Notes under the pieces: generated by a model | The model's input: only the letters and a program-made list of their open reading frames with translations | Told to the model about the DNA's origin: nothing | The model's database searches: none | Program-made: the position numbers and the translations under genes | Shown here: one piece after another, positions 1 through 64,000 of the stretch | How the letters are laid out: each line of letters starts with the position of its first letter | Position numbering within the stretch: position 1 is the stretch's first letter | DNA from: Ascidiella aspersa | Lineage: Eukaryota | Assembly (NCBI GenBank): GCA_963924565.1 | Contig: OZ004615.1 | Coordinates: 17,856,001 to 17,920,000, forward strand | Direction of reading: 5' to 3' | DNA length: 64,000 bases

Positions 1-113
1 ATTACAAGAAATATGGGTCAACTGACCCTTGAAATTTTATAGGGCCGCGAAATATCAAAATAATTGCAACGGGTCCGCCAGGCAAAATTTTTAGAAAAGT
101 TTGGGAACCGCTG
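1..113. mobile_element. Right end of a non-autonomous hAT-type MITE (truncated by window start)
   Basis: Ends AGTTTGGGAACCGCTG (reverse complement CAGCGGTTCCCAAACT, a hAT/Charlie-like TIR), followed by GTATAGAG (central TA, typical 8-bp hAT target). The subterminal part resembles the right end of the MITE at 43630-44116. Confidence 0.6.
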
Positions 114-2380
114 GTATAGAGTCTCTATCTATTTACAATATTCATACTGCCGACAGCTTAGCATTTCGCATCGTATCTTACTTTAGGTGAATCAAAATAC
201 ATGAATTCAGCAATGGCTCATAAGCAAATACGTTTTACTGTTGCTCATCCGCTTGATTTCGATTTAAAATCCCATAATAATCAACGCAAGCTTTCAGTTA
301 AGTATAGCAAAGCTGTTAAACTATTTCAGAGTCCAATTTTGCAAGCAACATATGCTAAATATTTGAGATTTTTTTTAAGGTTTTGTGAGAGTTGCGTGAA
401 AAGCTACTTTTAAAACAGCTTTGCATTTCCGCTTTACGTATTGAAAATAACCAGGTTATGATGCAAGAGATACCAGGCGGATATATCTAACCGCGTGGGA
501 TAAAAATGCATCCTCCTTACAAAATTCCATTAATAGTATAGGCACAGTATAGCAAGTCTGCGAAACGCCAGTTCTAGCCTGTGAACAGCAAACTATGTCC
601 TTTATAGCTTTACAATCTTAGGGTGCTTTCACGTTCTCGTTAAATTTTTATTGGTGTATTTTGACTAGCGCCACCTCTTCGTTTGGAATTCAAATCTGCA
701 TTTTTAGGTTTCGACATAGCTATTACCATAGTCACGGGATATTCTTAATGGCGTCCACCTTGGACAGTTAGTTACGGTGAAATGTAATATAAAAGTCATT
801 TCATTTAAGATAATCGACTTAATTGAAGAAGTGAAATCAGCACAATGCTAACTGTTCCTTCAGTGAAGTTTGGTATCAAAAAACGATTTTACTAATTTTT
901 CTTTAAAATAAAATGTTTTTGAACACGGTAAGATGAAAGGAACCTATTCCAAAAACTTGTGATGGGCGAAATTGACGGTAAACGTTATTATTTCTAGTTG
1001 GTCATACGCTTTGCGTGTAGCAAAAAAAGCGCTACTGTAACTGCTAGAGCATCGAAAGTAATCGGCTTCTTTTAGTCACTTCCGTGTTTGGAATATCTAA
1101 CGAAATCAGCTTTTTTTAACTGCTAGAGCATCGAATGCCCCGTCGTGCCCGAATTGCCAAGTATGCCACGTTGAGAGCCTTCAGTGAGTCAAATCACGAA
1201 CGGTGGGCGTTTTATAGAAACAATCGCTGAAAAGTACTTCCTAGACGTCGATGGAGGCAAATCGGCTGAGGGCAGCATTAGGAACGTGTTCTTGCTTAGT
1301 TAGAACGAAGTTAACAGGAAAGATTGAGCGAAAATATGTTTCTATACGTTTACGCGTTGAATTAGTTTCGTGCACTGATGCTATATCGTACGTGCTTTTC
1401 CACTGAGGTTGTTATTAGTTCTGAAACATTCTACTGGGAAGTAGAATTGACTGTAAATATTTTAACAAAAAAAAAATATATATATATTTTAAATGCCTTT
1501 TTTGACATAACTCTTTTGGGCCAAATTACTTAACTTGGTTTAATTCTTTGATTTGACTTGGACTTTCGGGTGTTTTTAATAAAAATTTTAGTAATTTATT
1601 TCTGTCTTTGAAACTTTGCGTAAAAGAAGTTATGTTTTATTGCTTTCAAGTAAAAATATCGCTCTTGATTAGGCGTGTTTACCAATTTTAATAACGAAAC
1701 ATTTATTTTGATAAAAAATGACTAGACTTTCTATGACCGTGACATGGATTAGGAATTTGTGCAAATGAATTGACTTGGACTTATTTAATTTTGCAATTGC
1801 CTTAATTTAATAATTAAAAAAATGTTTTTAACACTGCCTGTTGCCGCTTTGGCTAGCATTAAAGCAATCATAGCCGAAGTTACGGTGTATCAAGCATTTA
1901 TCAAAAACCTTTACGTTGCCGTAAACTGTTAAAACGTATATTGTCCGCTCAGGTAAGCGTTTGTTCAGCACTTGGTATAATAACTGTTTAGAGATTTCCA
2001 TTCACCATAGGCTTTAAAGGGAGCGTATTCGAACGTGTTAAACAGCCAGTTATCTACGATCGTGCTGAAGCAGCCTTCAATCCGGCGCAGGCGCGGACGT
2101 GGGTGGAGAACCCAGTTGCGCATCAGGAACTGGCAATATTGTCAAAGAGACAGGCAGGATGTGACGCGGCGACGCTCTTTTACGAAACTCGCGTCGAAGA
2201 AGAATAGGACATGTCTTTCGGGGCGCGAATCGAGCCCTAGCGCGCCGAACAAACGAACTAAGGGCGACGACCATACGCGCACCGCACACGATTGCTGTTT
2301 ATGAGCTGACAGGCAGGAAGAATTAACGCCCTGGGCGCCGGCAATTACTCGCAGCCAGCGACGCCGGGCAGCGCCTCTTG

Positions 2381-2470
2381 TAGTTTTTGCCGCGGTTTCT
2401 TGTTAGTTTTTGTAGCGTTTCTAATTAGTGTTTGCCGCGATTTCTTCTTAGTTTTTGCCGTTTTTTAGCG
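2381..2470. repeat. Degenerate ~23-bp tandem repeat (TAGTTTTTGCCGCGGTTTCTTGT-like, ~4 copies) next to a GC-rich patch (~2080-2380)
   Basis: Direct inspection of repeated units. Confidence 0.55.
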
Positions 2471-4254
2471 TTAGCCTGTTGCAGGGCGCTCCACACGTGG
2501 ATGTTTTGGTTTCGAAACAGCCGCTTTACAGTTTTACCAAACGTAAAAAAAGTTTAGGTGGGTGTTGAGATTTTATTGTTTAATTTGCCGAAGTTAACAA
2601 AAATTGTTACGACATAATGTAACGTGTTAAGGCAGGGTAAAGCGTTAAATAAAGCTTGTGCTTTTTCGTTTCCAACTATGTTTCGTAAGCTGTTAAAGGT
2701 TTTGTGCTTGTTTTAAAGTGTGAACTTATTGATTATGACCAGATTAATTGACTGTTCTACATTTTTATTTTGTAAAGAGGAAGAATATGCCAAGTGCCTT
2801 GTTAAGTTTTATGAAAACACTTAAACGTTGCTGATATTTCGCTGGTCACTTTCTTGATTTAATAAAACGCAGGAAACTTTTTCGATATTTTATTAACCAG
2901 GATTAAGTTAGAAGACAATATCGTTATGGTATGTTTGTAATGTTAGGGGACGTAAACCTATGAAAACTTTAGGTTACAAAAGAACTAAGCCTTGGTTTAA
3001 ACATTCACTATAAATCGAAAAAGGTGCGCTTTTATGAGCCGTCCTGAATCGCTACAATCTTTATTATGGCAACGCCGTTTGTTAGGAATACCATAGAGCA
3101 CACAGACGCGCCCATAAATTCGGAAAGCCTTTCGTCAAAAAATATGTAGTAACTGGGCACACGGAAAACGTAGACTGCAGTGTGAGTAGTTTTTAAGATC
3201 GAACTTCGTTCATTATGAGAAAATCCTTTAATGTGCAGTGGGCGGAACAGAGTAAAACTCGCAGCAATTGTCCGAAGGCTGGATTAGAACGTATTTCACT
3301 GTGAGTAACACTTTTTGACGACGCGTTTAAAATGTTGCTTGAGCAATGTTACTTCAAGCGTACTTTTTTGTGTTATGTAAAATACAAAAGAGGTACAAAG
3401 CAGTTTTTTGAATTATTGCTTTATTTGGTGCTGTTTACTATCAATTCGTTATAAGGCACCGCTTTGAGGCGAAAGGATGGATCGTTTCATTATACGTAGT
3501 AGTCAGTGCAGACCACTACAATGTACCGTATTGCGTTCTATGACTGTATCTGGCCTGATTTTCGCAGATCAATCAAATTGTCTACGTTAAGCATTACGTT
3601 CGTCATGTACGGAACTACGCGTTTCCCAAAAAGTGAGACCCAAAACATGTTTGATTAAATTCTGTTGCCACAAGCAAACAGAATCTTAGCAAAGCACACA
3701 GATGTGGGCATGGTAGTTTTGAATTTAAACTTATTGTATTTCAACGTAAACCATAATAATATTTAAACACTAACAATCCATATGTTTCTAAGTGTGCTCT
3801 GTTTGTAGTAAGGTATATGGCTTCGTTTTTAGAACCAAGCAGCCAATATGGATGTCTAACATGTTTAAGAAAAGGTTTCACGACCAAAGCTATTATAAGA
3901 AATATAGAGGACAGGTTTTACCAGCTCTTCAGTTACGTTGATGTATTTGTTCGTCTTTATTCATTTCTATACCCGTAAATTTCCGACTTTTCAGGGGTTG
4001 GATTTTATTGCGTGGTACCGGTAGTTAGACCAAAGACATGTAACCAATACACACTAAAACGTTATTTAAAGCAAGGTGCATTTTAGGAAACATGGAAAAT
4101 TTTGTAAACTATTTTTGTTATTAAATCTAAGCTATACTTTTAATCGTTAGAAATAATCATTATGCGCGTTTTCCGCAGCTCTAGTCTAAACGACAATAGA
4201 CTTTTAATCAAACCTATACTTCAAATCTTTTGATTTTTACCTTAATCCTTCAAC

Positions 4255-7200
4255 ATGGGAGACTGGAACTCCGGACTTTTTGGATGTTTCGACAACTGTG
4301 GTCTATGCGTAATGACCTGGTTTTGTCCTTGTGTTACTGCCGGTAAGTGCCACGAAAGTATAGGTTTGTATTGTAAATGCATGTTGGCCAATCAGGATAC
4401 ACAACACCTTTATCAAACATCCACAAATAAAACGATTTAGAGAATAAGTAACGAGCTACTTGTTTTTCTAAAAAAACACTGTTGAAATAATTTAAACGGC
4501 ATAATTGAGATCAGATTTAAAATAAGAGGTATAGTCACCAAGAAGTCTTTTAACCCGATATAGAGTCGTGTGGCAAATAATTTCGAATATAAAAATAAAT
4601 AAGAGTAAAACTTAGAGAAGGAATTATAATATACAGCATTTTTAGGCAATCAAATAGTTTTCGTTTTAGTGAGTGTATTGGATTGCCTCAGCACGAATTG
4701 TAAAAACCTTCACATGCTAGATGGTGTGTTAATTAGAAAAATCTGCACAAAAAAACTACTTTCAGGTAAAAACGCCGAGCAGGCCGACCAAGGCAGCTGT
4801 TTAGCGTGCGGCTTCGCATCTATGCTGAGTTGCATTGGAATCTACTTCATGGCGAGGACGAGAGAAGCTGTAAGGGAAAAGAAGGGAATTGAGGTGAGGC
4901 CCTTGTCGGAAAGTAATTTGTCTATTTTAACCCGCTGAATAAAGTACAGGTGTACCCAAATCCTTAGTATGACGAAATGAAGCCAATTACAAAGTTTCCG
5001 GTGATCTATATATCTTTTCCTTAATTTTATTCTTGCGAATTGTGCGCGCTCTGTGCCTTTTAAACAGTTCCCTTACGAAAAACTTATTTACAATTAGTAA
5101 TATTGTACGCCTTTCGATAATGTATAGGTTCCTTGTTCTTTTTTTCATAACGAAAAGGGCTAAATGACTAAATTCGTTTTTTCCAACAATGAGGTGATTA
5201 CAACCAATGGAATTTTTCAAATATTTGTGATAGCAGAGTGTAGAAACGCGCGGTACAGTGAAACCGTTCAAGCACGTTATGTTACGCACGCGATTACTCA
5301 TCGTCCGACGTAATTGCTTCCCAAGGCACGTTTTAATACGCGGAATTTTCCCAACTTTAAACATGCGTAGGAACTGAAACAGGCCGCGGTCGACCATTGG
5401 GGAATGTTCTACAATTTATCGCATCAATCAAATATAGAGGCGTTAAATATAGTTTTTGTTTGCGTTTTAAAGTTTGTATTGGTAATTCTGATTGTGCTTT
5501 TTAAAACGGGCCATTGTATCCAGCAGTTTACCATACAACAGCAAGACGGTAGATTGCTAACGATATATTGTCGATTTCGTTTGGACAAACTTGTCATTCC
5601 AGTTGGGGTGTCTGGGCAGAACGTTGGTCCATCAGCATATAGTCTTTCGTCATCTCAGAGTGTCAGGCCATTTTTCTATTCGGTGGCCGATAATTCGGGC
5701 ACTGTGAGACTATATATGGATGCCGTCTGTTCTCATATGGATGCACTGTTTCTCCATGCCACACTAGCCACAGAAATAACCAGACCCCATCTATACATGA
5801 ATGAACAAACGCGCCCAATTCCTGTTCTCAGCCTGGTGAGGAAATTAGTCTTGGCTGGTCGAGGCAGGCCGAATCTAACAGCTGAAATGGCGAACCAATA
5901 GTGGTGGATTGGGGTAATCATGTCCCCAAACTCCTAGTTCCATTTGGTAGCCAACCAATAGGCTGCATCAGTTCTATCACTGGCCTGCGATAATAAAAAT
6001 GCAACCCGTACAACAGGGCATGTCGATAACTGCATTAGGGCGTGGTTAACCGCTCCTGTCATTTCATGATAAGGGGGGTGTTTATATCAGGGCGCGATGA
6101 TACAGATACAATCTAGTTCTCTTGCGGCAAATCTCATCGACCAGGACAGGAAGTTCTTTGACTTGCACGTGGTGTATATAGTTATAGCCAGTCACAATGC
6201 GCATAAGTCGGGTGCAGTAAGCGGCCTGGACGTTGAGGGGGGTTAGGGAGGATATGCAGAGGATGTCCGCGCTCGCCCCTGGCTCCTACCCCCCATCCCG
6301 CCCATGCCCTTCGAAGAAATGCAACGCATGGCGTTAGTAGATTAAAATGTTGGCAAAACGAGACTGATGTTGCGTTGCGCTGCGCAAGAACAACACACTT
6401 TCAACCGTTGGTGTAAGAGCTTTTAATACTCAATGACATAATTAAATAATGTAAACGGTGATACAGTTATATTAACGCGAAGTGTTTGGTTAAAATCGAT
6501 TTTTTAAATGCTATGGTAAAAACATTGCTATAAGACTTTAACAGGTGAAGTGTTCGGCGGCTTCCACTGGCACTTCCATTTCTTTACGTGTTACGTGTTG
6601 TTAATGATGGTTTCGTCATTTTTTTTATCGTAAAACTGACAATTAAATTATAACCATTTTTATTTTTTCGCAGGGTTCATTTGGTTCGGATTGTCTTATA
6701 AGTTGGTTCTGTCCTCTTTGTTCGATCATTCAAGTGGCCAGGGTAAGTTGAGGCAATTCATATAGGCTTTGAACAAAATATCAGCATACTATACTTACCG
6801 AGGCAAGTTACTATAGGAGGCTATAATATTTGTATTAAACGCCTACAAAACTACATCTTCTATTTAAGGACGAGCAATCCTGTTTGCGGTTAAACTATAC
6901 AGAATGTTGAAAGCATCGACAACAATAATAACGGATTACAAACACCTACATGTTTCCTTTATTCAAGCTATATGCGTATGAAGAGTTTGGAGTGCAGTAT
7001 ATTCATTGGTTTCTGTTTAGCACAATTTAACGTAGACCTGTAGGGTTTTTAGTATAAACTAGTGGTTTTTACTTGTGGATGGGGCGCCAACCAATTCTTT
7101 AGGGGGCAAACTGTGTTCCAACGTTCAACTTTATCTTGCGCCACAGCGACAGCGTTTAAAAAGCTACAAAAGTATACCTAAGACAACGTAAATACATGGG

Positions 7201-9458
7201 CAAATGTTTAATGCAGTCGAGTACAAAAATAATGTGCATGGGTATATGCGACGAATGCGAAAAATCGTGACGTATTATATTTCTTTTTATTCAATTTTAG
7301 ACTTTTTAAGTCCTAAAACAATCCGCTGAAGGTCCTGCATGGGACTTGCCTCGGTTACCACCCCACGATCAGAGAATGTTAAAGGCTTCTGAATAGCATT
7401 AAGAAAATGAAACTTACTTGAGAATTGTATTTTGGTACTCTAATGTTCTATTAGTCTTTTGTAACACCAACCAAGATACATTTGTGCAACAATAGCTAAG
7501 ATTAAAAAAATCATAGTGCGAACCAGGGCGGTTCATTAGAACAAAAAGCCTAATGATTTTACAGGGAAGTTGCATGGGTTTCGAGAGTATGGAAAATATC
7601 TCCGGGGTTTTGTTTTCTTTGAAACCATTGTTGTATTGTTTTCACAAATTCTAAATATAAAGAACGAAAGTTTACCAGAATTAATGCATACAGTCAAAGG
7701 CCTTCCTTAACTGTGTGTTTTTATTGTTAGTAGTACTAATTTTTAGATGGTGCCTTTAAAAAAAACGCAAGTAAAAAACGATTTTTACATCGGGGTACAC
7801 CTGGCATGGGCTCGCAGCACACCAGTTGCGGAGCACTGGTGCACATTATATAAAAGCCAGTATTGTTAAGACTTCAATGTCTTGACTTAAGTGCTCTTTA
7901 GTCACTGTATTTAAAAGACTTGACTTGGACTTAAGTCAATGATTGAAATTTAATGTTTTTATTTAGCATTTTAGTATAAAATTGAGCTATTTATCTTAAG
8001 TTTTAGATTGTTGAATGAATAATGAATATATGCTGTTGCTGCCTGCCGGGCATTGTTTCAATTGTACAATTGTTCCTCCGGTCCTTTCCGGCTTTGGCGG
8101 AAGAACAGTTGTACAATTGAAGATTGTTGAATGTTGTTAGTTTGTTATTTGACTTGAACTTAAGTCATTTAAAAATGACTTGTTTGCAACACTTATAATT
8201 GCCATTTTTCTAACAACGACGAAAAAAATTTGCAACGTTAAGTCGGATGTTTTTTATTTAATATTGTAAGTATTTAAGCAATTTTGGCCAAAAGCAACCC
8301 AGTACCCTTAGAACAAATGTGTTACACTAAAAACAGCAATTATATATGGTTAATCAGTACGTTAGCACATACTTAGTCCAACCCCACGACATAAAATATT
8401 GCAGTTCCTGCAAACCACACATAAAAGTAAACCACGAAAGTTAGGCTTTGAATGCAAAATTAGTAAACAATTTATATTTTTAGATTGTCGAATTAATTTA
8501 TTAAAGCAACAAAAGCATGTTTGGCTTTACATGTATACATAATACACAACAGGATGCACCTACTTGTGAGCTGTATCCTATAAAACGAAATGTATGCAAA
8601 GCGGTAATGCTGATATGTTCTTATTAATATACCATTAAGGAAGTCTATTAGGCTACTCGTACCACTAATCTAACGAAAATTTCGGTACCATTATTTTTCA
8701 CAAAGATATAACTATTGAGTTTTTTTCTTTTTAAATATTATTTATTAATTAAATTGGCAGTGCCGTTATAGTTTGTAGCCAACCAGTTTAAATGTGTCGT
8801 ACCTCAGTATGATTATATTTATATTGAGTTAGAATTGGGGCTTTATTAAAAGTCAACTGGATAACTTTTTGATAACTAAACACTATTTATTTAGCTAAAT
8901 ATTTTTAGACAGGTCTATTATTTTTCAAGATAGAATTCTCTAGACAATATTCTGTAAGAGTTTAGTTTCATTTTTAACTTGTTTTCTTCCTCAGTAACAC
9001 TTCCAGTTGTTTTTTATTAAAAAAATCTTATGCAAACAGACACAGTTTTTCATTGACTAACCTAAACAATTTTGTTGTAACATACTAAATTATTAAACTT
9101 TATTATAATGTGATTCTCAAGGTGTGGTTCACATACTACAAACAGAGTAAGACAGAAATGTGTAGGCCACATTATAAAGTTGAGTCACATGCCCGATTGG
9201 TACTAAATTTATGAACGTAATTATAGCTTTATGGCAAGGGTAGATAGTTACCTGAGTTTGTTGATGTTTTTTTTTACTGTTAAAGTTTTTTTAGAAAAAC
9301 ACATATGCTATGTAGGCCTATATTAGTTTTGCCTTATTCTAAAAAGAATTGCCAAATGATAACGAATTTTTTAAGGAAATTGTGTTCCTAATACACCTTT
9401 ATCTTTGCAGGAACTAGAAGGCTCCGGATCAAGTGGCCAGTCCATATCCAGAGTTTAA
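4255..9458 (+). CDS. PLAC8: PLAC8/cornifelin-family Cys-rich protein, paralog A (110 aa, 4 coding exons)
   Basis: Exons 4255-4342, 4766-4893, 6674-6742, 9411-9458, all with GT..AG introns, phases 1/0/0. Protein: MGDWNSGLFGCFDNCGLCVMTWFCPCVTAGKNAEQADQGSCLACGFASMLSCIGIYFMARTREAVREKKGIEGSFGSDCLISWFCPLCSIIQVARELEGSGSSGQSISRV*. Shows the PLAC8 hallmarks WxxGLFGCFD, CxxxxFCPC, RxxxRxxxGIxG, DCxxxxxCPxC and QxxREL. Symbol is family-level only; orthology not established. Candidate upstream acceptor TTTTCCGCAG ends at 4178. Confidence 0.93.
5590..6205 (-). mobile_element. Decayed 3' fragment of a non-LTR retrotransposon (LINE) ORF2 in intron 2 of PLAC8-A
   Basis: Minus-strand translation, across frameshifts and stops, gives MRIVTG..ELPVL, AAYWLATKWN, GLPRPAKTNFLTRLRTGIGRVCSFMYRWGL and IVSQCPNYRPPN. 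These resemble the LINE ORF2 C-terminal LNRLRTG..KWG..CxCG..H....CP..RPP motif as I recall it. Clade and boundaries approximate. Confidence 0.7.
8018..8120. mobile_element. 103-bp insertion with a long hairpin, flanked by a 13-bp direct repeat
   Basis: AGATTGTTGAATG at 8005-8017 and 8121-8133. Internal inverted repeat TCAATTGTACAATTGTTCCTCCG ... CGGAAGAACAGTTGTACAATTGA. Confidence 0.55.
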
Positions 9459-10323
9459 AAGAAATATGAATTTTTTGTTGTGCTATACCTATTACTGCTA
9501 AAGTATAATATTGTACATGGGATTGTATATGCAAAACAACAGCCGTTTCTCGTTTATAGTAATTTTAACGTACTGTATAGAGCTATGTCACGCACCAGAA
9601 CGCCTTTTTTTCGATGTAATGTTTAATATTTGTAAATCTTACAAAGAAAACGTAAGTAACGCTGTACGAAATGAAATTTCTCTTCGTCGCATATAGTATG
9701 AACCAAGATTTTTTGTGAAAAGCAGTGCACGTGACAAAAGTTGAGCGATTACATGTTACGCTTATTGAAAACCTATTAAAACACAGTGTATGCTAACGGA
9801 AATGTTGTGTATGTGCGTGCGAAGAAAACAACTGTTCGTTTATGTCTTTAAGCTCATTTTTAAACTATCGAAAGAAGAACAAGAAGAAAAAAATTTTGGA
9901 TTCAGAAGTAATTCAGGTTTTTAACGACTTCAACGCACGTTGGTGAATTTATTAAGTTTAGAATGTTACATTTAGCAAGTTAATGTTAATAGTTTTTTAA
10001 ATTTTGCTTACAGAGATGGGTGTTCTTTTAAGAAAGAAATGAGGATCAAACTAATTTGTGTGGTTAAATCTGTGAAAAAATTGGAGGCAAAATTTATATA
10101 GGTTTTAATTTTTTGTTCGTACGTTATATTGCAGAATACATTTGCCCTACCGTATATTTTATTCACCAAACTGTGGGTATACTGCTGGATGTTGCTTTGT
10201 CAATTTGTTGACCCCCATATTAGTTAGGCATTTTGGGTTAAATCACACAAGACGAGCAAACCCCAAAACTGTACGAAGTAATAAAGAATATTGACATAGC
10301 AAGTAAGTATACAAACTTGCTAG

Positions 10324-10780
10324 CAAGGCTGTGGAGTCGGAATCGGAGTCGGCATGGGGACGGAGTCGGTTTGTTCTGCTGAAGTCGGACTAGGGACTGA
10401 GGACTGGAGTAAGACCACATAGAACCACCCGAGTCCCGAGTTCAACGTCCGCATGGGCTGATATGACGCCAACTGTGGATTGTAAATCTGGAATAGCATA
10501 TAGTTGCTATTTCCAAATATATATTGTGAGTGGATGAACGATATGACAGCCCCATAAGTGGATTGTTGAACATGCATCCTAATTTTGTTACATAAATACG
10601 TCAAATACAGACTGGATCTCAAATACAGGAGCTTAGCTGCGGACTTGACATAACCTCCCTTTAGCCGGGCCAGACCCGGGATTCGACAGTTCGACTCGGG
10701 TTTATATTTTTGGCCGGAGTTGGACTCGGGTTATTTTTAATCAGCTTCTCGGGTTATTTTTAATCAGCTTCGCAGCCCTG
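10324..10780. mobile_element. Non-autonomous hAT-like MITE (457 bp, GAGTCG-rich)
   Basis: Perfect 8-bp TSD CTTGCTAG (10316-10323 and 10781-10788). Imperfect TIRs CAAGGCTGTGGAG / CTTCGCAGCCCTG (10/13). Confidence 0.75.
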
Positions 10781-11822
10781 CTTGCTAGATGCGATTTTGT
10801 ATCAAGCTCAGGATGATAGAAAATCCTGGTATGAACCCTTTAAATACAGTAGTTGTAATTGAGCGGCAAAAGATTCTTGCGTGTTTAATGTCGCTTTAGT
10901 GAGACGAAGAATTGACGTATTCAAGTTAACTAAACGTCGTTCAGCCAACGCTATGCCAACACCAAATGGTCGTCAAACTTGCTACTTAGGAAGAATACAT
11001 CATGATACCAAACAGGCAAATATATTCGTACAGTAAATATGTAATATTGTAACCTCATTTTAACAAAACTCTAAAATACCCGTAAAACAAATATATTTTA
11101 AATCCACCCATATTTAAAAAGTTTAAGTTCAATGCTATGATAAGACATACTCCACTGTAATAACTTTGGAATATATGATTCTTTGTCAAAAAAACTATAG
11201 GTAATACTGATGCTTTTTGTTTATCAGCCATTGTTATTTTTAGCCAACATTGTTTTCGTACACGTAAAATTTTTTACGGAATCTAAGTATGTCTTGGCTG
11301 TGTATGTTTGTTCCGAAAATATTACTCGGAATCAATTGAGTCTATTTCATTATTTTACCAAAGCTTTAATCTCGACAAAATGACCTAAAATTAACTTGTC
11401 GCGACTTTAACATAGTAAATGACTAGGGTAAGTAAGACTTTCGTATATATTAAATCGAGTCGGCGTAGATTTAAAGCGTTTGGACCAATGACGTTACTTA
11501 GACCTGCATTACTGGGTTGGTCGTATGGCTAGACCTTTTTGCAAAAGGCCAAGGTGTATTTTACTTCAAGTTTTTTTGGTTTCAAAAGGATTCTGCATAG
11601 AAATCTAAAACCGATTTTGTTTATTAAGATTAACATTTGTCGTTGCGTATAGCCTACACGCTTGATTGGTGTAAAATTCAGGATCAAAATTTACGTTCAT
11701 TTTAGTCTAGCAATTTTTTTCTTATAAAATTATTATCTTGGTCCTTAATTTTTTTTTGACTAGTATGCCTCTTAATACCCAACTAATTTTTTTTCGTGCC
11801 GAGTCCGACTCTGACTCTAGAG

Positions 11823-12098
11823 CAGTGGTTCTCAACCTTTTTCTTTCGTGACCCAGTTTCGTTGCACATAAATTTTGTGGCCCAATAATTTTTTATGAAA
11901 GAAGAAACTATAAAAAAGGTTTAGAACGAAAAATAGCGTAGCATATAACAAAACAGATTATTATTTATTCAACCGTGCATTAGTGAAATGAAACTAAATT
12001 CTTCAATAAATCTAGCTTTTTTAAATTTGTCTGTGGCCCACCTAAAAAAGCTTCCATGGCCCACCAGTGAGCCATGGCCCACTGGTTGAGAACCGCTG
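11823..12098. mobile_element. hAT (Charlie/MER-like) MITE, 276 bp
   Basis: Perfect TSD CTCTAGAG (11815-11822, 12099-12106). TIRs CAGTGGTTCTCAACC / GGTTGAGAACCGCTG (14/15). Confidence 0.88.
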
Positions 12099-13578
12099 CT
12101 CTAGAGCCTGTATTCCGCCAATTTACGTAACTAAATACGGTGGATATGCAGCACTCAGTCACAAGGATGTCATATAATTCATCCACTCACAATAAATGGT
12201 TCGAAAATAACAACTATATGCTATTTCGCTATTACAAACTGCAATTGACGGCAATATCAGTTTTTTGTACTTTGCATGCGGACGTCAGACTCAGGACTCT
12301 GGGAGTTTTACGTGGTCTGACTCGAGACCGACTCCTTCGAATCCGACTCCGCAGCCATGGCCATCATCGAACAGCCTTAAAATCTAATAATATGATCACA
12401 AAATGATCGAGAGACCAATGGAACAGACTGTTCCAAAGATCCTTTAATCGCCATTTTTAATAAAAACACTCATGGCTAACCAGTACTCTAACCCAAACTA
12501 ATCAAACTAGCTTTTAACATCTACCTAGATATCCTCTCTCTCCACAAAAAAGTATTCACTGCCTTACGATTGCCTAAAGACTATCAAAACACCTTACGAA
12601 TATCAGGCTAAAAAACATTTTTCACCTAGAAAAGTGAAAATTTGAAATAAATCAACTTCCAAAAGCACGCAGTAGAACTTTTTGGAAAAAGTTCTGTACA
12701 CGAAATCTCATTCCCACAACCAAAATTTTATTTAGTTCCGCCAACAGGGGGCGCAATGTGCCAGCGTTCCATTGGTCCCCATGTTCCATGGGTCCCACAC
12801 TTCCCCTACCACATTTGGGTCATTTAAATTTGTAATTAATGCCTGCGGTCAGAATTCGTTACAAAATGTTCACCCAGGTAAACTATAATTCAACATTAAT
12901 ATATGGGCTACGCATTTGTTATTTTCGTAGTGCTCGTTTTGAATGACTGGCCTGCTTGATGTGCTGTTTTTGTTCGATAAATCAAATCCCAAGTAGGCTA
13001 TGGGTTTCTTACATCTAAGACTCAACATAAAAATTCCTGCCTTATTACAATAAGCAGGTAATGAAGGGATAAATCCCGGTTTATTTGCAAAATGCAACAT
13101 AATTCATGGATATCGTATATTCGCATCATATATATAAGTTTGTACATTCATATAAACTTAAAAGACAGATAAGTCTTCTTGCCACAAACAGCAACGTAAA
13201 CATATGCTTAAAGTTAAAGCTTGGGCAAGTTAATTTCACGAGGGCAATGTGTGACCGAGTCCAGAACTTATCAGTGCACCTGTTATTTTAGCGCGAATGC
13301 CATAATAAACTTTTTTTCACTATTTTGCCTTTCATTAGCTCGCGATCACGTGAAAACTTCAAATTTAGATGGGGTAAATTACAGTCACGAGGAATATTTC
13401 GACAGATAGTTTTAAACAAAAGGATGCTGTAACTTGAGAAGAGGTTTTCGATTTTCAGGGACTTTTCCAAAACCGGGTATTCCCGTACGCCATAATACGT
13501 ATACCGGTACTCAGGCGATACACGCTTTATTGTTTGTTTTTTTAACGATGACGAGAGTTAAGTTTGGGAACCAGGTAG

Positions 13579-14410
13579 CAGTGTTGTAATGACTTAAGTC
13601 AATAACACTGTTTTCAAATGACTTGAATTAAGTTATTTGAGAAAAATGAATTGAATTGACTTAAGTCTATCGGACAAACGACTTGACTTGACTTAAGTCA
13701 TTTTTTCACGGGGGTTTTCCCCAAGGCGTAAGGTAATTTTTGCTGTTACACTCAGTTTTATTTTTGTGGGAAAAAAATTTTTAGTGGGAAGGGAAAACCC
13801 GGAAAAAACAAACAGGAAAACCGTTGCAAAATATTTTAATTAGTTAAAACCCTAACATTCAATACATACATGTTACTTAGAAAGATAGTTTCGACCAAAA
13901 ACTAAACAGTCTATTTTCAATCAATTAAGGAAGATTCTCCTAAACATGCTAGAAGCTTTTCTATTAACAGCCGATATAGTTGCTTTTTCGCGGAAATCAA
14001 ACTTTTGTCGTCCTTAAATTTATTTTAATTTCCAAACTAGAACAGTTACCATATGCTTATACAGAAAGTTAAAGGCATTGAGTCAAGATATCATTCGATA
14101 ATTGGATGTATTATTATCGAAAATTCGATGTTATACGCTGTTGTGCAAAAAATGTGTTTTCTTTGGTCATTTCAGTTTTGTCTTTTACTGATACGGAAGG
14201 TTGTGAGTTCTGACTTTTAAAGGTGTTGTATAATGACGCAAGTCAATGACTTGACTTTAGTGCAGTGAAGTCAATGTTTTCAGGTGTCTTGACTTAACTT
14301 TAAGTCTTTTGTCAAAGGACTTGACTTAACTTAAGAGTTTGTCGAAAGACTTGACTTGAACGTAATTCTTTAAGTCAATTGACTCGGGTGGTAGGTTAAT
14401 TGCAACATTT
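13579..14410. mobile_element. Degenerate DNA-transposon-like element rich in GACTTGACTTAAGTC motifs
   Basis: Begins CAGTGTTGTAATGACTTAAGTC, with GACTT-rich clusters at both ends. Related relics lie at ~1500-1835, ~7858-8195 and ~18600-18943. No clean TSD seen. Confidence 0.4.
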
Positions 14411-15760
14411 TACGGCCTCTATTGGAAGTTTCGCTTCTTACAATATAATCTGACGCGGTGCACTGACATACGTAAGCGCTCGTCGGCGTCGAGTCGGAAG
14501 GCGCTTACGACACGAAAACGACGGCGGTGTGCATTCGGCTTTACATTACAATGCACTGTTGATATCTAATCGTTAGTAAGTGAGACAGAAGTGGCTCTAG
14601 GTATATATATATACAGTTTAGTACACACGGTTTAACAACGTTGTGAGCAGCTACGATTTACTCAATTGTCTGGGTGTTCTTGTGAAACACTGTCCCAAAG
14701 TGAAACAAGTAAGTCTGTGACAGTTTTGGAAATTACCGATTTATTCTTGGAAACATACTTTGCGGGAAAACATTCCAAGGCGAATAAACGAGGTTTATTT
14801 AGTTTACAAGCTAGTTCTCGCTATGTCGTACGTGACCCAGCCAACGTAAGCGCGAAGTAACTTGAAGGCAAGTTTCCATGGCCTTTCCGAAATGCAAGGT
14901 TATTCTTGTTTATTGGTCGTTTTCATCCCCCTGGTTAACATTAGCACAAGGCCAGTTTACGTCGGCGTTTTAAAAAAACTTATTATATTCATTGGTTTTT
15001 CGAAATCTCTAAAACTTTCCGACGACAATCAAAGTGTCAATCAAAACTCACCGTTGCTTTGTTGAAAAATCTTTACGGAGTTTTCCTTTGTGATTACCTG
15101 AAACTTTATTGTTCGTTCGCAGCCCACGCAGGTCGCTTACTGCGCCTTTTGTTTTGCCTTGCGTCGCTACAACATTTCTATTTTAAATCCGTTTCGACAC
15201 GATGTAAATAGATCAGCTGGAAACCACCCTGCAATTTCTAACGCTCGAAGGTTGTGGCGTCTGTGGTATATGCCTATCGCACCCAATCTTATCGATGTCG
15301 CCACACGAAGAATCAACATTACGTGAATGGGGATTTTAAAAACTTTTCCCGATTTCGGTCAAAGCTTGAAAGAAAAAGACCGTCGAATGTGTGTAAATTT
15401 GTAGGTATATATTGAATTTCGTGACGAGACAGCACGTGAAATACACGTCGGGCCTGTCATGGATGTAGGTTGATCAAAGCGCATAGCAGTCAGTGGCGGA
15501 CATTAGGTGTAACTGTAGGAAGTTGGACTATAGGTGCAATCGACAGTCATTATTGTTGACAATTACAACTACAGCCACTTGTTAAGTCCCTGTAACATCG
15601 GCCGTTGCTCTAGAAGAGAAAGTGGGCTACAGGCAAAGAGATAAGCGAGTCGAGAAACAACCATACGCTAATACCTGCTACATTCTGTCAGTACAAGCAA
15701 CGACATATTGAAGGGATCACCAGAACCGTATGATTCATTAAAAGACATACACATGTGGGT

Positions 15761-15877
15761 TTAATAACAACTGTGATCTAGCCCCTCGGAAGCTGTTTTT
15801 TGACCAACGATACGAAAGCCATAATCGTTGGTCAAAAAGCAGCTTTTTCCGAGGGGCTAGATGACAGTTGTTATTAA
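15761..15877. repeat. Long inverted repeat (fold-back, ~50-bp arms) ~350 bp upstream of the PLAC8-B ATG
   Basis: TTAATAACAACTGTGATCTAGCCCCTCGGAAGCTGTTTTTGACCAACGAT .. ATCGTTGGTCAAAAAGCAGCTTTTTCCGAGGGGCTAGATGACAGTTGTTATTAA. Copies at 26974-27089, 38447-38586, 49165-49304 and ~60719-60858. Confidence 0.85.
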
Positions 15878-16227
15878 GTGACTTCCCTTCAAGTGAGCGA
15901 CTTCCCTTCATTTATCAAAATAACATTACGTAATTATAACCCGAAGAACTCGAAGCGGAGACCCTGAACACCAATCTTCGTTCACTTAATCCAGCACTTG
16001 ACTGAACTAAAACAATATATGGCTGCTTATTGTCAATCGACAAAATTCGTTTTCAGTTGGTTTTACAACTCGTTAAATGTCTCAGATATTTCTTATTTTG
16101 TGAATAATAAAACTGAGATTCTGTAAGGCCTAATAGTACTACTACGAGACCCAAACAAACTGACGTAAACTCAACGTATGACCACAATTTTTTTGTTTTA
16201 GTTTCACCACTAAAGTTATTGGCGATA

Positions 16228-18000
16228 ATGACAGGACAAGATAAAGACGAGAAGAACACGTGGAAGTATCAATTGTCGGGATGCTTCCGTAACAAAACCT
16301 TATGCATAAAAGCGTTTCTGCTCCCATGTGTATTGGCAGGTAAATAGACGAATGAAAAAATTTGTTAAAAATCACCTTAGATAGTTTGTAGCGTGTTAGA
16401 GCCAACACGCGGTTCGCGGGCCGCATGCGGTCATGTCCAGTTTTATGCGGCTCTTTCGTTCGTTCTGTGTTTGAAATTTATGAGGATGTACAATGTAGGC
16501 TACAGTTCCGACTTCGTTTGCTTAAGTTATTGATTATATTCGGTTCAAACTTATATTGCATGTTATTATATAAAATCAAGTCAATAAATTACAGAAACTT
16601 CGACAGCGTGATGGATTTTTTTTAAGAAGTACTTAAACACCAATGATTCTATTGAATATATTATGTAATACGCAATAGTGTCAGTATGCAGCATTTTACA
16701 ATAATATAACGGAGCAAGAAATGTATGTGTACGCATGGCGGATCTACGGTGCACAATGTCTCTTCGCGAAAACAGTTTTTGCCTATTTTACTACTTGAAT
16801 ATAAACAAACCTCATTTTGCACTTCCATATTGCCGTGGTACCCATTTTTTCTAAATAGAACATTTTGCAAATATAACCCAGCTAAAGCAAATAAGTGTTT
16901 TTTGCGGGCATAGTGGAGTTGTCATTATAATAGGCCCTACTCAATGAAAAATCAGAGATTTTTAATTCCTTGTTCGGATTTGCCCCTTGAATGTACAACA
17001 ATAACTAAAACTAACGTGTGTTGTTTAGGGCAAACTGCTGAAGACACCAACCAGGGTTTCTTCGAGGAATGTTGTTTGGCCGCGCTTTGCTACCCTTGCG
17101 GCTCTTACTGCATGGCGATGACCAGACAGGCAACTAGAACTGAGAAAGGAGTTGAAGTAAACTATTGTTTTTTCCGAGAAAAAAATTAATGTATTCGAAG
17201 GTTAACACAGGGAAAACTTTTGATTCGATCCGATGGATGCTTTACTGTAACAATCCGAATTTGCTTCATTACTTCGGTAAAAATTGAATGAAAAACTTTT
17301 CCAGCTATTGTTTTTTTTAACAAAATATTCCTGGGACGAATACAGAAAAAGCCTTTTTATTATTTATGCTCAAATTAAGACCTATCTTGGATTTGTAAGA
17401 AAACAAATTATTTTTTTTTAACTTTTGTCATCACTATATCCATACGAAATTTATCAAACTTTCTTAGACAAATTCGTGTAAAATGAATTTAAAATTCACA
17501 TAAGCTACAAGCATTTTTCTATTTTCTACCTTCAGGGCACGTTCGCAGATGATTGTCTTGCATCGTTGTGCTGTCCTTGCTGCACTCTTGTACAAATTAG
17601 AATGGTGAGAAATAAATTTATCAGAAGTAGTAGGCTAATATTGAAAGCCAACTTGTGTAACCGATGTCAAGCCACGTTATTTTAACACTATACAAAATAA
17701 ATTTCAGTGTGACTACAAAAATACAGTTATTTTGAATTATTAGCACTAACCACTAACAAATAATAATAATTAAACACCATTGTCAGGTAACGAGGTACTG
17801 CGTAAAATCTGAACTTAACAAAAAAGTTTACAAACACCCAATAATAGCAGTCGGTTGAAGAACGTTTTTTATTTATACATTATATTAAAAGGTACCGTAG
17901 GCTTATTTATAGTTTTACCAAGATGTCATTGCATTCCGGTAATTTTGTTTGTGAATTGCAGGAACTCGAGCACAAAGAACAACGTATTGAGCGAAGTTAA
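16228..18000 (+). CDS. PLAC8: PLAC8-family Cys-rich protein, paralog B, copy 1 (115 aa)
   Basis: Exons 16228-16339, 17029-17156, 17536-17604, 17962-18000, GT..AG, phases 1/0/0; exons 2 and 3 have the same lengths as in paralog A (128 and 69 nt). Protein: MTGQDKDEKNTWKYQLSGCFRNKTLCIKAFLLPCVLAGQTAEDTNQGFFEECCLAALCYPCGSYCMAMTRQATRTEKGVEGTFADDCLASLCCPCCTLVQIRMELEHKEQRIERS*. Family-level symbol. Confidence 0.9.
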
Positions 18001-19610
18001 AGGCCGGGAAAAAATAAGTTCGAAGATGAACTGGTTCTAACATCGTTTTATCCTACTTTGTGGACAAAATAGCACAAATTTATTTATTTTCTGTATCTTA
18101 TTTGACAGATAAATGTGAAGTTTTCCTGCTTTATAGATTAATTTTTATTTGTTTCTTTACCTTCGTCGGGCTGGTTAGTTTTTTCGTGCTGAAACCTTGC
18201 ATGCTATTGTGCTGAAATCTTTCTCATTTTTTCTCTTGTATTTAAGTGCGAAATGCAATGTCGTGTGCACTCTAAATGTTTGTTTTTATGATGATCAGGT
18301 ACGACCAATGGTAAAGGTATATAGGAAAGGTGTGACAGTATAGGCAAGCTTTTGTATATTCTGGACGATATCCAGAGCTATATATAAATCTTTGGAGATT
18401 TGTTTTAGAACCTTTACAAAAAAGTACGTTGATTAACATTGTTTGAACAAGAAGTGACGCTAGTTTACTCAGTAAACAAAATCTTGATATTTATCACCTT
18501 AGCAACTACACTATTTTTGGATGTTTGTTTTTGGCCCAATTATTTTATGTTTGCTGGAAGTTTGGAACGTACCCGGAATAGAAAAATCTGTTTTCCAAAC
18601 ACTTTGGACAAACGACTTGGGATGAAATAAAAGGAATTTTATTTTAGTTTTTATGAAATTGGGTGATTTATTTCAGTTTGTGCACGTAAAAATAATATCT
18701 TACTATTTCGTGTTTTTGTTAAGTTTTAGTCGAGTTATTGCTCATAATCGGATAAGTTTGCCTATTTTAATAGTTTAAAGTTTTATTTTGACGTCAATGA
18801 ACTTGCTCCAATTATGACTACTTATTACTTATTAAATAAAACTTGACTTGAACTTAAGTTATTATACACAGGACTTGACTTAGACGTTATTTCACAAATG
18901 ACTTGGGACTTTAGTCACTTTAAATTGACTTACTTATGACACTGATTACGGTACTATAAACTTAACTTTAAAAGAAAGTTGCCATTAAAATCACTCCAGT
19001 TCGTTTAGTCTTGTACTGCGAATTAGGTAGCGAAATTTTGTTGCTAAAAGTAGTGCTTTGCTTGAAATCCGGGTAACCCACTTTCTTGCAAAACGACATT
19101 AGATTGCAAATTGCTGGCGGTAATAGAACATTGCTATTAATAAAATGTTATTTGGAAAGGTTTTGCTGCTTCAAACGTCTGGGTCTCATTTCGACGCTAG
19201 GCAGATGCATGGCAACAATGAGCTTATTGGAATTTGCCTCAAAGAAAGGTCTTCATTTGCTTAGTTATTAACATTTGTGCACCGTGGATGGATGTGTGTG
19301 CCTTTTAGACAAGAATCCACAATTGCAAGCAACTATCGTTTTTTTTTGCAAACCATCTTCGTTCATGCACCACATTGTAAACCTATAGCGGTAAACTTGC
19401 GACACTAAAAGCAACACAACTTATAGTCTTCTAAGATGAGCGTTCGTAAGTAAAGCCAAATAAAAAAATAAAAATGCTTGGTACAATCGGCAACCATGGC
19501 ACCGAATAAATTCTCTATTAATGGAAACATGTTGCTACACACTTGTATCGATTAGTAATTTCGAAACAAAAACGTTCTTCACTACAGCTGCTAAACAAAA
19601 TGCCCTGTAT

Positions 19611-20223
19611 CAGGGATGGCGAACCTTTTCATCGCGCGGGTTACAAACACGACCTTAATCCTTACAAAATGCTCAAGTGGGTCATGTATTTAGTTATTTG
19701 CTTATTTTATGCGAAACTTTGATGTTGCGTCGTTTCAAGTGTTATCGTCTCGGTTGGTAACCAAGGTTTTCATACGATTTCCAAATTCGGATTCTCACAG
19801 ATATTGAAACCTAAATAGTTAACAAATGCAACAGCAATTTTTATGGGCTTACAGGAATTCAGTTGAAAGCTTTTCAGCATGGTTCATCCAGGATTTTCAG
19901 ATTTTTTTAGTCTGCGAACTCTTACTTTCCAGTTTCTCTTTAAGCTTAAAGGATCGCCACGTTTTACAGCGATAAACAAAATGCGTTTAGTGTCTGCTTT
20001 TTGCACGCATTTGTTGAAAAGCAGTTAACGTACCGTACACCTACTTTTTTTGCACGACCCACAGATGGGCAACCCCGATTTAAACAGTAAGGCTACATAG
20101 CGAAAAACTTATTTTTAAATTTATCATTTCCTGAAAATGATTGATAACTTGTCTGTATTTCTACAGGAACAAGTGGGTCCTTAAAAATCTGTGGTGGGTC
20201 ACAAAAGTGGTTCGCCATCTCTG
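19611..20223. mobile_element. hAT-type MITE, 613 bp (U1)
   Basis: TIRs CAGGGATGGCGAACC / GGTTCGCCATCTCTG; 8-bp TSD CCCTGTAT/CCCTATAT. Empty site in U2 (~30849-30856). Confidence 0.85.
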
Positions 20224-21338
20224 CCCTATATCGAAGAAAATACTCAAGACTGCCACAAGCGACAACTTTTCAGGACACCGGATCTTCTAATAGCAAGAAT
20301 AACAAGTATATAATATTAATAACAGCAAAGGCAATAAATTTTCGAAATATGCAAGCAAGTGCTGTAACTGTACACAAAGTAACGCAACAAACCAAAGCTC
20401 CCGAGAAAGCGAATAAATACAAAAAATGCGACTTAGAAGCGCTCAAAAAGGGCATTTGGGGCTCGTTGCCCGATAGCACCAATACTTGAATGATATTGCA
20501 CGTGTTGCATATCGTCGCGTTACGAAACGCTGTTTAAAGGATATTTCGTGTCTGTAAATAAACAGCACTTGGGGTTAATTTGGGTTGCGCGCTTCCTTTA
20601 GACAAAACACGCAACGCATTTGCAACTGGCGGCAAATCTAAACAATCGTTTGCCACTGAATTCAGTTCCTTAGTAAAAAAGCACCTATACTTTACATGAG
20701 CGTTTGGGTTTGCGACAGTATGGTTTCGTTTTAGTCGAGGGTTAGTCATTTGACTAAGTTTGTAATATTGAACAGTGAGGTGCTTTCATAGATGTACAAC
20801 AATCATTCATATAGCATGCGTAAAGAAAATGTCCAAGCCACGAGCCAATCTAAAAACTATAGGCTCCTGTAGCATATTTATTAAAAGCGATTCTTTTGCC
20901 TTTTTGCTAGGCTTTTTCTTAGTTGGAGGAGTCGTTTAACTTTACTTTATTTTAAACGACTAAAAAAGGTTGTCGGTGAAATATTTCCATCATTTAACTG
21001 TTGATACCCAAGCAAAGTCTTAGGAATTATTCTAATACAAATAGTTAATTCGCATATTATGATTAAATAAAATCTACTTTTAAATTGCAGTAAACCAGTA
21101 ACCACAGGGGCAAATCGTCGCAACTCGCAAGACATATATAACTCGAATTAAATTATGTATAGCGCCTGATCACACGTCTCTGGTATAAACCCTTAGTTGT
21201 CGCATGCCCAAACAAGTGCCTGGTTTAGGCGACCGCATACCACCCGGCAAAATGCTTTACGAAAAATAAACCGTCACTGGGCGGCGTTGGATCTTTCATA
21301 GCTCCGAAATTCGAAGAAAAAAAAACTTGACGCGGCGC

Positions 21339-24337
21339 TCAGATGGCTGTATACCTTCCCATGTACTTCAAGCAGAAGCCCTGTGGCCTGTCGTGCCCAC
21401 TTAAATAGTTTGGTTTCTGCATTTGTTCCAGCAGGCTCATAATCTGGCTGGCGGTCTGTTGCGCTTCGGGGACTTCCTCGCCCGCGTCGAGGCGCGTAGT
21501 TTTGCCCGGGTGGGGCTCGGTGGTGGTTGAGCGCTCGTGGGGACTTTTCCCGGACAGGGGGGCGTTGTCGGGGAGGATGTCGGGCCGTGACACGATACGC
21601 TGTTTGACGTCATCGTCTTCGCTCATGTCTGGCCATTCGGAAGGCGAGGTTTCCGCGGATTCTGCGCGGAAAATGGCGGGTGAAGTTTTGCGTTGCTTTG
21701 ATGAGTTAAAGCAGGGGTTGGCAACCTTTTTGGTCCTGCGGACCGGTTTGAAACTAAAAATTTTCCGCGGGCCGGCTTTAAAAACAACAAATGTTCAATA
21801 AAGGTAACTTATTGCATCTTTTTTTTAATAAACTAATTAAAATGCATGTGCTTGTTTCTAAAACTTTCTTGCCTGAACTTCAAATAATAAATCATTTTGC
21901 AATGCATCTCATATGGCCACAGCACACTTGTTTGTTTTGAACCTCACCAGTGCTTAATAATAATTAAGACTTTTTAGCATACCAATCAACCGTGGAGTAT
22001 GTTTAAACGAAAGTTACGGTGTTTTGAATAGAAAACTACATTTAATTGTTGTTTGCCTTATTTTTAAGTTTCTTGGCATATTGAGTTCAGTTTGGGTTTA
22101 AATAAAATTTTAAATCTGGCAACCCTGCTACGGACCGGTGACGAACTCCTCGCGGACCGGCGGTTGCCGACCACTGAGTTAAAGGATGGCGATAATATTG
22201 GGTCGTATGCGATACCCGACTAGTATTTATGTATGTTCGATAACAAGGTGGTAACTGTATCGATTCGATGCCATGTTGTGCATTTAAGTCATGACTTGCG
22301 ACCCAATGCGTGTACAAACAAATAGTAAAAGCATATTTATAATAAAACTTTTAGAACTTATTGTTGTTCGAAGCGGGTAGGATTCTGTTGTGGAAACACG
22401 TATTAAGTTTTGATTATTTTGTTAGCAGTAATGAAGTTATTTCGATCAGAAGGCCGAATGTTTGGCTCATGATGATATCGCGTATAAGTGTGTTGCACAT
22501 ATTGGAGACATTAGACCTGATAATTCATAATTCGACTTGTGTAGGTTGATAAATTGATACCGATCTGATGTTAGAAATTACGGTTAGAAAAAAAAACAAC
22601 AATATATTTTATACCTTGAAGTGATATGCTGTCGCTGATGAAGTTCGCTCCGGATTGCTTCTGTGGCGTCGAGGATAAATGCTGTTCAGCCTCGCTTTGC
22701 CTTCTTCTCTCTTTCGCGTTGACGAGAGTGCGCACGAGCGTTTGGAGTTTTTCAAGTTTTTGCTGCAAACAAAAAATAAAAGTAGATTAATTAATAAAAC
22801 GTTAAACAACAAAACAACGGTTGCTAACCATTTAAAATTGACACCCTCTTTAAAAACGTAGAGTTGTTAGCGTAAAGCGCCAAAAAGTTTATATTTACAC
22901 AGTAAATGCTGTAAAAACTCGTTATGCGGGACATGGTCTGCTATTTCGATCCAGGACTGGCCCCTGTCCACTGACCTATTTAATAAACCATTTGACTTCA
23001 AAACAGTTCTGTTATCAACTAAACTTGACTTGTGAACTTACACGAGATTTATTGAAAGATTGGAATACAACCCAAACTGTTTTATGTTGCAATAATTCAG
23101 TTTAATAAGATGAAGCCAAACAAACCCGTATGGTGCATACGGTTCGGCTTTTGTTGGATTAAAACGAAATTGAATAGAAGGATTTTTTTGACAGATTTAA
23201 ATCGTTCCTGTGCGACCCACTTGTTTACCCTTCGCGAACCATGTTTAGGCACCACTGTTTTAGGGGAACACTCGTTAAAACCTTCCAGCATTTAATGCGT
23301 AATTTATTTTGCGGTCGCACTAACAGCGGGAACACAAAAAAAGGCCTACAAGGCAGCAATATCTAAGCAGATTAATCTACAATATTAAAGCATTACGACG
23401 ACAAAACCATCTACAATACCGTAGCATTACGAGAAATTGGGTTAGGGTTAAAACTATACATGACCCACCTGCATAACTTCTCGTTCTTGAGCGATGGACG
23501 AAACGTACTCGTCCTTCTCGTGATGACGCTGCTTGAGCAGCTGACGTTGGTTGTGGTAGAGTGTGATTTACTCGCCTGACGGTTGAAAGAAACGAAACAT
23601 TAAACACTTACCACACCATAGATAATGTGCCCTAAAACCGAGAAATCTACTGGTAAAAACACCACGCGCTATTCTGGGTACAATCCCAGTTATATGGACA
23701 AGTTGTGGACATCATTGTATGTGGAATGCCGTACATTTATTCAATTCAGCGATATAAACTTGTTTTATATTTGAGTACCGTGAGAGGAAATTATTAAGAT
23801 GGGTAATCTTAAATCAGTAAGTGTAAAAGTGTTTAAACTGTATACAAGTTATTTGAAACGTTCAGTATTAAAGCATATAATAAGTTTTTTAGAGCACTCG
23901 TACAGCCCACATTGTGTGTGGCTCGCGAACAATACGCACATAACGTTGTATCCCCGGATGCTGACAATCTTGGGACCATCAAGCACTTTATCAAGCGCCT
24001 ATCGTACATGTCGAGTTTCACAGTTTTGTAATGAATCAACGATTCGAATTCTTTTGTGGCCTGCAAAAAGCCGACAAACGTCGCTTTCCTAACGTAAATT
24101 TATTTATATCACACCGACAACGATTCTTCAGGTTCACTCTCCAATCAAACACGCAAGTTGAAAACGTTGGCCATTTCGATCCATGTTGTTGTAGTTGATT
24201 TTTTGCCAGTTTTAAACGCTAGCCGTTATCTTACCGATGGTGTCGCACTCGTTTTGCAGCAGCAAATTGATGTGTTCGAGCTCCTCCACTTTGCTCAGGG
24301 CGTCCACCGTCTCCGTCATTACTTTGGTAAAGCGATC
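21339..24337 (-). pseudogene. GOLGA2: GOLGA2/GM130 3' fragment, unit 1 (disrupted)
   Basis: Minus-strand exons 24337-24235 (DRFTKVMTETVDALSKVEELEHINLLLQNECDTIG), 23575-23469 (E*ITLYHNQRQLLKQRHHEKDEYVSSIAQEREVMQ, TAA at 23570-23568), 22762-22615 (QKLEKLQTLVRTLV...) and 21661-21339 (...TASQIMSLLEQMQKP...GFCLKYMGRYTAI*). These match the GM130 C-terminal motifs I recall (VEELEH..QLSGETDTIGEYIALYQ.QR..LK.RH.EKEEYI, KL.ELQ.LV..LV, TAQQIMQLL). The preceding exon is replaced. Confidence 0.85.
21712..22176. mobile_element. hAT MITE family alpha, 465 bp, in the last GOLGA2 intron (U1)
   Basis: TSD AGTTAAAG (21704-21711, 22177-22184). TIRs CAGGGGTTGGCAACC / GGTTGCCGACCACTG. Confidence 0.88.
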
Positions 24338-24769
24338 CTAGAGCAAAACCAAAAAAAAAATTCATAAACTGACAGGTTTTGTCTATTCTACGGGAAGATT
24401 TGGGATTCATTGAATGAATGCCAGTGACCAAAAATACTTAAGAGTGTGGTGATACTTGGATAGCTTAGTGCCTTTTTATTAACTCAAACACGTCAAATGC
24501 ACGAAGCACGAATTAGAACGCCAAAACTTGCAATTGTCACCCGGCGATATTTCACGCAATAACATTACGATGAAGACTATAGACAAATTAGATACTCCGA
24601 CTGAAGTACCAATTTCTTAGGCACTGTTAAAGTTTTGTCACTGCAAAGAATTGAACAGCAACTAAAAGAGTACCAGTCAATGCTGAATTCTGTATCAGCT
24701 CTACCACGTTAGTAAATATTAAAATAAATCTCTTACCTTCTGCTTGGAGCAAAATTTTAATTGTAATCA

Positions 24770-24949
24770 AACGGACGTTACAAGGTTTGCCACATATATA
24801 TTTCAAATAATTGAGAAGATATTCACATAAAATTTATATATTTTCAAAGACCTAAATCGAACGGACGTTACAGCAATTACCACATATATATTTGAAATGA
24901 TTTCAAAGCTATTCATATAAAATTTATTGGTTTTCAAAGATCTAAATTT
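24770..24949. repeat. Two diverged 90-bp tandem units within the segment replacing a GOLGA2 exon (also in U3, ~46940-47119)
   Basis: AACGGACGTTACA...CACATATATATTT...TTTTCAAAGA.CTAAAT at 24770 and 24860. Confidence 0.7.
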
Positions 24950-26769
24950 GGAGGCACCTGATGGTAAAATAATCAAAAATAGTGGTTTGGTCTGTTGCGT
25001 AAATATTAAAATTGTAGTTATTTTGGGTTAAGTAATACTAAAAGGCTTACATAATCCATATAAGCGTGGTCCAACTATGTTTAGTAGGGCGGGTCGCGAA
25101 AAAACTTTTTTTTCAAATCCACCTGCCTCATATGGATTTTGATAGATAGACAACTAAAACCGTTGTATACAAAGTTTAAGCTCATTTGAACATGTATTGG
25201 TGTGAGGAAATCGAGTTGAATTTTTGCCGAAAATCGCAAAATCGGGTAAAAATGCGAAAATTTAGGTTATGTTTAATCCATATTTTTTAAGTGAAATTCA
25301 TTTGCTATGACCTTATTCTTGTTTTTTAGACAGTTATGGAATAACTGAAGCAAGGTAGATCTGCAGAGATTACATTTTAATATTTATTTGCAGTAGTATT
25401 AAAAGTTGAATTTTTGCAGAAAATCGCAAAATTTATAAAATGGCAAAATTTTGGATTGCCTGCAATCTGTAGTTTTCAAATCAAACATGACTTCAAATCA
25501 ATGTACGATTTACTCAATTGTCTGACCCCGTTCTTGCGAAACACTGTCCCAAAGCGAAACAAGTAAGTCTGTGACAGTTTTGGAAATTACCGATTTATTC
25601 TTGGAAACATACTTTACGGGAAAACATTCCAAGGCGAATAAACGAGGTTTATTTAGTTTACAAGCTAGTTCTCGCTATGTCGTACGTGACCCAGCCAACG
25701 TAAGCGCGAAGTAACTTGAAGGCAATTTTCCATGGCCTTTTCGAAATGCCACAGGTTTTCTTTTTTGTTTGTTAGTCGTTTTCATCCCCCTGGTTAACAT
25801 TAGCACAAGGCCAGTTTACATCGGCGCTTTGAACGAAACTAAATATATCCATTGGCTTTTCCGGTTCTTTAAAACTTTCCGACGACATTTTCCGAGTGTC
25901 AATTAAAATTCACCGTTACTTTGTTGAAAAATCTTTACGGAGTTTTCCTTTGTGATTATTTACCTGAAACTTTGTTTTGCTTTTTTACAACCCACACAGA
26001 TCGCTTACTGCGCCTTTTGTTTTGCCTTGCGTCCTTACAACAGTAATATCTATTTTGAAATTCGTTTCGACACAATGTAAATAGAGCAGCTGGAAACCAC
26101 ACTGCAATTTCTAACTCTCGAATGTGGTGGCGTCTGTGGTATTTGGCTATAGAACACAATCTTATCGATGTCGCCACACGAAGAATCAACATTACGTGAA
26201 TAGGGCTTTTAAATTTTTTTCTCGATTTCGGTCAAAGCTTGAAAGAAAAATACCGTCGAATGTGTGTAAATTTGTAGGTATATATATACGAGACTCTATT
26301 GAATTTCGTGACGAGACAGCACGTGAAATACACGGCGGGCCTGTCATGGATGTAGGTTGATCGGCAAAACGCATAGCAGTCAGTGGCGGACATTAGGTGT
26401 AACTGTTGGACTATAGGTGCAATCGACAGTCATTATTGTTGACAATTACAACTACAGCCACTTGTTAAGTCCCTGTAACTTCGGCTCCGACAGATTTGGA
26501 ATTCATAGCGAATACAATTGGCCTAAATGACTATTTTAAGATTTCTGTGTGACACAATAGTAGCAGCTTTTAAAAGCTATAGATTAGCAAAACGTCGTCA
26601 TAAAACAGGTAACCGCGTTACTGAGGTTTAGGTTTTTAATCTGATCTAAACAATATTTCTTCTGAGTTTTAGTCAGCCTAAGCGTATTTGAAATTAAGTG
26701 TAACGATGGGAAATACTCACCGAATCTGTCGATCAATGATGCAAGCAAGGCAGGCCAGAAAAACAACTA

Positions 26770-26825
26770 GCCCGCAGTGAGGTTCGAACCCACGACCTCC
26801 GGTCATAACGGGACCGTTGCTCTAG
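26770..26825 (-). pseudogene. tRNA-like fragment (3' half; tRNA pseudogene or tRNA-derived SINE head)
   Basis: Minus strand reads ...CCGGAGGTCGTGGGTTCGAACCTCACTGCGGGC, with a B-box GGTTCGAACC and a T-arm. No intact 5' acceptor stem or D-arm. Also in U3-U5 (~38238, ~48956, ~60510); deleted in U1. Confidence 0.55.
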
Positions 26826-27439
26826 AAGAGAAAGTGGGCTACAGGCAGAGAGAGGAGCGAGTCGAGAAACAACCATACGCCAACACTTGCTACCTTCTGT
26901 CAGTACAAGCAACGACATATTGAAGGGAATCAACAGTACCGTATGATTCTATAAAAGACATACACATGTGGGTTTAATAACAACTGTGATCTAGCCCCTC
27001 GGAAGCTGTTTTTGACCAACGATACGAAAGCCATAATCGTTGGTCAAAAAGCAGCTTTTTCCGAGGGGCTAGATGACAGTTGTTATTAAGTGACTTCCCT
27101 TCAAGTGAGCGACTTCCCTTCATTTATCAAAATAACATTACTTAATTATAACCAGAAGAACTCAAAGCGGAGACCCTGAACACCAAACTTCGTTCACTTA
27201 ATCCAGCACTTGACTGAACTAAAACAATATATGGCTGCTTATTGTAAATCGACAAAATTCGTTTTCGGTTGGTTTTACAATTCGTTAAATGTCTCAGATA
27301 TTTCTTATTTTGTGAATAATAAAACTGAGATTCTGTAAGGCCTAATAGTACTACTACGAGACCCAAACAAACTGACGTAAACTCAACGTATGACCACAAT
27401 TTTTTTGTTTTAGTTTCACCACTATAGTTATTGGCGATA

Positions 27440-29231
27440 ATGACAGGACAAGATAAAGACGAGAAGAACACGTGGAAATATCAATTGTCGGGATGCTTCC
27501 GTAACAAAACCTTATGCATAAAAGCGTTTCTGCTCCCATGTGTATTGGCAGGTGAATAGACCAATAAGAAAGTTTGTTAAAAGTCACCTTAAATAGTTTA
27601 TAGCCCGCAGACCAGTAGAGCCAACACGCGGTTCGCGGGCCGCATGCCGTCATGGTCCAGTTTTATGCGGCTCTTTCGTTCGTTCTGTGTTTGAGTTTCT
27701 TAGGATGTACAATGTAGGCTACAGTTCCAACTTCTTTTGCTTAAGTTATTGATTATATTGTCGGTTCAAACTTATATTGTATGTTACTATATAAAATCAA
27801 GTCAATAAATTTTAGAAACTTCGACAGCGTGATGGTTTTTTTTAAGAAGTACTTAAACACCAATGATTCTATTGAATATATTATGTAATACGCAATAGTG
27901 TTAGTATGCAGCATTTTACAATAATATAACGGAGCAAGAAATGTATGTGTACGCATGGCGGATCTACGGTGCACAATGTCTCTTCGCGAAAACAGTTTTT
28001 GCCTATTTTACTACTTGAATATAAACAAACCTCATTTTGCACTTCCATATTGCCGTGGTACCCATTTTTTCTAAATAGAATATTTTTGCAAATATAACCC
28101 AGCTAAAGCAAATAAGTGTTTTTTGCGGGCATAGTGGAGTTGTCATTATAATAGGCCCTACCCAATGAAAAATCAGAGATTTTTAATTCCTTGTTCGGAT
28201 TTGCCCCTTGAATGTACAACAATAACTAAAACTAACGTGTGTTGTTTAGGGCAAACTGCTGAAGACACCAACCAGGGTTTCTTCGAGGAATGTTGTTTGG
28301 CCGCGCTTTGCTACCCTTGCGGCTCTTACTGCATGGCGATGACCAGACAGGCAACTAGAACTGAGAAAGGAATTGAAGTAAACTATTGTTTTTTCCGAGA
28401 AAAAAATTAGTGTATTCGAAGGTTAACACAGGGAAAACTTTTGATTCGATCCGATGGATGCTTTACTGTAACAATCCGAATTTGCTTCATTACTTCGGTA
28501 AAAATTGAATGAAAAACTTTTCCAGCTATTGTTTTTTTTAACAAAATATTCCTGGGACGAATACAGAAAAAGCCTTTTTATTATTTATGCTCAAATTAAG
28601 ACCTATCTTGGATTTGTAAGAAAACAAATTATTTTTTTTTAACTTTTGTCATCACTATATCCATACGAAATTTATCAAACTTTCTTAGACAAATTCGTGT
28701 AAAATGAATTTAAAATTCACATAAGCTACAAGCATTTTTCTATTTTCTACCTTCAGGGCACGTTCGCAGATGATTGTCTTGCATCGTTGTGCTGTCCTTG
28801 CTGCACTCTTGTACAAATTAGAATGGTGAGAAATAAATTTATCAGAAGTAGTAGGCTAATATTGAAAGCCAACTTGTGTAACCGATGTCAAGCCACGTTA
28901 TTTTAACACTATACAAAATAAATTTCAGTGTGACTACAAAAATACAGTTATTTTGAATTATTAGCACTAACCACTAACAAATAATAATAATTAAACACCA
29001 TTGTCAGGTAACGAGGTACTGCGTAAAATCTGAACTTAACAAAAAAGTTTACAAACACCCAATAATAGTAGTCGGTTGAAGAACTTTTTAAAAGACATAT
29101 TTTTTATACATTATATTAAAAGGTACCGTAGGCTTATTTATAGTTTTACCAAGATGTCATTGCATTCCGGTAATTTTGTTTGTGAATTGCAGGAACTCGA
29201 GCACAAAGAACAACGTATTGAGCGAAGTTAA
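27440..29231 (+). CDS. PLAC8: PLAC8-family paralog B, copy 2 (115 aa)
   Basis: Exons 27440-27551, 28250-28377, 28757-28825, 29193-29231. Intact; KGIE instead of KGVE. Confidence 0.9.
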
Positions 29232-32200
29232 AGGCCGGGAAAAAATAAGTTCGAAGATGAACTGATTCTAACATCGTTTTATCCTACTTTGTGGACAAAA
29301 TAGCACAAATTTATTTATTTTCTGTATCTTATTTGACAGATAAATGTGAAGTTTTCCTGCTTTATAGATTAATTTTTATTTGTTTCTTTACCTTCGTCGG
29401 GCTGGTTAGTTTTTTCGTGCTGAAACCTTGCATGCTATTGTGCTGAAATCTTTCTCATTTTTTCTCTTGTATTTAAGTGCGAAATGCAATGTCGTGTGCA
29501 CTCTAAATGTTTGTTTTTATGATGATCAGGTACGACCAATGGTAAAGGTATATAGGAAAGGTGTGACAGTATAGGCAAGCTTTTGTATATTCTGGACGAT
29601 ATCCAGAGCTATATATAAATCTTTTGAGATTTGTTTTAGAACCTTTACAAAAAAGTACGTTGATTAACATTGTTTGAACAAGAAGTGACGCTAGTTTACT
29701 CAGTAAACAAAATCTTGATATTTATCACCTTAGCAACTTCACTATTTTTGGATGTTTGTTTTTGGCCCAATTATTTTATGTTTGCTGGAAGTTTGGAACG
29801 TACCCGGAATAGAAAAATCTGTTTTCCAAACACTTTTTGCTTGACTTAAGACTTTGGACAAACGACTTGGGATGAAATAAAAGGAATTTTATTTTATTTT
29901 TTATAAAATTGGGTGATTTATTTCAGTTTGTGCACGTAAAAATAATATCTTACTATTTCGCGTTTTTGTTAAGTTTTAGTCGAGTTATTGCTCATAATCG
30001 GATAAGTTTGCCTATTTTAATAGTTTAAAGTTTTATTTTGACGTCAATGAACTTGCTCCAATTATGACTACTTATTACTTATTAAATAAAACTTGACTTG
30101 AACTTAAGTTATTATACACAGGACTTGACTTGGACGTTATTTCACAAATGACTTGGGACTTTAGTCACTTTAAATTGACTTACTTATGACACTGATTACG
30201 GTACTATAAACTTAACTTTAAAAGAAAGTTGCCATTAAAATCAAACTCCAGTTCGTTTAGTCTTGTACTGCGAATTAGGTAGCGAAATTTTGTTGCTAAA
30301 AGTAGTGCTTTGCTTGAAATCCGGGTAGCCCACTTTCTTGCAAAACGACATTAGATTGCAAATTGCTGGCGGTAATAGGACATTGCTATTAATAAAATGT
30401 TATTTGGAAAGGTTTTGCTGCTTCTAACGTCTGGGTCTCATTTCGACGCTAGGCAGATGCATGGCAACATTGACCTTATTGGAATTTGCCTCAAAGAAAG
30501 GTCTTCATTTGTTTAGTTATTAACATTTGTGCACCGTGGATGGGTGTGTGTGCCTTTTAGACAAGAATCCACAATTGCAAGCAACTATCGTTTTTTTTTT
30601 TGCAAACCATCTTCGTTCATGCACCACATTTTAATCCTATAGCGGTAAACTTGCGACACTAAAAGCAACACAACTTATAGTCTTCTAAGATGAGCGTTCG
30701 TAAGTAAAGCCAAATAAAAATGCTTTGTACAATCGGCAGCCATGGCACCGAATAAATTCTCTATTAATGGAAACATGTTGCTACACACTTGTATCGATTA
30801 GTAATTTCGAAACAAAAACGTTCTTCACTACAGCTGCTAAACAAGATGCCCTGTATGAGGAAAATACTCAAGACTGCCACAAGCGACAACTTTTCAGGAC
30901 ACCGGATCTTCTAATAGCAAGAATAACAAGTATATAATATTAATAACAGCAAAGGCAATAAATTTTCGAAATATGCAAGCAAGTGCTGTAACTGTACACA
31001 AAGTAACGCAACAAACCAAAGCTCCCGAGAAAGCGAATAAATACAAAAAAATGCGACTTAGAAGCGCTCAAAAAGGGCATTTGGGGCTCGTTGCCCGATA
31101 GCACCAATACTTGAATGATATTGCACGTGTTGCATATTGTTGCGTTACGAAACGCAGTGTAAAGGATATTTCGTGTCTGTAAATAAACACCCTTTGGGGT
31201 TAATTTTGTGTTGCGCGCTTCCTATAGACAAAACACGCAACGCATTTGCAACTGGCGGCAAATCTAAACAATCGTTTGCCACTGAATTCAGTTCCTTAGT
31301 AAAAAAGCACCTATACTTTACATGAGCGTTTGGGTTTGCGACAGTATGGTTTCGTTTTAGTCGAGGGTTAGTCATTTGACTAAGTTTGTAATATTGAACA
31401 GTGAGGTGTTTTCATAGATGTACAATCACTCATATAGCATGCGTAAAGAAAATGTCCAAGCCACGAGCCAATCTAAAAACTATAGGCTCCTGTATTATAT
31501 TTATTAAAAGCGATTTTTTTGCCTTTTTGCCAGGCTTTTTGTTCTTAGTTGGAGGACTCGTTTAGCTTTACTTTATTTTAAACGACTAAAAAAGATTGTC
31601 GGTGAAATATTTCCATCATTTAACTGTTGATAACCAAGCAAAGTCTTAGGAATTATTCTAATACAAATCGTTAAATTCGCATATTATGATTGAGTAAACT
31701 CTACTTTTAAATTGCAGTAAACCAGTAACCACAGGGGCAAATCGTCGCAACTCGCAAGACATATATAACTCGAATTAAATTAGGTATAGCGCCTGATCAC
31801 ACGTCTCTGGTATAAACCCTTAGTTGTCGCATGCCCAAACAAGTGCCTGATTTAGGCGACCGCATACAAAATGCTTTACAAAAAATAAACCGTCACTGGG
31901 CGGCGTTGGATCTTTCATAGCTCCGAAATTCGAAGGAAAAAAAAACTTGACGCGGCGCTCAGATGGCTGTATACCTTCCCATGTACTTCAAGCAGAAGCC
32001 CTGTGGCCTGTCGTGCCCACTTAAATAGTTTGGTTTCTGCATTTGTTCCAGCAGGCTCATAATCTGGCTGGCGGTCTGTTGCGCTTCGGGGACTTCCTCG
32101 CCCGCGTCGAGGCGCGTAGTTTTGCCCGGGTGGGGCTCGGTGGTGGTTGAGCGCTCGTGGGGACTTTTCCCGGAGAGGGGGGCGTTGTCGGGGAGGATGT

Positions 32201-32331
32201 CGGGCCGTGACACGATACGCTGTTTGACGTCATCGTCTTCGCTCATGTCTGGCCATTCGGAAGGCGAGGTTTCCGCGGTTTCTGCGCGGAAAATAGCGGG
32301 TGAAGTTTTGCGTTGCTTTGATGAGTTAAAG

Positions 32332-32796
32332 CAGGGGTCGGCAACCTTTTTGGTCCTGCGGACCGGTTTGAAACTAAAAATATTTTGCGGTCCGGCTTTA
32401 AAAACAACAAATGTTCAGTAAAGGTAACTTATTGCATATTTTTTTTAATGAACTAATTAAAATGCATGTGCTTGTTTCTAAAACTTTCTTGCCTGAACGT
32501 CAAATAATAAATCATTTTGCAATGCATCTCATATGGCCACAGCACACTCGTTTGTTTTGAACCTCACCAGTGCTTAATAATAATTAAGACTTTTTAGCAT
32601 ACCAATCAACCGTGGAGTATGTTTAAACGAAAGTTACTGTGTTTTGAATAGAAAACTACATTTAATTGTTGTTTGCCTTATTTTTAAGTTTCTTGGCATA
32701 TTGAGTTCAGTTTGGGTTTAAATAAAATTTTAAATCTGGCAACCCTGCTAAGGACCGGTGACCAACTCCTCGCGAACCGGCGGTTGCCGACCACTG
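32332..32796. mobile_element. hAT MITE family alpha, 465 bp (U2)
   Basis: TSD AGTTAAAG on both sides; TIR CAGGGGTCGGCAACC / GGTTGCCGACCACTG. Confidence 0.88.
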
Positions 32797-33968
32797 AGTT
32801 AAAGGATGGCGATAATATTGGGTCGCATGCGATACCCGACTAGTATTTATGTATGTTCGATAACAAGGTGGTAACTGTATCGATTCGATGCCATGTTGTG
32901 CATTTAAGTCATGACTTGCGACCCAATGCGTGTACAAACAAATAGTAAAAGCATATTTATAATAAAACTTTTAGAACTTATTGTTGTTCGAAGCGGGTAG
33001 GATTCTGTTGTGGAAACACGTATTAAGTTTTGATTATTTTGTTAGCAGTAATGAAGTTATTTCGATCAGAAGGCCGAATGTTTGGCTCATGATGATATCG
33101 CGTACAAGTGTGTTGCACATATTGGAGACATTAGACCTGATAATTCATAATTCGACTTGTGTAGGTTGACAAATTGATACCGATCTGAAGTTAGAAATTA
33201 CGGTTAGAAAAAAACAACAATATATTTTATACCTTGAAGTGATATGCTGTCGCTGATGAAGTTCGCTCCGGATTGCTTCTGTGGCGTCGAGGATAAATGC
33301 TGTTCAGCCTCGCTTTGCCTTCTTCTCTCTTTCGCGTTGACGAGAGTGCGCACGAGCGTTTGAAGTTTTTCAAGTTTTTGCTGCAAACAAAAAATAAAAG
33401 TAGATTAATTAATAAAACGTTAAACAACAAAACAACGGTTGCTAACCATTTAAAATTGACACCCTCTTTAAAAACGTAGAGTTGTTAGCGTAAAGCGCCA
33501 AAAAGTTTATATTTACACAGTAAATGCTGTAAAAACTAGTTATGCGGGACATGGTCTGCTATTTCGATCCAGGAAACCATTTGACTTCAAAACAGTTCTG
33601 TTATCAACTAAACTTGACTTGTGAACTTCTACGAGATTTATTGAAAGACTTGAATACCGCCCAAACTGTTTTATGTTGCAATAATTCAGTTTAATAAGAT
33701 GAAGCCAAACAAATCCGTATGGTGCATACGGTTCGGCTTTTGTTGGATTAAAACGAAATTGAATAGAAGGATTTTTTTGACAGATTTAAATCGTTCCTGT
33801 GCGACCCACTTGTTTACCCTTCGCGAACCATGTTTAGGCACCACTGTTTTAGGGAACACTCGATGAAACCTTCCAGCATTTCATGCGTAATTTATTTTGC
33901 GGTCGTACTAACAGCGGGAACACAAAATAAGACCTACAAGGCAGCAATATCTTAAGCAGATTAATCTA

Positions 33969-34633
33969 CAATACCATAGCATTACGACAACAAAACCATC
34001 GACAATACCATAGCATTACGACAACAAAACCATCTGCAATACCATAGCATTCCGACGACAAAACCATATGCAATACCATAGCATTCCGACGACAAAACCA
34101 TCGACAATACCATAGCATTACGACGACAAAACCATCTGCAATACCATAGCATTACGACGACAAAACCATCGACAATACCATAGCATTCCGACGACAAAAC
34201 CATCTGCAATACCATAGCATTACGACGACAAAACCATCTGCAATACCATAGCATTACGACGACAAAACCATCGACAATACCATAGCATTCCGACGACAAA
34301 ACCATATGCAATACCATGGCATTACGACGACAAAACCATCTGCAATACCATAGCATTACGACGACAAAACCATCGACAATACCATAGCATTCCGACGACA
34401 AAACCATCTGCAATACCATAGCATTACGACGACAAAACCATCTGCAATACCATAGCATTACGACGACAAAACCATCGACAATACCATAGCATTCCGACGA
34501 CAAAACCATATGCAATACCATGGCATTACGACGACAAAACCATCTGCAATACCATGGCATTACGACGACAAAACCATCTGCAATACCATAGCATTACGAC
34601 GACAAAACCATCTGCGATACAATAGCATTACGA
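33969..34633. repeat. 34-bp minisatellite, ~19.6 copies, in a GOLGA2 intron (U2)
   Basis: Unit CAATACCATAGCATTACGACGACAAAACCATCTG with CATTAC/CATTCC and ATCTG/ATCGA/ATATG variants. Confidence 0.95.
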
Positions 34634-37600
34634 GAAATTGGGTTAGGGTTAAAACTATACATGACCCACCTGCATAACTTCTCGTTCTTGAGCGATGGAC
34701 GAAACGTACTCGTCCTTCTCGTGATGACGCTGCTTGAGCAGCTGACGTTGGTTGTGGTAAAATGTGATGTACTCGCCTGACGGTTGAAAGAAACGAAACA
34801 TTAAACACTTACCACACCATAGATAATGTGTCCTAAAACCAAGAAATCTACTGGAAAATCTACTGGTAAAAACATCACGCGCTATTCTGGGTACAATCCC
34901 AGTTATATGGACAAGTTGTGGACATCATTGTATGTGAAATGCCGTACATTTATTCAATTCAGCGATATAAACTTGTTTTATATTTGAGTACCTTGAGAGG
35001 AAATTATTGAGATGGGTAATCTTAAATTAGTAAGTGTAAAAGTGTTTAAACTGTATGCAATTTATTTGAAACGTTCAGTATTAAGGCATATAATAAGTTT
35101 TTTAGAGCACTCGTACAGCCCACATTGAGTGTGGCCCGCGAACAATACGCACATAACGTTGTATCCCCGGATGCTGACAATCTTGGGACCATCAAGCACT
35201 TTATCAAGCGCCTATCGTACATGTCGAGTTTCACAGTTTTGTATTGAATCAACGATTCGAATTCTTTTGTGGGCTGCAAAAAGCCGACAAAAGTCGCTTT
35301 CCTAACGTAAATTTATTTATATCACACCGACAACGATTCTTTAAGTTCACTCTCCAATCAAACACGCAAGTTAAAAACGTTGCCCATTTCGATCCATGTT
35401 GTTGTAGTTGAATTTTTGCCAGTTTTAAACGCTAGCCGTTATCTTACCGATGGTGTCGCACTCGTTTTGCAGCTGCAAATTGATGTGTTCGAGCTCCTCC
35501 ACTTTGCTTAGGGCGTCCACCTTCTCCGTCATTACTTTAGTAAAGCGATCCTAGAGCAAAAGCAAAAAATTTTCATAAACTGACAGGTTTTGTCTATTCT
35601 ATGAGAAGATTTGGGATTCATTGAATGAATGCCAGTGACCAAAAATACTTAAAGTGTGGTGATACTTGGACAGCTTAGTGCCTTTTTATTAATTCAAACA
35701 CGTCAAATGCACGAAGCACGAATTAGAACGCAAAAACTTGCAATTGTCACCCGGCGATATTTCACGCAATAACATTACGATGAAGGCTATAGACAAATTA
35801 GATTCGACTGAAGTACCAATTTCTTAGGCGCTGTTAAAGTTTTGTCACTGCAAAGAATTGAACAGCAACTAAAAGAGTACCAGTCAATGCTGAATTCTGT
35901 ATCAGCTCTACCACGTTAGTAAATATTAAAATAAATCTCAACAGTATAAACGCAATGGCCAACAAAATAGCAAAAAGTTAAAAATAATTGTTTTACTACA
36001 GCGATTTCTAGACACTTAAATTAAGCTGCTCATAAAATAAATTTAAAAAGATTTTCGAAAATCATAGTTTTTCTTCAATCAAATCAAATCAAAGCCATTT
36101 AAATATTTGAAGACTTAGTGAAACCTTACGTTACAATAATTAGCAACTCGAAGAGCTATTGGAGTATATTTGCTAACTGGCTGAATCAAATATCTCGAGA
36201 AAAACCCACCTGAAGCAAGGACATGTTCTTGACCAACGACTCGTGTTCTTCCATTGACACTTCCAGGTCCGGCGAAGGCCGGCTCTCGTTGTTTGCGGAT
36301 TCCTGCAATGCGGAGGACCTCTCCAGCTCTGTCTTCTGCTGTTCCAACCTCCGGACGAAGATCGACTTTTCCTCCTGGAGGTCAGCGATCGAGCGGTTCA
36401 ACTGAGACACCTGGTGGTAAAATAATCAAAAATAGTGGTTTGGTGTGTTGCGTAAACATTAAAATTGTAGCTATTTTGGGTTAAGTAATACTACAAGGCT
36501 TACATAATCCATATAATCGTGGTCCAACTATGTTTAGTAGGGCGGGTCGCGAAAACACTTTTTTTTCAAATCCACCTGCCTCATATGGATTTTGATAGAT
36601 AGACACCTAAAACCGTTGTATACGAAGTTTAAGCTCATTTGAACATGTATTGGTGTGAGGAAATCGAGATGAATTTTTGCCAAAAATCGCAAAATCGGGT
36701 AAAAATGCGAAAATTTAGGTTATGTTTAATCCATATTTTTTACTTGAAATTCATTTGCTATGACCTTATTCTTGTTTTTTAGACAGTTATGGAATATTTG
36801 AAGCAAGATAGATCTGCAGAGATTACATTTTAATATTTATTTGCAGTAGTATTAAAAATTGGATTTTTGCAGAAAATCGCAAAATTTATAAAAAGGCAAA
36901 ATTTTGGATTGCCTGCAAACTGTAGTTTTCAAATCAAACATGACTTTAAATTAATGTACGATTTACTCAATTGTCTGACCCCCTTCTTGCGAAACACTGT
37001 CCCAAAGTGAAACAAGTAAGTCTGTGACAGTTTTGGAAATTACCGACTTATTCTTGGAAACATACTTTACGGGGAAACATAACAAGGCGAATAAACGAGG
37101 TTTATTTAGTTTACAAGCTAGTTCTCGCTATGTCGTACGTGACCCAGCCAACGTAAGCGCGAAGTAACTTGAAGGCAATTTTCCATGGCCTTTTCGAAAT
37201 GCCACAGGTTCTTTTTTGTTTGTCGGTCGTTTTCATCCCCCTGGTTAACAACAGCACAAGGCCAGTTTATATCAGCGCTTTGAACGAAACTAAATATATC
37301 CATTGGTTTTTCGGATTCTTTAAAACTTTCCGACGACAATCCGAGTGTCAATCAAAACTCACCGTTGCTTTGTTGAAAAATCTTTACGGAGTTTTCCTTT
37401 GTGATTACCTGAAACTTTTTTGTTTGTTCGTAGCCCGCAGATCGCTTACTGCGCCTTTTGTTTTGCCTTGCGTCTCTACAACAGTAATATCTATTTTAAA
37501 ATTGGTTTCGACACAATGTAAACAGAGCAGCTGGAAACCACCCTGCAATTTCTAACGCTCGAAGGTTGTGGCGTTTGTTGTATTTGGCTATAGAACCCAA

Positions 37601-38922
37601 TCTTATCGATGTCGCCACACGAAGAATCAACATTACGTGAATAGGGCTTTTTTTTTAATTTTTCTCGATTTCAAGCTTCAAAGAAAAATACCGTCGAATG
37701 TATGTAAATTTGTAGGTATATATATATGGGAAATGTTTTTTAAAACGAGACTCTATTGAATTTCGTGACGAGACAGCACGTGAAATACACGTCGGGCCTG
37801 TCATGGATGTAGGTTAATCGGCAAAGCGCATAGCAGTCAGTGGCGGACATTAGGTGTAACTGTTGGAAGTTGGACTATAGGTGCAATCAACAGTCATTAT
37901 CGTTGACAATTAATTACAACTACAGCCACTTGTTAAGTCCCTTTAACATCGGCTCCGACAGATTTGGAATTCATAGCTAATATAATTGGCCCAAATGACT
38001 ATTTTAAGATTTCTGTGTGATACAATAGTAGCAGCTTTCAAAAGCTATAGATTAGCAAAACGTCGTCATAAAACAGGTAACCGCGTTACTGAGATTTAGG
38101 TTTTTAATCTGATCTAAACAATATTTCTTCTGAGTTTTAGTCAGCCTAAGCGTATTTGAAATTAAGTGTAACAATGGGAAATACTCACCGAATCTGTCGA
38201 TCAATGATGCAAGCAAGGCAGGCCAGAAAAACAAGCAGCCCGCAGTGAGGTTCGAGCCCACGACCTCCGGTCATACAGGACCTTTGGTCATACCGGGCCG
38301 TTGCTCTAGAAAAGAGTGAGTTATACACCGGCATAGAGAGGAGCGAGTCGAGAAACAACCATACGCCAATACCTGCTGCATTCTGTTAGTACAAGCAACT
38401 TCATATTGAAGGGAATCAACAGTACCGTATCATTCAATAAAAGGCACACACATGTGGGTTTAATAACAACTGTGATCTAGCCCCTCAGAAGCTGTTTTTT
38501 GACCAACGATACGGAAGCCATTATCGTTTGTCAAAAAGCAGCCTACGAAGGGCTAGATCACAGTTGTTATTAAACACATATGTGTGAGTGTCTTAATTCC
38601 CTTCATTTATCAAAATAGCATTACTTAATTATAACCAGAAGAACTCAAAACGGAGACCCTGAATACAAAACTTCGTTCACTTAATCCAGCACTTGACTGA
38701 ACTAAAACAATATAGGGCTGCTTATTGTCAATCGACAAAATTCGTTTTCGGTTGGTTTTACAATTCGTTAAATGTCTCAGATATTTCTTATTTTGTGTAT
38801 AATAAAACTAAGATTCTGTTAGGCTTAATAGTACTACTACGAGACCCAAACAAACTGACGCAAACTCAGCGTATGACCACAATTTTTTTGTTTTAGTTTC
38901 ACCATTATAGTTATTGGCGATA

Positions 38923-40659
38923 ATGACAGGACAAGATAAAGACGAGAAGAACACGTGGAAATATCAATTGTCGGGATGCTTCCGTAACAAAACCCTCTGC
39001 ATAAAAGCCTTTCTGCTCCCATGTGTATTGGCAGGTGAATAGACGAATAAGAAAGTTTGTTAAAAGTCACCTTAAATAGTTTATAGCCCGCAGACCAGTA
39101 GAGCCAACACGCGGTTCGAGGGCCGCATGCCGTCATGGTCCAGTTTTTTGCGGCTCTTTCGTTCGTTCTGTGTTTGAGATTTCTTAGGATGTACAATGTA
39201 GGCTACAGTTCCAACTTCTTTTGCTTAAGTTATTGATTATATTGTCGGTTCAAACTTATATTGTATGTTACTATATAAAATCAAGTCAATAAATTTTAGA
39301 AACTTCGACAGCGTGATGTTTTTTTTTAAGAAGTACTTAAACACCAATGATTCTATTGAATATATTATGTAATACGCAATAGTGTTAGTATGCAGCATCT
39401 ACGGTGCATAATGTCTCTTCGCGAAAACAGTTTTTGCCTATTTTACTACTTGAATATAAACAAACCTCATTTTGCACTTCCATATTGCCGTGGTACCCAT
39501 TTTTTCTAAATAGAATATTTTTGCAAATTTAACCCAGGTAAAGCAAATAAGTGTTTTTTTGCGGGCATAGTGGAGTTGTCATTATAATAGGCCCTACCCA
39601 ATGAAAAATCAGAGATTTTTAATTCCTTGTAAGGATTTGCCCCTTGAATGTACAACAATAACTAAAACTAACGTGTGTTGTTTAGGGCAAACTGCTGAAG
39701 ACACCAACCAGGGTTTCTTCGAGGAATGTTGTTTGGCCGCGCTTTGCTACCCTTGCGGCTCTTACTGCATGGCGATGACCAGACAGGCAACTAGAACTGA
39801 GAAAGGAATTGAAGTAAACTATTAATTTTTCCGAGAAAAAAAAATTAGTGTATTCGAAGGTTTTTAGTGTATACAGGGAAAACTTTTGATTCGATCCAAA
39901 GAATGTTTTACTGTAACAATCCGAATTTGCTTCACTACTTCGGTGAAAATTTAATGAATAACTTTTCCAGCTATTGTTTTCTTAACGAAATATTTATGGG
40001 GCAAATACTAAAAAAGCCTTTTTAATATTTATGCTCAAATTAAGACCTATCTTGGATTTGTAAGAAAAAAAAATATTTTTTTTAACTTTTGTCATCACTA
40101 TATCCATACGAAATTTATCAAACTTTCTTAGACAAATTCGTGTAAAATGAATTTAAAATTCACATAAGCTACAAGCATTTTTCTATTTTCTACCTTCAGG
40201 GCACGTTCGCAGATGATTGTCTTGCATCGTTGTGCTGTCCTTGCTGCACTCTTGTACAAATTAGAATGGTGAGAAATAAATGCATCAGAAGTAGTAATAT
40301 TAAAAACCAACTTGTGTAACCGATGTCAAGCCACGTTATTTCAACACTATACAAAATAAATTTAAGTGTGACAACAAAAATACAGTTATTTTGAATTATT
40401 AGCACTAACCACTAATAAATAATAATAATTAAACACCATTGTCAGGTAACGAGGTACTGCGTAAAATCTGAACTTAACCAAAAAGTTTACAAATACCCAA
40501 TAATAGTAGTCGGTTGAAGAACTTTTTTTATTTATACATTATATTAAAAGTTACCGTAGGCTTATTTATAGATTTACCAAGATGTCATTGTAATCCATTA
40601 ATTTTGTTTGTGAATTACAGGAACTCGAGCACAAAGAACAACGTATTGAGCGAAGTTAA
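38923..40659 (+). CDS. PLAC8: PLAC8-family paralog B, copy 3 (115 aa)
   Basis: Exons 38923-39034, 39686-39813, 40200-40268, 40621-40659. Intact; protein identical to copy 2. Confidence 0.9.
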
Positions 40660-41669
40660 AGGCCGGGAAAAATGAGTTCGTAGATGATCTGGTTTTAAGA
40701 TCGTTTTACCCTACTTTGTAGAAATGCCACGAATTTATTTATTTTCTCTAGCTTCTTTAACAGACAAGTGTGAAGTTTTCTTGTTTTATAGATTAATTTT
40801 TATTTGTTTCTTTACCTTCGCCGAGCTGGTTAGTTTTTTTTCGTACTGAAACCTTGCATGCTATTGTGCTGAAATCTTTCCCATTTTTTCTCTTGTATTT
40901 AAGTGCGAAATGCAATGTCGTGTGCACTCTAAATGTTTGTTTTTTATGATGATCAGGTACGACCAATGGTAAAGGTATATAGGAAAGGTGTGACAGTATA
41001 GGCAAGCTTTCCTATATTCTGGACGTTATCCAGGACTATATATAAATCTTTGGAGATTTGTTTCAGAACCGTTACAAAAAAGTACGTTGATTAAGATTGT
41101 TTGAACAAGAGAGGTAACGCTAGTTTGGTCAGTAAACAAAATTAAATAAAACTCAACTTGAACTTTAGTTATTTTACGTAGGATTAGGTGTCATTCCGCG
41201 AAATTTCGTTGGCTAAAAGTAGTGCTTCGCTTGGAATCCGGGTAGCCCACTTTCTTGCAAAACAACAATAGATTGCAAATTGCTGGCGTTAATAGAACAT
41301 TGCTATTAATAAAATGTTATTTGGAAAGGTTTTGCTGCTTCAAACGTCTGGGTCTCATTTCGACGCTAGGCAGATGAATGGCAACAATGACCTTATTGGA
41401 ATTTGCCTCAAAGAAAGGTCTTCATTTGCTTAGTTATTAACATTTGTGCACCGTGGATGGATGTGTGTGCCTTTTATACAAGAATCCACAATTGCAAGCA
41501 ACTATCGTTTTTTTTGGCAAACCATCTTCGTTCATGCACCACATTGTAAACCTATAGCGGTAAACTTGCGACACTAAAAGCAACACAACTTATAGTCTTC
41601 TAAGATGAGCGTTGTAATTTCAAAACAAAAACGTTCTTCACTACAGCTGCTAAACAAAATGCCCTGTAT

Positions 41670-42277
41670 CAGGGATGGCGAACCTTTTCATCGCGCGAGT
41701 ACAAACACAACCTTAATCCTTACAAAATGCTCAAGTGGGTCATGTATTTAGTTATTTGCTTATTTTATGCGAAACTTTGATGTTGCGTCGGTTCAAGTGT
41801 TATCGTCTCGGTTGGTAACCAAGGTTTTCATACGATTTCCAAATTCGGATTCTCACAGATATTGAAACCTAAATAGTTAACAAATGCTACAGCAATTTTT
41901 ATGGGCTTACAGGAATTCAGTAGAAAGCTTTTCAGCATGGTTTATCCAGGATTTTCAGAATTTTTTAGTCTGCGAGCTCTTACTTTCCAGTTTCCCTTAT
42001 TAAAGGATCGCCACGTTTTACAGCGATAAACAAAATGCGTTTAGTGTCTGCTTTTTGCGCGCATTTGTTGAAAAGCAGTTAACGTACCGTACACCTACTT
42101 TTTTTGCACGACCCACAGATGGGCAACCCCCATTTAAATACTAAGGCTACATAGCGAAAAACTTATTTTTAAATTGATCATTTCCTGAAAATGATTGATA
42201 ACTTGTTTTTATTTCTACAGGAACAAGTGGGTCCTTAAAAATCTGTGGTGGGTCACAAAAGTGGTTCGCCATCTCTG
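41670..42277. mobile_element. hAT-type MITE (U3 copy of 19611-20223)
   Basis: Same TIRs and CCCTGTAT/CCCTATAT TSD. Confidence 0.85.
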
Positions 42278-43629
42278 CCCTATATCGAAGAAAATACTCA
42301 AGACTGCCACAAGCGACAACTTTTCAGGACACCGGATCTTCTAATAGCAAGAATAACAAGTATATAATATTAATAACAGCAAAGGCAATAAATTTTCGAA
42401 ATATGCAAGCAAGTGCTGTAACTGTACATAAAGTAACGCAACAAACCAAAGCTCCCGAGAAAGCGAATAAATACAATATTTCGTGTCTTCGTAAATAAAC
42501 AGCACTTGGGGTTAATTTTGTGTTGCGCGCTTCCTATAGACAAAACACGCAACGCATTTGCAACTGGCGTTAAATCTAAACAATCGTTTGCCACTGAATT
42601 TAGTTCCTTAGTAAAAAAGCACCTATACTTTTGCGACAGCATGGTTTCGTTTTAGTCGAGGGTTAGTCATTTGACTAAGTTTGTAATATTGAACAGTGAG
42701 GTGCTTTTATAGATGTACAACAATCACTCATATAGCATGCGTAAAGAAAATGTCCAAGCCACGAGCCAATCTAAAAACTATAGGCTCCTGTAGCATATTT
42801 ATTAAAAGCGATTTTTTTGCCTTTTTGCTAGGCTTTTTGTACTTAGTTGGAGGAGTCGTTTAGCTTTACTTTATTTTAAACGACTAAAAAAGGTTGCCGG
42901 TGAAATATTTCCATCATTTAACTAATCAGGCATGAAAAGTCTTAGGAATTATTCTAATACAAATCGTTAAATTCGCATATTATGATTGAGTAAACTCTAC
43001 TTTAAAATTGCAGTAAACCAGTAACCACAGGGGCAAATCGTCGCAACTCGCAAGACATATATAACTCGAATTAAATTAGGTATAGCGCCTGATCACACGT
43101 CTCTGGTATAAACCTTTTAAACTTAATGTCGCCCAAACAAGTGCCTGGTTTAGGCGACCGCATACAAAATGCTTTACAAAAAATAAACCGTCACTGGGCG
43201 GCGTTGGATCTTCCATAGCTCCGAAATTCGAAGGAAAAAAAAACTTGACGCGGCGCTCAGATGGCTGTATACCTTCCCATGTACTTCAAGCAGAAGCCCT
43301 GTGGCCTGTCGTGCCCACTTAAATAGTTTGGTTTCTGCATTTGTTCCAGCAGGCTCATAATCTGGCTGGCGGTCTGTTGCGCTTCGGGGACTTCCCCGCC
43401 CGCGTCGAGGCGCGTCGTTTTGCCCGGGTGGGGCTCGGAGGTGGGTGAGCGCTCGCAGGGGCTTTCACCGGACAGGGGGGCGTTGTCGGGGAGGATGTCG
43501 GGCCGCGACGCAATACGCTGTCTGACCTCATCGTCTTCGCTCATGTCTGGCCAATCGGAAGGCGAGGTTTCCGCGGTTTCTGCGCGGAAAATGGCGGGTG
43601 AAGTTTTGCGTTGCTTTGATGAGTTAAAG

Positions 43630-44116
43630 CAGTGGTTCTCAAACTGGGGCCCGCGAGCCAATTTTCTGGGACCGCGAAGCACCTAACAAAAATCAACTAG
43701 ACCTCCTGAAGGAGAACATTTTAATTTCAACGTGTTTGCGCTCGTCATCAAAAGCTACGATTAGTTGTTCATTCACGTGATTGCATGCTTTGAGCTGAAT
43801 TGTGCATTGTGACGTCATAATGGAGCGTTGTGCTAATAAGAATTACGTTTCCAGAGCTTGCTGTGCTGCCATTGTGGGTTGTACGTTCGCGGTTTAAAAC
43901 TTATCGTGATTGCTTCGCTCAAATAAAGTGATTTCGTTAGCGTTAAAATAGTAAATACGGGATCAACAAGCCTACCTAAGACTGTATGTGCACCCGTCTA
44001 ATTCTAACGTGTTATTTTATGTTTATTTATGTGTATTTTTAAGGGGACCGCGAGCAACTGAAAAAATTGCTAGGGGACCGTTGCGTAATTTTTTAGAATA
44101 AGTTTGAGAACCACTG
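43630..44116. mobile_element. hAT MITE family beta, 487 bp (U3 only)
   Basis: Perfect 16-bp TIR CAGTGGTTCTCAAACT / AGTTTGAGAACCACTG; TSD AGTTAAAG (43622-43629, 44117-44124). Interior looks unrelated to family alpha. Confidence 0.9.
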
Positions 44117-45380
44117 AGTTAAAGGATGGCGATAATATTGGGTCGTATGCGATACCCGACATGCTAGATTGGTGTTTGTTCGATAACAAGGTGGTAACTG
44201 TATCGATCTGATGCCATATTAAGTTGTGCATTTAAGTTTAAGTCATGACTTGCGACCCAATGCGTGTACAAACAAATGGTAAAAGCATATGTATAATAAA
44301 AGTTTTACAACTTATTGTTGTTCGAAGCGGCGTGCTTCTCAAGCTATTGGACTTGTAGATTTTTTTAGCGTACGCAATTATGTGTTCTGTTCGAGGGTAG
44401 GATTCTGTTGTGGAAACACGTATTAAGTTTTGATTATTTTGTTAGCAGTAATGAAGTTATTTCGATCAGAAGGCCGAATGTTTGGCTCATGATATCGCGT
44501 ATAAGTGTGTTGCACATATTGGAGACATTAGACCTGATAATTCATAATTCGACTTGTGTAGGTTGATAAATTGATACCGATCTGAAGTTAGAAATTACGG
44601 TTAGAAGAAAACAACAATATATTTTATACCTTGAAGTGATATGCTGTCGCTGATGAAGTTCGCTCCGGATTGCTTCTGTGGCGTCGAGGATAAATGCTGT
44701 TCAGCCTCGCTTTGCCTTCTTCTCTCTTTCGCGTTGACGAGAGTGCGCACGAGCGTTTGAAGTTTTTCAAGTTTTTGCTGCAAACAAAAAATAAAAGTAG
44801 ATTACTTAATAAAAGGTTACACAACAAAACAACGGTTGCTAACCATTTAAAATTGACAACCCTTTAAAAACGTAGAGAGCGCGAAAAAGTTTATATTTAC
44901 ATAGTAAATGCTGTAAAAACTAGTTATACAGGACATGGTCTGCTACTTCTACCCAGGACTGGCCCCTGTCCATTGAACTATTTAATAAACCATTTGGCTT
45001 CAAAACAGTTCTGTTATCAACTAAACTTGACTTGTGAACTTACACGAGATTTATTGAAAGATTGGAATACAACCCAAACTGTTTTATGTTGCAATAATTT
45101 AGTTTAATAAGATAAAGCCAAATAAACCTGTATGGTGCAATATTTCGGCCTTCGTTGGAATAAAACGAAATTGAATAGAAGGATTTTTTGGACAGATTTA
45201 AATCGTTCCTATGCGACCCACTTGTTGACCCTTCGCGAACCATGTTTAGGCACCACTGTTTTAGGGAACACTCGATAAAACCTTCCAGCATTTAATGCGT
45301 AATTTATTTTGCGGTCGCACTAACAGCGGGAACACAAAATAAGACCTACAAGGCAGCAATATCTTAAGCAGATTAATCTA

Positions 45381-45603
45381 CAATACCATAGCATTCCGAC
45401 GACAAAACCATCGACAATACCATAGCATTCCGACGATAAAACCATATGCAATACCATAGCACTACGACGACAAAACCATCTGCAATACCATAGCATTACG
45501 ACGACAAAACCATCTGCAATACCATAGCATTACGACGACAAAACCATCTGCAATACCATAGCATTACGACGACAAAACCATCTGCAATACCATAGCATTA
45601 CGA
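45381..45603. repeat. 34-bp minisatellite, ~6.6 copies (U3)
   Basis: Same unit and site as 33969-34633. Confidence 0.93.
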
Positions 45604-48600
45604 GAAATTGGGTTAGGGTTAAAACTATACATGACCCACCTGCATAACTTCTCGTTCTTGAGCGATGGACGAAACGTACTCGTCCTTCTCGTGATGACGC
45701 TGCTTGAGCAGCTGACGTTGGTTGTGGTAGAGTGTGATTTACTCGCCTGACGGTTGAAAGAAACGAAACATTAAACACTTACCACACCATAGAAATGTGC
45801 CCTAAAACCGAGAAATCTACTGGTAAAAACATCACGCGCTATTCTGGGTACAATCCCAGTTATATGGACAAGTTGTGGACATCATTGTATGTGGAATGCC
45901 GTACATTTATTCAATTCAGCGATATAAACTTGTTTTATATTTGAGTACCGTGAGAGGAAATTATTAAGATGGGTAATCTTAAATCAGTAAGTGTAAAAGT
46001 GTTTAAACTGTATGCAATTTATTTGAAACGTTCAGTATTAAGGCATATAATAAGTTTTTTAGAGCACTCGTACAGCCCACATTGTGTGTGGCCCGCGAAC
46101 AATACGCACATAACGTTGTATCCCCGGATGCTGACAATCTTGGGACCATCAAGCACTTTATCAAGCGCCTATCGTACATGTCGAGTTTCACAGTTTTGTA
46201 ATGAATCAACGATTCGAATTCTTTTGTGGGCTGCAAAAAGCCGACAAACGTCGCTTTCCTAACGTAAATTTATTTATATCACACCGACAACGATTCTTTA
46301 AGTTCACTCTCCAATCAAACACGCAAGTTAAAAACGTTGGCCATTTCGATCCATGTTGTTGTAGTTGATTTTTTGCCAGTTTTAAACGCTAGCCGTTATC
46401 TTACCGATGGTGTCGCACTCGTTTTGCAGCAGCAAATTGATGTGTTCGAGCTCCTCCACTTTGCTCAGGGCGTCCACCGTCTCCGTCATTACTTTGGGAA
46501 AGCGATCCTAGAGCAAAACCAAAAAAAAAATTCATAAACTGACAGGTTTTGTCTATTCTACGGGAAGATTTGGGATTCATTGAATGAATGCCAGTGACCA
46601 AAAATACTTAAGAGTGTGGTGATACTTGGATAGCTTAGTGCCTTTTTATTAACTCAAACACGTCAAATGCACGAAGCACGAATTAGAACGCCAAAACTTG
46701 CAATTGTCACCCGGCGATATTTCACGCAATAACATTACGATAAAGGCTATAGACAAATTAGATACTCCGACTGAAGTACCAATTTCTTAGGCACTGTTAA
46801 AGTTTTGTCACTGCAAAGAATTGAACAGCAACTAAAAGAGTACCAGTCAATGCTGAATTCTGTATCAGCTCTACCACGATAGTAAATATTAAAATAAATC
46901 TCTTACCTTCTGCTTGGAGCAAAATTTTCATTGTAATCAAACGGACGTTACAAGGTTTGCCACATATATATTTCAAATAATTGAGAAGATATTCACATAA
47001 AATTTATATATTTTCAAAGACCTAAATCGAACGGACGTTACAGCAATTACCACATATATATTTGAAATGATTTCAAAGCTATTCATATAAAATTTATTGG
47101 TTTTCAAAGATCTAAATTTGGAGGCACCTGATGGTAAAATAATCAAAAATAGTGGTTTGGTCTGTTGCGTAAATATTAAAATTGTAGTTATTTTTGGTTA
47201 AGTAATACTAAAAGGCTTACATAATCCATATAAGCGTGGTCCAACTATGTTTAGTAGGGCGGGTCGCGAAAAAACTTTTTTTTCAAATCCACCTGCCTCA
47301 TATGGATTTTGATAGATAGACACCTAAAACCGTTTTATACAAAGTTTAAGCTCATTTGAACATGTATTGGTGTGAGGAAATCGAGTTGAATTTTTGCCGA
47401 AAATCGCAAAATCGGGTAAAAATGCGAAAATTTAGGTTATGTTTAATCCATATTTTTTAAGTGAAATTCATTTGCTATGACCTTATTCTTGTTTTTTAGA
47501 CAGTTATGGAATAACTGAAGCAAGGTAGATCTGCAGAGATTACATTTTAATATTTATTTGCAGTAGTATTAAAAGTTGGATTTTTTGCAAAAAATCGCAA
47601 AATTTATAAAAAGGCAAAATTTTGGATTGCCTGCAAACAGTAGTTTTCAAATCAAACATGACTTTAAATTAATGTACGATTTACTCAATTGTCTGACCCC
47701 CTTCTTGCGAAACACTGTCCCAAAGTGAAACAAGTAAGTCTGTGACAGTTTTGGAAATTACCGACTTATTTTTGGAAACATACTTTACGGGGAAACATTC
47801 CAAGGAGAATAAACGAGGTTTATTTAGTTTACAAGCTAGTTCTCGCTATGTCGTACGTGACCCAGCCAACGTAAGCGCGAAGTAACTTGAAGGCAATTTT
47901 CCATGGCCTTTTCGAAATGCCACAGGTTCTTTTTTGTTTGTTGGTCGTTTTCATCCCCCTGGTTAACAACAGCACAAGGCCAGTTTATATCGGCGCTTTG
48001 AACGAAACTAAATATATCCATTGGTTTTTCGGATTCTTTAAAACTTTCCGACGACAATCCGAGTGTCAATCAAAACTCACCGTTGCTTTGTTGAAAAATC
48101 TTTACGGAGTTTTCCTTTGTGATTACCTGAAACTTTTTTGTTTGTTCGTAGCCCGCAGATCGCTTACTGCGCCTTTTGTTTTGCCTTGCGTCTCTACAAC
48201 AGTAATATCTATTTTAAAATTGGTTTCGACACAATGTAAACAGAGCAGCTGGAAACCACCCTGCAATTTCTAACGCTCGAAGGTGGTGGCGTCTGTTGTA
48301 TTTGGCTATAGAACCCAATTTTATCGATGTCGCCACACGAAGAATCAACATTACGTGAATAGGGCTTTTTTTTTAATTTTTCCCGATTTCAAGCTTCAAA
48401 GAAAAATACCGTCGAATGTATGTAAATTTGTAGGTATATATATATAGGAAATGTTTTTTAAAACGAGACTCTATTGAATTTCGTGACGAGACAGCACGTG
48501 AAATACACGTCGGGCCTGTCATGGATGTAGGTTAATCGGCAAAGCGCATAGCAGTCAGTGGCGGACATTAGGTGTAACTGTTGGAAGTTGGACTATAGGT

Positions 48601-49640
48601 GCAATCAACAGTCATTATCGTTGACAATTAATTACAACTACAGCCACTTGTTAAGTCCCTGTAACATCGGCTCCGACAGATTTGGAATTCATAGCTAATA
48701 TAATTGGCCCAAATGACTATTTTAAGATTTCTGTGTGATACAATAGTAGCAGCTTTCAAAAGCTATAGATTAGCAAAACGTCGTCATAAAACAGGTAACC
48801 GCGTTACTGAGATTTAGGTTTTTAATCTGATCTAAACAATATTTCTTCTGAGTTTTAGTCAGCCTAAGCGTATTTGAAATTAAGTGTAACAATGGGAAAT
48901 ACTCACCGAATCTGTCGATCAATGATGCAAGCAAGGCAGGCCAGAAAAACAACCAGCCCGCAGTGAGGTTCGAGCCCACGACCTCCGGTCATACAGGACC
49001 TTTGGTCATACCGGGCCGTTGCTCTAGAAAAGAGTGAGCTATACACCGGCATAGAGAGGAGCGAGTCGAGAAACAACCATACGCTAATACCTGCTGCATT
49101 CTGTTAGTACAAGCAACTTCATATTGAAGGGAATCAACAGTATCGTATCATTCAATAAAAGACACACACATGTGGGTTTAATAACAACTGTGATATAGCC
49201 CCTCAGAAGCTGTTTTTTGACCAACGATACGGAAGCCATAATCGTTTGTCAAAAAGCAGCTTACGAAGGGCTAGATCACAGTTGTTATTAAACACATATG
49301 TGTGAGTGTCTTAATTCCCTTCATTTATCAAGATAGCATTACTTAATTATAACCAGAAGAACTCAAAACGGAGACCCTGAACACAAAACTTCGTTCACTT
49401 AATCCAGCACTTGACTGAACTAAAACAATATATGGCTGCTTATTGTCAATCGACAAAATTCGTTTTCGGTTGGTTTTACAATTCGTTAAATGTCTCAGAT
49501 ATTTCTTATTTTGTGTATAATAAAACTAAGATTCTGTTAGGCCTAATAGTACTACTACGAGACCCAAACAAACTGACGCAAACTTAGCGTATGACCACAA
49601 TTTTTTTGTTTTAGTTTCACCATTATAGTTATTGGCGATA

Positions 49641-51398
49641 ATGACAGGACAAGATAAAGACGAGAAGAACACGTGGAAATATCAATTGTCGGGATGCTTC
49701 CGTAACAAAACCCTCTGCATAAAAGCCTTTCTGCTCCCATGTGTATTGGCAGGTGAATAGACGAATAAGAAAGTTTGTTAAAAGTCACCTTAAATAGTTT
49801 ATAGCCCGCAGACCAGTAGAGCCAACACGCGGTTCGCGGGCCGCATGCCGTCATGGTCCAGTTTTATGCGGCTCTTTCGTTCGTTCTGTGTTTGAGATTT
49901 CTTAGGATGTACAATGTAGGCTACAGTTCCAACTTCTTTTGCTTAAGTTATTGATTATATTGTCGGTTCAAACTTATATTGTATGTTACTATATAAAATC
50001 AAGTCAATAAATTTTAGAAACTTCGACAGCGTGATGGTTTTTTTTAAGAAGTACTTAAACACCAATGATTCTATTGAATATATTATGTAATACGCAATAG
50101 TGTTAGTATGCAGCATTTTACAATAATATAACGGAGCAAGAAATGTATGTGTACAATGTCTCTTCGCGAAAACAGTTTTTGCCTATTTTACTACTTGAAT
50201 ATAAACAAACCTCATTTTGCACTTCCATATTGCCGTGGTACCCATTTTTTCTAAATAGAACATTTTGCAAATATAACCCAGCTAAAGCAAATAAGTGTTT
50301 TTTGCGGGCATAGTGGAGTTGTCATTATAATAGGCCCTACTCAATGAAAAATCAGAGATTTTTAATTCCTTGTTCGGATTTGCCCCTTGAATGTACAACA
50401 ATAACTAAAACTAACGTGTGTTGTTTAGGGCAAACTGCTGAAGACACCAACCAGGGTTTCTTCGAGGAATGTTGTTTGGCCGCGCTTTGCTACCCTTGCG
50501 GCTCTTACTGCATGGCGATGACCAGACAGGCAACTAGAACTGAGAAAGGAATTGAAGTAAACTATTAACTTTTCCGAGAAAAAAAATTAGTGTATTCGAA
50601 GGTTTTTAGTGTATACAGGGAAAACTTTTGATTCGATCCGATGAATGTTTTACTGTAACAATCCGAATTTGCTTCACTACTTCGGTGAAAATTGAATGAA
50701 TAACTTTTCCAGCTATTGTTTTCTTAACGAAATATTTATGGGGCAAATACTAAAAAAGCCTTTTTAATATTTATGCTCAAATTAAGACCTATCTTGGATT
50801 TGTAAGAAAAAAAATTATTTTTTTTTAACTTTTGTCATCACTATATCCATTCGAAATTTATCAAACTTTCTTAGACAAATTCGTGTAAAATGAATTTGAA
50901 ATTCACATAAGCTACAAATTTCTATTTTCTACCTTCAGGGCACGTTCGCAGATGATTGTCTTGCATCGTTGTGCTGTCCTTGCTGCACTCTTGTACAAAT
51001 TAGAATGGTGAGAAATAAATGCATCAGAAGTAGTAATATTAAAAACCAACTTGTGTAACCGATGTCAAGCCACGTTATTTCAACACTATACAAAATAAAT
51101 TTAAGTGTGACAACAAAAATACAGTTATTTTGAATTATTAGCACTAACCACTAATAAATAATAATAATTAAACACCATTGTCAGGTAACGAGGTACTGCG
51201 TAAAACCTGAACTTAACAAAAAAGTTTACAAATACCCAATAATACTAGTCGGTTGAAGAACTTTTTTTATTTATACATTATATTAAAAGGTACCGTAGGC
51301 TTATTTATAGATTTACCAAGATGTCATTGTAATCCGTTAATTTTGTTTGTGAATTACAGGAACTCGAGCACAAAGAACAACGTATTGAGCGAAGTTAA
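49641..51398 (+). CDS. PLAC8: PLAC8-family paralog B, copy 4 (115 aa)
   Basis: Exons 49641-49752, 50429-50556, 50939-51007, 51360-51398. Intact. Confidence 0.9.
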
Positions 51399-52513
51399 AG
51401 GCCGGGAAAAATGAGTTCGAAGATGATCTGGTTTTAAGATCGTTTTACCCTACTTTGTAGAAATGCCACGAATTTATTTATTTTCTGTAGCCTCTTTAAC
51501 AGACAAGTGTGAAGTTTTCTTGTTTTATAGATTAATTTTTATTTGTTTCTTTACCTTCGCCGAGCTGGTTAGTTTTTTTTTCGTGCTGAAACCTTGCATG
51601 CTATTGTGCTGAAATCTTTCCCATTTTTTCTCTTGTATTTAAGTGCGAAATGCAATGTCGTGTGCACTCTAAATGTTTGTTTTTATGATGATCAGGTACG
51701 ACCAATGGTAAAGGTATATAGGAAAGGTGTGACAGTATAGGCAAGCTTTCCTATATTCTGGACGTTATCCAGAGCTATATATAAATCTTTGGAGATTTGT
51801 TTCAGAACCTTTACAAAGAAGTACGTTGATTAACATTGTTTGAACAAGAGGTGACGCTAGTTTGGTCAGTAAACAAAATTAAATAAAACTCAACTTGAAC
51901 TTTAGTTATTTTACGTAGGATTAGGTGTTATTCCGCGAAATTTTGTTGCTAAAAGTAGTGCTTGGCTTGGAATCCGGGTAGCCCACTTTCTTGCAAAACA
52001 ACAATAGATTGCAAATTGCTGGCGGTAATAGAACATTGCTATTAATAAAATGTTATTTGGAAAGGTTTTGCTGCTTCAAACGTCTGGGTCTCATTTCGAC
52101 GGTAGGCAGATGAATGGCAACATTGACCTTTTGGAATTTGCCTCAAAGAAAGGTCTTCATTTGCTTAGTTATTAACATTTGTGCACCGTGGATGGATGTG
52201 TGTGCCTTTTAGAAAAGAATCCACAATTGCAAGCAACTATCGTTTTTTTTTGTAAACCATCTTCGTTCATGCACCACATTGTAAACCTATAGCGGTAAAC
52301 TTGCGACACTAAAAGCTAAAAGCAACACAACTTATAGTCTTCTAAGATGAGCGTTCGTAAGTAAAGGCAAATAAAAATGCTTGGTACAATCGGCAACCAT
52401 GGCACCGAATAAATTCTCTATTAATGGAAACATGTTGCTACACACTTGTATCGATTAGTTATTTCGAAACAAAAACGTTCTTCACTACAGCTGCTAAACA
52501 AAATGCCCTGTAT

Positions 52514-53126
52514 CAGGGATGGCGAACCTTTTCATCGCGCGGGTTACAAACACGATCTTAATCCTTACAAAATGCTCAAGTGGGTCATGTATTTAGTTAT
52601 TTGCTAATTTTATGCGAAACTTTGATGTTGCGTCGGTTCAAGTGTTATCGTCTCGGTTGGCAACCAAGGTTTTCATACGATTTCCAAATTCGGATTTTCA
52701 CAGATATTGAAACCAAAATAGTTAACAAATGCTACAGCAATTTTTATGGGATTACAGGAATTCAGTAGAAAGCTTTTCAGCATGGTTTATCCAGGATTTT
52801 CAGATTTTTTTAGTCTGCGAGCTCTTACTTTCCAGTTTCCCTTTAAGCTTAAAGGATCGCCACGTTTTACAGCGATAAACAAAATGCGTTTAGTGTCTGC
52901 TTTTTGCACGCATTTGTTGAAAAGCAGTTAACGTACCGTACACCTACTTTCTTTGCACGACCCACAGATGGGCAACCACGATTTAAATAGTAAGGCTACA
53001 TAGCGAAAAACTTATTTTTAAATTTATCATTTCCTGAAAATGATTGATAACTTGTTTGTATTTCTACAGGAACAAGTGGGTCCTTAAAAATCTGTGGTGT
53101 GTCACAAAAGTGGTTCGCCATCTCTG
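52514..53126. mobile_element. hAT-type MITE (U4 copy of 19611-20223)
   Basis: Same TIRs and TSD. Confidence 0.85.
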
Positions 53127-54603
53127 CCCTATATCGAAGAAAATACTCAAGACTGCCACAAGCGACAACTTTTCAGGACACCGGATCTTCTAATAGCAAG
53201 AATAACAAGTATATAATATTAATAACAGCAAAGGCAATAAATTTTCGAAATATGCAAGCAAGTGCTGTAACTGTACACAAAGTAACGCAACAAACCAAAG
53301 CTCCCGAGAAAGCGAATAAATACAAAAAAAAATGCGACTTAGAAGCGCTCAAAAAGGGCATTTGGGGCTCGTTGCCCGATAGCACCAATACTTGATATTG
53401 CACGTGTTGCATATCGTCGCGTTACAAAACGCAGTGTAAAGGATATTTCGTGTCTTCGTAAATAAACAGCACTTTGGGTTAATTTTGTGTTGCGCGCTTC
53501 CTATAGACAAAACACGCAACGCATTTGCAACTGGCGGTAAACAATCGTTTGCCACTGAATTTAGTTCCTTAGTAAAACAGCACCTATACTTTACATGAGC
53601 GTTTGGGTTTGCGACAGCATGGTTTCGTTTTAGTCGAGGGTTAGTCATTTGACTAGGTTTGTAATATTGAACAGTGAGGTGTTTCCATAGATGTACAATC
53701 ACTCATATAGCATGCGTAAAGAAAATGTCCAAGCCACGAGCCAATCTAAAAACTATAGGCTCCTGTAGCATATTTATTAAAAGCGATTCTTTTGCCTTTT
53801 TGCTAGGCTTTTTGTACTTAGTTGGAGGACTCGTTAGCTTTACTTTATTTTAAACGACTAAAAAAGATTGTCGGTGAAATATTTCCATCATTTAACTGTT
53901 GATAACCAAGCAAAGTCTTAGGAATTATTCTAATACAAATCGTTAAATTCGCATATTATGATTGAGTAAACTCTACTTTTAAATTGCAGTAAACCAGTAA
54001 CCACAAGGGCAAATCGTCGCAACCCGCAAGACATATATAACTCGAATTGAATTATGTATAGCGCCTGATCACACGTCTCTGGTATAAACCCTTAGTTGTC
54101 GCATGCCCAAACAAGTGCCTGATTTAGGCGACCGCATACAAAATGCTTTACGAAAAATAAACCGTCACTGGGCGGCGTTGGATCTTTCATAGCTCCGAAA
54201 TTCGAAGGAAAAAAAAACTTGACGCGGCGCTCAGATGGCTGTATACCTTCCCATGTACTTCAAGCAGAAGCCCTGTGGCCTGTCGTGCCCACTTAAATAG
54301 TTTGGTTTCTGCATTTGTTCCAGCAGGCTCATAATCTGGCTGGCGGTCTGTTGCGCTTCGGGGACTTCCTCGCCCGCGTCGAGGCGCGTAGTTTTGCCCG
54401 GGTGGGGCTCGGTGGTGGTTGAGCGCTCGTGGGGACTTTTCCCGGACAGGGGGGCGTTGTCGGGGAGGATGTCGGGCCGTGACGCGATACGCTGTTTGAC
54501 GTCATCGTCTTCGCTCATGTCTGGCCATTCGGAAGGCGAGGTTTCCGCGGATTCTGCGCGGAAAATGGCGGGTGAAGTTTTGCGTTGCTTTGATGAGTTA
54601 AAG

Positions 54604-55068
54604 CAGGGGTCGGCAATCTTTTTGGTCCTGCGGACCGGTTTGAAACTAAAAATTTTCCGCGGGCCGGCTTTAAAAACAACAAATGTTCAGTAAAGGTAAC
54701 TTATTGCATCTTTTTTTTAATAAACTAATTAAAATGCATGTGCTTGTTTCTAAAACTTTCTTGCCTGAACGTCAAATAATAAATCATTTTGCAATGCATC
54801 TCATATGGCCACAGCACACTCGTTTGTTTTGAACCTCACCAGTGCTTAATACTAATTAAGACTTTTTATCATACCAATCAACCGTGGAGTATGTTTAAAC
54901 GAAAGTTACTGTGTTTTGAATAGAAAACTACATTTAATTGTTGTTTGCCTTATTTTTAAGTTTCTTGGCATATTGCGTTCAGTTTGGGTTTAAATAAAAT
55001 TTTAAATCTGGCAACCCTGCTACGGACCGGTGACGAACTCCTCGCGGACCGGCGGTTGCCGACCACTG
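54604..55068. mobile_element. hAT MITE family alpha, 465 bp (U4)
   Basis: TSD AGTTAAAG on both sides; TIRs as in U1/U2. Confidence 0.88.
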
Positions 55069-56240
55069 AGTTAAAGGATGGCGATAATATTGGGTCGTAT
55101 GCGATACCCGACTAGTATCTATGTATGTTCGATAACAAGGTGGTAACTGTATCGATTCGATGCCATGTTGTGCATTTAAGTCATGACTTGCGACCCAATG
55201 CGTGTACAAACAAATAGTAAAAGCACATTTATAATAAAACTTTTAGAACTTATTGTTGTTCGAAGCGGGTAGGATTCTGTTGTGGAAACACGTATTAAGT
55301 TTTGATTATTTTGTTAGCAGTAATGAAGTTATTTCGATCAGAAGGCCGAATGTTTGGCTCATGATGATATCGCGTACAAGTGTGTTGCACATATTGGAGA
55401 CATTAGACCTGATAATTCATAATTCGACTTGTGTAGGTTGACAAATTGATACCGATCTGAAGTTAGAAATTACGGTTAGAAAAAAACAACAATATATTTT
55501 ATACCTTGAAGTGATATGCTGTCGCTGATGAAGTTCGCTCCGGATTGCTTCTGTGGCGTCGAGGATAAATGCTGTTCAGCCTCGCTTTGCCTTCTTCTCT
55601 CTTTCGCGTTGACGAGAGTGCGCACGAGCGTTTGAAGTTTTTCAAGTTTTTGCTGCAAACAAAAAATAAAAGTAGATTAATTAATAAAACGTTAAACAAC
55701 AAAACAACGGTTGCTAACCATTTAAAATTGACACCCTCTTTAAAAACGTAGAGTTGTTAGCGTAAAGCGCCAAAAAGTTTATATTTACACAGTAAATGCT
55801 GTAAAAACTAGTTATGCGGGACATGGTCTGCTATTTCGATCCAGGAAACCATTTGACTTCAAAACAGTTCTGTTATCAACTAAACTTGACTTGTGAACTT
55901 CTACGAGATTTATTGAAAGACTTGAATACCGCCCAAACTGTTTTATGTTGCAATAATTCAGTTTAATAAGATGAAGCCAAACAAACCCGTATGGTGCATA
56001 CGGTTCGGCTTTTGTTGGATTAAAACGAAATTGAATAGAAGGATTTTTTTGACAGATTTAAATCGTTCCTGTGCGACCCACTTGTTTACCCTTCGCGAAC
56101 CATGTTTAGGCACCACTGTTTTAGGGAACACTCGATGAAACCTTCCAGCATTTCATGCGTAATTTATTTTGCGGTCGTACTAACAGCGGGAACACAAAAT
56201 AAGACCTACAAGGCAGCAATATCTTAAGCAGATTAATCTA

Positions 56241-56905
56241 CAATACCATAGCATTACGACAACAAAACCATCGACAATACCATAGCATTACGACAACAAA
56301 ACCATCTGCAATACCATAGCATTCCGACGACAAAACCATATGCAATACCATAGCATTCCGACGACAAAACCATCGACAATACCATAGCATTACGACGACA
56401 AAACCATCTGCAATACCATAGCATTACGACGACAAAACCATCGACAATACCATAGCATTCCGACGACAAAACCATCTGCAATACCATAGCATTACGACGA
56501 CAAAACCATCTGCAATACCATAGCATTACGACGACAAAACCATCGACAATACCATAGCATTCCGACGACAAAACCATATGCAATACCATGGCATTACGAC
56601 GACAAAACCATCTGCAATACCATAGCATTACGACGACAAAACCATCGACAATACCATAGCATTCCGACGACAAAACCATCTGCAATACCATAGCATTACG
56701 ACGACAAAACCATCTGCAATACCATAGCATTACGACGACAAAACCATCGACAATACCATAGCATTCCGACGACAAAACCATATGCAATACCATGGCATTA
56801 CGACGACAAAACCATCTGCAATACCATGGCATTACGACGACAAAACCATCTGCAATACCATAGCATTACGACGACAAAACCATCTGCGATACAATAGCAT
56901 TACGA
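56241..56905. repeat. 34-bp minisatellite, ~19.6 copies (U4)
   Basis: Same length and variant order as the U2 array. Confidence 0.95.
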
Positions 56906-59900
56906 GAAATTGGGTTAGGGTTAAAACTATACATGACCCACCTGCATAACTTCTCGTTCTTGAGCGATGAACGAAACGTACTCGTCCTTCTCGTGATGAC
57001 GCTGCTTGAGCAGCTGACGTTGGTTGTGGTAAAATGTGATGTACTCGCCTGACGGTTGAAAGAAACGAAACATTAAACACTTACCACACCATAGATAATG
57101 TGTCCTAAAACCAAGAAATCTACTGGAAAATCTACTGGTAAAAACATCACGCGCTATTCTGGGTACAATCCCAGTTATATGGACAAGTTGTGGACATCAT
57201 TGTATGTGAAATGCCGTACATTTATTCAATTCAGCGATATAAACTTGTTTTATATTTGAGTACCTTGAGAGGAAATTATTGAGATGGGTAATCTTAAATT
57301 AGTAAGTGTAAAAGTGTTTAAACTGTATGCAATTTATTTGAAACGTTCAGTATTAAGGCATATAATAAGTTTTTTAGAGCACTCGTACAGCCCACATTGA
57401 GTGTGGCCCGCGAACAATACGCACATAACGTTGTATCCCCGGATGCTGACAATCTTGGGACCATCAAGCACTTTATCAAGCGCCTATCGTACATGTCGAG
57501 TTTCACAGTTTTGTATTGAATCAACGATTCGAATTCTTTTGTGGGCTGCAAAAAGCCGACAAAAGTCGCTTTCCTAACGTAAATTTATTTATATCACACC
57601 GACAACGATTCTGTAAGTTCACTCTCCAATCAAACACGCAAGTTAAAAACGTTGCCCATTTCGATCCATGTTGTTGTAGTTGAATTTTTGCCAGTTTTAA
57701 ACGCTAGCCGTTATCTTACCGATGGTGTCGCACTCGTTTTGCAGCTGCAAATTGATGTGTTCGAGCTCCTCCACTTTGCTTAGGGCGTCCACCTTCTCCG
57801 TCATTACTTTAGTAAAGCGATCCTAGAGCAAAAGCAAAAAATTTTCATAAACTGACAGGTTTTGTCTATTCTATGAGAAGATTTGGGATTCATTGAATGA
57901 ATGCCAGTGACCAAAAATACTTAAAGTGTGGTGATACTTGGACAGCTTAGTGCCTTTTTATTAATTCAAACACGTCAAATGCACGAAGCACGAATTAGAA
58001 CGCAAAAACTTGCAATTGTCACCCGGCGATATTTCACGCAATAACATTACGATGAAGGCTATAGACAAATTAGATTCGACTGAAGTACCAATTTCTTAGG
58101 CGCTGTTAAAGTTTTGTCACTGCAAAGAATTGAACAGCAACTAAAAGAGTACCAGTCAATGCTGAATTCTGTATCAGCTCTACCACGTTAGTAAATATTA
58201 AAATAAATCTCAACAGTATAAACGCAATGGCCAACAAAATAGCAAAAAGTTAAAAATAATTGTTTTACTACAGCGATTTCTAGACACTTAAATTAAGCTG
58301 CTCATAAAATAAATTTAAAAAGATTTTCGAAAATCATAGTTTTTCTTCAATCAAATCAAATCAAAGCCATTTAAATATTTGAAGACTTAGTGAAACCTTA
58401 CGTTACAATAATTAGCAACTCGAAGAGCTATTGGAGTATATTTGCTAACTGGCTGAATCAAATATCTCGAGAAAAACCCACCTGAAGCAAGGACATGTTC
58501 TTGACCAACGACTCGTGTTCTTCCATTGACACTTCCAGGTCCGGCGAAGGCCGGCTCTCGTTGTTTGCGGATTCCTGCAATGCGGAGGACCTCTCCAGCT
58601 CTGTCTTCTGCTGTTCCAACCTCCGGACGAAGATCGACTTTTCCTCCTGGAGGTCAGCGATCGAGCGGTTCAACTGAGACACCTGGTGGTAAAATAATCA
58701 AAAATAGTGGTTTGGTGTGTTGCGTAAACATTAAAATTGTAGCTATTTTGGGTTAAGTAATACTACAAGGCTTACATAATCCATATAATCGTGGTCCAAC
58801 TATGTTTAGTAGGGCGGGTCGCGAAAACACTTTTTTTTCAAATCCACCTGCCTCATATGGATTTTGATAGATAGACACCTAAAACCGTTGTATACGAAGT
58901 TTAAGCTCATTTGAACATGTATTGGTGTGAGGAAATCGAGATGAATTTTTGCCAAAAATCGCAAAATCGGGTAAAAATGCGAAAATTTAGGTTATGTTTA
59001 ATCCATATTTTTTACTTGAAATTCATTTGCTATGACCTTATTCTTGTTTTTTAGACAGTTATGGAATATTTGAAGCAAGGTAGATCTGCAGAGATTACAT
59101 TTTAATATTTATTTGCAGTAGTATTAAAAATTGGATTTTTGCAGAAAATCGCAAAATTTATAAAAAGGCAAAATTTTGGATTGCCTGCAAACTGTAGTTT
59201 TCAAATCAAACATGACTTTAAATTAATGTACGATTTACTCAATTGTCTGACCCCCTTCTTGCGAAACACTGTCCCAAAGTGAAACAAGTAAGTCTGTGAC
59301 AGTTTTGGAAATTACCGACTTATTCTTGGAAACATACTTTACGGGGAAACATAACAAGGCGAATAAACGAGGTTTATTTAGTTTACAAGCTAGTTCTCGC
59401 TATGTCGTACGTGACCCAGCCAACGTAAGCGCGAAGTAACTTGAAGGCAATTTTCCATGGCCTTTTCGAAATGCCACAGGTTCTTTTTTGTTTGTCGGTC
59501 GTTTTCATCCCCCTGGTTAACAACAGCACAAGGCCAGTTTATATCAGCGCTTTGAACGAAACTAAATATATCCATTGGTTTTTCGGATTCTTTAAAACTT
59601 TCCGACGACAATCCGAGTGTCAATCAAAACTCACCGTTGCTTTGTTGAAAAATCTTTACGGAGTTTTCCTTTGTGATTACCTGAAACTTTTTTGTTTGTT
59701 CGTAGCCCGCAGATCGCTTACTGCGCCTTTTGTTTTGCCTTGCGTCTCTACAACAGTAATATCTATTTTAAAATTGGTTTCGACACAATGTAAACAGAGC
59801 AGCTGGAAACCACCCTGCAATTTCTAACGCTCGAAGGTTGTGGCGTTTGTTGTATTTGGCTATAGAACCCAATCTTATCGATGTCGCCACACGAAGAATC

Positions 59901-61194
59901 AACATTACGTGAATAGGGCTTTTTTTTTAATTTTTCTCGATTTCAAGCTTCAAAGAAAAATACCGTCGAATGTATGTAAATTTGTAGGTATATATATATG
60001 GGAAATGTTTTTTAAAACGAGACTCTATTGAATTTCGTGACGAGACAGCACGTGAAATACACGTCGGGCCTGTCATGGATGTAGGTTAATCGGCAAAGCG
60101 CATAGCAGTCAGTGGCGGACATTAGGTGTAACTGTTGGAAGTTGGACTATAGGTGCAATCAACAGTCATTATCGTTGACAATTAATTACAACTACAGCCA
60201 CTTGTTAAGTCCCTTTAACATCGGCTCCGACAGATTTGGAATTCATAGCTAATATAATTGGCCCAAATGACTATTTTAAGATTTCTGTGTGATACAATAG
60301 TAGCAGCTTTCAAAAGCTATAGATTAGCAAAACGTCGTCATAAAACAGGTAACCGCGTTACTGAGATTTAGGTTTTTAATCTGATCTAAACAATATTTCT
60401 TCTGAGTTTTAGTCAGCCTAAGCGTATTTGAAATTAAGTGTAACAATGGGAAATACTCACCGAATCTGTCGATCAATGATGCAAGCAAGGCAGGCCAGAA
60501 AAACAAGCAGCCCGCAGTGAGGTTCGAGCCCACGACCTCCGGTCATACAGGACCTTTGGTCATACCGGGCCGTTGCTCTAGAAAAGAGTGAGTTATACAC
60601 CGGCATAGAGAGGAGCGAGTCGAGAAACAACCATACGCCAATACCTGCTGCATTCTGTTAGTACAAGCAACTTCATATTGAAGGGAATCAACAGTACCGT
60701 ATCATTCAATAAAAGGCACACACATGTGGGTTTAATAACAACTGTGATCTAGCCCCTCAGAAGCTGTTTTTTGACCAACGATACGGAAGCCATTATCGTT
60801 TGTCAAAAAGCAGCTTACGAAGGGCTAGATCACAGTTGTTATTAAACACATATGTGTGAGTGTCTTAATTCCCTTCATTTATCAAAATAGCATTACTTAA
60901 TTATAACCAGAAGAACTCAAAACGGAGACCCTGAATACAAAACTTCGTTCACTTAATCCAGCACTTGACTGAACTAAAACAATATAGGGCTGCTTATTGT
61001 CAATCGACAAAATTCGTTTTCGGTTGGTTTTACAATTCGTTAAATGTCTCAGATATTTCTTATTTTGTGTATAATAAAACTAAGATTCTGTTAGGCTTAA
61101 TAGTACTACTACGAGACCCAAACAAACTGACGCAAACTCAGCGTATGACCACAATTTTTTTGTTTTAGTTTCACCATTATAGTTATTGGCGATA

Positions 61195-62931
61195 ATGACA
61201 GGACAAGATAAAGACGAGAAGAACACGTGGAAATATCAATTGTCGGGATGCTTCCGTAACAAAACCCTCTGCATAAAAGCCTTTCTGCTCCCATGTGTAT
61301 TGGCAGGTGAATAGACGAATAAGAAAGTTTGTTAAAAGTCACCTTAAATAGTTTATAGCCCGCAGACCAGTAGAGCCAACACGCGGTTCGAGGGCCGCAT
61401 GCCGTCATGGTCCAGTTTTTTGCGGCTCTTTCGTTCGTTCTGTGTTTGAGATTTCTTAGGATGTACAATGTAGGCTACAGTTCCAACTTCTTTTGCTTAA
61501 GTTATTGATTATATTGTCGGTTCAAACTTATATTGTATGTTACTATATAAAATCAAGTCAATAAATTTTAGAAACTTCGACAGCGTGATGTTTTTTTTTA
61601 AGAAGTACTTAAACACCAATGATTCTATTGAATATATTATGTAATACGCAATAGTGTTAGTATGCAGCATCTACGGTGCATAATGTCTCTTCGCGAAAAC
61701 AGTTTTTGCCTATTTTACTACTTGAATATAAACAAACCTCATTTTGCACTTCCATATTGCCGTGGTACCCATTTTTTCTAAATAGAATATTTTTGCAAAT
61801 TTAACCCAGGTAAAGCAAATAAGTGTTTTTTGCGGGCATAGTGGAGTTGTCATTATAATAGGCCCTACTCAATGAAAAATCAGAGATTTTTAATTCCTTG
61901 TAAGGATTTGCCCCTTGAATGTACAACAATAACTAAAACTAACGTGTGTTGTTTAGGGCAAACTGCTGAAGACACCAACCAGGGTTTCTTCGAGGAATGT
62001 TGTTTGGCCGCGCTTTGCTACCCTTGCGGCTCTTACTGCATGGCGATGACCAGACAGGCAACTAGAACTGAGAAAGGAATTGAAGTAAACTATTAATTTT
62101 TCCGAGAAAAAAAAATTAGTGTATTCGAAGGTTTTTAGTGTATACAGGGAAAACTTTTGATTCGATCCAAAGAATGTTTTACTGTAACAATCCGAATTTG
62201 CTTCACTACTTCGGTGAAAATTTAATGAATAACTTTTCCAGCTATTGTTTTCTTAACGAAATATTTATGGGGCAAATACTAAAAAAGCCTTTTTAATATT
62301 TATGCTCAAATTAAGACCTATCTTGGATTTGTAAGAAAAAAAAAATATTTTTTTTAACTTTTGTCATCACTATATCCATACGAAATTTATCAAACTTTCT
62401 TAGACAAATTCGTGTAAAATGAATTTAAAATTCACATAAGCTACAAGCATTTTTCTATTTTCTACCTTCAGGGCACGTTCGCAGATGATTGTCTTGCATC
62501 GTTGTGCTGTCCTTGCTGCACTCTTGTACAAATTAGAATGGTGAGAAATAAATGCATCAGAAGTAGTAATATTAAAAACCAACTTGTGTAACCGATGTCA
62601 AGCCACGTTATTTCAACACTATACAAAATAAATTTAAGTGTGACAACAAAAATACAGTTATTTTGAATTATTAGCACTAACCACTAATAAATAATAATAA
62701 TTAAACACCATTGTCAGGTAACGAGGTACTGCGTAAAATCTGAACTTAACCAAAAAGTTTACAAATACCCAATAATAGTAGTCGGTTGAAGAACTTTTTT
62801 TATTTATACATTATATTAAAAGTTACCGTAGGCTTATTTATAGATTTACCAAGATGTCATTGTAATCCATTAATTTTGTTTGTGAATTACAGGAACTCGA
62901 GCACAAAGAACAACGTATTGAGCGAAGTTAA
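61195..62931 (+). CDS. PLAC8: PLAC8-family paralog B, copy 5 (115 aa)
   Basis: Exons 61195-61306, 61957-62084, 62472-62540, 62893-62931. Intact. Confidence 0.9.
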
Positions 62932-63939
62932 AGGCCGGGAAAAATGAGTTCGTAGATGATCTGGTTTTAAGATCGTTTTACCCTACTTTGTAGAAATGCC
63001 ACGAATTTATTTATTTTCTCTAGCTTCTTTAACAGACAAGTGTGAAGTTTTCTTGTTTTATAGATTAATTTTTATTTGTTTCTTTACCTTCGCCGAGCTG
63101 GTTAGTTTTTTTTCGTACTGAAACCTTGCATGCTATTGTGCTGAAATCTTTCCCATTTTTTCTCTTGTATTTAAGTGCGAAATGCAATGTCGTGTGCACT
63201 CTAAATGTTTGTTTTTTATGATGATCAGGTACGACCAATGGTAAAGGTATATAGGAAAGGTGTGACAGTATAGGCAAGCTTTCCTATATTCTGGACGTTA
63301 TCCAGAACTATATATAAATCTTTGGAGATTTGTTTCAGAACCGTTACAAAAAAGTACGTTGATTAAGATTGTTTGAACAAGAGGTAACGCTAGTTTGCTC
63401 AGTAAACAAAATTAAATAAAACTCAACTTGAACTTTAGTTATTTTACATAGGATTAGGTGTTATTCCGCGAAATTTCGTTGGCTAAAAGTAGTGCTTGGC
63501 TTGGAATCCGGGTAGCCCACTTTCTTGCAAAACAACAATAGATTGCAAATTACTGGCGTTAATAGAACATTGCTATTAATAAAATGTTATTTGGAAAGGT
63601 TTTGCTGCTTCAAACGTCTGGGTCTCATTTCGACGCTAGGCAGATGAATGGCAACAATGACCTTATTGGAATTTGCCTCAAAGAAAGGTCTTCATTTGCT
63701 TAGTTATTAACATTTGTGCACCGTGGATGGATGTGTGTGCCTTTTATGCAAGAATCCACAATTGCAAGCAACTATCGTTTTTTTTGGCAAACCATCTTCG
63801 TTCATGCACCACATTGTAAACCTATAGCGGTAAACTTGCGACACTAAAAGCAACACAACTTATAGTCTTCTAAGATGAGCGTTGTAATTTCAAAACAAAA
63901 ACGTTCTTCACTACAGCTGCTAAACAAAATGCCCTGTAT

Positions 63940-64000
63940 CAGGGATGGCGAACCTTTTCATCGCGCGAGTACAAACACAACCTTAATCCTTACAAAATGC
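63940..64000. mobile_element. Left end of hAT-type MITE (U5 copy of 19611-20223), truncated by the window
   Basis: CCCTGTAT followed by CAGGGATGGCGAACC. Confidence 0.8.

What the first reader, a model, noticed from the sequence alone, without database searches (positions are those of the whole stretch)
14652..64000. A PLAC8 + GOLGA2-tail duplicon: recent tandem amplification built on a GM130 fragment
Seen: at least 4.4 head-to-tail units, each with one complete PLAC8-B gene and, where the unit is complete, the convergent last exons of GOLGA2/GM130. The unit junction falls inside a GOLGA2 intron. Inference: the ancestral locus was PLAC8-A > PLAC8-B > < GOLGA2, and the intact GOLGA2 5' end should lie to the right of the array, joined to the last unit. 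Known: in primates, GOLGA2-derived GOLGA6/GOLGA8 core duplicons mark unstable segmental duplications on chromosome 15. An independent invertebrate amplification that also carries GOLGA2 sequence would be a notable parallel, though it may simply reflect gene adjacency.
Basis: partly seen in the sequence, partly recalled or inferred. Interest (0 to 1): 0.8.

Follow-up and report, generated by a model that had tools for sequence, protein, structure and literature searches.

The report
Seven-copy PLAC8 and GM130-tail tandem array
An 11-kb stretch holding one small PLAC8 gene and the last five exons of the neighbouring Golgi gene GM130 is repeated seven times head to tail, an ordinary local gene amplification whose joints all carry one arm of a transposon.

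Summary
The window has 4.4 head-to-tail units of about 11 kb starting at 14652. With the fetched flank, the array has seven units and spans window 14652-93813 (79 kb).

Each unit carries:
- a complete four-exon PLAC8-B gene of 115 codons, intact in 7 of 7 units;
- on the other strand, the last five coding exons (293 codons) of GM130/GOLGA2. Two of these exons pass the Pfam GOLGA2L5 cut-off on their own.

New here:
- All six internal joints are identical. Each is bridged by a 410-nt single arm of a TA-flanked foldback DNA transposon that is absent from both outer edges. This points to one founding event followed by unequal crossing-over.
- Unit similarity is mosaic, with a 22-kb higher-order repeat at 99.3%.
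- The edge units are 8-12% diverged, so only the last expansions are recent.

The primate core-duplicon parallel is superficial, because these copies are strictly local and tandem.

Copy number therefore rests on the assembly alone. The scan noted this stretch before (s1-802113).

The parts
4255..9458 (+). PLAC8-A, the single-copy paralogue left of the array. Exons are about 4255-4342, 4766-4893, 6674-6742 and 9411-9458.
   Evidence: Exon 1 matches PF04749 at 39.9 bits against a cut-off of 34.4. Exons 1 and 2 are 45-46% identical to PLAC8-B. Exon 3 was found by local tblastn. Exon 4 and the splice sites were read.
12810..14651 (.). Single-copy left flank of the array, with no transposon arm at the edge.
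   Evidence: A whole-genome DNA search matched only itself from 12810 on; an interspersed repeat lies at 12099-12809. No match better than E 0.03 to the junction element in the last 1 kb.
14652..25503 (+). Unit 1 with its trailing transposon arm. Its first 950 nt are the most diverged in the array, 88-90% identical to the other units.
25504..36956 (+). Unit 2 with its trailing transposon arm.
36957..47674 (+). Unit 3 with its trailing transposon arm.
47675..59228 (+). Unit 4 with its trailing transposon arm.
59229..64000 (+). First 4.8 kb of unit 5. The unit continues to window 70389. U6 is 70390-81883 and U7 is 81884-93813, both outside the window.
16228..18000 (+). PLAC8-B copy of U1: exons 16228-16339, 17029-17156, 17536-17604, 17962-18000. 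It has one private change, I>V.
27440..29231 (+). PLAC8-B copy of U2: exons 27440-27551, 28250-28377, 28757-28825, 29193-29231.
38923..40659 (+). PLAC8-B copy of U3: exons 38923-39034, 39686-39813, 40200-40268, 40621-40659; 115 codons.
   Evidence: Splice sites were read. Exon 1 scores 16.4 bits and exon 3 scores 20.3 bits against PF04749, at profile positions 1-25 and 79-97; each is below the 34.4 cut-off.
49641..51398 (+). PLAC8-B copy of U4.
61195..62931 (+). PLAC8-B copy of U5.
21339..24337 (-). GOLGA2 tail copy of U1. Exons e 21339-21661, d 22615-22762, c 23469-23575 (with an in-frame TAA) and b 24235-24337. Exon a is deleted.
31959..36410 (-). GOLGA2 tail copy of U2. Exons a 36210-36410, b 35448-35550, c 34670-34776, d 33233-33380, e 31959-32281. 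All are open, 293 codons ending in YTAI and a stop.
   Evidence: PF15070 scores 47.5 bits (c) and 32.9 bits (b). GM130_C scores 15.6 bits against a cut-off of 23.5 in exon e.
43257..46507 (-). GOLGA2 tail copy of U3. Exon a is deleted and exon c has a TAA, as in U1.
54231..58682 (-). GOLGA2 tail copy of U4. All five exons are open.
25094..25503 (+). Junction filler U1/U2: a single arm of a foldback DNA transposon.
36547..36956 (+). Junction filler U2/U3: a 410-nt arm that starts at the element's outer terminus (TA|GGGCGGGTCGCG) and is cut off inside the element.
   Evidence: Sequence read. Aligned with 12 genomic copies that continue past the cut. Whole elements are near-perfect inverted repeats with TA at both ends.
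47265..47674 (+). Junction filler U3/U4. The start is good to about 1 nt.
58819..59228 (+). Junction filler U4/U5.
33964..34633 (.). 34-bp minisatellite in the GOLGA2 intron between exons d and c, 19.7 copies here. The same array lies at 45376-45603 (6.7 copies) and 56236-56905 (19.7 copies).

Best explanation
This is a local tandem gene amplification.

Founding event. One segmental duplication copied an 11-kb segment. Its left breakpoint lay 1.6 kb upstream of the PLAC8-B start codon. Its right breakpoint lay in a GOLGA2 intron, 131-136 nt upstream of the fifth-from-last coding exon. The new joint was not blunt. It was bridged by 410 nt copied from, or left by, one arm of a TA-flanked foldback DNA transposon. 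That arm begins exactly at the element's terminus and shares a GGCGGG stretch with the right-hand breakpoint (shown). I take this to mean a replication or repair template switch, or a break in a resident palindromic element (inferred).

Expansion. Because all six internal joints are the same, every later unit descends from that one joint. Expansion to seven units went by unequal crossing-over and conversion between units. This accounts for the mosaic similarity, the 22-kb two-unit repeat at 99.3% and the more diverged outer ends (pattern shown, process inferred).

The two genes. The working GM130/GOLGA2 gene is the single set of 5' exons right of the array plus the tail of the last unit. The six other tails have no promoter or 5' exons and are passengers. 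PLAC8-B is the only complete gene in the unit, is intact in all seven copies and looks constrained. The likely effect, and perhaps the reason the array is kept, is higher PLAC8-B dosage (inferred; no RNA evidence).
For: Array and junctions:
- Seven units, six identical junctions. The 34-nt junction string occurs 6 times in the 308.6-Mb genome (5 exact, 1 with 2 mismatches), all inside the array, and 0 times for the reversed control.
- Unit bounds.
- The filler is one arm of a foldback element. Twelve of 12 fetched genomic copies align over it. Eleven of these continue in a shared element sequence where the array switches to the unit start; the twelfth (L020) turns back into the inverted arm there.
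- Four of 4 whole elements are long inverted repeats.
- TA was read on both sides of 1 whole element, on the one end found in 2 more, and no end was found in the fourth. TA precedes the terminus in 11 of the 12 fetched copies; L012 starts inside the arm.
- There is no element in either outer 1-kb flank; the best chance match has E 0.03.
- GGCGGG is shared by the right edge and the arm's terminus.

Expansion history:
- Mosaic nearest neighbours: U3=U5 on the left halves and U2=U4 on the right halves at 99.6-100%; U1 is nearest U3 on the right halves at 98.2-99.3%.
- Window 30847-42000 matches 53125-64270 at 99.3%.

GOLGA2:
- PF15070 hits at or above the cut-off occur only at this locus: 13 of 17 listed matches, all on C9 between 17.879 and 17.953 Mb.
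- The 5' exon at window 96311-96541 scores 69.5 bits.

PLAC8-B:
- 7 of 7 copies are intact. There are 11 variable sites in the 309 nt of exons 1-3; 4 change the protein and 7 are silent, giving pN/pS 0.15. Exon 4 is identical in 7 of 7 copies.

Other content of the unit:
- No Rfam family or tRNA in window 28760-39810.
- No Pfam family for the two longest other ORFs tested, out of 48 ORFs of 50 aa or more listed over 30800-42500.
Against: - The exact-sequence look-up found none of the 5 distinct tail ORFs. Copy number and the 99.3% two-unit repeat therefore rest on one assembly.
- PLAC8-B expression is untested.
- The selection contrast is weak. PLAC8-B has 4 changing and 7 silent differences, the GOLGA2 tails 28 and 17; Fisher p = 0.18.
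- The passenger tails look better kept than simple decay predicts. There are 0 indel blocks in 681 coding columns, against 157 in 11,600 non-coding columns. Exon variability is 5.0% against 7-25% in the introns.
- PLAC8-B exons searched singly stay below the Pfam cut-off.
- The origin of the filler (template switch or resident element) cannot be settled without an outgroup.
Confidence: 0.72

Rival explanations
1. Assembly artefact. Haplotypes or collapsed reads were stacked in tandem, and the true locus has one or two copies, or two fewer than assembled.
For: No read check was possible. The youngest repeat, 11 kb at 99.3% and 22.3 kb apart, is within the range of allelic difference in many marine animals. 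Only the share of 31-letter words held by other runs is known: 0.81 and 0.68 for two runs of the same organism.
Against: The seven units are all different (92.4-98.2% overall). They have private deletions, different minisatellite lengths (none found, 19.7, 6.7, 19.7, 2.7, 17.7 and 39.7 copies) and a mosaic pattern that two haplotypes cannot give. There are no gaps in 144 kb. No extra copy sits on any of the other 74 contigs.
Confidence: 0.08
2. A true GOLGA-type core duplicon. On this reading GOLGA2 sequence itself drives the instability, in convergence with primate GOLGA6/GOLGA8.
For: The unit carries GOLGA2 exons. Its size of 11 kb is near the roughly 14 kb of the primate core (passage in PMC6436712).
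Against: All copies are tandem at one locus and none is dispersed. The GOLGA2 piece is a 3' fragment, and the breakpoint falls in an intron at a transposon arm rather than in GOLGA2 coding sequence. Earlier notes of this scan list several other recent 9.5-14 kb tandem duplications in the same genome with unrelated genes (unchecked notes).
Confidence: 0.04
3. Transposase-made duplication, by alternative (reversed-ends type) transposition using the ends of nearby elements, as shown for maize Ac/Ds.
For: The arm at each joint starts exactly at the element's terminus and is preceded by TA, the flank seen at other copies. The mechanism is documented (PMC3744419: abstract and section 10 read).
Against: That model predicts an element at the head of every duplicated segment, the outer one included. 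Here there are six arms for seven units and none at either outer edge. The inner end of the arm is a cut inside the element, not a terminus.
Confidence: 0.1
4. The interior GOLGA2 tails are in use, either as alternative 3' cassettes of GM130 or as a store that unequal exchange moves into the working position.
For: Four of the 6 extra tails keep all five exons and splice sites. There are no indels in 681 coding columns, where about 9 would be expected from the non-coding rate. The tails differ at 12 nucleotide positions that change the protein in the last exon.
Against: Two of the 6 are dead, with exon a lost and a TAA in exon c. pN/pS is 0.45, higher than PLAC8-B's 0.15. Using an interior tail would need splicing across 11 kb or more and through an antisense PLAC8-B. 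Conversion from the selected last copy explains the same pattern.
Confidence: 0.06

Closest known systems
Primate GOLGA6/GOLGA8 core duplicons (chromosome 15)
   Same: The duplicated DNA is derived from GM130/GOLGA2. The unit is of similar size: 11 kb here, about 14 kb there. There are multiple copies with high identity.
   Different: The primate cores are dispersed to many sites, partly palindromic, gather other duplications around them, are expressed as gene families and mark rearrangement breakpoints (passages in PMC6920530 and PMC6436712). Here the copies form one head-to-tail array at the parent locus, only the promoterless last five exons are copied, and nothing is dispersed.
Tandem gene amplification by unequal crossing-over (copy-number-variable gene arrays)
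   Same: Head-to-tail units share one junction. There is a higher-order two-unit periodicity. The interior is homogenised and the edge units are diverged. One whole gene per unit is kept intact.
   Different: The right breakpoint cuts a neighbouring single-copy gene, so the array sits directly downstream of the working gene's 3' end, and each interior unit carries a spare tail.
Transposon-associated tandem duplications (maize Ac/Ds reversed-ends transposition; Pack-TIR gap filling in animals)
   Same: A terminal-inverted-repeat DNA transposon sequence sits exactly at the duplication joint and starts at the element's terminus.
   Different: There is no element at the outer edge and no matching target-site pattern, so the maize model's predicted structure is not met. 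For Pack-TIRs only the abstract was read (PMC8277862). In Pack-TIRs host DNA lies inside a transposon; here a transposon piece lies between host copies.
PLAC8 / plant cadmium resistance (PCR) / cornifelin family of small cysteine-rich proteins
   Same: The N-terminal and C-terminal cysteine motifs are in the family's order. The exon structure is shared with two neighbouring paralogues, one of which passes the Pfam cut-off.
   Different: PLAC8-B exons scanned singly score 16.4 and 20.3 bits, below 34.4. Its function in this animal is unknown. Roles in metal handling are known to me only from the listing and abstract start of a plant review (PMC12467093).

Membership tests
GM130/GOLGA2 (minus-strand exons) | Match to Pfam PF15070 (GOLGA2L5) above the curated cut-off of 29.2 bits | tested here: met
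   Exon c scores 47.5 bits, exon b 32.9 bits and the 5' exon at window 96311-96541 scores 69.5 bits, each searched alone. The genome scan listed 13 of 17 matches over the cut-off.
GM130/GOLGA2 (minus-strand exons) | C-terminal GM130_C binding motif (PF19046, cut-off 23.5 bits) | tested here: inconclusive
   15.6 bits for the U2 copy and 16.3 bits for the U7 copy, E 0.014 and 0.008, matching profile positions 4-22 only.
GM130/GOLGA2 (minus-strand exons) | One gene with co-linear 5' exons on the same strand next to the tail | tested here: met
   Profile positions 62-118 and 115-181 match right of the array, and 420-492 match in the units, all on the minus strand. No other locus reaches the cut-off. 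That the first exon looks like the GM130 N-terminus is my recollection and was not tested.
PLAC8 family (PLAC8-B) | Match to Pfam PF04749 above the curated cut-off of 34.4 bits | tested here: inconclusive
   Exon 1 scores 16.4 bits (profile 1-25) and exon 3 scores 20.3 bits (profile 79-97), searched singly. The joined product was not searched. The paralogue PLAC8-A passes with exon 1 alone at 39.9 bits and is 45-46% identical over exons 1 and 2.
Core duplicon (primate GOLGA type) | Copies interspersed at several distant sites of a chromosome | tested here: not met
   All unit copies lie within C9 17,870,652-17,949,813. The remaining matches cover only the transposon arm.
Core duplicon (primate GOLGA type) | Other duplicated blocks accreted around the core in different combinations | tested here: not met
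   All seven units have the same content and the same junction.
Core duplicon (primate GOLGA type) | Transcribed gene family under positive selection | not testable with these tools
The tails lack 5' exons, and their pN/pS of 0.45 gives no sign of positive selection.
Tandem array grown by unequal crossing-over | An identical novel junction between all neighbouring units | tested here: met
   6 of 6 internal junctions carry the same arm and the same cut point.
Tandem array grown by unequal crossing-over | Mosaic or higher-order similarity between non-adjacent units | tested here: met
   Nearest neighbours change along the unit. There are two-unit repeats at 94.6% and 99.3%.
Tandem array grown by unequal crossing-over | Support from read depth or spanning long reads | not testable with these tools
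Reversed-ends (alternative) transposition duplication | A transposon copy heads every duplicated segment, including the outer one, with the original target-site duplication | tested here: not met
   There is no element within 1 kb of either outer edge. The criteria come from section 10 of PMC3744419.

The most novel reading that the evidence does not exclude
The spare GM130 tails may not be dead passengers. Because the array boundary cuts the gene, unequal exchange could keep moving interior tail exons into the working last position, or they could be spliced as alternative ends. Selection would then be felt by all copies, and the array would act as a store of variant GRASP-binding C-termini. 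On this reading the transposon-arm joint would mark a replication-switch route to such arrays that recurs in this genome.
Probability: 0.08. Interest if true: 0.6.

Novelty: new member of a known kind. Interest (0 to 1): 0.3.

Why it matters
It is a clean worked example of how a tandem amplification starts and grows:
- a single founding joint with a transposon arm as filler;
- later growth by unequal exchange;
- one whole small gene amplified seven-fold;
- a neighbouring single-copy gene cut by the boundary yet left working, because the last unit completes it.

It also corrects an attractive analogy. Carrying GOLGA2 sequence does not make this a counterpart of the primate GOLGA core duplicons.

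For annotation, gene callers may fuse or multiply GM130 models here. The true gene uses the tail of the last unit.

Tried and rejected
Reads. I chose a 6-kb stretch over one junction plus PLAC8-B, with a DNA run, an RNA run, a contig run of the same organism and one of a second organism.

Independent assemblies.
- The exact look-up took the terminal-exon ORFs of all 7 units, which make 5 distinct sequences, and found 0 of 5.
- One exact scan of metagenome contigs for the junction string found 0.

Organism. An earlier agent's note calls it a sea squirt (untested). A marine metagenome shares 18% of the sampled words.

Exon and gene models.
- My first acceptor for the last GOLGA2 exon (32395) was wrong. 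It is not conserved in U3, U6 and U7, and I replaced it with 32281, which is conserved in 7 of 7 units.
- A candidate PLAC8-A third exon at 12947-13015 was rejected (no Pfam hit) in favour of 6674-6742.

Mechanisms for the founding event.
- Homologous recombination between two flanking transposon copies is rejected, because there is no element at either outer edge.
- An excision footprint at the right edge was considered. The GGCGGG there is not followed by the TA a footprint should leave, so this stays open.

Other payloads. There is no Rfam family or tRNA in 28760-39810. PLAC8-B intron 2 was left out of these scans.

Literature. Searches turned up no paper on a PLAC8 plus GOLGA2 tandem array. 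This covers only the held library. Supplements were closed and I did not ask for them.

The big protein search and structure prediction were not used, because the family scans settled the identities.

The joined spliced products of PLAC8-B and of the GOLGA2 tail were not searched. Exons were searched one by one, and the substitution counts were made per exon and then summed.

Full report
WHAT IS THERE.
The window is C9:17,856,001-17,920,000 of a 308.6-Mb assembly in 75 contigs. Self-comparison shows a head-to-tail repeat with a period of 10.7-11.6 kb that begins exactly at 14652 and runs off the right end.

I fetched 60 kb to the right and 20 kb to the left from the same contig. There are no Ns in the joined 144 kb. 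The array has seven units:
- U1 14652-25503
- U2 25504-36956
- U3 36957-47674
- U4 47675-59228
- U5 59229-70389
- U6 70390-81883
- U7 81884-93813

This is 79,162 nt in all. Whole-unit identities are 92.4-98.2%.

GENES IN THE UNIT: PLAC8-B.
On the plus strand each unit has a small gene of four coding exons. In U3 these are 38923-39034, 39686-39813, 40200-40268 and 40621-40659, giving 115 codons with canonical splice sites.

Family evidence:
- Searched singly, exon 1 matches Pfam PLAC8 positions 1-25 (16.4 bits) and exon 3 matches positions 79-97 (20.3 bits). Both are below the 34.4-bit cut-off.
- The paralogue PLAC8-A, left of the array at 4255-9458, has the same exon plan. Its first exon alone scores 39.9 bits. 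It is 45-46% identical to PLAC8-B over exons 1 and 2.
- A third paralogue lies at window -6999 to -5356.

All seven PLAC8-B copies are intact. Of the 309 nt in exons 1-3, 11 sites vary; 4 change the protein and 7 are silent, giving pN/pS 0.15. Exon 4 is identical in 7 of 7 copies.

GENES IN THE UNIT: GOLGA2 TAIL.
On the minus strand each unit has five exons. In U2 they are a 36210-36410, b 35448-35550, c 34670-34776, d 33233-33380 and e 31959-32281.
- Exons b and c alone pass the cut-off of Pfam GOLGA2L5 (32.9 and 47.5 bits against 29.2).
- The GM130_C motif in exon e is below its cut-off (15.6-16.3 bits against 23.5).

THE REST OF GOLGA2.
A six-frame scan of the whole genome with PF15070 listed 17 matches. 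Sixteen lie on C9 between 17.879 and 17.954 Mb. The other is a 19-bit match on C2.
- Profile positions 420-459 and 456-492 occur seven times each, once per unit.
- Positions 62-117 and 114-181 occur once, right of the array at window 97.7-97.9 and 96.3-96.5 kb. The latter scores 69.5 bits when searched alone.
- Further coiled-coil open segments on the same strand run out to about window 105.8 kb. There an exon begins with a methionine and a basic stretch that I recall as GM130-like (recollection, not tested).

The working gene is the single set of 5' exons plus the tail of U7, and the array boundary (93813) lies 131 nt upstream of U7's exon a, inside an intron.

Of the six extra tails:
- U1 and U3 have lost exon a and carry a TAA in exon c.
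- U2, U4, U5 and U6 keep all five exons and their splice sites.

THE JUNCTION.
The two ends of the unit are not joined directly. Between them lies a 410-nt insert (36547-36956 between U2 and U3), and it is present at all six internal junctions. The 34-nt string across its right end occurs six times in the genome, all in the array, and never for the reversed control.

The insert belongs to an interspersed family with more than 40 scored copies.
- I aligned it with 12 fetched copies. All 12 align over the insert. The insert starts at the family's terminus (GGGCGGGTCGCG), which is preceded by TA in 11 of the 12 copies; L012 starts inside the arm.
- Eleven of the 12 copies continue in a shared element sequence where the array turns into the unit start. 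The twelfth (L020) turns back into the inverted arm there.
- Four of 4 whole elements are long inverted repeats of 0.7-2.5 kb. TA was read on both sides of one of them and at the one end found in two more; no end was found in the fourth.

The insert is therefore one arm of a foldback-type, TA-flanked DNA transposon, cut off inside the element.

Neither outer flank of the array holds any of this element; the best match within 1 kb has E 0.03. The right edge reads ...TTTAGTGGCGGG and then unrelated sequence. The junctions read ...TTTAGTAGGGCGGG and then the arm. GGCGGG is thus shared between the breakpoint and the arm's tip.

HOW IT AROSE.
One junction type means one founding duplication. All later units then arose by unequal exchange between units.

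What the junction excludes:
- Six arms for seven units, with none at the edges, does not fit recombination between two flanking elements.
- It also does not fit the structure predicted for reversed-ends transposition in maize, where an element heads every segment (PMC3744419, abstract and section 10 read).

What fits best is a repair or replication switch that copied an arm as filler, using the short shared stretch. The alternative is a break in a resident palindromic element whose remainder was later lost. I cannot tell these apart without an outgroup.

Later history shows in the mosaic:
- On the left halves U3 and U5 are 99.6-100% alike, and U1 pairs with U2.
- On the right halves U2 and U4 are 99.8-100% alike, and U1 pairs with U3, sharing the exon-a deletion.
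- Window 30847-42000 matches 53125-64270 at 99.3%. An older two-unit repeat (23375-29713 against 45546-51879) is 94.6%.
- The first 950 nt of U1 and the last 250-400 nt of U7 are only 88-94% like the other units. This is the usual picture of diverged edges and a homogenised interior.

'Recent' therefore fits the last expansions, not the founding event.

PAYLOAD AND PASSENGER.
PLAC8-B is the only complete gene in the unit.
- No Rfam family or tRNA was found in 28760-39810.
- Of 48 ORFs of 50 aa or more listed over 30800-42500, I scanned six. Only the GOLGA2 and PLAC8 pieces gave family leads.

The contrast between the two genes is suggestive but weak. pN/pS is 0.15 for PLAC8-B and 0.45 for the tails, which also carry one nonsense change; Fisher p = 0.18.

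Against simple decay, the tail exons b-e have no indel block in 681 columns and PLAC8-B has none in 309. The 11,600 non-coding columns have 157, or 13.5 per kb, so about 9 and 4 would be expected. Some non-coding blocks come from unalignable stretches, so these expectations are upper figures. Conversion from the selected last copy, or exchange that moves interior tails into the working position, would explain this. Both are inference.

WHAT I COULD NOT DO.
There is thus no depth, no spanning reads and no RNA.
- A run search had shown two contig runs of the same organism holding 0.81 and 0.68 of the sampled words, a second organism holding 0.28 and a marine metagenome holding 0.18. That shows presence only.
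- The exact look-up found none of the tail ORFs, and a metagenome scan for the junction found nothing.
- The array therefore rests on one gap-free assembly. I think an artefact is unlikely because the seven units differ in private deletions and in minisatellite length (none found, 19.7, 6.7, 19.7, 2.7, 17.7 and 39.7 copies), and because of the mosaic pattern.

COMPARISON WITH WHAT IS KNOWN.
Primate GOLGA core duplicons are about 14-kb GOLGA2-related repeats with nearly 40 copies dispersed along chromosome 15. They are partly palindromic, sit at rearrangement breakpoints and are expressed as GOLGA6/GOLGA8 (passages read in PMC6436712 and PMC6920530). The present array shares only the source gene and the size. 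It is local, tandem and uniform, and it carries a promoterless 3' piece. It is not a core duplicon in that sense.

It is an ordinary tandem gene amplification with a well-preserved founding joint. Earlier unchecked notes of this scan list several other recent 9.5-14 kb tandem duplications in the same genome, one with its joint at a hAT terminus. This lowers the singularity of the finding and hints at a common route. The same stretch was noted before under another title (s1-802113). My counts agree that PLAC8-B stays intact, but they show visible decay in only 2 of the 6 spare tails.

VERDICT.
The structural inferences are supported. The core-duplicon parallel is not supported. This is a new member of a known kind, of modest interest.

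Noticed in passing
window 33964-34633, 45376-45603, 56236-56905; also window 67742-67833, 78964-79565 and 90464-91813 (loci L004-L006): A 34-bp minisatellite in the GOLGA2 intron between exons d and c varies from none found (U1) to 39.7 copies (U7) between units. The longest array sits in the working copy.
   Followed up: partly
window 24765-24947, 46935-47117; also window 69149-69330 (L004): A 90-bp repeat of 2 copies lies just downstream of where GOLGA2 exon a lay and was lost in U1 and U3. U5 has the same repeat but keeps exon a.
   Followed up: no
window -6999 to -5356 (locus L010): A third PLAC8 paralogue lies upstream of PLAC8-A on the same strand, with the same four-exon plan. PLAC8-B was therefore amplified inside an older PLAC8 cluster.
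   Followed up: partly
window 12099-12809 and window 1-127: Two other interspersed repeat families have many genomic copies at 77-100% identity. The second is very young, with many copies at 95-100%.
   Followed up: no
loci L024-L027 (C3:27925860-27927214, C8:14657828-14660498, C6:5338833-5341248, C9:13512804-13513691): The junction element belongs to a family of near-perfect palindromic (foldback) DNA transposons, 0.7-2.5 kb long and TA-flanked. No coding capacity was examined.
   Followed up: partly
window 43580-43830, 77187-77440 and 88668-88920, compared with 32282-32520: Upstream of the last GOLGA2 exon the intron comes in two unalignable versions: U3, U6 and U7 against U1, U2, U4 and U5. 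The split cuts across the similarity groups seen elsewhere in the unit.
   Followed up: no
G000 C6:17643711-17643980, C6:23988148-23988417, C6:12518197-12518466: Three intronless full-length PLAC8 ORFs (75-81 bits) lie elsewhere in the genome. They may be retrocopies.
   Followed up: no

What the first reader, a model, noticed from the sequence alone, without database searches (positions are those of the whole stretch)
16228..62931. Payload versus hitchhiker: five PLAC8-B copies stay intact while the co-duplicated GM130 exons decay
Across the five 348-nt CDSs I see only AAG/AAA (Lys), TTA/CTC (Leu), GCG/GCC (Ala) and one conservative GTT/ATT (Val/Ile). All splice sites are kept, although the adjacent introns carry many substitutions and tens-of-bp deletions. 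In the same units the GOLGA2 exons show a nonsense codon, exon loss and several replacements (K>T, Q>L, T>P, S>F). This pattern is expected if PLAC8-B dosage is what selection maintains. The counts are small, so it is suggestive rather than proven.
Basis: partly seen in the sequence, partly recalled or inferred. Interest (0 to 1): 0.7.

Follow-up and report, generated by a model that had tools for sequence, protein, structure and literature searches.

The report
Sea-squirt PLAC8 tandem copy-number array
A sea squirt carries seven side-by-side copies of a small cysteine-rich PLAC8 gene, each dragging along the tail end of a neighbouring Golgi gene; the copies are intact, but that is likely inherited from the working ancestral versions rather than proof that extra copies are being kept by selection.

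Summary
The listed variants are real, but the contrast is weaker than described. The array has seven ~11-kb units, two beyond the window. Full GOLGA2 uses unit 7's exons; units 1-6 hold only its last five exons, orphans by construction. The stop, exon loss, K>T and Q>L come from one lineage (U1+U3); 4 of 6 orphan sets are open, with no frameshift or lost splice site. PLAC8-B passes the exon-versus-intron test (p=0.0001), but so do orphan exons b-d (p=0.008), so the test does not discriminate. Units 6-7 add N10K, A55V, C92S; the gene-versus-gene contrast falls from p=0.006 to 0.09, or 0.29 against conserved exons. Units are recombinant mosaics. One DNA run suggests about 2-3 copies per haploid set, not 7; one RNA run had next to no reads on PLAC8-B, without a positive control. 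Verdict: a probably polymorphic tandem array whose constraint is mostly inherited from functional alleles; dosage selection remains possible, unshown. The scan's earlier notes held nothing on this locus.

The parts
4255..9458 (+). PLAC8-A, single-copy paralogue outside the array (4 coding exons: 4255-4342, 4766-4893, 6674-6742, 9411-9458)
   Evidence: Pfam PLAC8 hit on exon 1; 46% identical to PLAC8-B
14602..14714 (+). TATA-like run (14602-14613) just outside the unit and the only strong donor site upstream of PLAC8-B (14706-14714) just inside: possible first exon cut by the breakpoint (inferred, untested)
   Evidence: no RNA reads to test it
14652..25503 (.). Unit 1 (leftmost, keeps the original upstream flank)
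16228..18000 (+). PLAC8-B copy 1 (exons 16228-16339, 17029-17156, 17536-17604, 17962-18000); Val79
   Evidence: Pfam PLAC8 on exons 1 and 3, E 0.018 and 0.0011, below cut-off as single exons
21339..24337 (-). Orphan GOLGA2 exons e, d, c, b of U1 (TAA in c; K>T, Q>L in b; exon a deleted)
25085..25503 (+). ~420-nt end of a dispersed hAT-like transposon forming the junction; same at all six junctions
25504..36956 (.). Unit 2
27440..29231 (+). PLAC8-B copy 2
31959..36410 (-). Orphan GOLGA2 exons e-a of U2, reading frame open (L>F in c)
33964..34633 (.). 34-nt minisatellite in the GOLGA2 c-d intron (19.7 copies; 6.7 in U3 at 45376; 19.7 in U4 at 56236; nearly absent in U1)
36957..47674 (.). Unit 3
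38923..40659 (+). PLAC8-B copy 3
43257..46507 (-). Orphan GOLGA2 exons e-b of U3 (TAA, T>P, K>T, Q>L; exon a deleted)
47675..59228 (.). Unit 4
49641..51398 (+). PLAC8-B copy 4
54231..58682 (-). Orphan GOLGA2 exons e-a of U4, frame open (L>F, S>F in c)
59229..64000 (.). Unit 5, part inside the window. Beyond the window's right end follow the rest of U5, units 6 and 7 (PLAC8-B copies 6 and 7 in L002 and L003) and the full-length GOLGA2 gene on the minus strand (L003-L005), whose last five exons are those of unit 7
61195..62931 (+). PLAC8-B copy 5

Best explanation
This is a seven-unit tandem array in which each unit holds the whole PLAC8-B coding region plus the last four or five GOLGA2 exons, and the PLAC8-B copies likely look constrained mainly because the units were likely built from divergent working alleles and multiplied recently, not because extra dosage is selected. 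Shown: one original joint links a GOLGA2 intron, through a transposon end, to a point 1.58 kb before the PLAC8-B start codon; all six junctions share it; only unit 7's GOLGA2 exons belong to the full gene; units are recombinant mosaics. Inferred: unequal crossing-over or conversion multiplied the unit and repeatedly copied sequence from functional alleles into both PLAC8-B and the orphan exons, so both carry an old low-dN signature; changes since then are few and look neutral in both genes. Inferred: copy number segregates in the population.
For: Orphan exons b-d also fall below their introns (10/358 vs 163/2602, p=0.008; N sites p=0.003) and are indel-free as improbably as PLAC8-B (window permutation P=0.004 for each, five units). 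Each orphan versus U7 in exons b-d: 0-4 N in 284 sites but 2-5 S in 73, introns 2.5-4.5%: most of their divergence accrued under constraint. PLAC8-B changes shared by several units are 0 N:6 S; changes private to one unit are 4 N:1 S, as neutrality predicts (Fisher p=0.015, post hoc). U6 vs U7: 3 N, 0 S, intron 13/1430. Among U3-U7 N sites are not significantly below introns (p=0.25). At the orphans' inactivation rate (2 events in 882 nt) a 348-nt gene stays intact with P=0.45. Mosaicism: 36% of distant vs 2% of close informative site pairs are incompatible. Unit-to-unit differences (1-8%) are of the size of allelic diversity in Ciona (piS 5.7%, piN/piS 0.046, PMC3509891 section 13; 1.5% and 0.11 in PMC3623758 passages). 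DNA run X11: mean depth 16.4 over 23 non-repeat bins against 6.3 expected or 7.7 in two flank bins, 2.1-2.6 copies per haploid set.
Against: In five copies PLAC8-B has fewer replacements than the GOLGA2 exons b-e (1/275 vs 17/534, one-sided p=0.006; 0.015 for six; 0.086 for 7 PLAC8-B vs 6 orphans), and pN/pS is 0.06-0.15 vs 0.34-0.46. The deep split U1 vs U3-U5 shows 1 N where ~14 are expected at intron rate; if that split arose after duplication, both lineages were functional paralogues. No PLAC8-B copy has a stop, frameshift, lost splice site or exon deletion. Allelic diversity of this species was not measured; the Ciona figures are from other species. All counts are small and the six shared synonymous changes sit in two blocks of exon 1.
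Confidence: 0.55

Rival explanations
1. Dosage selection: most copies are transcribed, extra PLAC8-B protein is favoured, and purifying selection keeps them intact while the GOLGA2 exons decay.
For: Significant N deficit in PLAC8-B (p=0.007 for five, 0.002 for seven copies); stronger than in orphan b-e for five or six copies (p=0.006, 0.015); repeated expansion to 7; poly(A) signals kept in all 7; the array also exists in a DNA run with at least three unit types.
Against: Orphans pass the same tests; private changes are 4 N:1 S; contrast not significant with all copies (p=0.086-0.29); next to no PLAC8-B reads (depth 0 on three exon bins, about 1 on the fourth, no spliced joint) in 1177 million RNA letters of the one run laid (tissue unknown, no positive control); the left breakpoint may cut off TATA box and start site from U2-U7 (untested).
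Confidence: 0.25
2. Two functional types are retained (U1-like with the old promoter, U3-U7-like behind the transposon end, as fixed heterozygosity or a new expression domain); further copies of the second type are neutral surplus.
For: Constraint is concentrated on the deep U1 vs U3-U5 split (1 N:4 S at ~5% intron divergence) and is not detectable within U3-U7; the junction puts an AT-rich transposon end with a TATA-like word upstream of U2-U7.
Against: The two types differ by one conservative residue; captured alleles give the same pattern; no expression data.
Confidence: 0.12
3. The GOLGA2 pieces are not passengers: U2, U4, U5, U6 make a short GM130 C-terminal protein or serve as alternative 3' ends of GOLGA2.
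For: Four of six orphan sets are open over five exons with all splice sites, no indel, pN/pS 0.37 over U1-U6 (p=0.008), an in-frame Met in exon a and poly(A) signals.
Against: No promoter identified; replacements hit residues invariant in two other ascidians; one lineage has a stop and an exon deletion; not tested by RNA.
Confidence: 0.04
4. The number seven is inflated by assembly (two haplotypes of a shorter array laid in a row).
For: An ~11-kb stretch recurs at 99.3% identity 22.3 kb apart; X11 depth implies fewer copies.
Against: The repeated stretches still differ (4/3702 and 24/4502 columns) and other units differ by 1-8%; no gap (N) in the region; X11 seems to show a different mix of unit types, so is probably another genotype.
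Confidence: 0.04

Closest known systems
PLAC8/cornifelin family (Pfam PF04749)
   Same: Small Cys-rich protein, 46% identical to PLAC8-A; exons 1 and 3 hit the profile; at least three paralogues in this cluster and more on C6 and C7. A cornifelin-like gene marks stigmata cells in Botrylloides (PMC12212465, one passage).
   Different: No report of an ascidian PLAC8 copy-number array turned up in my search listings; function of this paralogue untested.
Tandem gene amplification with passenger sequence (dosage CNVs; review PMC3857721, passages)
   Same: Head-to-tail units, one junction, expansion by unequal exchange, internal deletion in passenger DNA.
   Different: The dosage benefit, copy-number-linked expression and selection that define adaptive cases are not shown here.
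Allelic divergence preceding duplication (Proulx and Phillips 2006; seen only as a reference title, model recalled)
   Same: Units carry divergence that looks filtered by selection in both genes, as captured alleles would.
   Different: No evidence that the captured alleles differ in function.
Primate GOLGA6/GOLGA8 core duplicons (PMC6920530, passages)
   Same: GOLGA2-related sequence repeated, partly in tandem, in an unstable region.
   Different: There the copies are expressed genes spread along a chromosome; here they are 3' fragments without the gene's promoter in one local array, of independent origin.

Membership tests
PLAC8 family | Match to PF04749 at both ends of the domain with its cysteine motifs | tested here: met
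   Exon 1 to profile 1-25 (E 0.018), exon 3 to 79-97 (E 0.0011), each below the whole-protein cut-off as lone exons; spliced protein aligns over 95 residues to PLAC8-A (E 1e-28) and to intronless paralogues that pass the cut-off
GOLGA2/GM130 | GOLGA2L5 coiled coil plus GM130 C-terminal motif, orthology | tested here: met
   PF15070 hits; GM130_C E 0.008 on exon e, below cut-off (none in the genome-wide scan); Phallusia protein maps from residue 1 to 1035
Adaptive dosage amplification | Whole transcription unit, promoter included, inside each repeat | tested here: inconclusive
   CDS and poly(A) signals inside; breakpoint lies between a TATA-like run and the only strong upstream donor; start site unknown
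Adaptive dosage amplification | Several copies transcribed | tested here: inconclusive
   Depth 0 on three exon bins and about 1 on the fourth, no spliced joint, in one RNA run; no positive control
Adaptive dosage amplification | Purifying selection on extra copies after duplication | tested here: inconclusive
   Not detected within U3-U7 (p=0.25) or in private changes (4 N:1 S); overall deficit present but shared with orphans
Adaptive dosage amplification | Copy number tracks expression, fitness or environment | not testable with these tools
   One DNA and one RNA run from different samples only
hAT-type transposon end at the junction | Terminal inverted repeats and 8-bp target duplication | tested here: met
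   Inverted arms of 440-1000 nt in 5 of 5 paired loci; 8-bp duplication perfect in 1, one mismatch in 1, absent in 1, not scorable in 2 of 5; superfamily label is recalled
hAT-type transposon end at the junction | Autonomous partner with hAT transposase | not tested
   Only L012 was scanned for long frames and gave satellite-derived ones

The most novel reading that the evidence does not exclude
A cornifelin-like PLAC8 gene is under selection for dosage in an ascidian as a segregating multi-copy array, with a transposon end at the junction serving as new promoter for the added copies and the orphan GOLGA2 exons acting as a built-in neutral clock.
Probability: 0.2. Interest if true: 0.62.

Novelty: new member of a known kind. 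Interest (0 to 1): 0.3.

Why it matters
If dosage selection were shown, this would be a rare handle on what invertebrate PLAC8/cornifelin proteins do, with natural copy-number variants to compare. As it stands its value is mainly methodological: the orphan exons are an internal control showing that, in a highly polymorphic animal, low exon divergence and intact splice sites among tandem copies can arise without selection on the copies.

Tried and rejected
Exon-versus-intron test as proof of selection on copies: rejected, the orphan control passes it too. First intron counts were inflated by misaligned non-homologous inserts; columns in windows over 25% mismatch were dropped, not in the permutation or the site-pair count; indel counts are approximate. 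No RNA holder was listed by the index. The RNA lay covered PLAC8-B only, so there is no control gene and GOLGA2 orphan expression is untested. Protein search with PLAC8-B exon 2 found nothing (1 candidate, none scored), so no orthologue was available to gauge normal constraint on PLAC8-B. The CpG-rich block at 14450-14600 was considered as promoter evidence but it draws repeat reads. C92S was considered as loss of a family cysteine; paralogues carry F, W, C or G there, so it is not an invariant site. Allele shares were not used to count copies because only the best-supported 40 of 294 rows are shown. Earlier scan notes (7 listed) concern other loci. Supplements of the papers were not read. An earlier count said depth 0 on all four exon bins; the table shows about 1 on the exon-3 bin, and this report follows the table.
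Full report
Setting. The window is G000:C9:17856001-17920000. The best relatives of the GOLGA2 last exon are from Phallusia mammillata (57%) and Ciona savignyi (52%) (2 hits of 118 candidates), so the animal is most likely an ascidian. A DNA search with PLAC8-B exon 2 gives 7 of 7 candidates in one row. Counting window coordinates onward, the units start at 14652, 25504, 36957, 47675, 59229, 70390 and 81884 and homology ends at 93813; PLAC8-B copies 6 and 7 lie at 72353-74136 and 83851-85637 on that count. Two single-copy PLAC8 paralogues lie to the left (PLAC8-A at 4255-9458 and one in L009).

Observation. The four variable codons, the 348-nt length and the intact splice sites in five copies are exactly as reported. 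The GOLGA2 changes are there too. But the TAA, K>T, Q>L and the ~465-nt deletion of exon a are all shared by U1 and U3 with the same deletion ends: one damaged lineage. U2, U4, U5 and U6 have five open exons. No GOLGA2 exon present in any unit has an indel or a lost GT/AG. The two units beyond the window add N10K (U6), A55V and C92S (U7) and three synonymous changes shared by U6 and U7.

Anatomy. The Phallusia protein maps once over residues 1-702 at 95063-105713 (minus strand) and residues 742-1035 recur in the units. So unit 7 supplies the end of the working gene and units 1-6 hold orphans; their decay needs no explanation and says nothing about why the array exists. All six junctions have the same form: GOLGA2 intron, ~420 nt of a dispersed element (40 of 116 candidates scored, 36 matches outside the array), then position 14652. 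The element has long inverted arms and an 8-bp target duplication in 2 of 3 scorable loci, which I read as hAT-like (label recalled). Unit 7 lacks it at that site. The breakpoint falls about 40 nt after a TATA-like run and 57 nt before the only strong donor found in 13000-16200; if that is the first exon, U2-U7 lack the original start site. This is untested.

Tests. For five units, PLAC8-B CDS has 5/348 variable sites against 84/1352 in its introns (p=0.0001) and 1 N:4 S against 275:70 sites (p=0.007); for seven, 4 N:7 S (p=0.002). So there is a real purifying signature. The control is the orphans: exons b-d have 10/358 against 163/2602 (p=0.008), N sites at 0.34 of the intron rate (p=0.003), and random non-coding windows of the same sizes are gap-free in 0.4% of draws for either gene. 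Each orphan differs from U7 in b-d by 0-4 replacements in 284 sites but 2-5 synonymous changes in 73; exons neutral for their whole branch would show several times more replacements. Most divergence between units therefore accrued while these exons were under constraint, most simply as working alleles (inference). Ciona alleles differ this way (piS 5.7%, piN/piS 0.046, PMC3509891 abstract and section 13 read; 1.5% and 0.11, PMC3623758 passages); the value for this species was not measured.

Gene against gene. But 11 of the 17 sit in exon e, a weakly conserved region (54% to Phallusia, against 92-97% for exon c), as one haplotype block of largely conservative changes; against b-d p=0.068. With all seven PLAC8-B copies against six orphan sets p=0.086 (b-e) and 0.29 (b-d); N:S ratios never differ significantly (Fisher 0.09-1.0). 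Within U3-U7, which differ by about 1% in introns, PLAC8-B N sites vary at 0.46 of the intron rate (p=0.25). Shared PLAC8-B changes are 0 N:6 S and private ones 4 N:1 S (p=0.015, a post hoc split on two blocks). At the orphans' rate of inactivating events, 348 nt stays intact with P about 0.45.

History. Distances to U1 and U7 switch along the unit and 36% of distant but 2% of close informative pairs fail the four-gamete test. U3/U5 differ at 4 of 3702 columns in the PLAC8-B part and U2/U4 at 24 of 4502 in the GOLGA2 part, a recent two-unit-period duplication. Inferred: one duplication, then unequal exchange that both multiplied units and imported functional-allele sequence.

Reads. DNA run X11 (1936 million letters) gives mean depth 16.4 (s.e. 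0.9) over 23 non-repeat bins of the unit against 6.3 expected and 6.7 and 8.6 in two flank bins: 2.1-2.6 copies per haploid set, a lower bound because reads under 85% alike are dropped; about 4 is not excluded, 7 on both chromosomes (about 44 expected) does not fit. U2- and U4/U6-type length variants appear near 15410 beside reads without either, so that sample also has an array. RNA run X12 (1177 million letters, about 6% of the run, tissue unknown) has depth 0 on the bins of exons 1, 2 and 4 and about 1 on the bin holding exon 3 and the intron bin before it, with no spliced joint; there is no control gene in that lay, so this shows only low or absent expression in that sample.

Comparison and verdict. 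Both genes are ordinary members of known families. The structure is a tandem copy-number array with a truncated passenger gene, a known kind (PMC3857721 passages). It resembles primate GOLGA6/8 duplicons only in repeating GOLGA2-like sequence (PMC6920530 passages). Search listings for PLAC8 with ascidian (5 papers, 4 listed), PLAC8 with copy number and tandem (12 of 64 listed) and cornifelin with tunicate (10 of 2318 listed) showed no description of this array; one passage places a cornifelin-like transcript in Botrylloides stigmata cells. Dosage selection is not excluded (0.25), but the sequence pattern is what inherited constraint plus recent multiplication would give (0.55). Interest 0.3.

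Noticed in passing
window 25085-25503 and equivalent ends of U2-U6: The tandem junction is a transposon end with long inverted repeats, sitting in a GOLGA2 intron and absent from unit 7; it may have caused the duplication and may supply a promoter.
   Followed up: partly
window 14602-14714: Left breakpoint falls between a TATA-like run and a consensus donor: possible first exon cut by the duplication.
   Followed up: partly
window 33964-34633, 45376-45603, 56236-56905; L003 8480-9800: 34-nt minisatellite in a GOLGA2 intron varies from about 1 copy (U1) to about 40 (U7) between units.
   Followed up: no
window 16264-16314 (exon 1, codons 13-29): All seven synonymous PLAC8-B changes cluster in about 50 nt of exon 1; exons 2-4 have none in 236 nt.
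   Followed up: partly
L009 2992-3812: A third PLAC8 paralogue with a similar exon layout lies 6-7 kb left of the window.
   Followed up: partly
L023 (G000:C7:8325000-8334600); L019-L021 (C6): Another three-gene PLAC8 tandem on C7 and three PLAC8 genes on C6 whose domain is uninterrupted by introns (possible retrocopies).
   Followed up: no
window 15594-15901 and the extra 330 nt in U2-U7 (26485-26814): Very high-copy repeat (depth 1800-3400 in DNA run X11, also in RNA); the segment missing from U1 ends in what looks by eye like a tRNA-derived head.
   Followed up: no
window 30847-41730 vs 53125-64000: Two-unit-period recent duplication at 99.3% identity.
   Followed up: partly

What the first reader, a model, noticed from the sequence alone, without database searches (positions are those of the whole stretch)
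21704..55076. Two different hAT MITEs occupy the identical 8-bp target site in paralogous units (possible element replacement)
In U1, U2 and U4 the last GOLGA2 intron reads GATG-AGTTAAAG-[465-bp alpha, TIR CAGGGGT(C/T)GGCAA]-AGTTAAAG-GATGGC. In U3 it reads GATG-AGTTAAAG-[487-bp beta, TIR CAGTGGTTCTCAAACT, different interior]-AGTTAAAG-GATGGC. Both have perfect TSDs, with no footprint and no nesting. One explanation is that two hAT families independently hit the same base pair (an extreme hot spot). The other is that one element was excised and the gap repaired from, or re-targeted by, another element sharing terminal CAG(T/G)GGT bases, as in Drosophila P-element replacement. The perfect TIRs suggest beta is younger. 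A beta-like end also lies at 1-113.
Basis: partly seen in the sequence, partly recalled or inferred. Interest (0 to 1): 0.75.

Follow-up and report, generated by a model that had tools for sequence, protein, structure and literature searches.

The report
Two unrelated MITEs share one target site
In a sea-squirt tandem gene array, two unrelated small cut-and-paste transposons sit at exactly the same base pair in different repeat units, most likely because that spot is the best match in the whole unit to the target sequence both families prefer.

Summary
The array has seven units and none elsewhere. All seven read GATG-AGTTAAAG-[element]-AGTTAAAG-GATGGC. Four carry the 465-bp alpha (U1, U2, U4, U5) and three carry the 483-487-bp beta (U3, U6, U7). 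None is empty.

Alpha and beta cannot be aligned with each other. Both belong to large families (at least 971 and 860 candidate copies). Both make 8-bp duplications with a central TA, the mark of Buster-type hAT elements.

A target-site model built from 30 independent insertions elsewhere gives the motif AT-n-nTYTARAn-n-AT. Under it, the array's site (ATG-AGTTAAAG-GAT) is the top-scoring of 10,134 positions in the emptied unit. It also scores above all 30 real sites.

I therefore favour two independent insertions into a sequence-defined hot spot, in two old unit lineages about 5% apart (about 0.6). Repeated insertion at one site is a known kind of event.

Replacement is not excluded. Alpha is the later arrival, with a branch of about 0.7-1.3% before its copies split. 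Beta (3.8%) is about as old as the split of the unit types. Reads did not bridge the junctions, and no outgroup or empty site was found.

The parts
21704..21711 (+). U1 left target-site duplication AGTTAAAG
21712..22176 (+). U1 alpha MITE, 465 bp, Buster-type hAT. The 5' end is CAGGGGTTGGCAACC and the 3' end is GGTTGCCGACCACTG.
22177..22184 (+). U1 right target-site duplication AGTTAAAG
32324..32804 (+). U2: TSD, alpha (32332-32796), TSD
43622..43629 (+). U3 left target-site duplication AGTTAAAG
43630..44116 (+). U3 beta MITE, 487 bp, Buster-type hAT, with a perfect 16-bp TIR CAGTGGTTCTCAAACT
44117..44124 (+). U3 right target-site duplication AGTTAAAG
54596..55076 (+). U4: TSD, alpha (54604-55068), TSD
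21472..21711 (.). Left part of the flank block whose fixed differences follow the alpha/beta split (8 fixed sites in 240 columns). Farther out, other groupings of units take over.
22185..22346 (.). Right part of the same flank block (9 fixed sites in 155 ungapped columns)
21342..21626 (-). Candidate last coding exon of the GOLGA2/GM130-tail gene. It is open in all seven units. The MITE site lies about 50 nt upstream, in gene sense, of a candidate acceptor ending at 21662.
   Evidence: the acceptor is read (inference)
1..113 (+). Diverged beta-type 3' end, cut by the window start, followed by a TA-centred 8-mer

Best explanation
Alpha and beta are two unrelated non-autonomous hAT elements of the Buster type. 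Both choose targets of the form AT-n-nTYTARAn-n-AT. They also share a subterminal motif, so the same or closely related transposases probably move them (inferred). The 14 bases ATG-AGTTAAAG-GAT in this intron-like stretch are the best such target in the roughly 10-kb repeat unit. The array descends from two old unit types, or two old alleles later joined by unequal crossing-over, that differ by about 5% around the site. Beta entered one type at about the time the types split. Alpha entered the other type later, at the same base pair. Unit duplication, unequal crossing-over and short gene conversions then produced today's order: alpha, alpha, beta, alpha, alpha, beta, beta. Shown here: the anatomy, the family membership, the target motif, the rank of the site, and the relative branch lengths. 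Inferred: that the alpha lineage was empty when alpha arrived.
For: 1. Anatomy. Identical TSD and flanks in 7 of 7 units, and no other copy of the site in the genome.
2. Real families. Both families are large and have different TSDs at every other locus. TA occupies TSD positions 4-5 in 30 of 30 independent sites. This is the Buster-family consensus nnnTAnnn (PMC3517528, passages).
3. Rank of the site, 14-column model. The model, built without the array, ranks the site 1 of 10,134 positions in the emptied unit, both for all 30 sites and for the 16 beta sites. It ranks 7 for the 13 alpha sites. Only 1-3 positions score higher in the emptied 62-kb window.
4. Score against real sites. The site scores 6.08, above the leave-one-out score of every one of the 30 real sites (maximum 5.9). 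Only 6 of 182,242 background positions score as high.
5. The model predicts real sites. In leave-one-out tests, 20 of 30 true sites fall in the top 1% of their roughly 3-kb context and 4 of 30 rank first.
6. Flank preference. The A at -3 and T at -2 recur in the independent listing. My tally by eye of about 68 distinct flanks gives A in 41, T in 38 and both in 21.
7. Coincidence probability. It is 0.38% for one alpha plus one beta insertion in the unit, and 31% of that falls on this very site. A double hit is thus expected exactly here, whereas a single first insertion rarely lands on so good a site (0 of 30).
8. Timing. Alpha's stem is short (2 substitutions plus 1 deletion private to the array; 0.013), against a flank split of 0.054. 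Alpha therefore arrived after the unit types split.
9. Precedent. Repeated insertion at one site, including two distinct PIF elements at one maize site and hobo hot spots, is cited in PMC1925063 (passages). P-element double insertions favour the best motif matches (PMC5932611, passages).
Against: 1. No empty site was found: 0 of 7 units, 0 matches to the joined empty 14-mer in the genome, and 0 hits for either flank in the metagenome collection.
2. Even with the motif, the coincidence is rare: 0.38% per pair. These are also the only two intact MITEs of this terminal type in the 64-kb window plus 30 kb of neighbouring sequence.
3. With the 8 TSD columns alone, the site ranks only 48 of 10,140 (all 30 sites), 159 (alpha) and 30 (beta), and 267 positions score higher in 62 kb. 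The top rank therefore depends on the flanking AT...AT columns, learned from only 30 sites.
4. Beta's private branch (0.038 + 0.004) is about as long as the depth of the unit-type split (about 0.04 by midpoint). Beta may predate the split, in which case the alpha lineage once carried beta.
5. Rates are uneven. Alpha has 8 and 12 derived changes in U1 and U2 but 1 in U4 and U5, so clock arguments are rough.
Confidence: 0.6

Rival explanations
1. One-step replacement, with alpha displacing a resident beta. Transposase excised beta in one unit. The break was repaired by synthesis that copied an alpha element from elsewhere, switching template within the few terminal bases both families share. TSD and flanks were left untouched.
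For: The substitution is precise at both breakpoints with the TSD kept, as in P-element replacement of a KP element (PMC6643891, passages). Alpha's 3' end and both beta ends share 7 terminal bases, and alpha's 5' end shares 6 of 7. A shared subterminal motif, GGWCCGCGAR, gives 4 hits in the window, all inside alpha or beta, against 0.13 expected. This suggests that one transposase acts on both. Beta is about as old as the unit-type split and alpha is younger. Block boundaries of the mosaic and a recent duplication boundary lie within about 50-280 bp of the element, as expected if breaks occur there.
Against: By established knowledge (recalled, not checked here), hAT excision leaves hairpinned flanks and no element sequence at the break. 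Unlike P, it offers no long terminal homology to prime copying. Only 7 bases are shared, and no chimeric terminus is seen: alpha's asymmetric ends are family-wide. The extreme target score of the site is expected for a double hit (31%) but not for a single first insertion (0 of 30 real sites score as high). My searches found no natural or experimental hAT case.
Confidence: 0.12
2. Two-step turnover. Beta was present before the unit types split. It was excised cleanly from one lineage, restoring a single AGTTAAAG, and alpha later inserted into the vacated site.
For: Beta's age is about that of the split and alpha is younger. The site is a top target, so re-use is plausible. The Stowaway case shows insertion at a site an earlier element had left (PMC1925063, passages).
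Against: It needs a footprint-free hAT excision, which is uncommon (recalled), in addition to the same-site hit that the simpler account also needs. No footprint or extra TSD copy is seen in any unit. In the Stowaway case a footprint was left.
Confidence: 0.12
3. One reading: alpha was ancestral (it is in the majority of units) and beta replaced it in U3's lineage.
For: Alpha is in 4 of 7 units. Beta's TIRs are perfect.
Against: If alpha were ancestral, its private branch should be at least as long as the alpha-side branch of the flank tree. It is 2 substitutions plus 1 deletion in 465 bp (stem 0.013), while beta's is 15 substitutions in 487 bp (stem 0.038). This would put almost all of the 0.054 flank split on the beta side, a 3-4-fold rate difference. 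TIR perfection is a family trait, not a sign of age.
Confidence: 0.04
4. Assembly artefact: the beta units are mis-joined, or two alleles were laid in tandem by the assembler.
For: No read or contig that I could see bridges a flank-beta junction. In run X6 the beta-type flank letters are a small minority: at 43506-43527, 26-27 of 28-29 reads show the other letter. Sea squirts are said to be highly heterozygous (recalled).
Against: There are three beta units with their own flank haplotype and small mutual differences: U6 has a 4-bp deletion and 4 substitutions. Contigs of run X2 match U3's flank (43480-43584) and beta's interior (43916-44066) without a difference. Even if the two types were alleles, the same-site puzzle would remain.
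Confidence: 0.03

Closest known systems
Buster-family hAT MITEs, for example Mar of Drosophila willistoni (PMC3517528, passages read)
   Same: Short non-coding elements with 8-bp TSDs of consensus nnnTAnnn. Their TIRs begin CAG(G/A)GGT, which is close to alpha's CAGGGGTCGGC.
   Different: Different interiors and a different host (a sea squirt). I derived an extended target motif with AT three bases outside each end of the TSD. I did not see this stated in the passages I read. No autonomous partner was identified here.
Recurrent insertion at one site: Stowaway MITEs in beta-amylase intron 4 of Triticeae. [quoted passage not shown]
   Same: Divergent elements at exactly the same target in homologous sequences, explained by non-random target choice.
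   Different: Those cases are orthologues across species, or alleles, with a 2-3-bp target (TA or TTA). In the Stowaway case footprints and empty sites survive. Here the copies are paralogous units of one array, the target is 8 bp plus flanks, the two families are unrelated, and no empty site or footprint survives.
Double insertion of P and hobo elements at one site (PMC5932611, passages read)
   Same: Second hits fall on sites that match the target motif better than single insertions do, which parallels the top score of this site.
   Different: Those events give tandem dimers with a TSD between the two copies on one chromosome. Here each unit holds a single element.
P-element replacement, or targeted transposition (PMC6643891, passages read; Heslip and Hodgetts 1994 seen only in its reference list)
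   Same: One element is substituted for another precisely at both breakpoints, with the original TSD kept.
   Different: P donor and resident share long identical termini, and P excision leaves terminal overhangs that prime the copying (recalled). Alpha and beta share 7 bases, and hAT excision leaves none (recalled). The event here is evolutionary and unobserved.

Membership tests
hAT superfamily, Buster-type, non-autonomous (MITE) | 8-bp target-site duplication that differs from copy to copy | tested here: met
   31 non-array copies with TSDs matching in at least 7 of 8 bases, different at each independent locus.
hAT superfamily, Buster-type, non-autonomous (MITE) | TSD consensus nnnTAnnn | tested here: met
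   T at position 4 and A at position 5 in 30 of 30 independent sites. The consensus is as given in PMC3517528.
hAT superfamily, Buster-type, non-autonomous (MITE) | Short terminal inverted repeats beginning CAG | tested here: met
   alpha matches at 13 of its first 15 terminal bases, and beta has a perfect 16 bp.
hAT superfamily, Buster-type, non-autonomous (MITE) | High copy number of short, non-coding, homogeneous copies | tested here: met
   at least 971 and 860 candidates, 383 exact beta ends and 2,127 exact alpha-type ends. Coding capacity was not examined beyond the elements' size.
hAT superfamily, Buster-type, non-autonomous (MITE) | An autonomous partner encoding a Buster-clade transposase with the same ends | not tested
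Recurrent independent insertion at a hot spot | Unrelated elements with the identical TSD in homologous sequences | tested here: met
Recurrent independent insertion at a hot spot | The site is an exceptional match to the elements' target preference | tested here: met
   The site ranks 1 of 10,134 with 14 columns and 48 of 10,140 with the TSD columns alone.
Recurrent independent insertion at a hot spot | An empty site in the lineage that later received the second element | tested here: inconclusive
   No empty copy was found in the genome, in metagenome contigs or among the listed joints of the laid reads (18 joints were not shown).
Transposon replacement (P-type targeted transposition) | Precise substitution at both breakpoints with the TSD retained | tested here: met
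Transposon replacement (P-type targeted transposition) | Extended terminal homology between resident and incoming element | tested here: not met
   7 shared terminal bases and no other similarity.
Transposon replacement (P-type targeted transposition) | Loss of the resident element coupled to gain of the new one, dependent on transposase | not testable with these tools
   This needs an observed event or a series of haplotypes.

The most novel reading that the evidence does not exclude
Alpha displaced a resident beta in a single repair event. Beta was excised, and the gap was filled by copying an alpha element from elsewhere, with the switch of template inside the 7 terminal bases shared by the two families. 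This would be a natural hAT counterpart of P-element replacement. It would mean that MITE families moved by one transposase can take over each other's sites without leaving a mark.
Probability: 0.12. Interest if true: 0.7.

Novelty: new member of a known kind. Interest (0 to 1): 0.4.

Why it matters
Presence or absence of a transposon at a site is widely used as a nearly homoplasy-free marker. Here two unrelated elements occupy one base pair, with identical duplications and no scar, so element identity has to be checked as well as occupancy.

The case also shows that a simple sequence model of target choice, learned from 30 insertions, picks out the doubly hit site as the best in 10 kb. Hot spots of this transposon group therefore appear largely predictable from sequence.

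If the minority reading (in-place replacement) were right, it would reveal a new route of turnover among MITE families.

Tried and rejected
Alpha and beta as derivatives or inversions of one element: rejected. The local alignment is no better than shuffles on either strand.

AGTTAAAG as part of the elements rather than a TSD: rejected. Other copies of both families have different 8-mers.

An empty or third-state copy elsewhere in the genome: none. The flanks occur 7 times, all in the array. The last-exon protein occurs 7 times, all in the array, so there is no parent gene or outgroup at E 0.01 or better. The junction pattern occurs 7 times, all in the array. The joined empty 14-mer occurs 0 times.

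Relatives in metagenome contigs: 0 hits for either flank.

Reads: the laid stretch was swamped by family copies. Depth was 300-870 over beta, against 10-25 over the flanks. No listed piece bridges a junction. None of the 15 listed joints skips the element, but 18 joints were not shown. One 417-nt contig of organism B (run X5, record 21) fits the right flank only from 44121 on, and its first 149 letters fit nothing in the stretch.

Clock dating of beta against the split of the unit types: inconclusive. The values are 0.042 against about 0.04, and rates are uneven among alpha copies.

U6 is therefore known only for about 4.1 kb around the site.

Earlier notes of this scan: nothing on same-site MITEs.

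Supplementary files of the papers were not consulted. The lists of insertion sites in PMC5932611 and PMC3517528 may hold more on target motifs.


Full report
**What is there.** The window is G000:C9:17856001-17920000 of a 308.6-Mb assembly. Earlier notes of this scan call the organism a sea squirt; I did not check that.

The strings GATGAGTTAAAGCAG and AGTTAAAGGATGGC each occur four times in the window, at the stated places, against none in shuffles. The inserts between them are:
- 465 bp in U1 (21712-22176), U2 (32332-32796) and U4 (54604-55068);
- 487 bp in U3 (43630-44116).

Searching the whole genome with the 300 bp on either side finds seven copies of the site, all in this one array. The three units beyond the window carry a 465-bp alpha (U5), a 483-bp beta (U6) and a 487-bp beta identical to U3's (U7). 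The order is therefore alpha, alpha, beta, alpha, alpha, beta, beta. All seven have a perfect AGTTAAAG on both sides and the same neighbouring bases. None is empty, nested or scarred.

**The two elements.** They cannot be aligned. The best local score is 22 on the same strand and 20 on the opposite strand, against 20.2 +/- 2.2 for shuffles. The reverse complement of alpha's 3' end begins CAGTGGTC, beta begins CAGTGGTT, and alpha's 5' end begins CAGGGGT.

Both are members of large families: at least 971 and 860 first-look candidates, 383 exact copies of beta's first 18 bases, and 2,127 exact alpha-type TIRs preceded by A or T at -20.

At other loci each copy has its own 8-bp duplication, so AGTTAAAG is a target duplication and not part of the elements. 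In 30 of 30 independent sites with matching duplications, positions 4-5 are TA. This is the consensus nnnTAnnn given for the Buster family of hAT elements. That family's Drosophila MITE Mar has TIRs CAG(G/A)GGTAGGC (PMC3517528, passages).

Alpha and beta also share a subterminal motif, GGWCCGCGAR. It has 4 hits in the window, all inside alpha or beta, against 0.13 expected. I infer, but did not show, that related transposases move both.

**The array is a mosaic of two old unit types.** Around the site, informative positions split the units exactly as the elements do (U3, U6, U7 against U1, U2, U4, U5). There are 8 fixed differences in the 240 bp to the left and 9 in 155 ungapped columns to the right. 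The flank tree supports the split at 100/100, with an internal branch of 0.054.

Beyond about -280 and +230 other groupings take over: U6+U7 against the rest, then U3+U5+U7 against the rest. U5 has a short beta-type patch at -185 to -164 inside alpha-type flanks. U2 and U4 differ by 58 columns in the 2 kb that end about 50 bp right of alpha, and by only 19 in the next 8.9 kb. A recent 22.3-kb duplication therefore has an edge next to the element. Recombination and short conversions have clearly reshuffled the units, and the element travels with about 400 bp of its own flank type.

**Which element is older.** Against a majority row of 20 other alpha copies, the array's alphas differ at 37 fixed columns. 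Of these, 34 are shared with the nearest relatives L023 and L024, so only 2 substitutions and 1 deletion are private to the array. Against 18 other beta copies, the array's betas differ at 18 fixed columns, and 16 of these (15 substitutions) are private.

In trees the alpha clade has a stem of 0.013 and tips of 0.0025-0.0255. The beta clade has a stem of 0.038 and tips of 0.004. The beta family is star-like, with median tips of 0.033. The midpoint depth of the flank split is about 0.04.

My reading is that alpha arrived after the unit types split, and that beta is about as old as the split, so the clock cannot say whether it came before or after. Three caveats apply:
- a cut-and-paste element can arrive already aged;
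- the rows compared are the 40 best-scoring of many candidates;
- alpha's derived changes are uneven: 8 in U1, 12 in U2, and 1 in U4 and U5.

Beta's perfect TIR and alpha's G/T mismatch are both family-wide.

**Is the site a hot spot?** From 30 independent insertions (13 alpha, 16 beta, 1 other; the array was excluded) I built a symmetric target model. Besides TA, it prefers Y at position 3 and R at position 6, T at 2 and A at 7, and A-T at the third and second base outside each end. This gives AT-n-nTYTARAn-n-AT.

The outside preference also shows in the independent listing. My tally by eye of about 68 distinct flanks gives A at -3 in 41, T at -2 in 38, and both in 21, where about 31%, 31% and 10% would be expected.

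The model predicts real sites. In leave-one-out tests the median rank is 0.32% within about 3 kb, 20 of 30 sites fall in the top 1%, and 4 of 30 rank first.

The array's site, ATG-AGTTAAAG-GAT, departs from the motif at one position only (G at TSD position 2). With 14 columns it ranks:
- 1 of 10,134 positions in the emptied unit, both for all 30 sites and for the beta sites, and 7 for the alpha sites;
- behind only 1-3 positions in the emptied 62-kb window, for the all-site and beta models (20-30 for the alpha model).

Its score of 6.08 exceeds the leave-one-out score of every real site (maximum 5.9), and only 6 of 182,242 background positions reach it.

With the 8 TSD columns alone it ranks 48, 159 and 30 of 10,140. 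The result therefore rests partly on the flank columns and on a small training set.

**How likely is a coincidence?** Under the model, one alpha and one beta insertion into the unit coincide with probability 0.38%. The figure is 0.01% if targets were uniform and 0.125% if any TA would do. Of that 0.38%, 31% falls on this very site.

A double hit is thus still rare, but if one occurs this is where it is expected. By contrast, a single first insertion, which is all that a replacement account needs, rarely lands on so good a site (0 of 30 real sites). I take that as roughly a 6-10-fold likelihood advantage for accounts that involve two separate hits.

Rough occupancy estimates use about 3,400 alpha-type ends and several hundred beta copies. 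The duplicated share of the genome is my own guess. Together they suggest that between about 0.01 and a few tenths of such events are expected per genome. That is rare, but not absurd for a genome-wide scan. This estimate is inference, not a tool result.

**Replacement.** P-element replacement is real and precise at both breakpoints (PMC6643891, passages). As I recall it, though, it relies on long shared termini and on overhangs left at the break. hAT excision leaves hairpinned flanks with no element sequence. Alpha and beta share 7 bases, and no chimeric terminus is visible.

A template-switch repair at those 7 bases is conceivable. My recollection of 'abortive gap repair' for Ac/Ds was not checked in a paper. 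A boundary of the mosaic and a duplication edge close to the element fit breaks occurring there.

I found no hAT example in four literature searches. Those searches cover only the held library.

If replacement happened, the dating says alpha replaced beta, not the reverse.

**Reads.** One stretch around U3 was laid with four runs. Contigs of run X2 match U3's own flank (43480-43584) and beta's interior (43916-44066) without a difference. No listed piece bridges a junction, and family copies swamp the element.

In raw reads of another sample (X6), beta-type flank letters are a small minority: at 43506-43527, 26-27 of 28-29 reads show the other letter. The make-up of the array probably varies between individuals.

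The misassembly question is therefore not settled by reads. It is made unlikely by three beta units that have their own flank type and small mutual differences.

**Gene context.** A minus-strand ORF at 21342-21626 hits the GM130 C-terminal motif weakly (E 0.014, below the cut-off). It is open in all seven units and is 91-92% identical in protein between the two unit types. The site lies about 50 nt upstream, in gene sense, of a candidate acceptor (read). 'Last GOLGA2 intron' is plausible but not shown.

**Verdict.**
- The best explanation is two independent insertions at the unit's best target, by two MITE families with the same target preference, in two old unit lineages (0.6).
- Two-step turnover and one-step replacement of beta by alpha stand at about 0.12 each.
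- The rest is unassigned.

This is a clean new example of a known phenomenon, with a quantified hot spot. It is not a new mechanism on present evidence.

Noticed in passing
window 30847-32850 against 53125-55130: U2 and U4 are 99.8% alike from about 32850 onward (19 differences in 8.9 kb) but differ at 58 columns in the 2 kb before that. The edge of the recent 22.3-kb duplication, or of a conversion tract, therefore lies about 50 bp to the right of the alpha element.
   Followed up: partly
G000:C9, U5 left flank, 185 to 164 bases left of the site (outside the window; locus L004): A patch of about 22 bp of beta-type letters sits inside otherwise alpha-type flanks of an alpha unit. This suggests short-tract gene conversion between unit types.
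   Followed up: no
window 22149-22158, 55041-55050 (alpha); 43669-43678, 44045-44054 (beta): The two otherwise unrelated MITEs share a subterminal 10-base motif, GGWCCGCGAR. It has 4 hits against 0.13 expected. It may be a common transposase-binding site.
   Followed up: partly
window 33964-34633 and 56236-56905: The self-comparison shows a ladder of offsets in steps of 34 bases, that is, a tandem repeat of 34-bp period of about 670 bp. It is present in some units only.
   Followed up: no
window 21712-22176 and 32332-32796 against 54604-55068: The alpha copies of U1 and U2 carry 8 and 12 derived changes, while those of U4 and U5 carry 1. U1's 240 + 155 flank columns have no private change. U2 has four changes within 10 bases (32382-32391). 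This looks like uneven rates or small repair patches inside the element.
   Followed up: partly
window 21342-21626 (-) and its six paralogues: The GM130-tail-like exon is open in all seven units. The open frame is 151 aa in alpha units and 141 aa in beta units. Protein identity between the two unit types is only 91-92%, so the exon evolves about as fast as its surroundings.
   Followed up: no
window 43457-43527, reads of run X6: About 85-93% of reads (about 93% at 43506-43527) carry the letter of the alpha-type flank, where the assembly has beta-type flanks in 3 of 7 units at 43506-43527 (4 of 7 at 43457-43467, where U5 also carries them). Unit composition or copy number of the array seems to differ between individuals.
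   Followed up: no
window 44329-44394: A 66-bp stretch is present in U3, U5, U6 and U7 and absent in U1, U2 and U4. Some reads and one contig skip it, and read depth just beside it is high, so it is probably part of a dispersed repeat.
   Followed up: no
G000:C1, listing: One 20-base flank, with small variants, precedes the alpha-type TIR at 9 or more of the first 100 listed places. This looks like a composite repeat, or a longer element that contains this TIR, and not like independent insertions.
   Followed up: no
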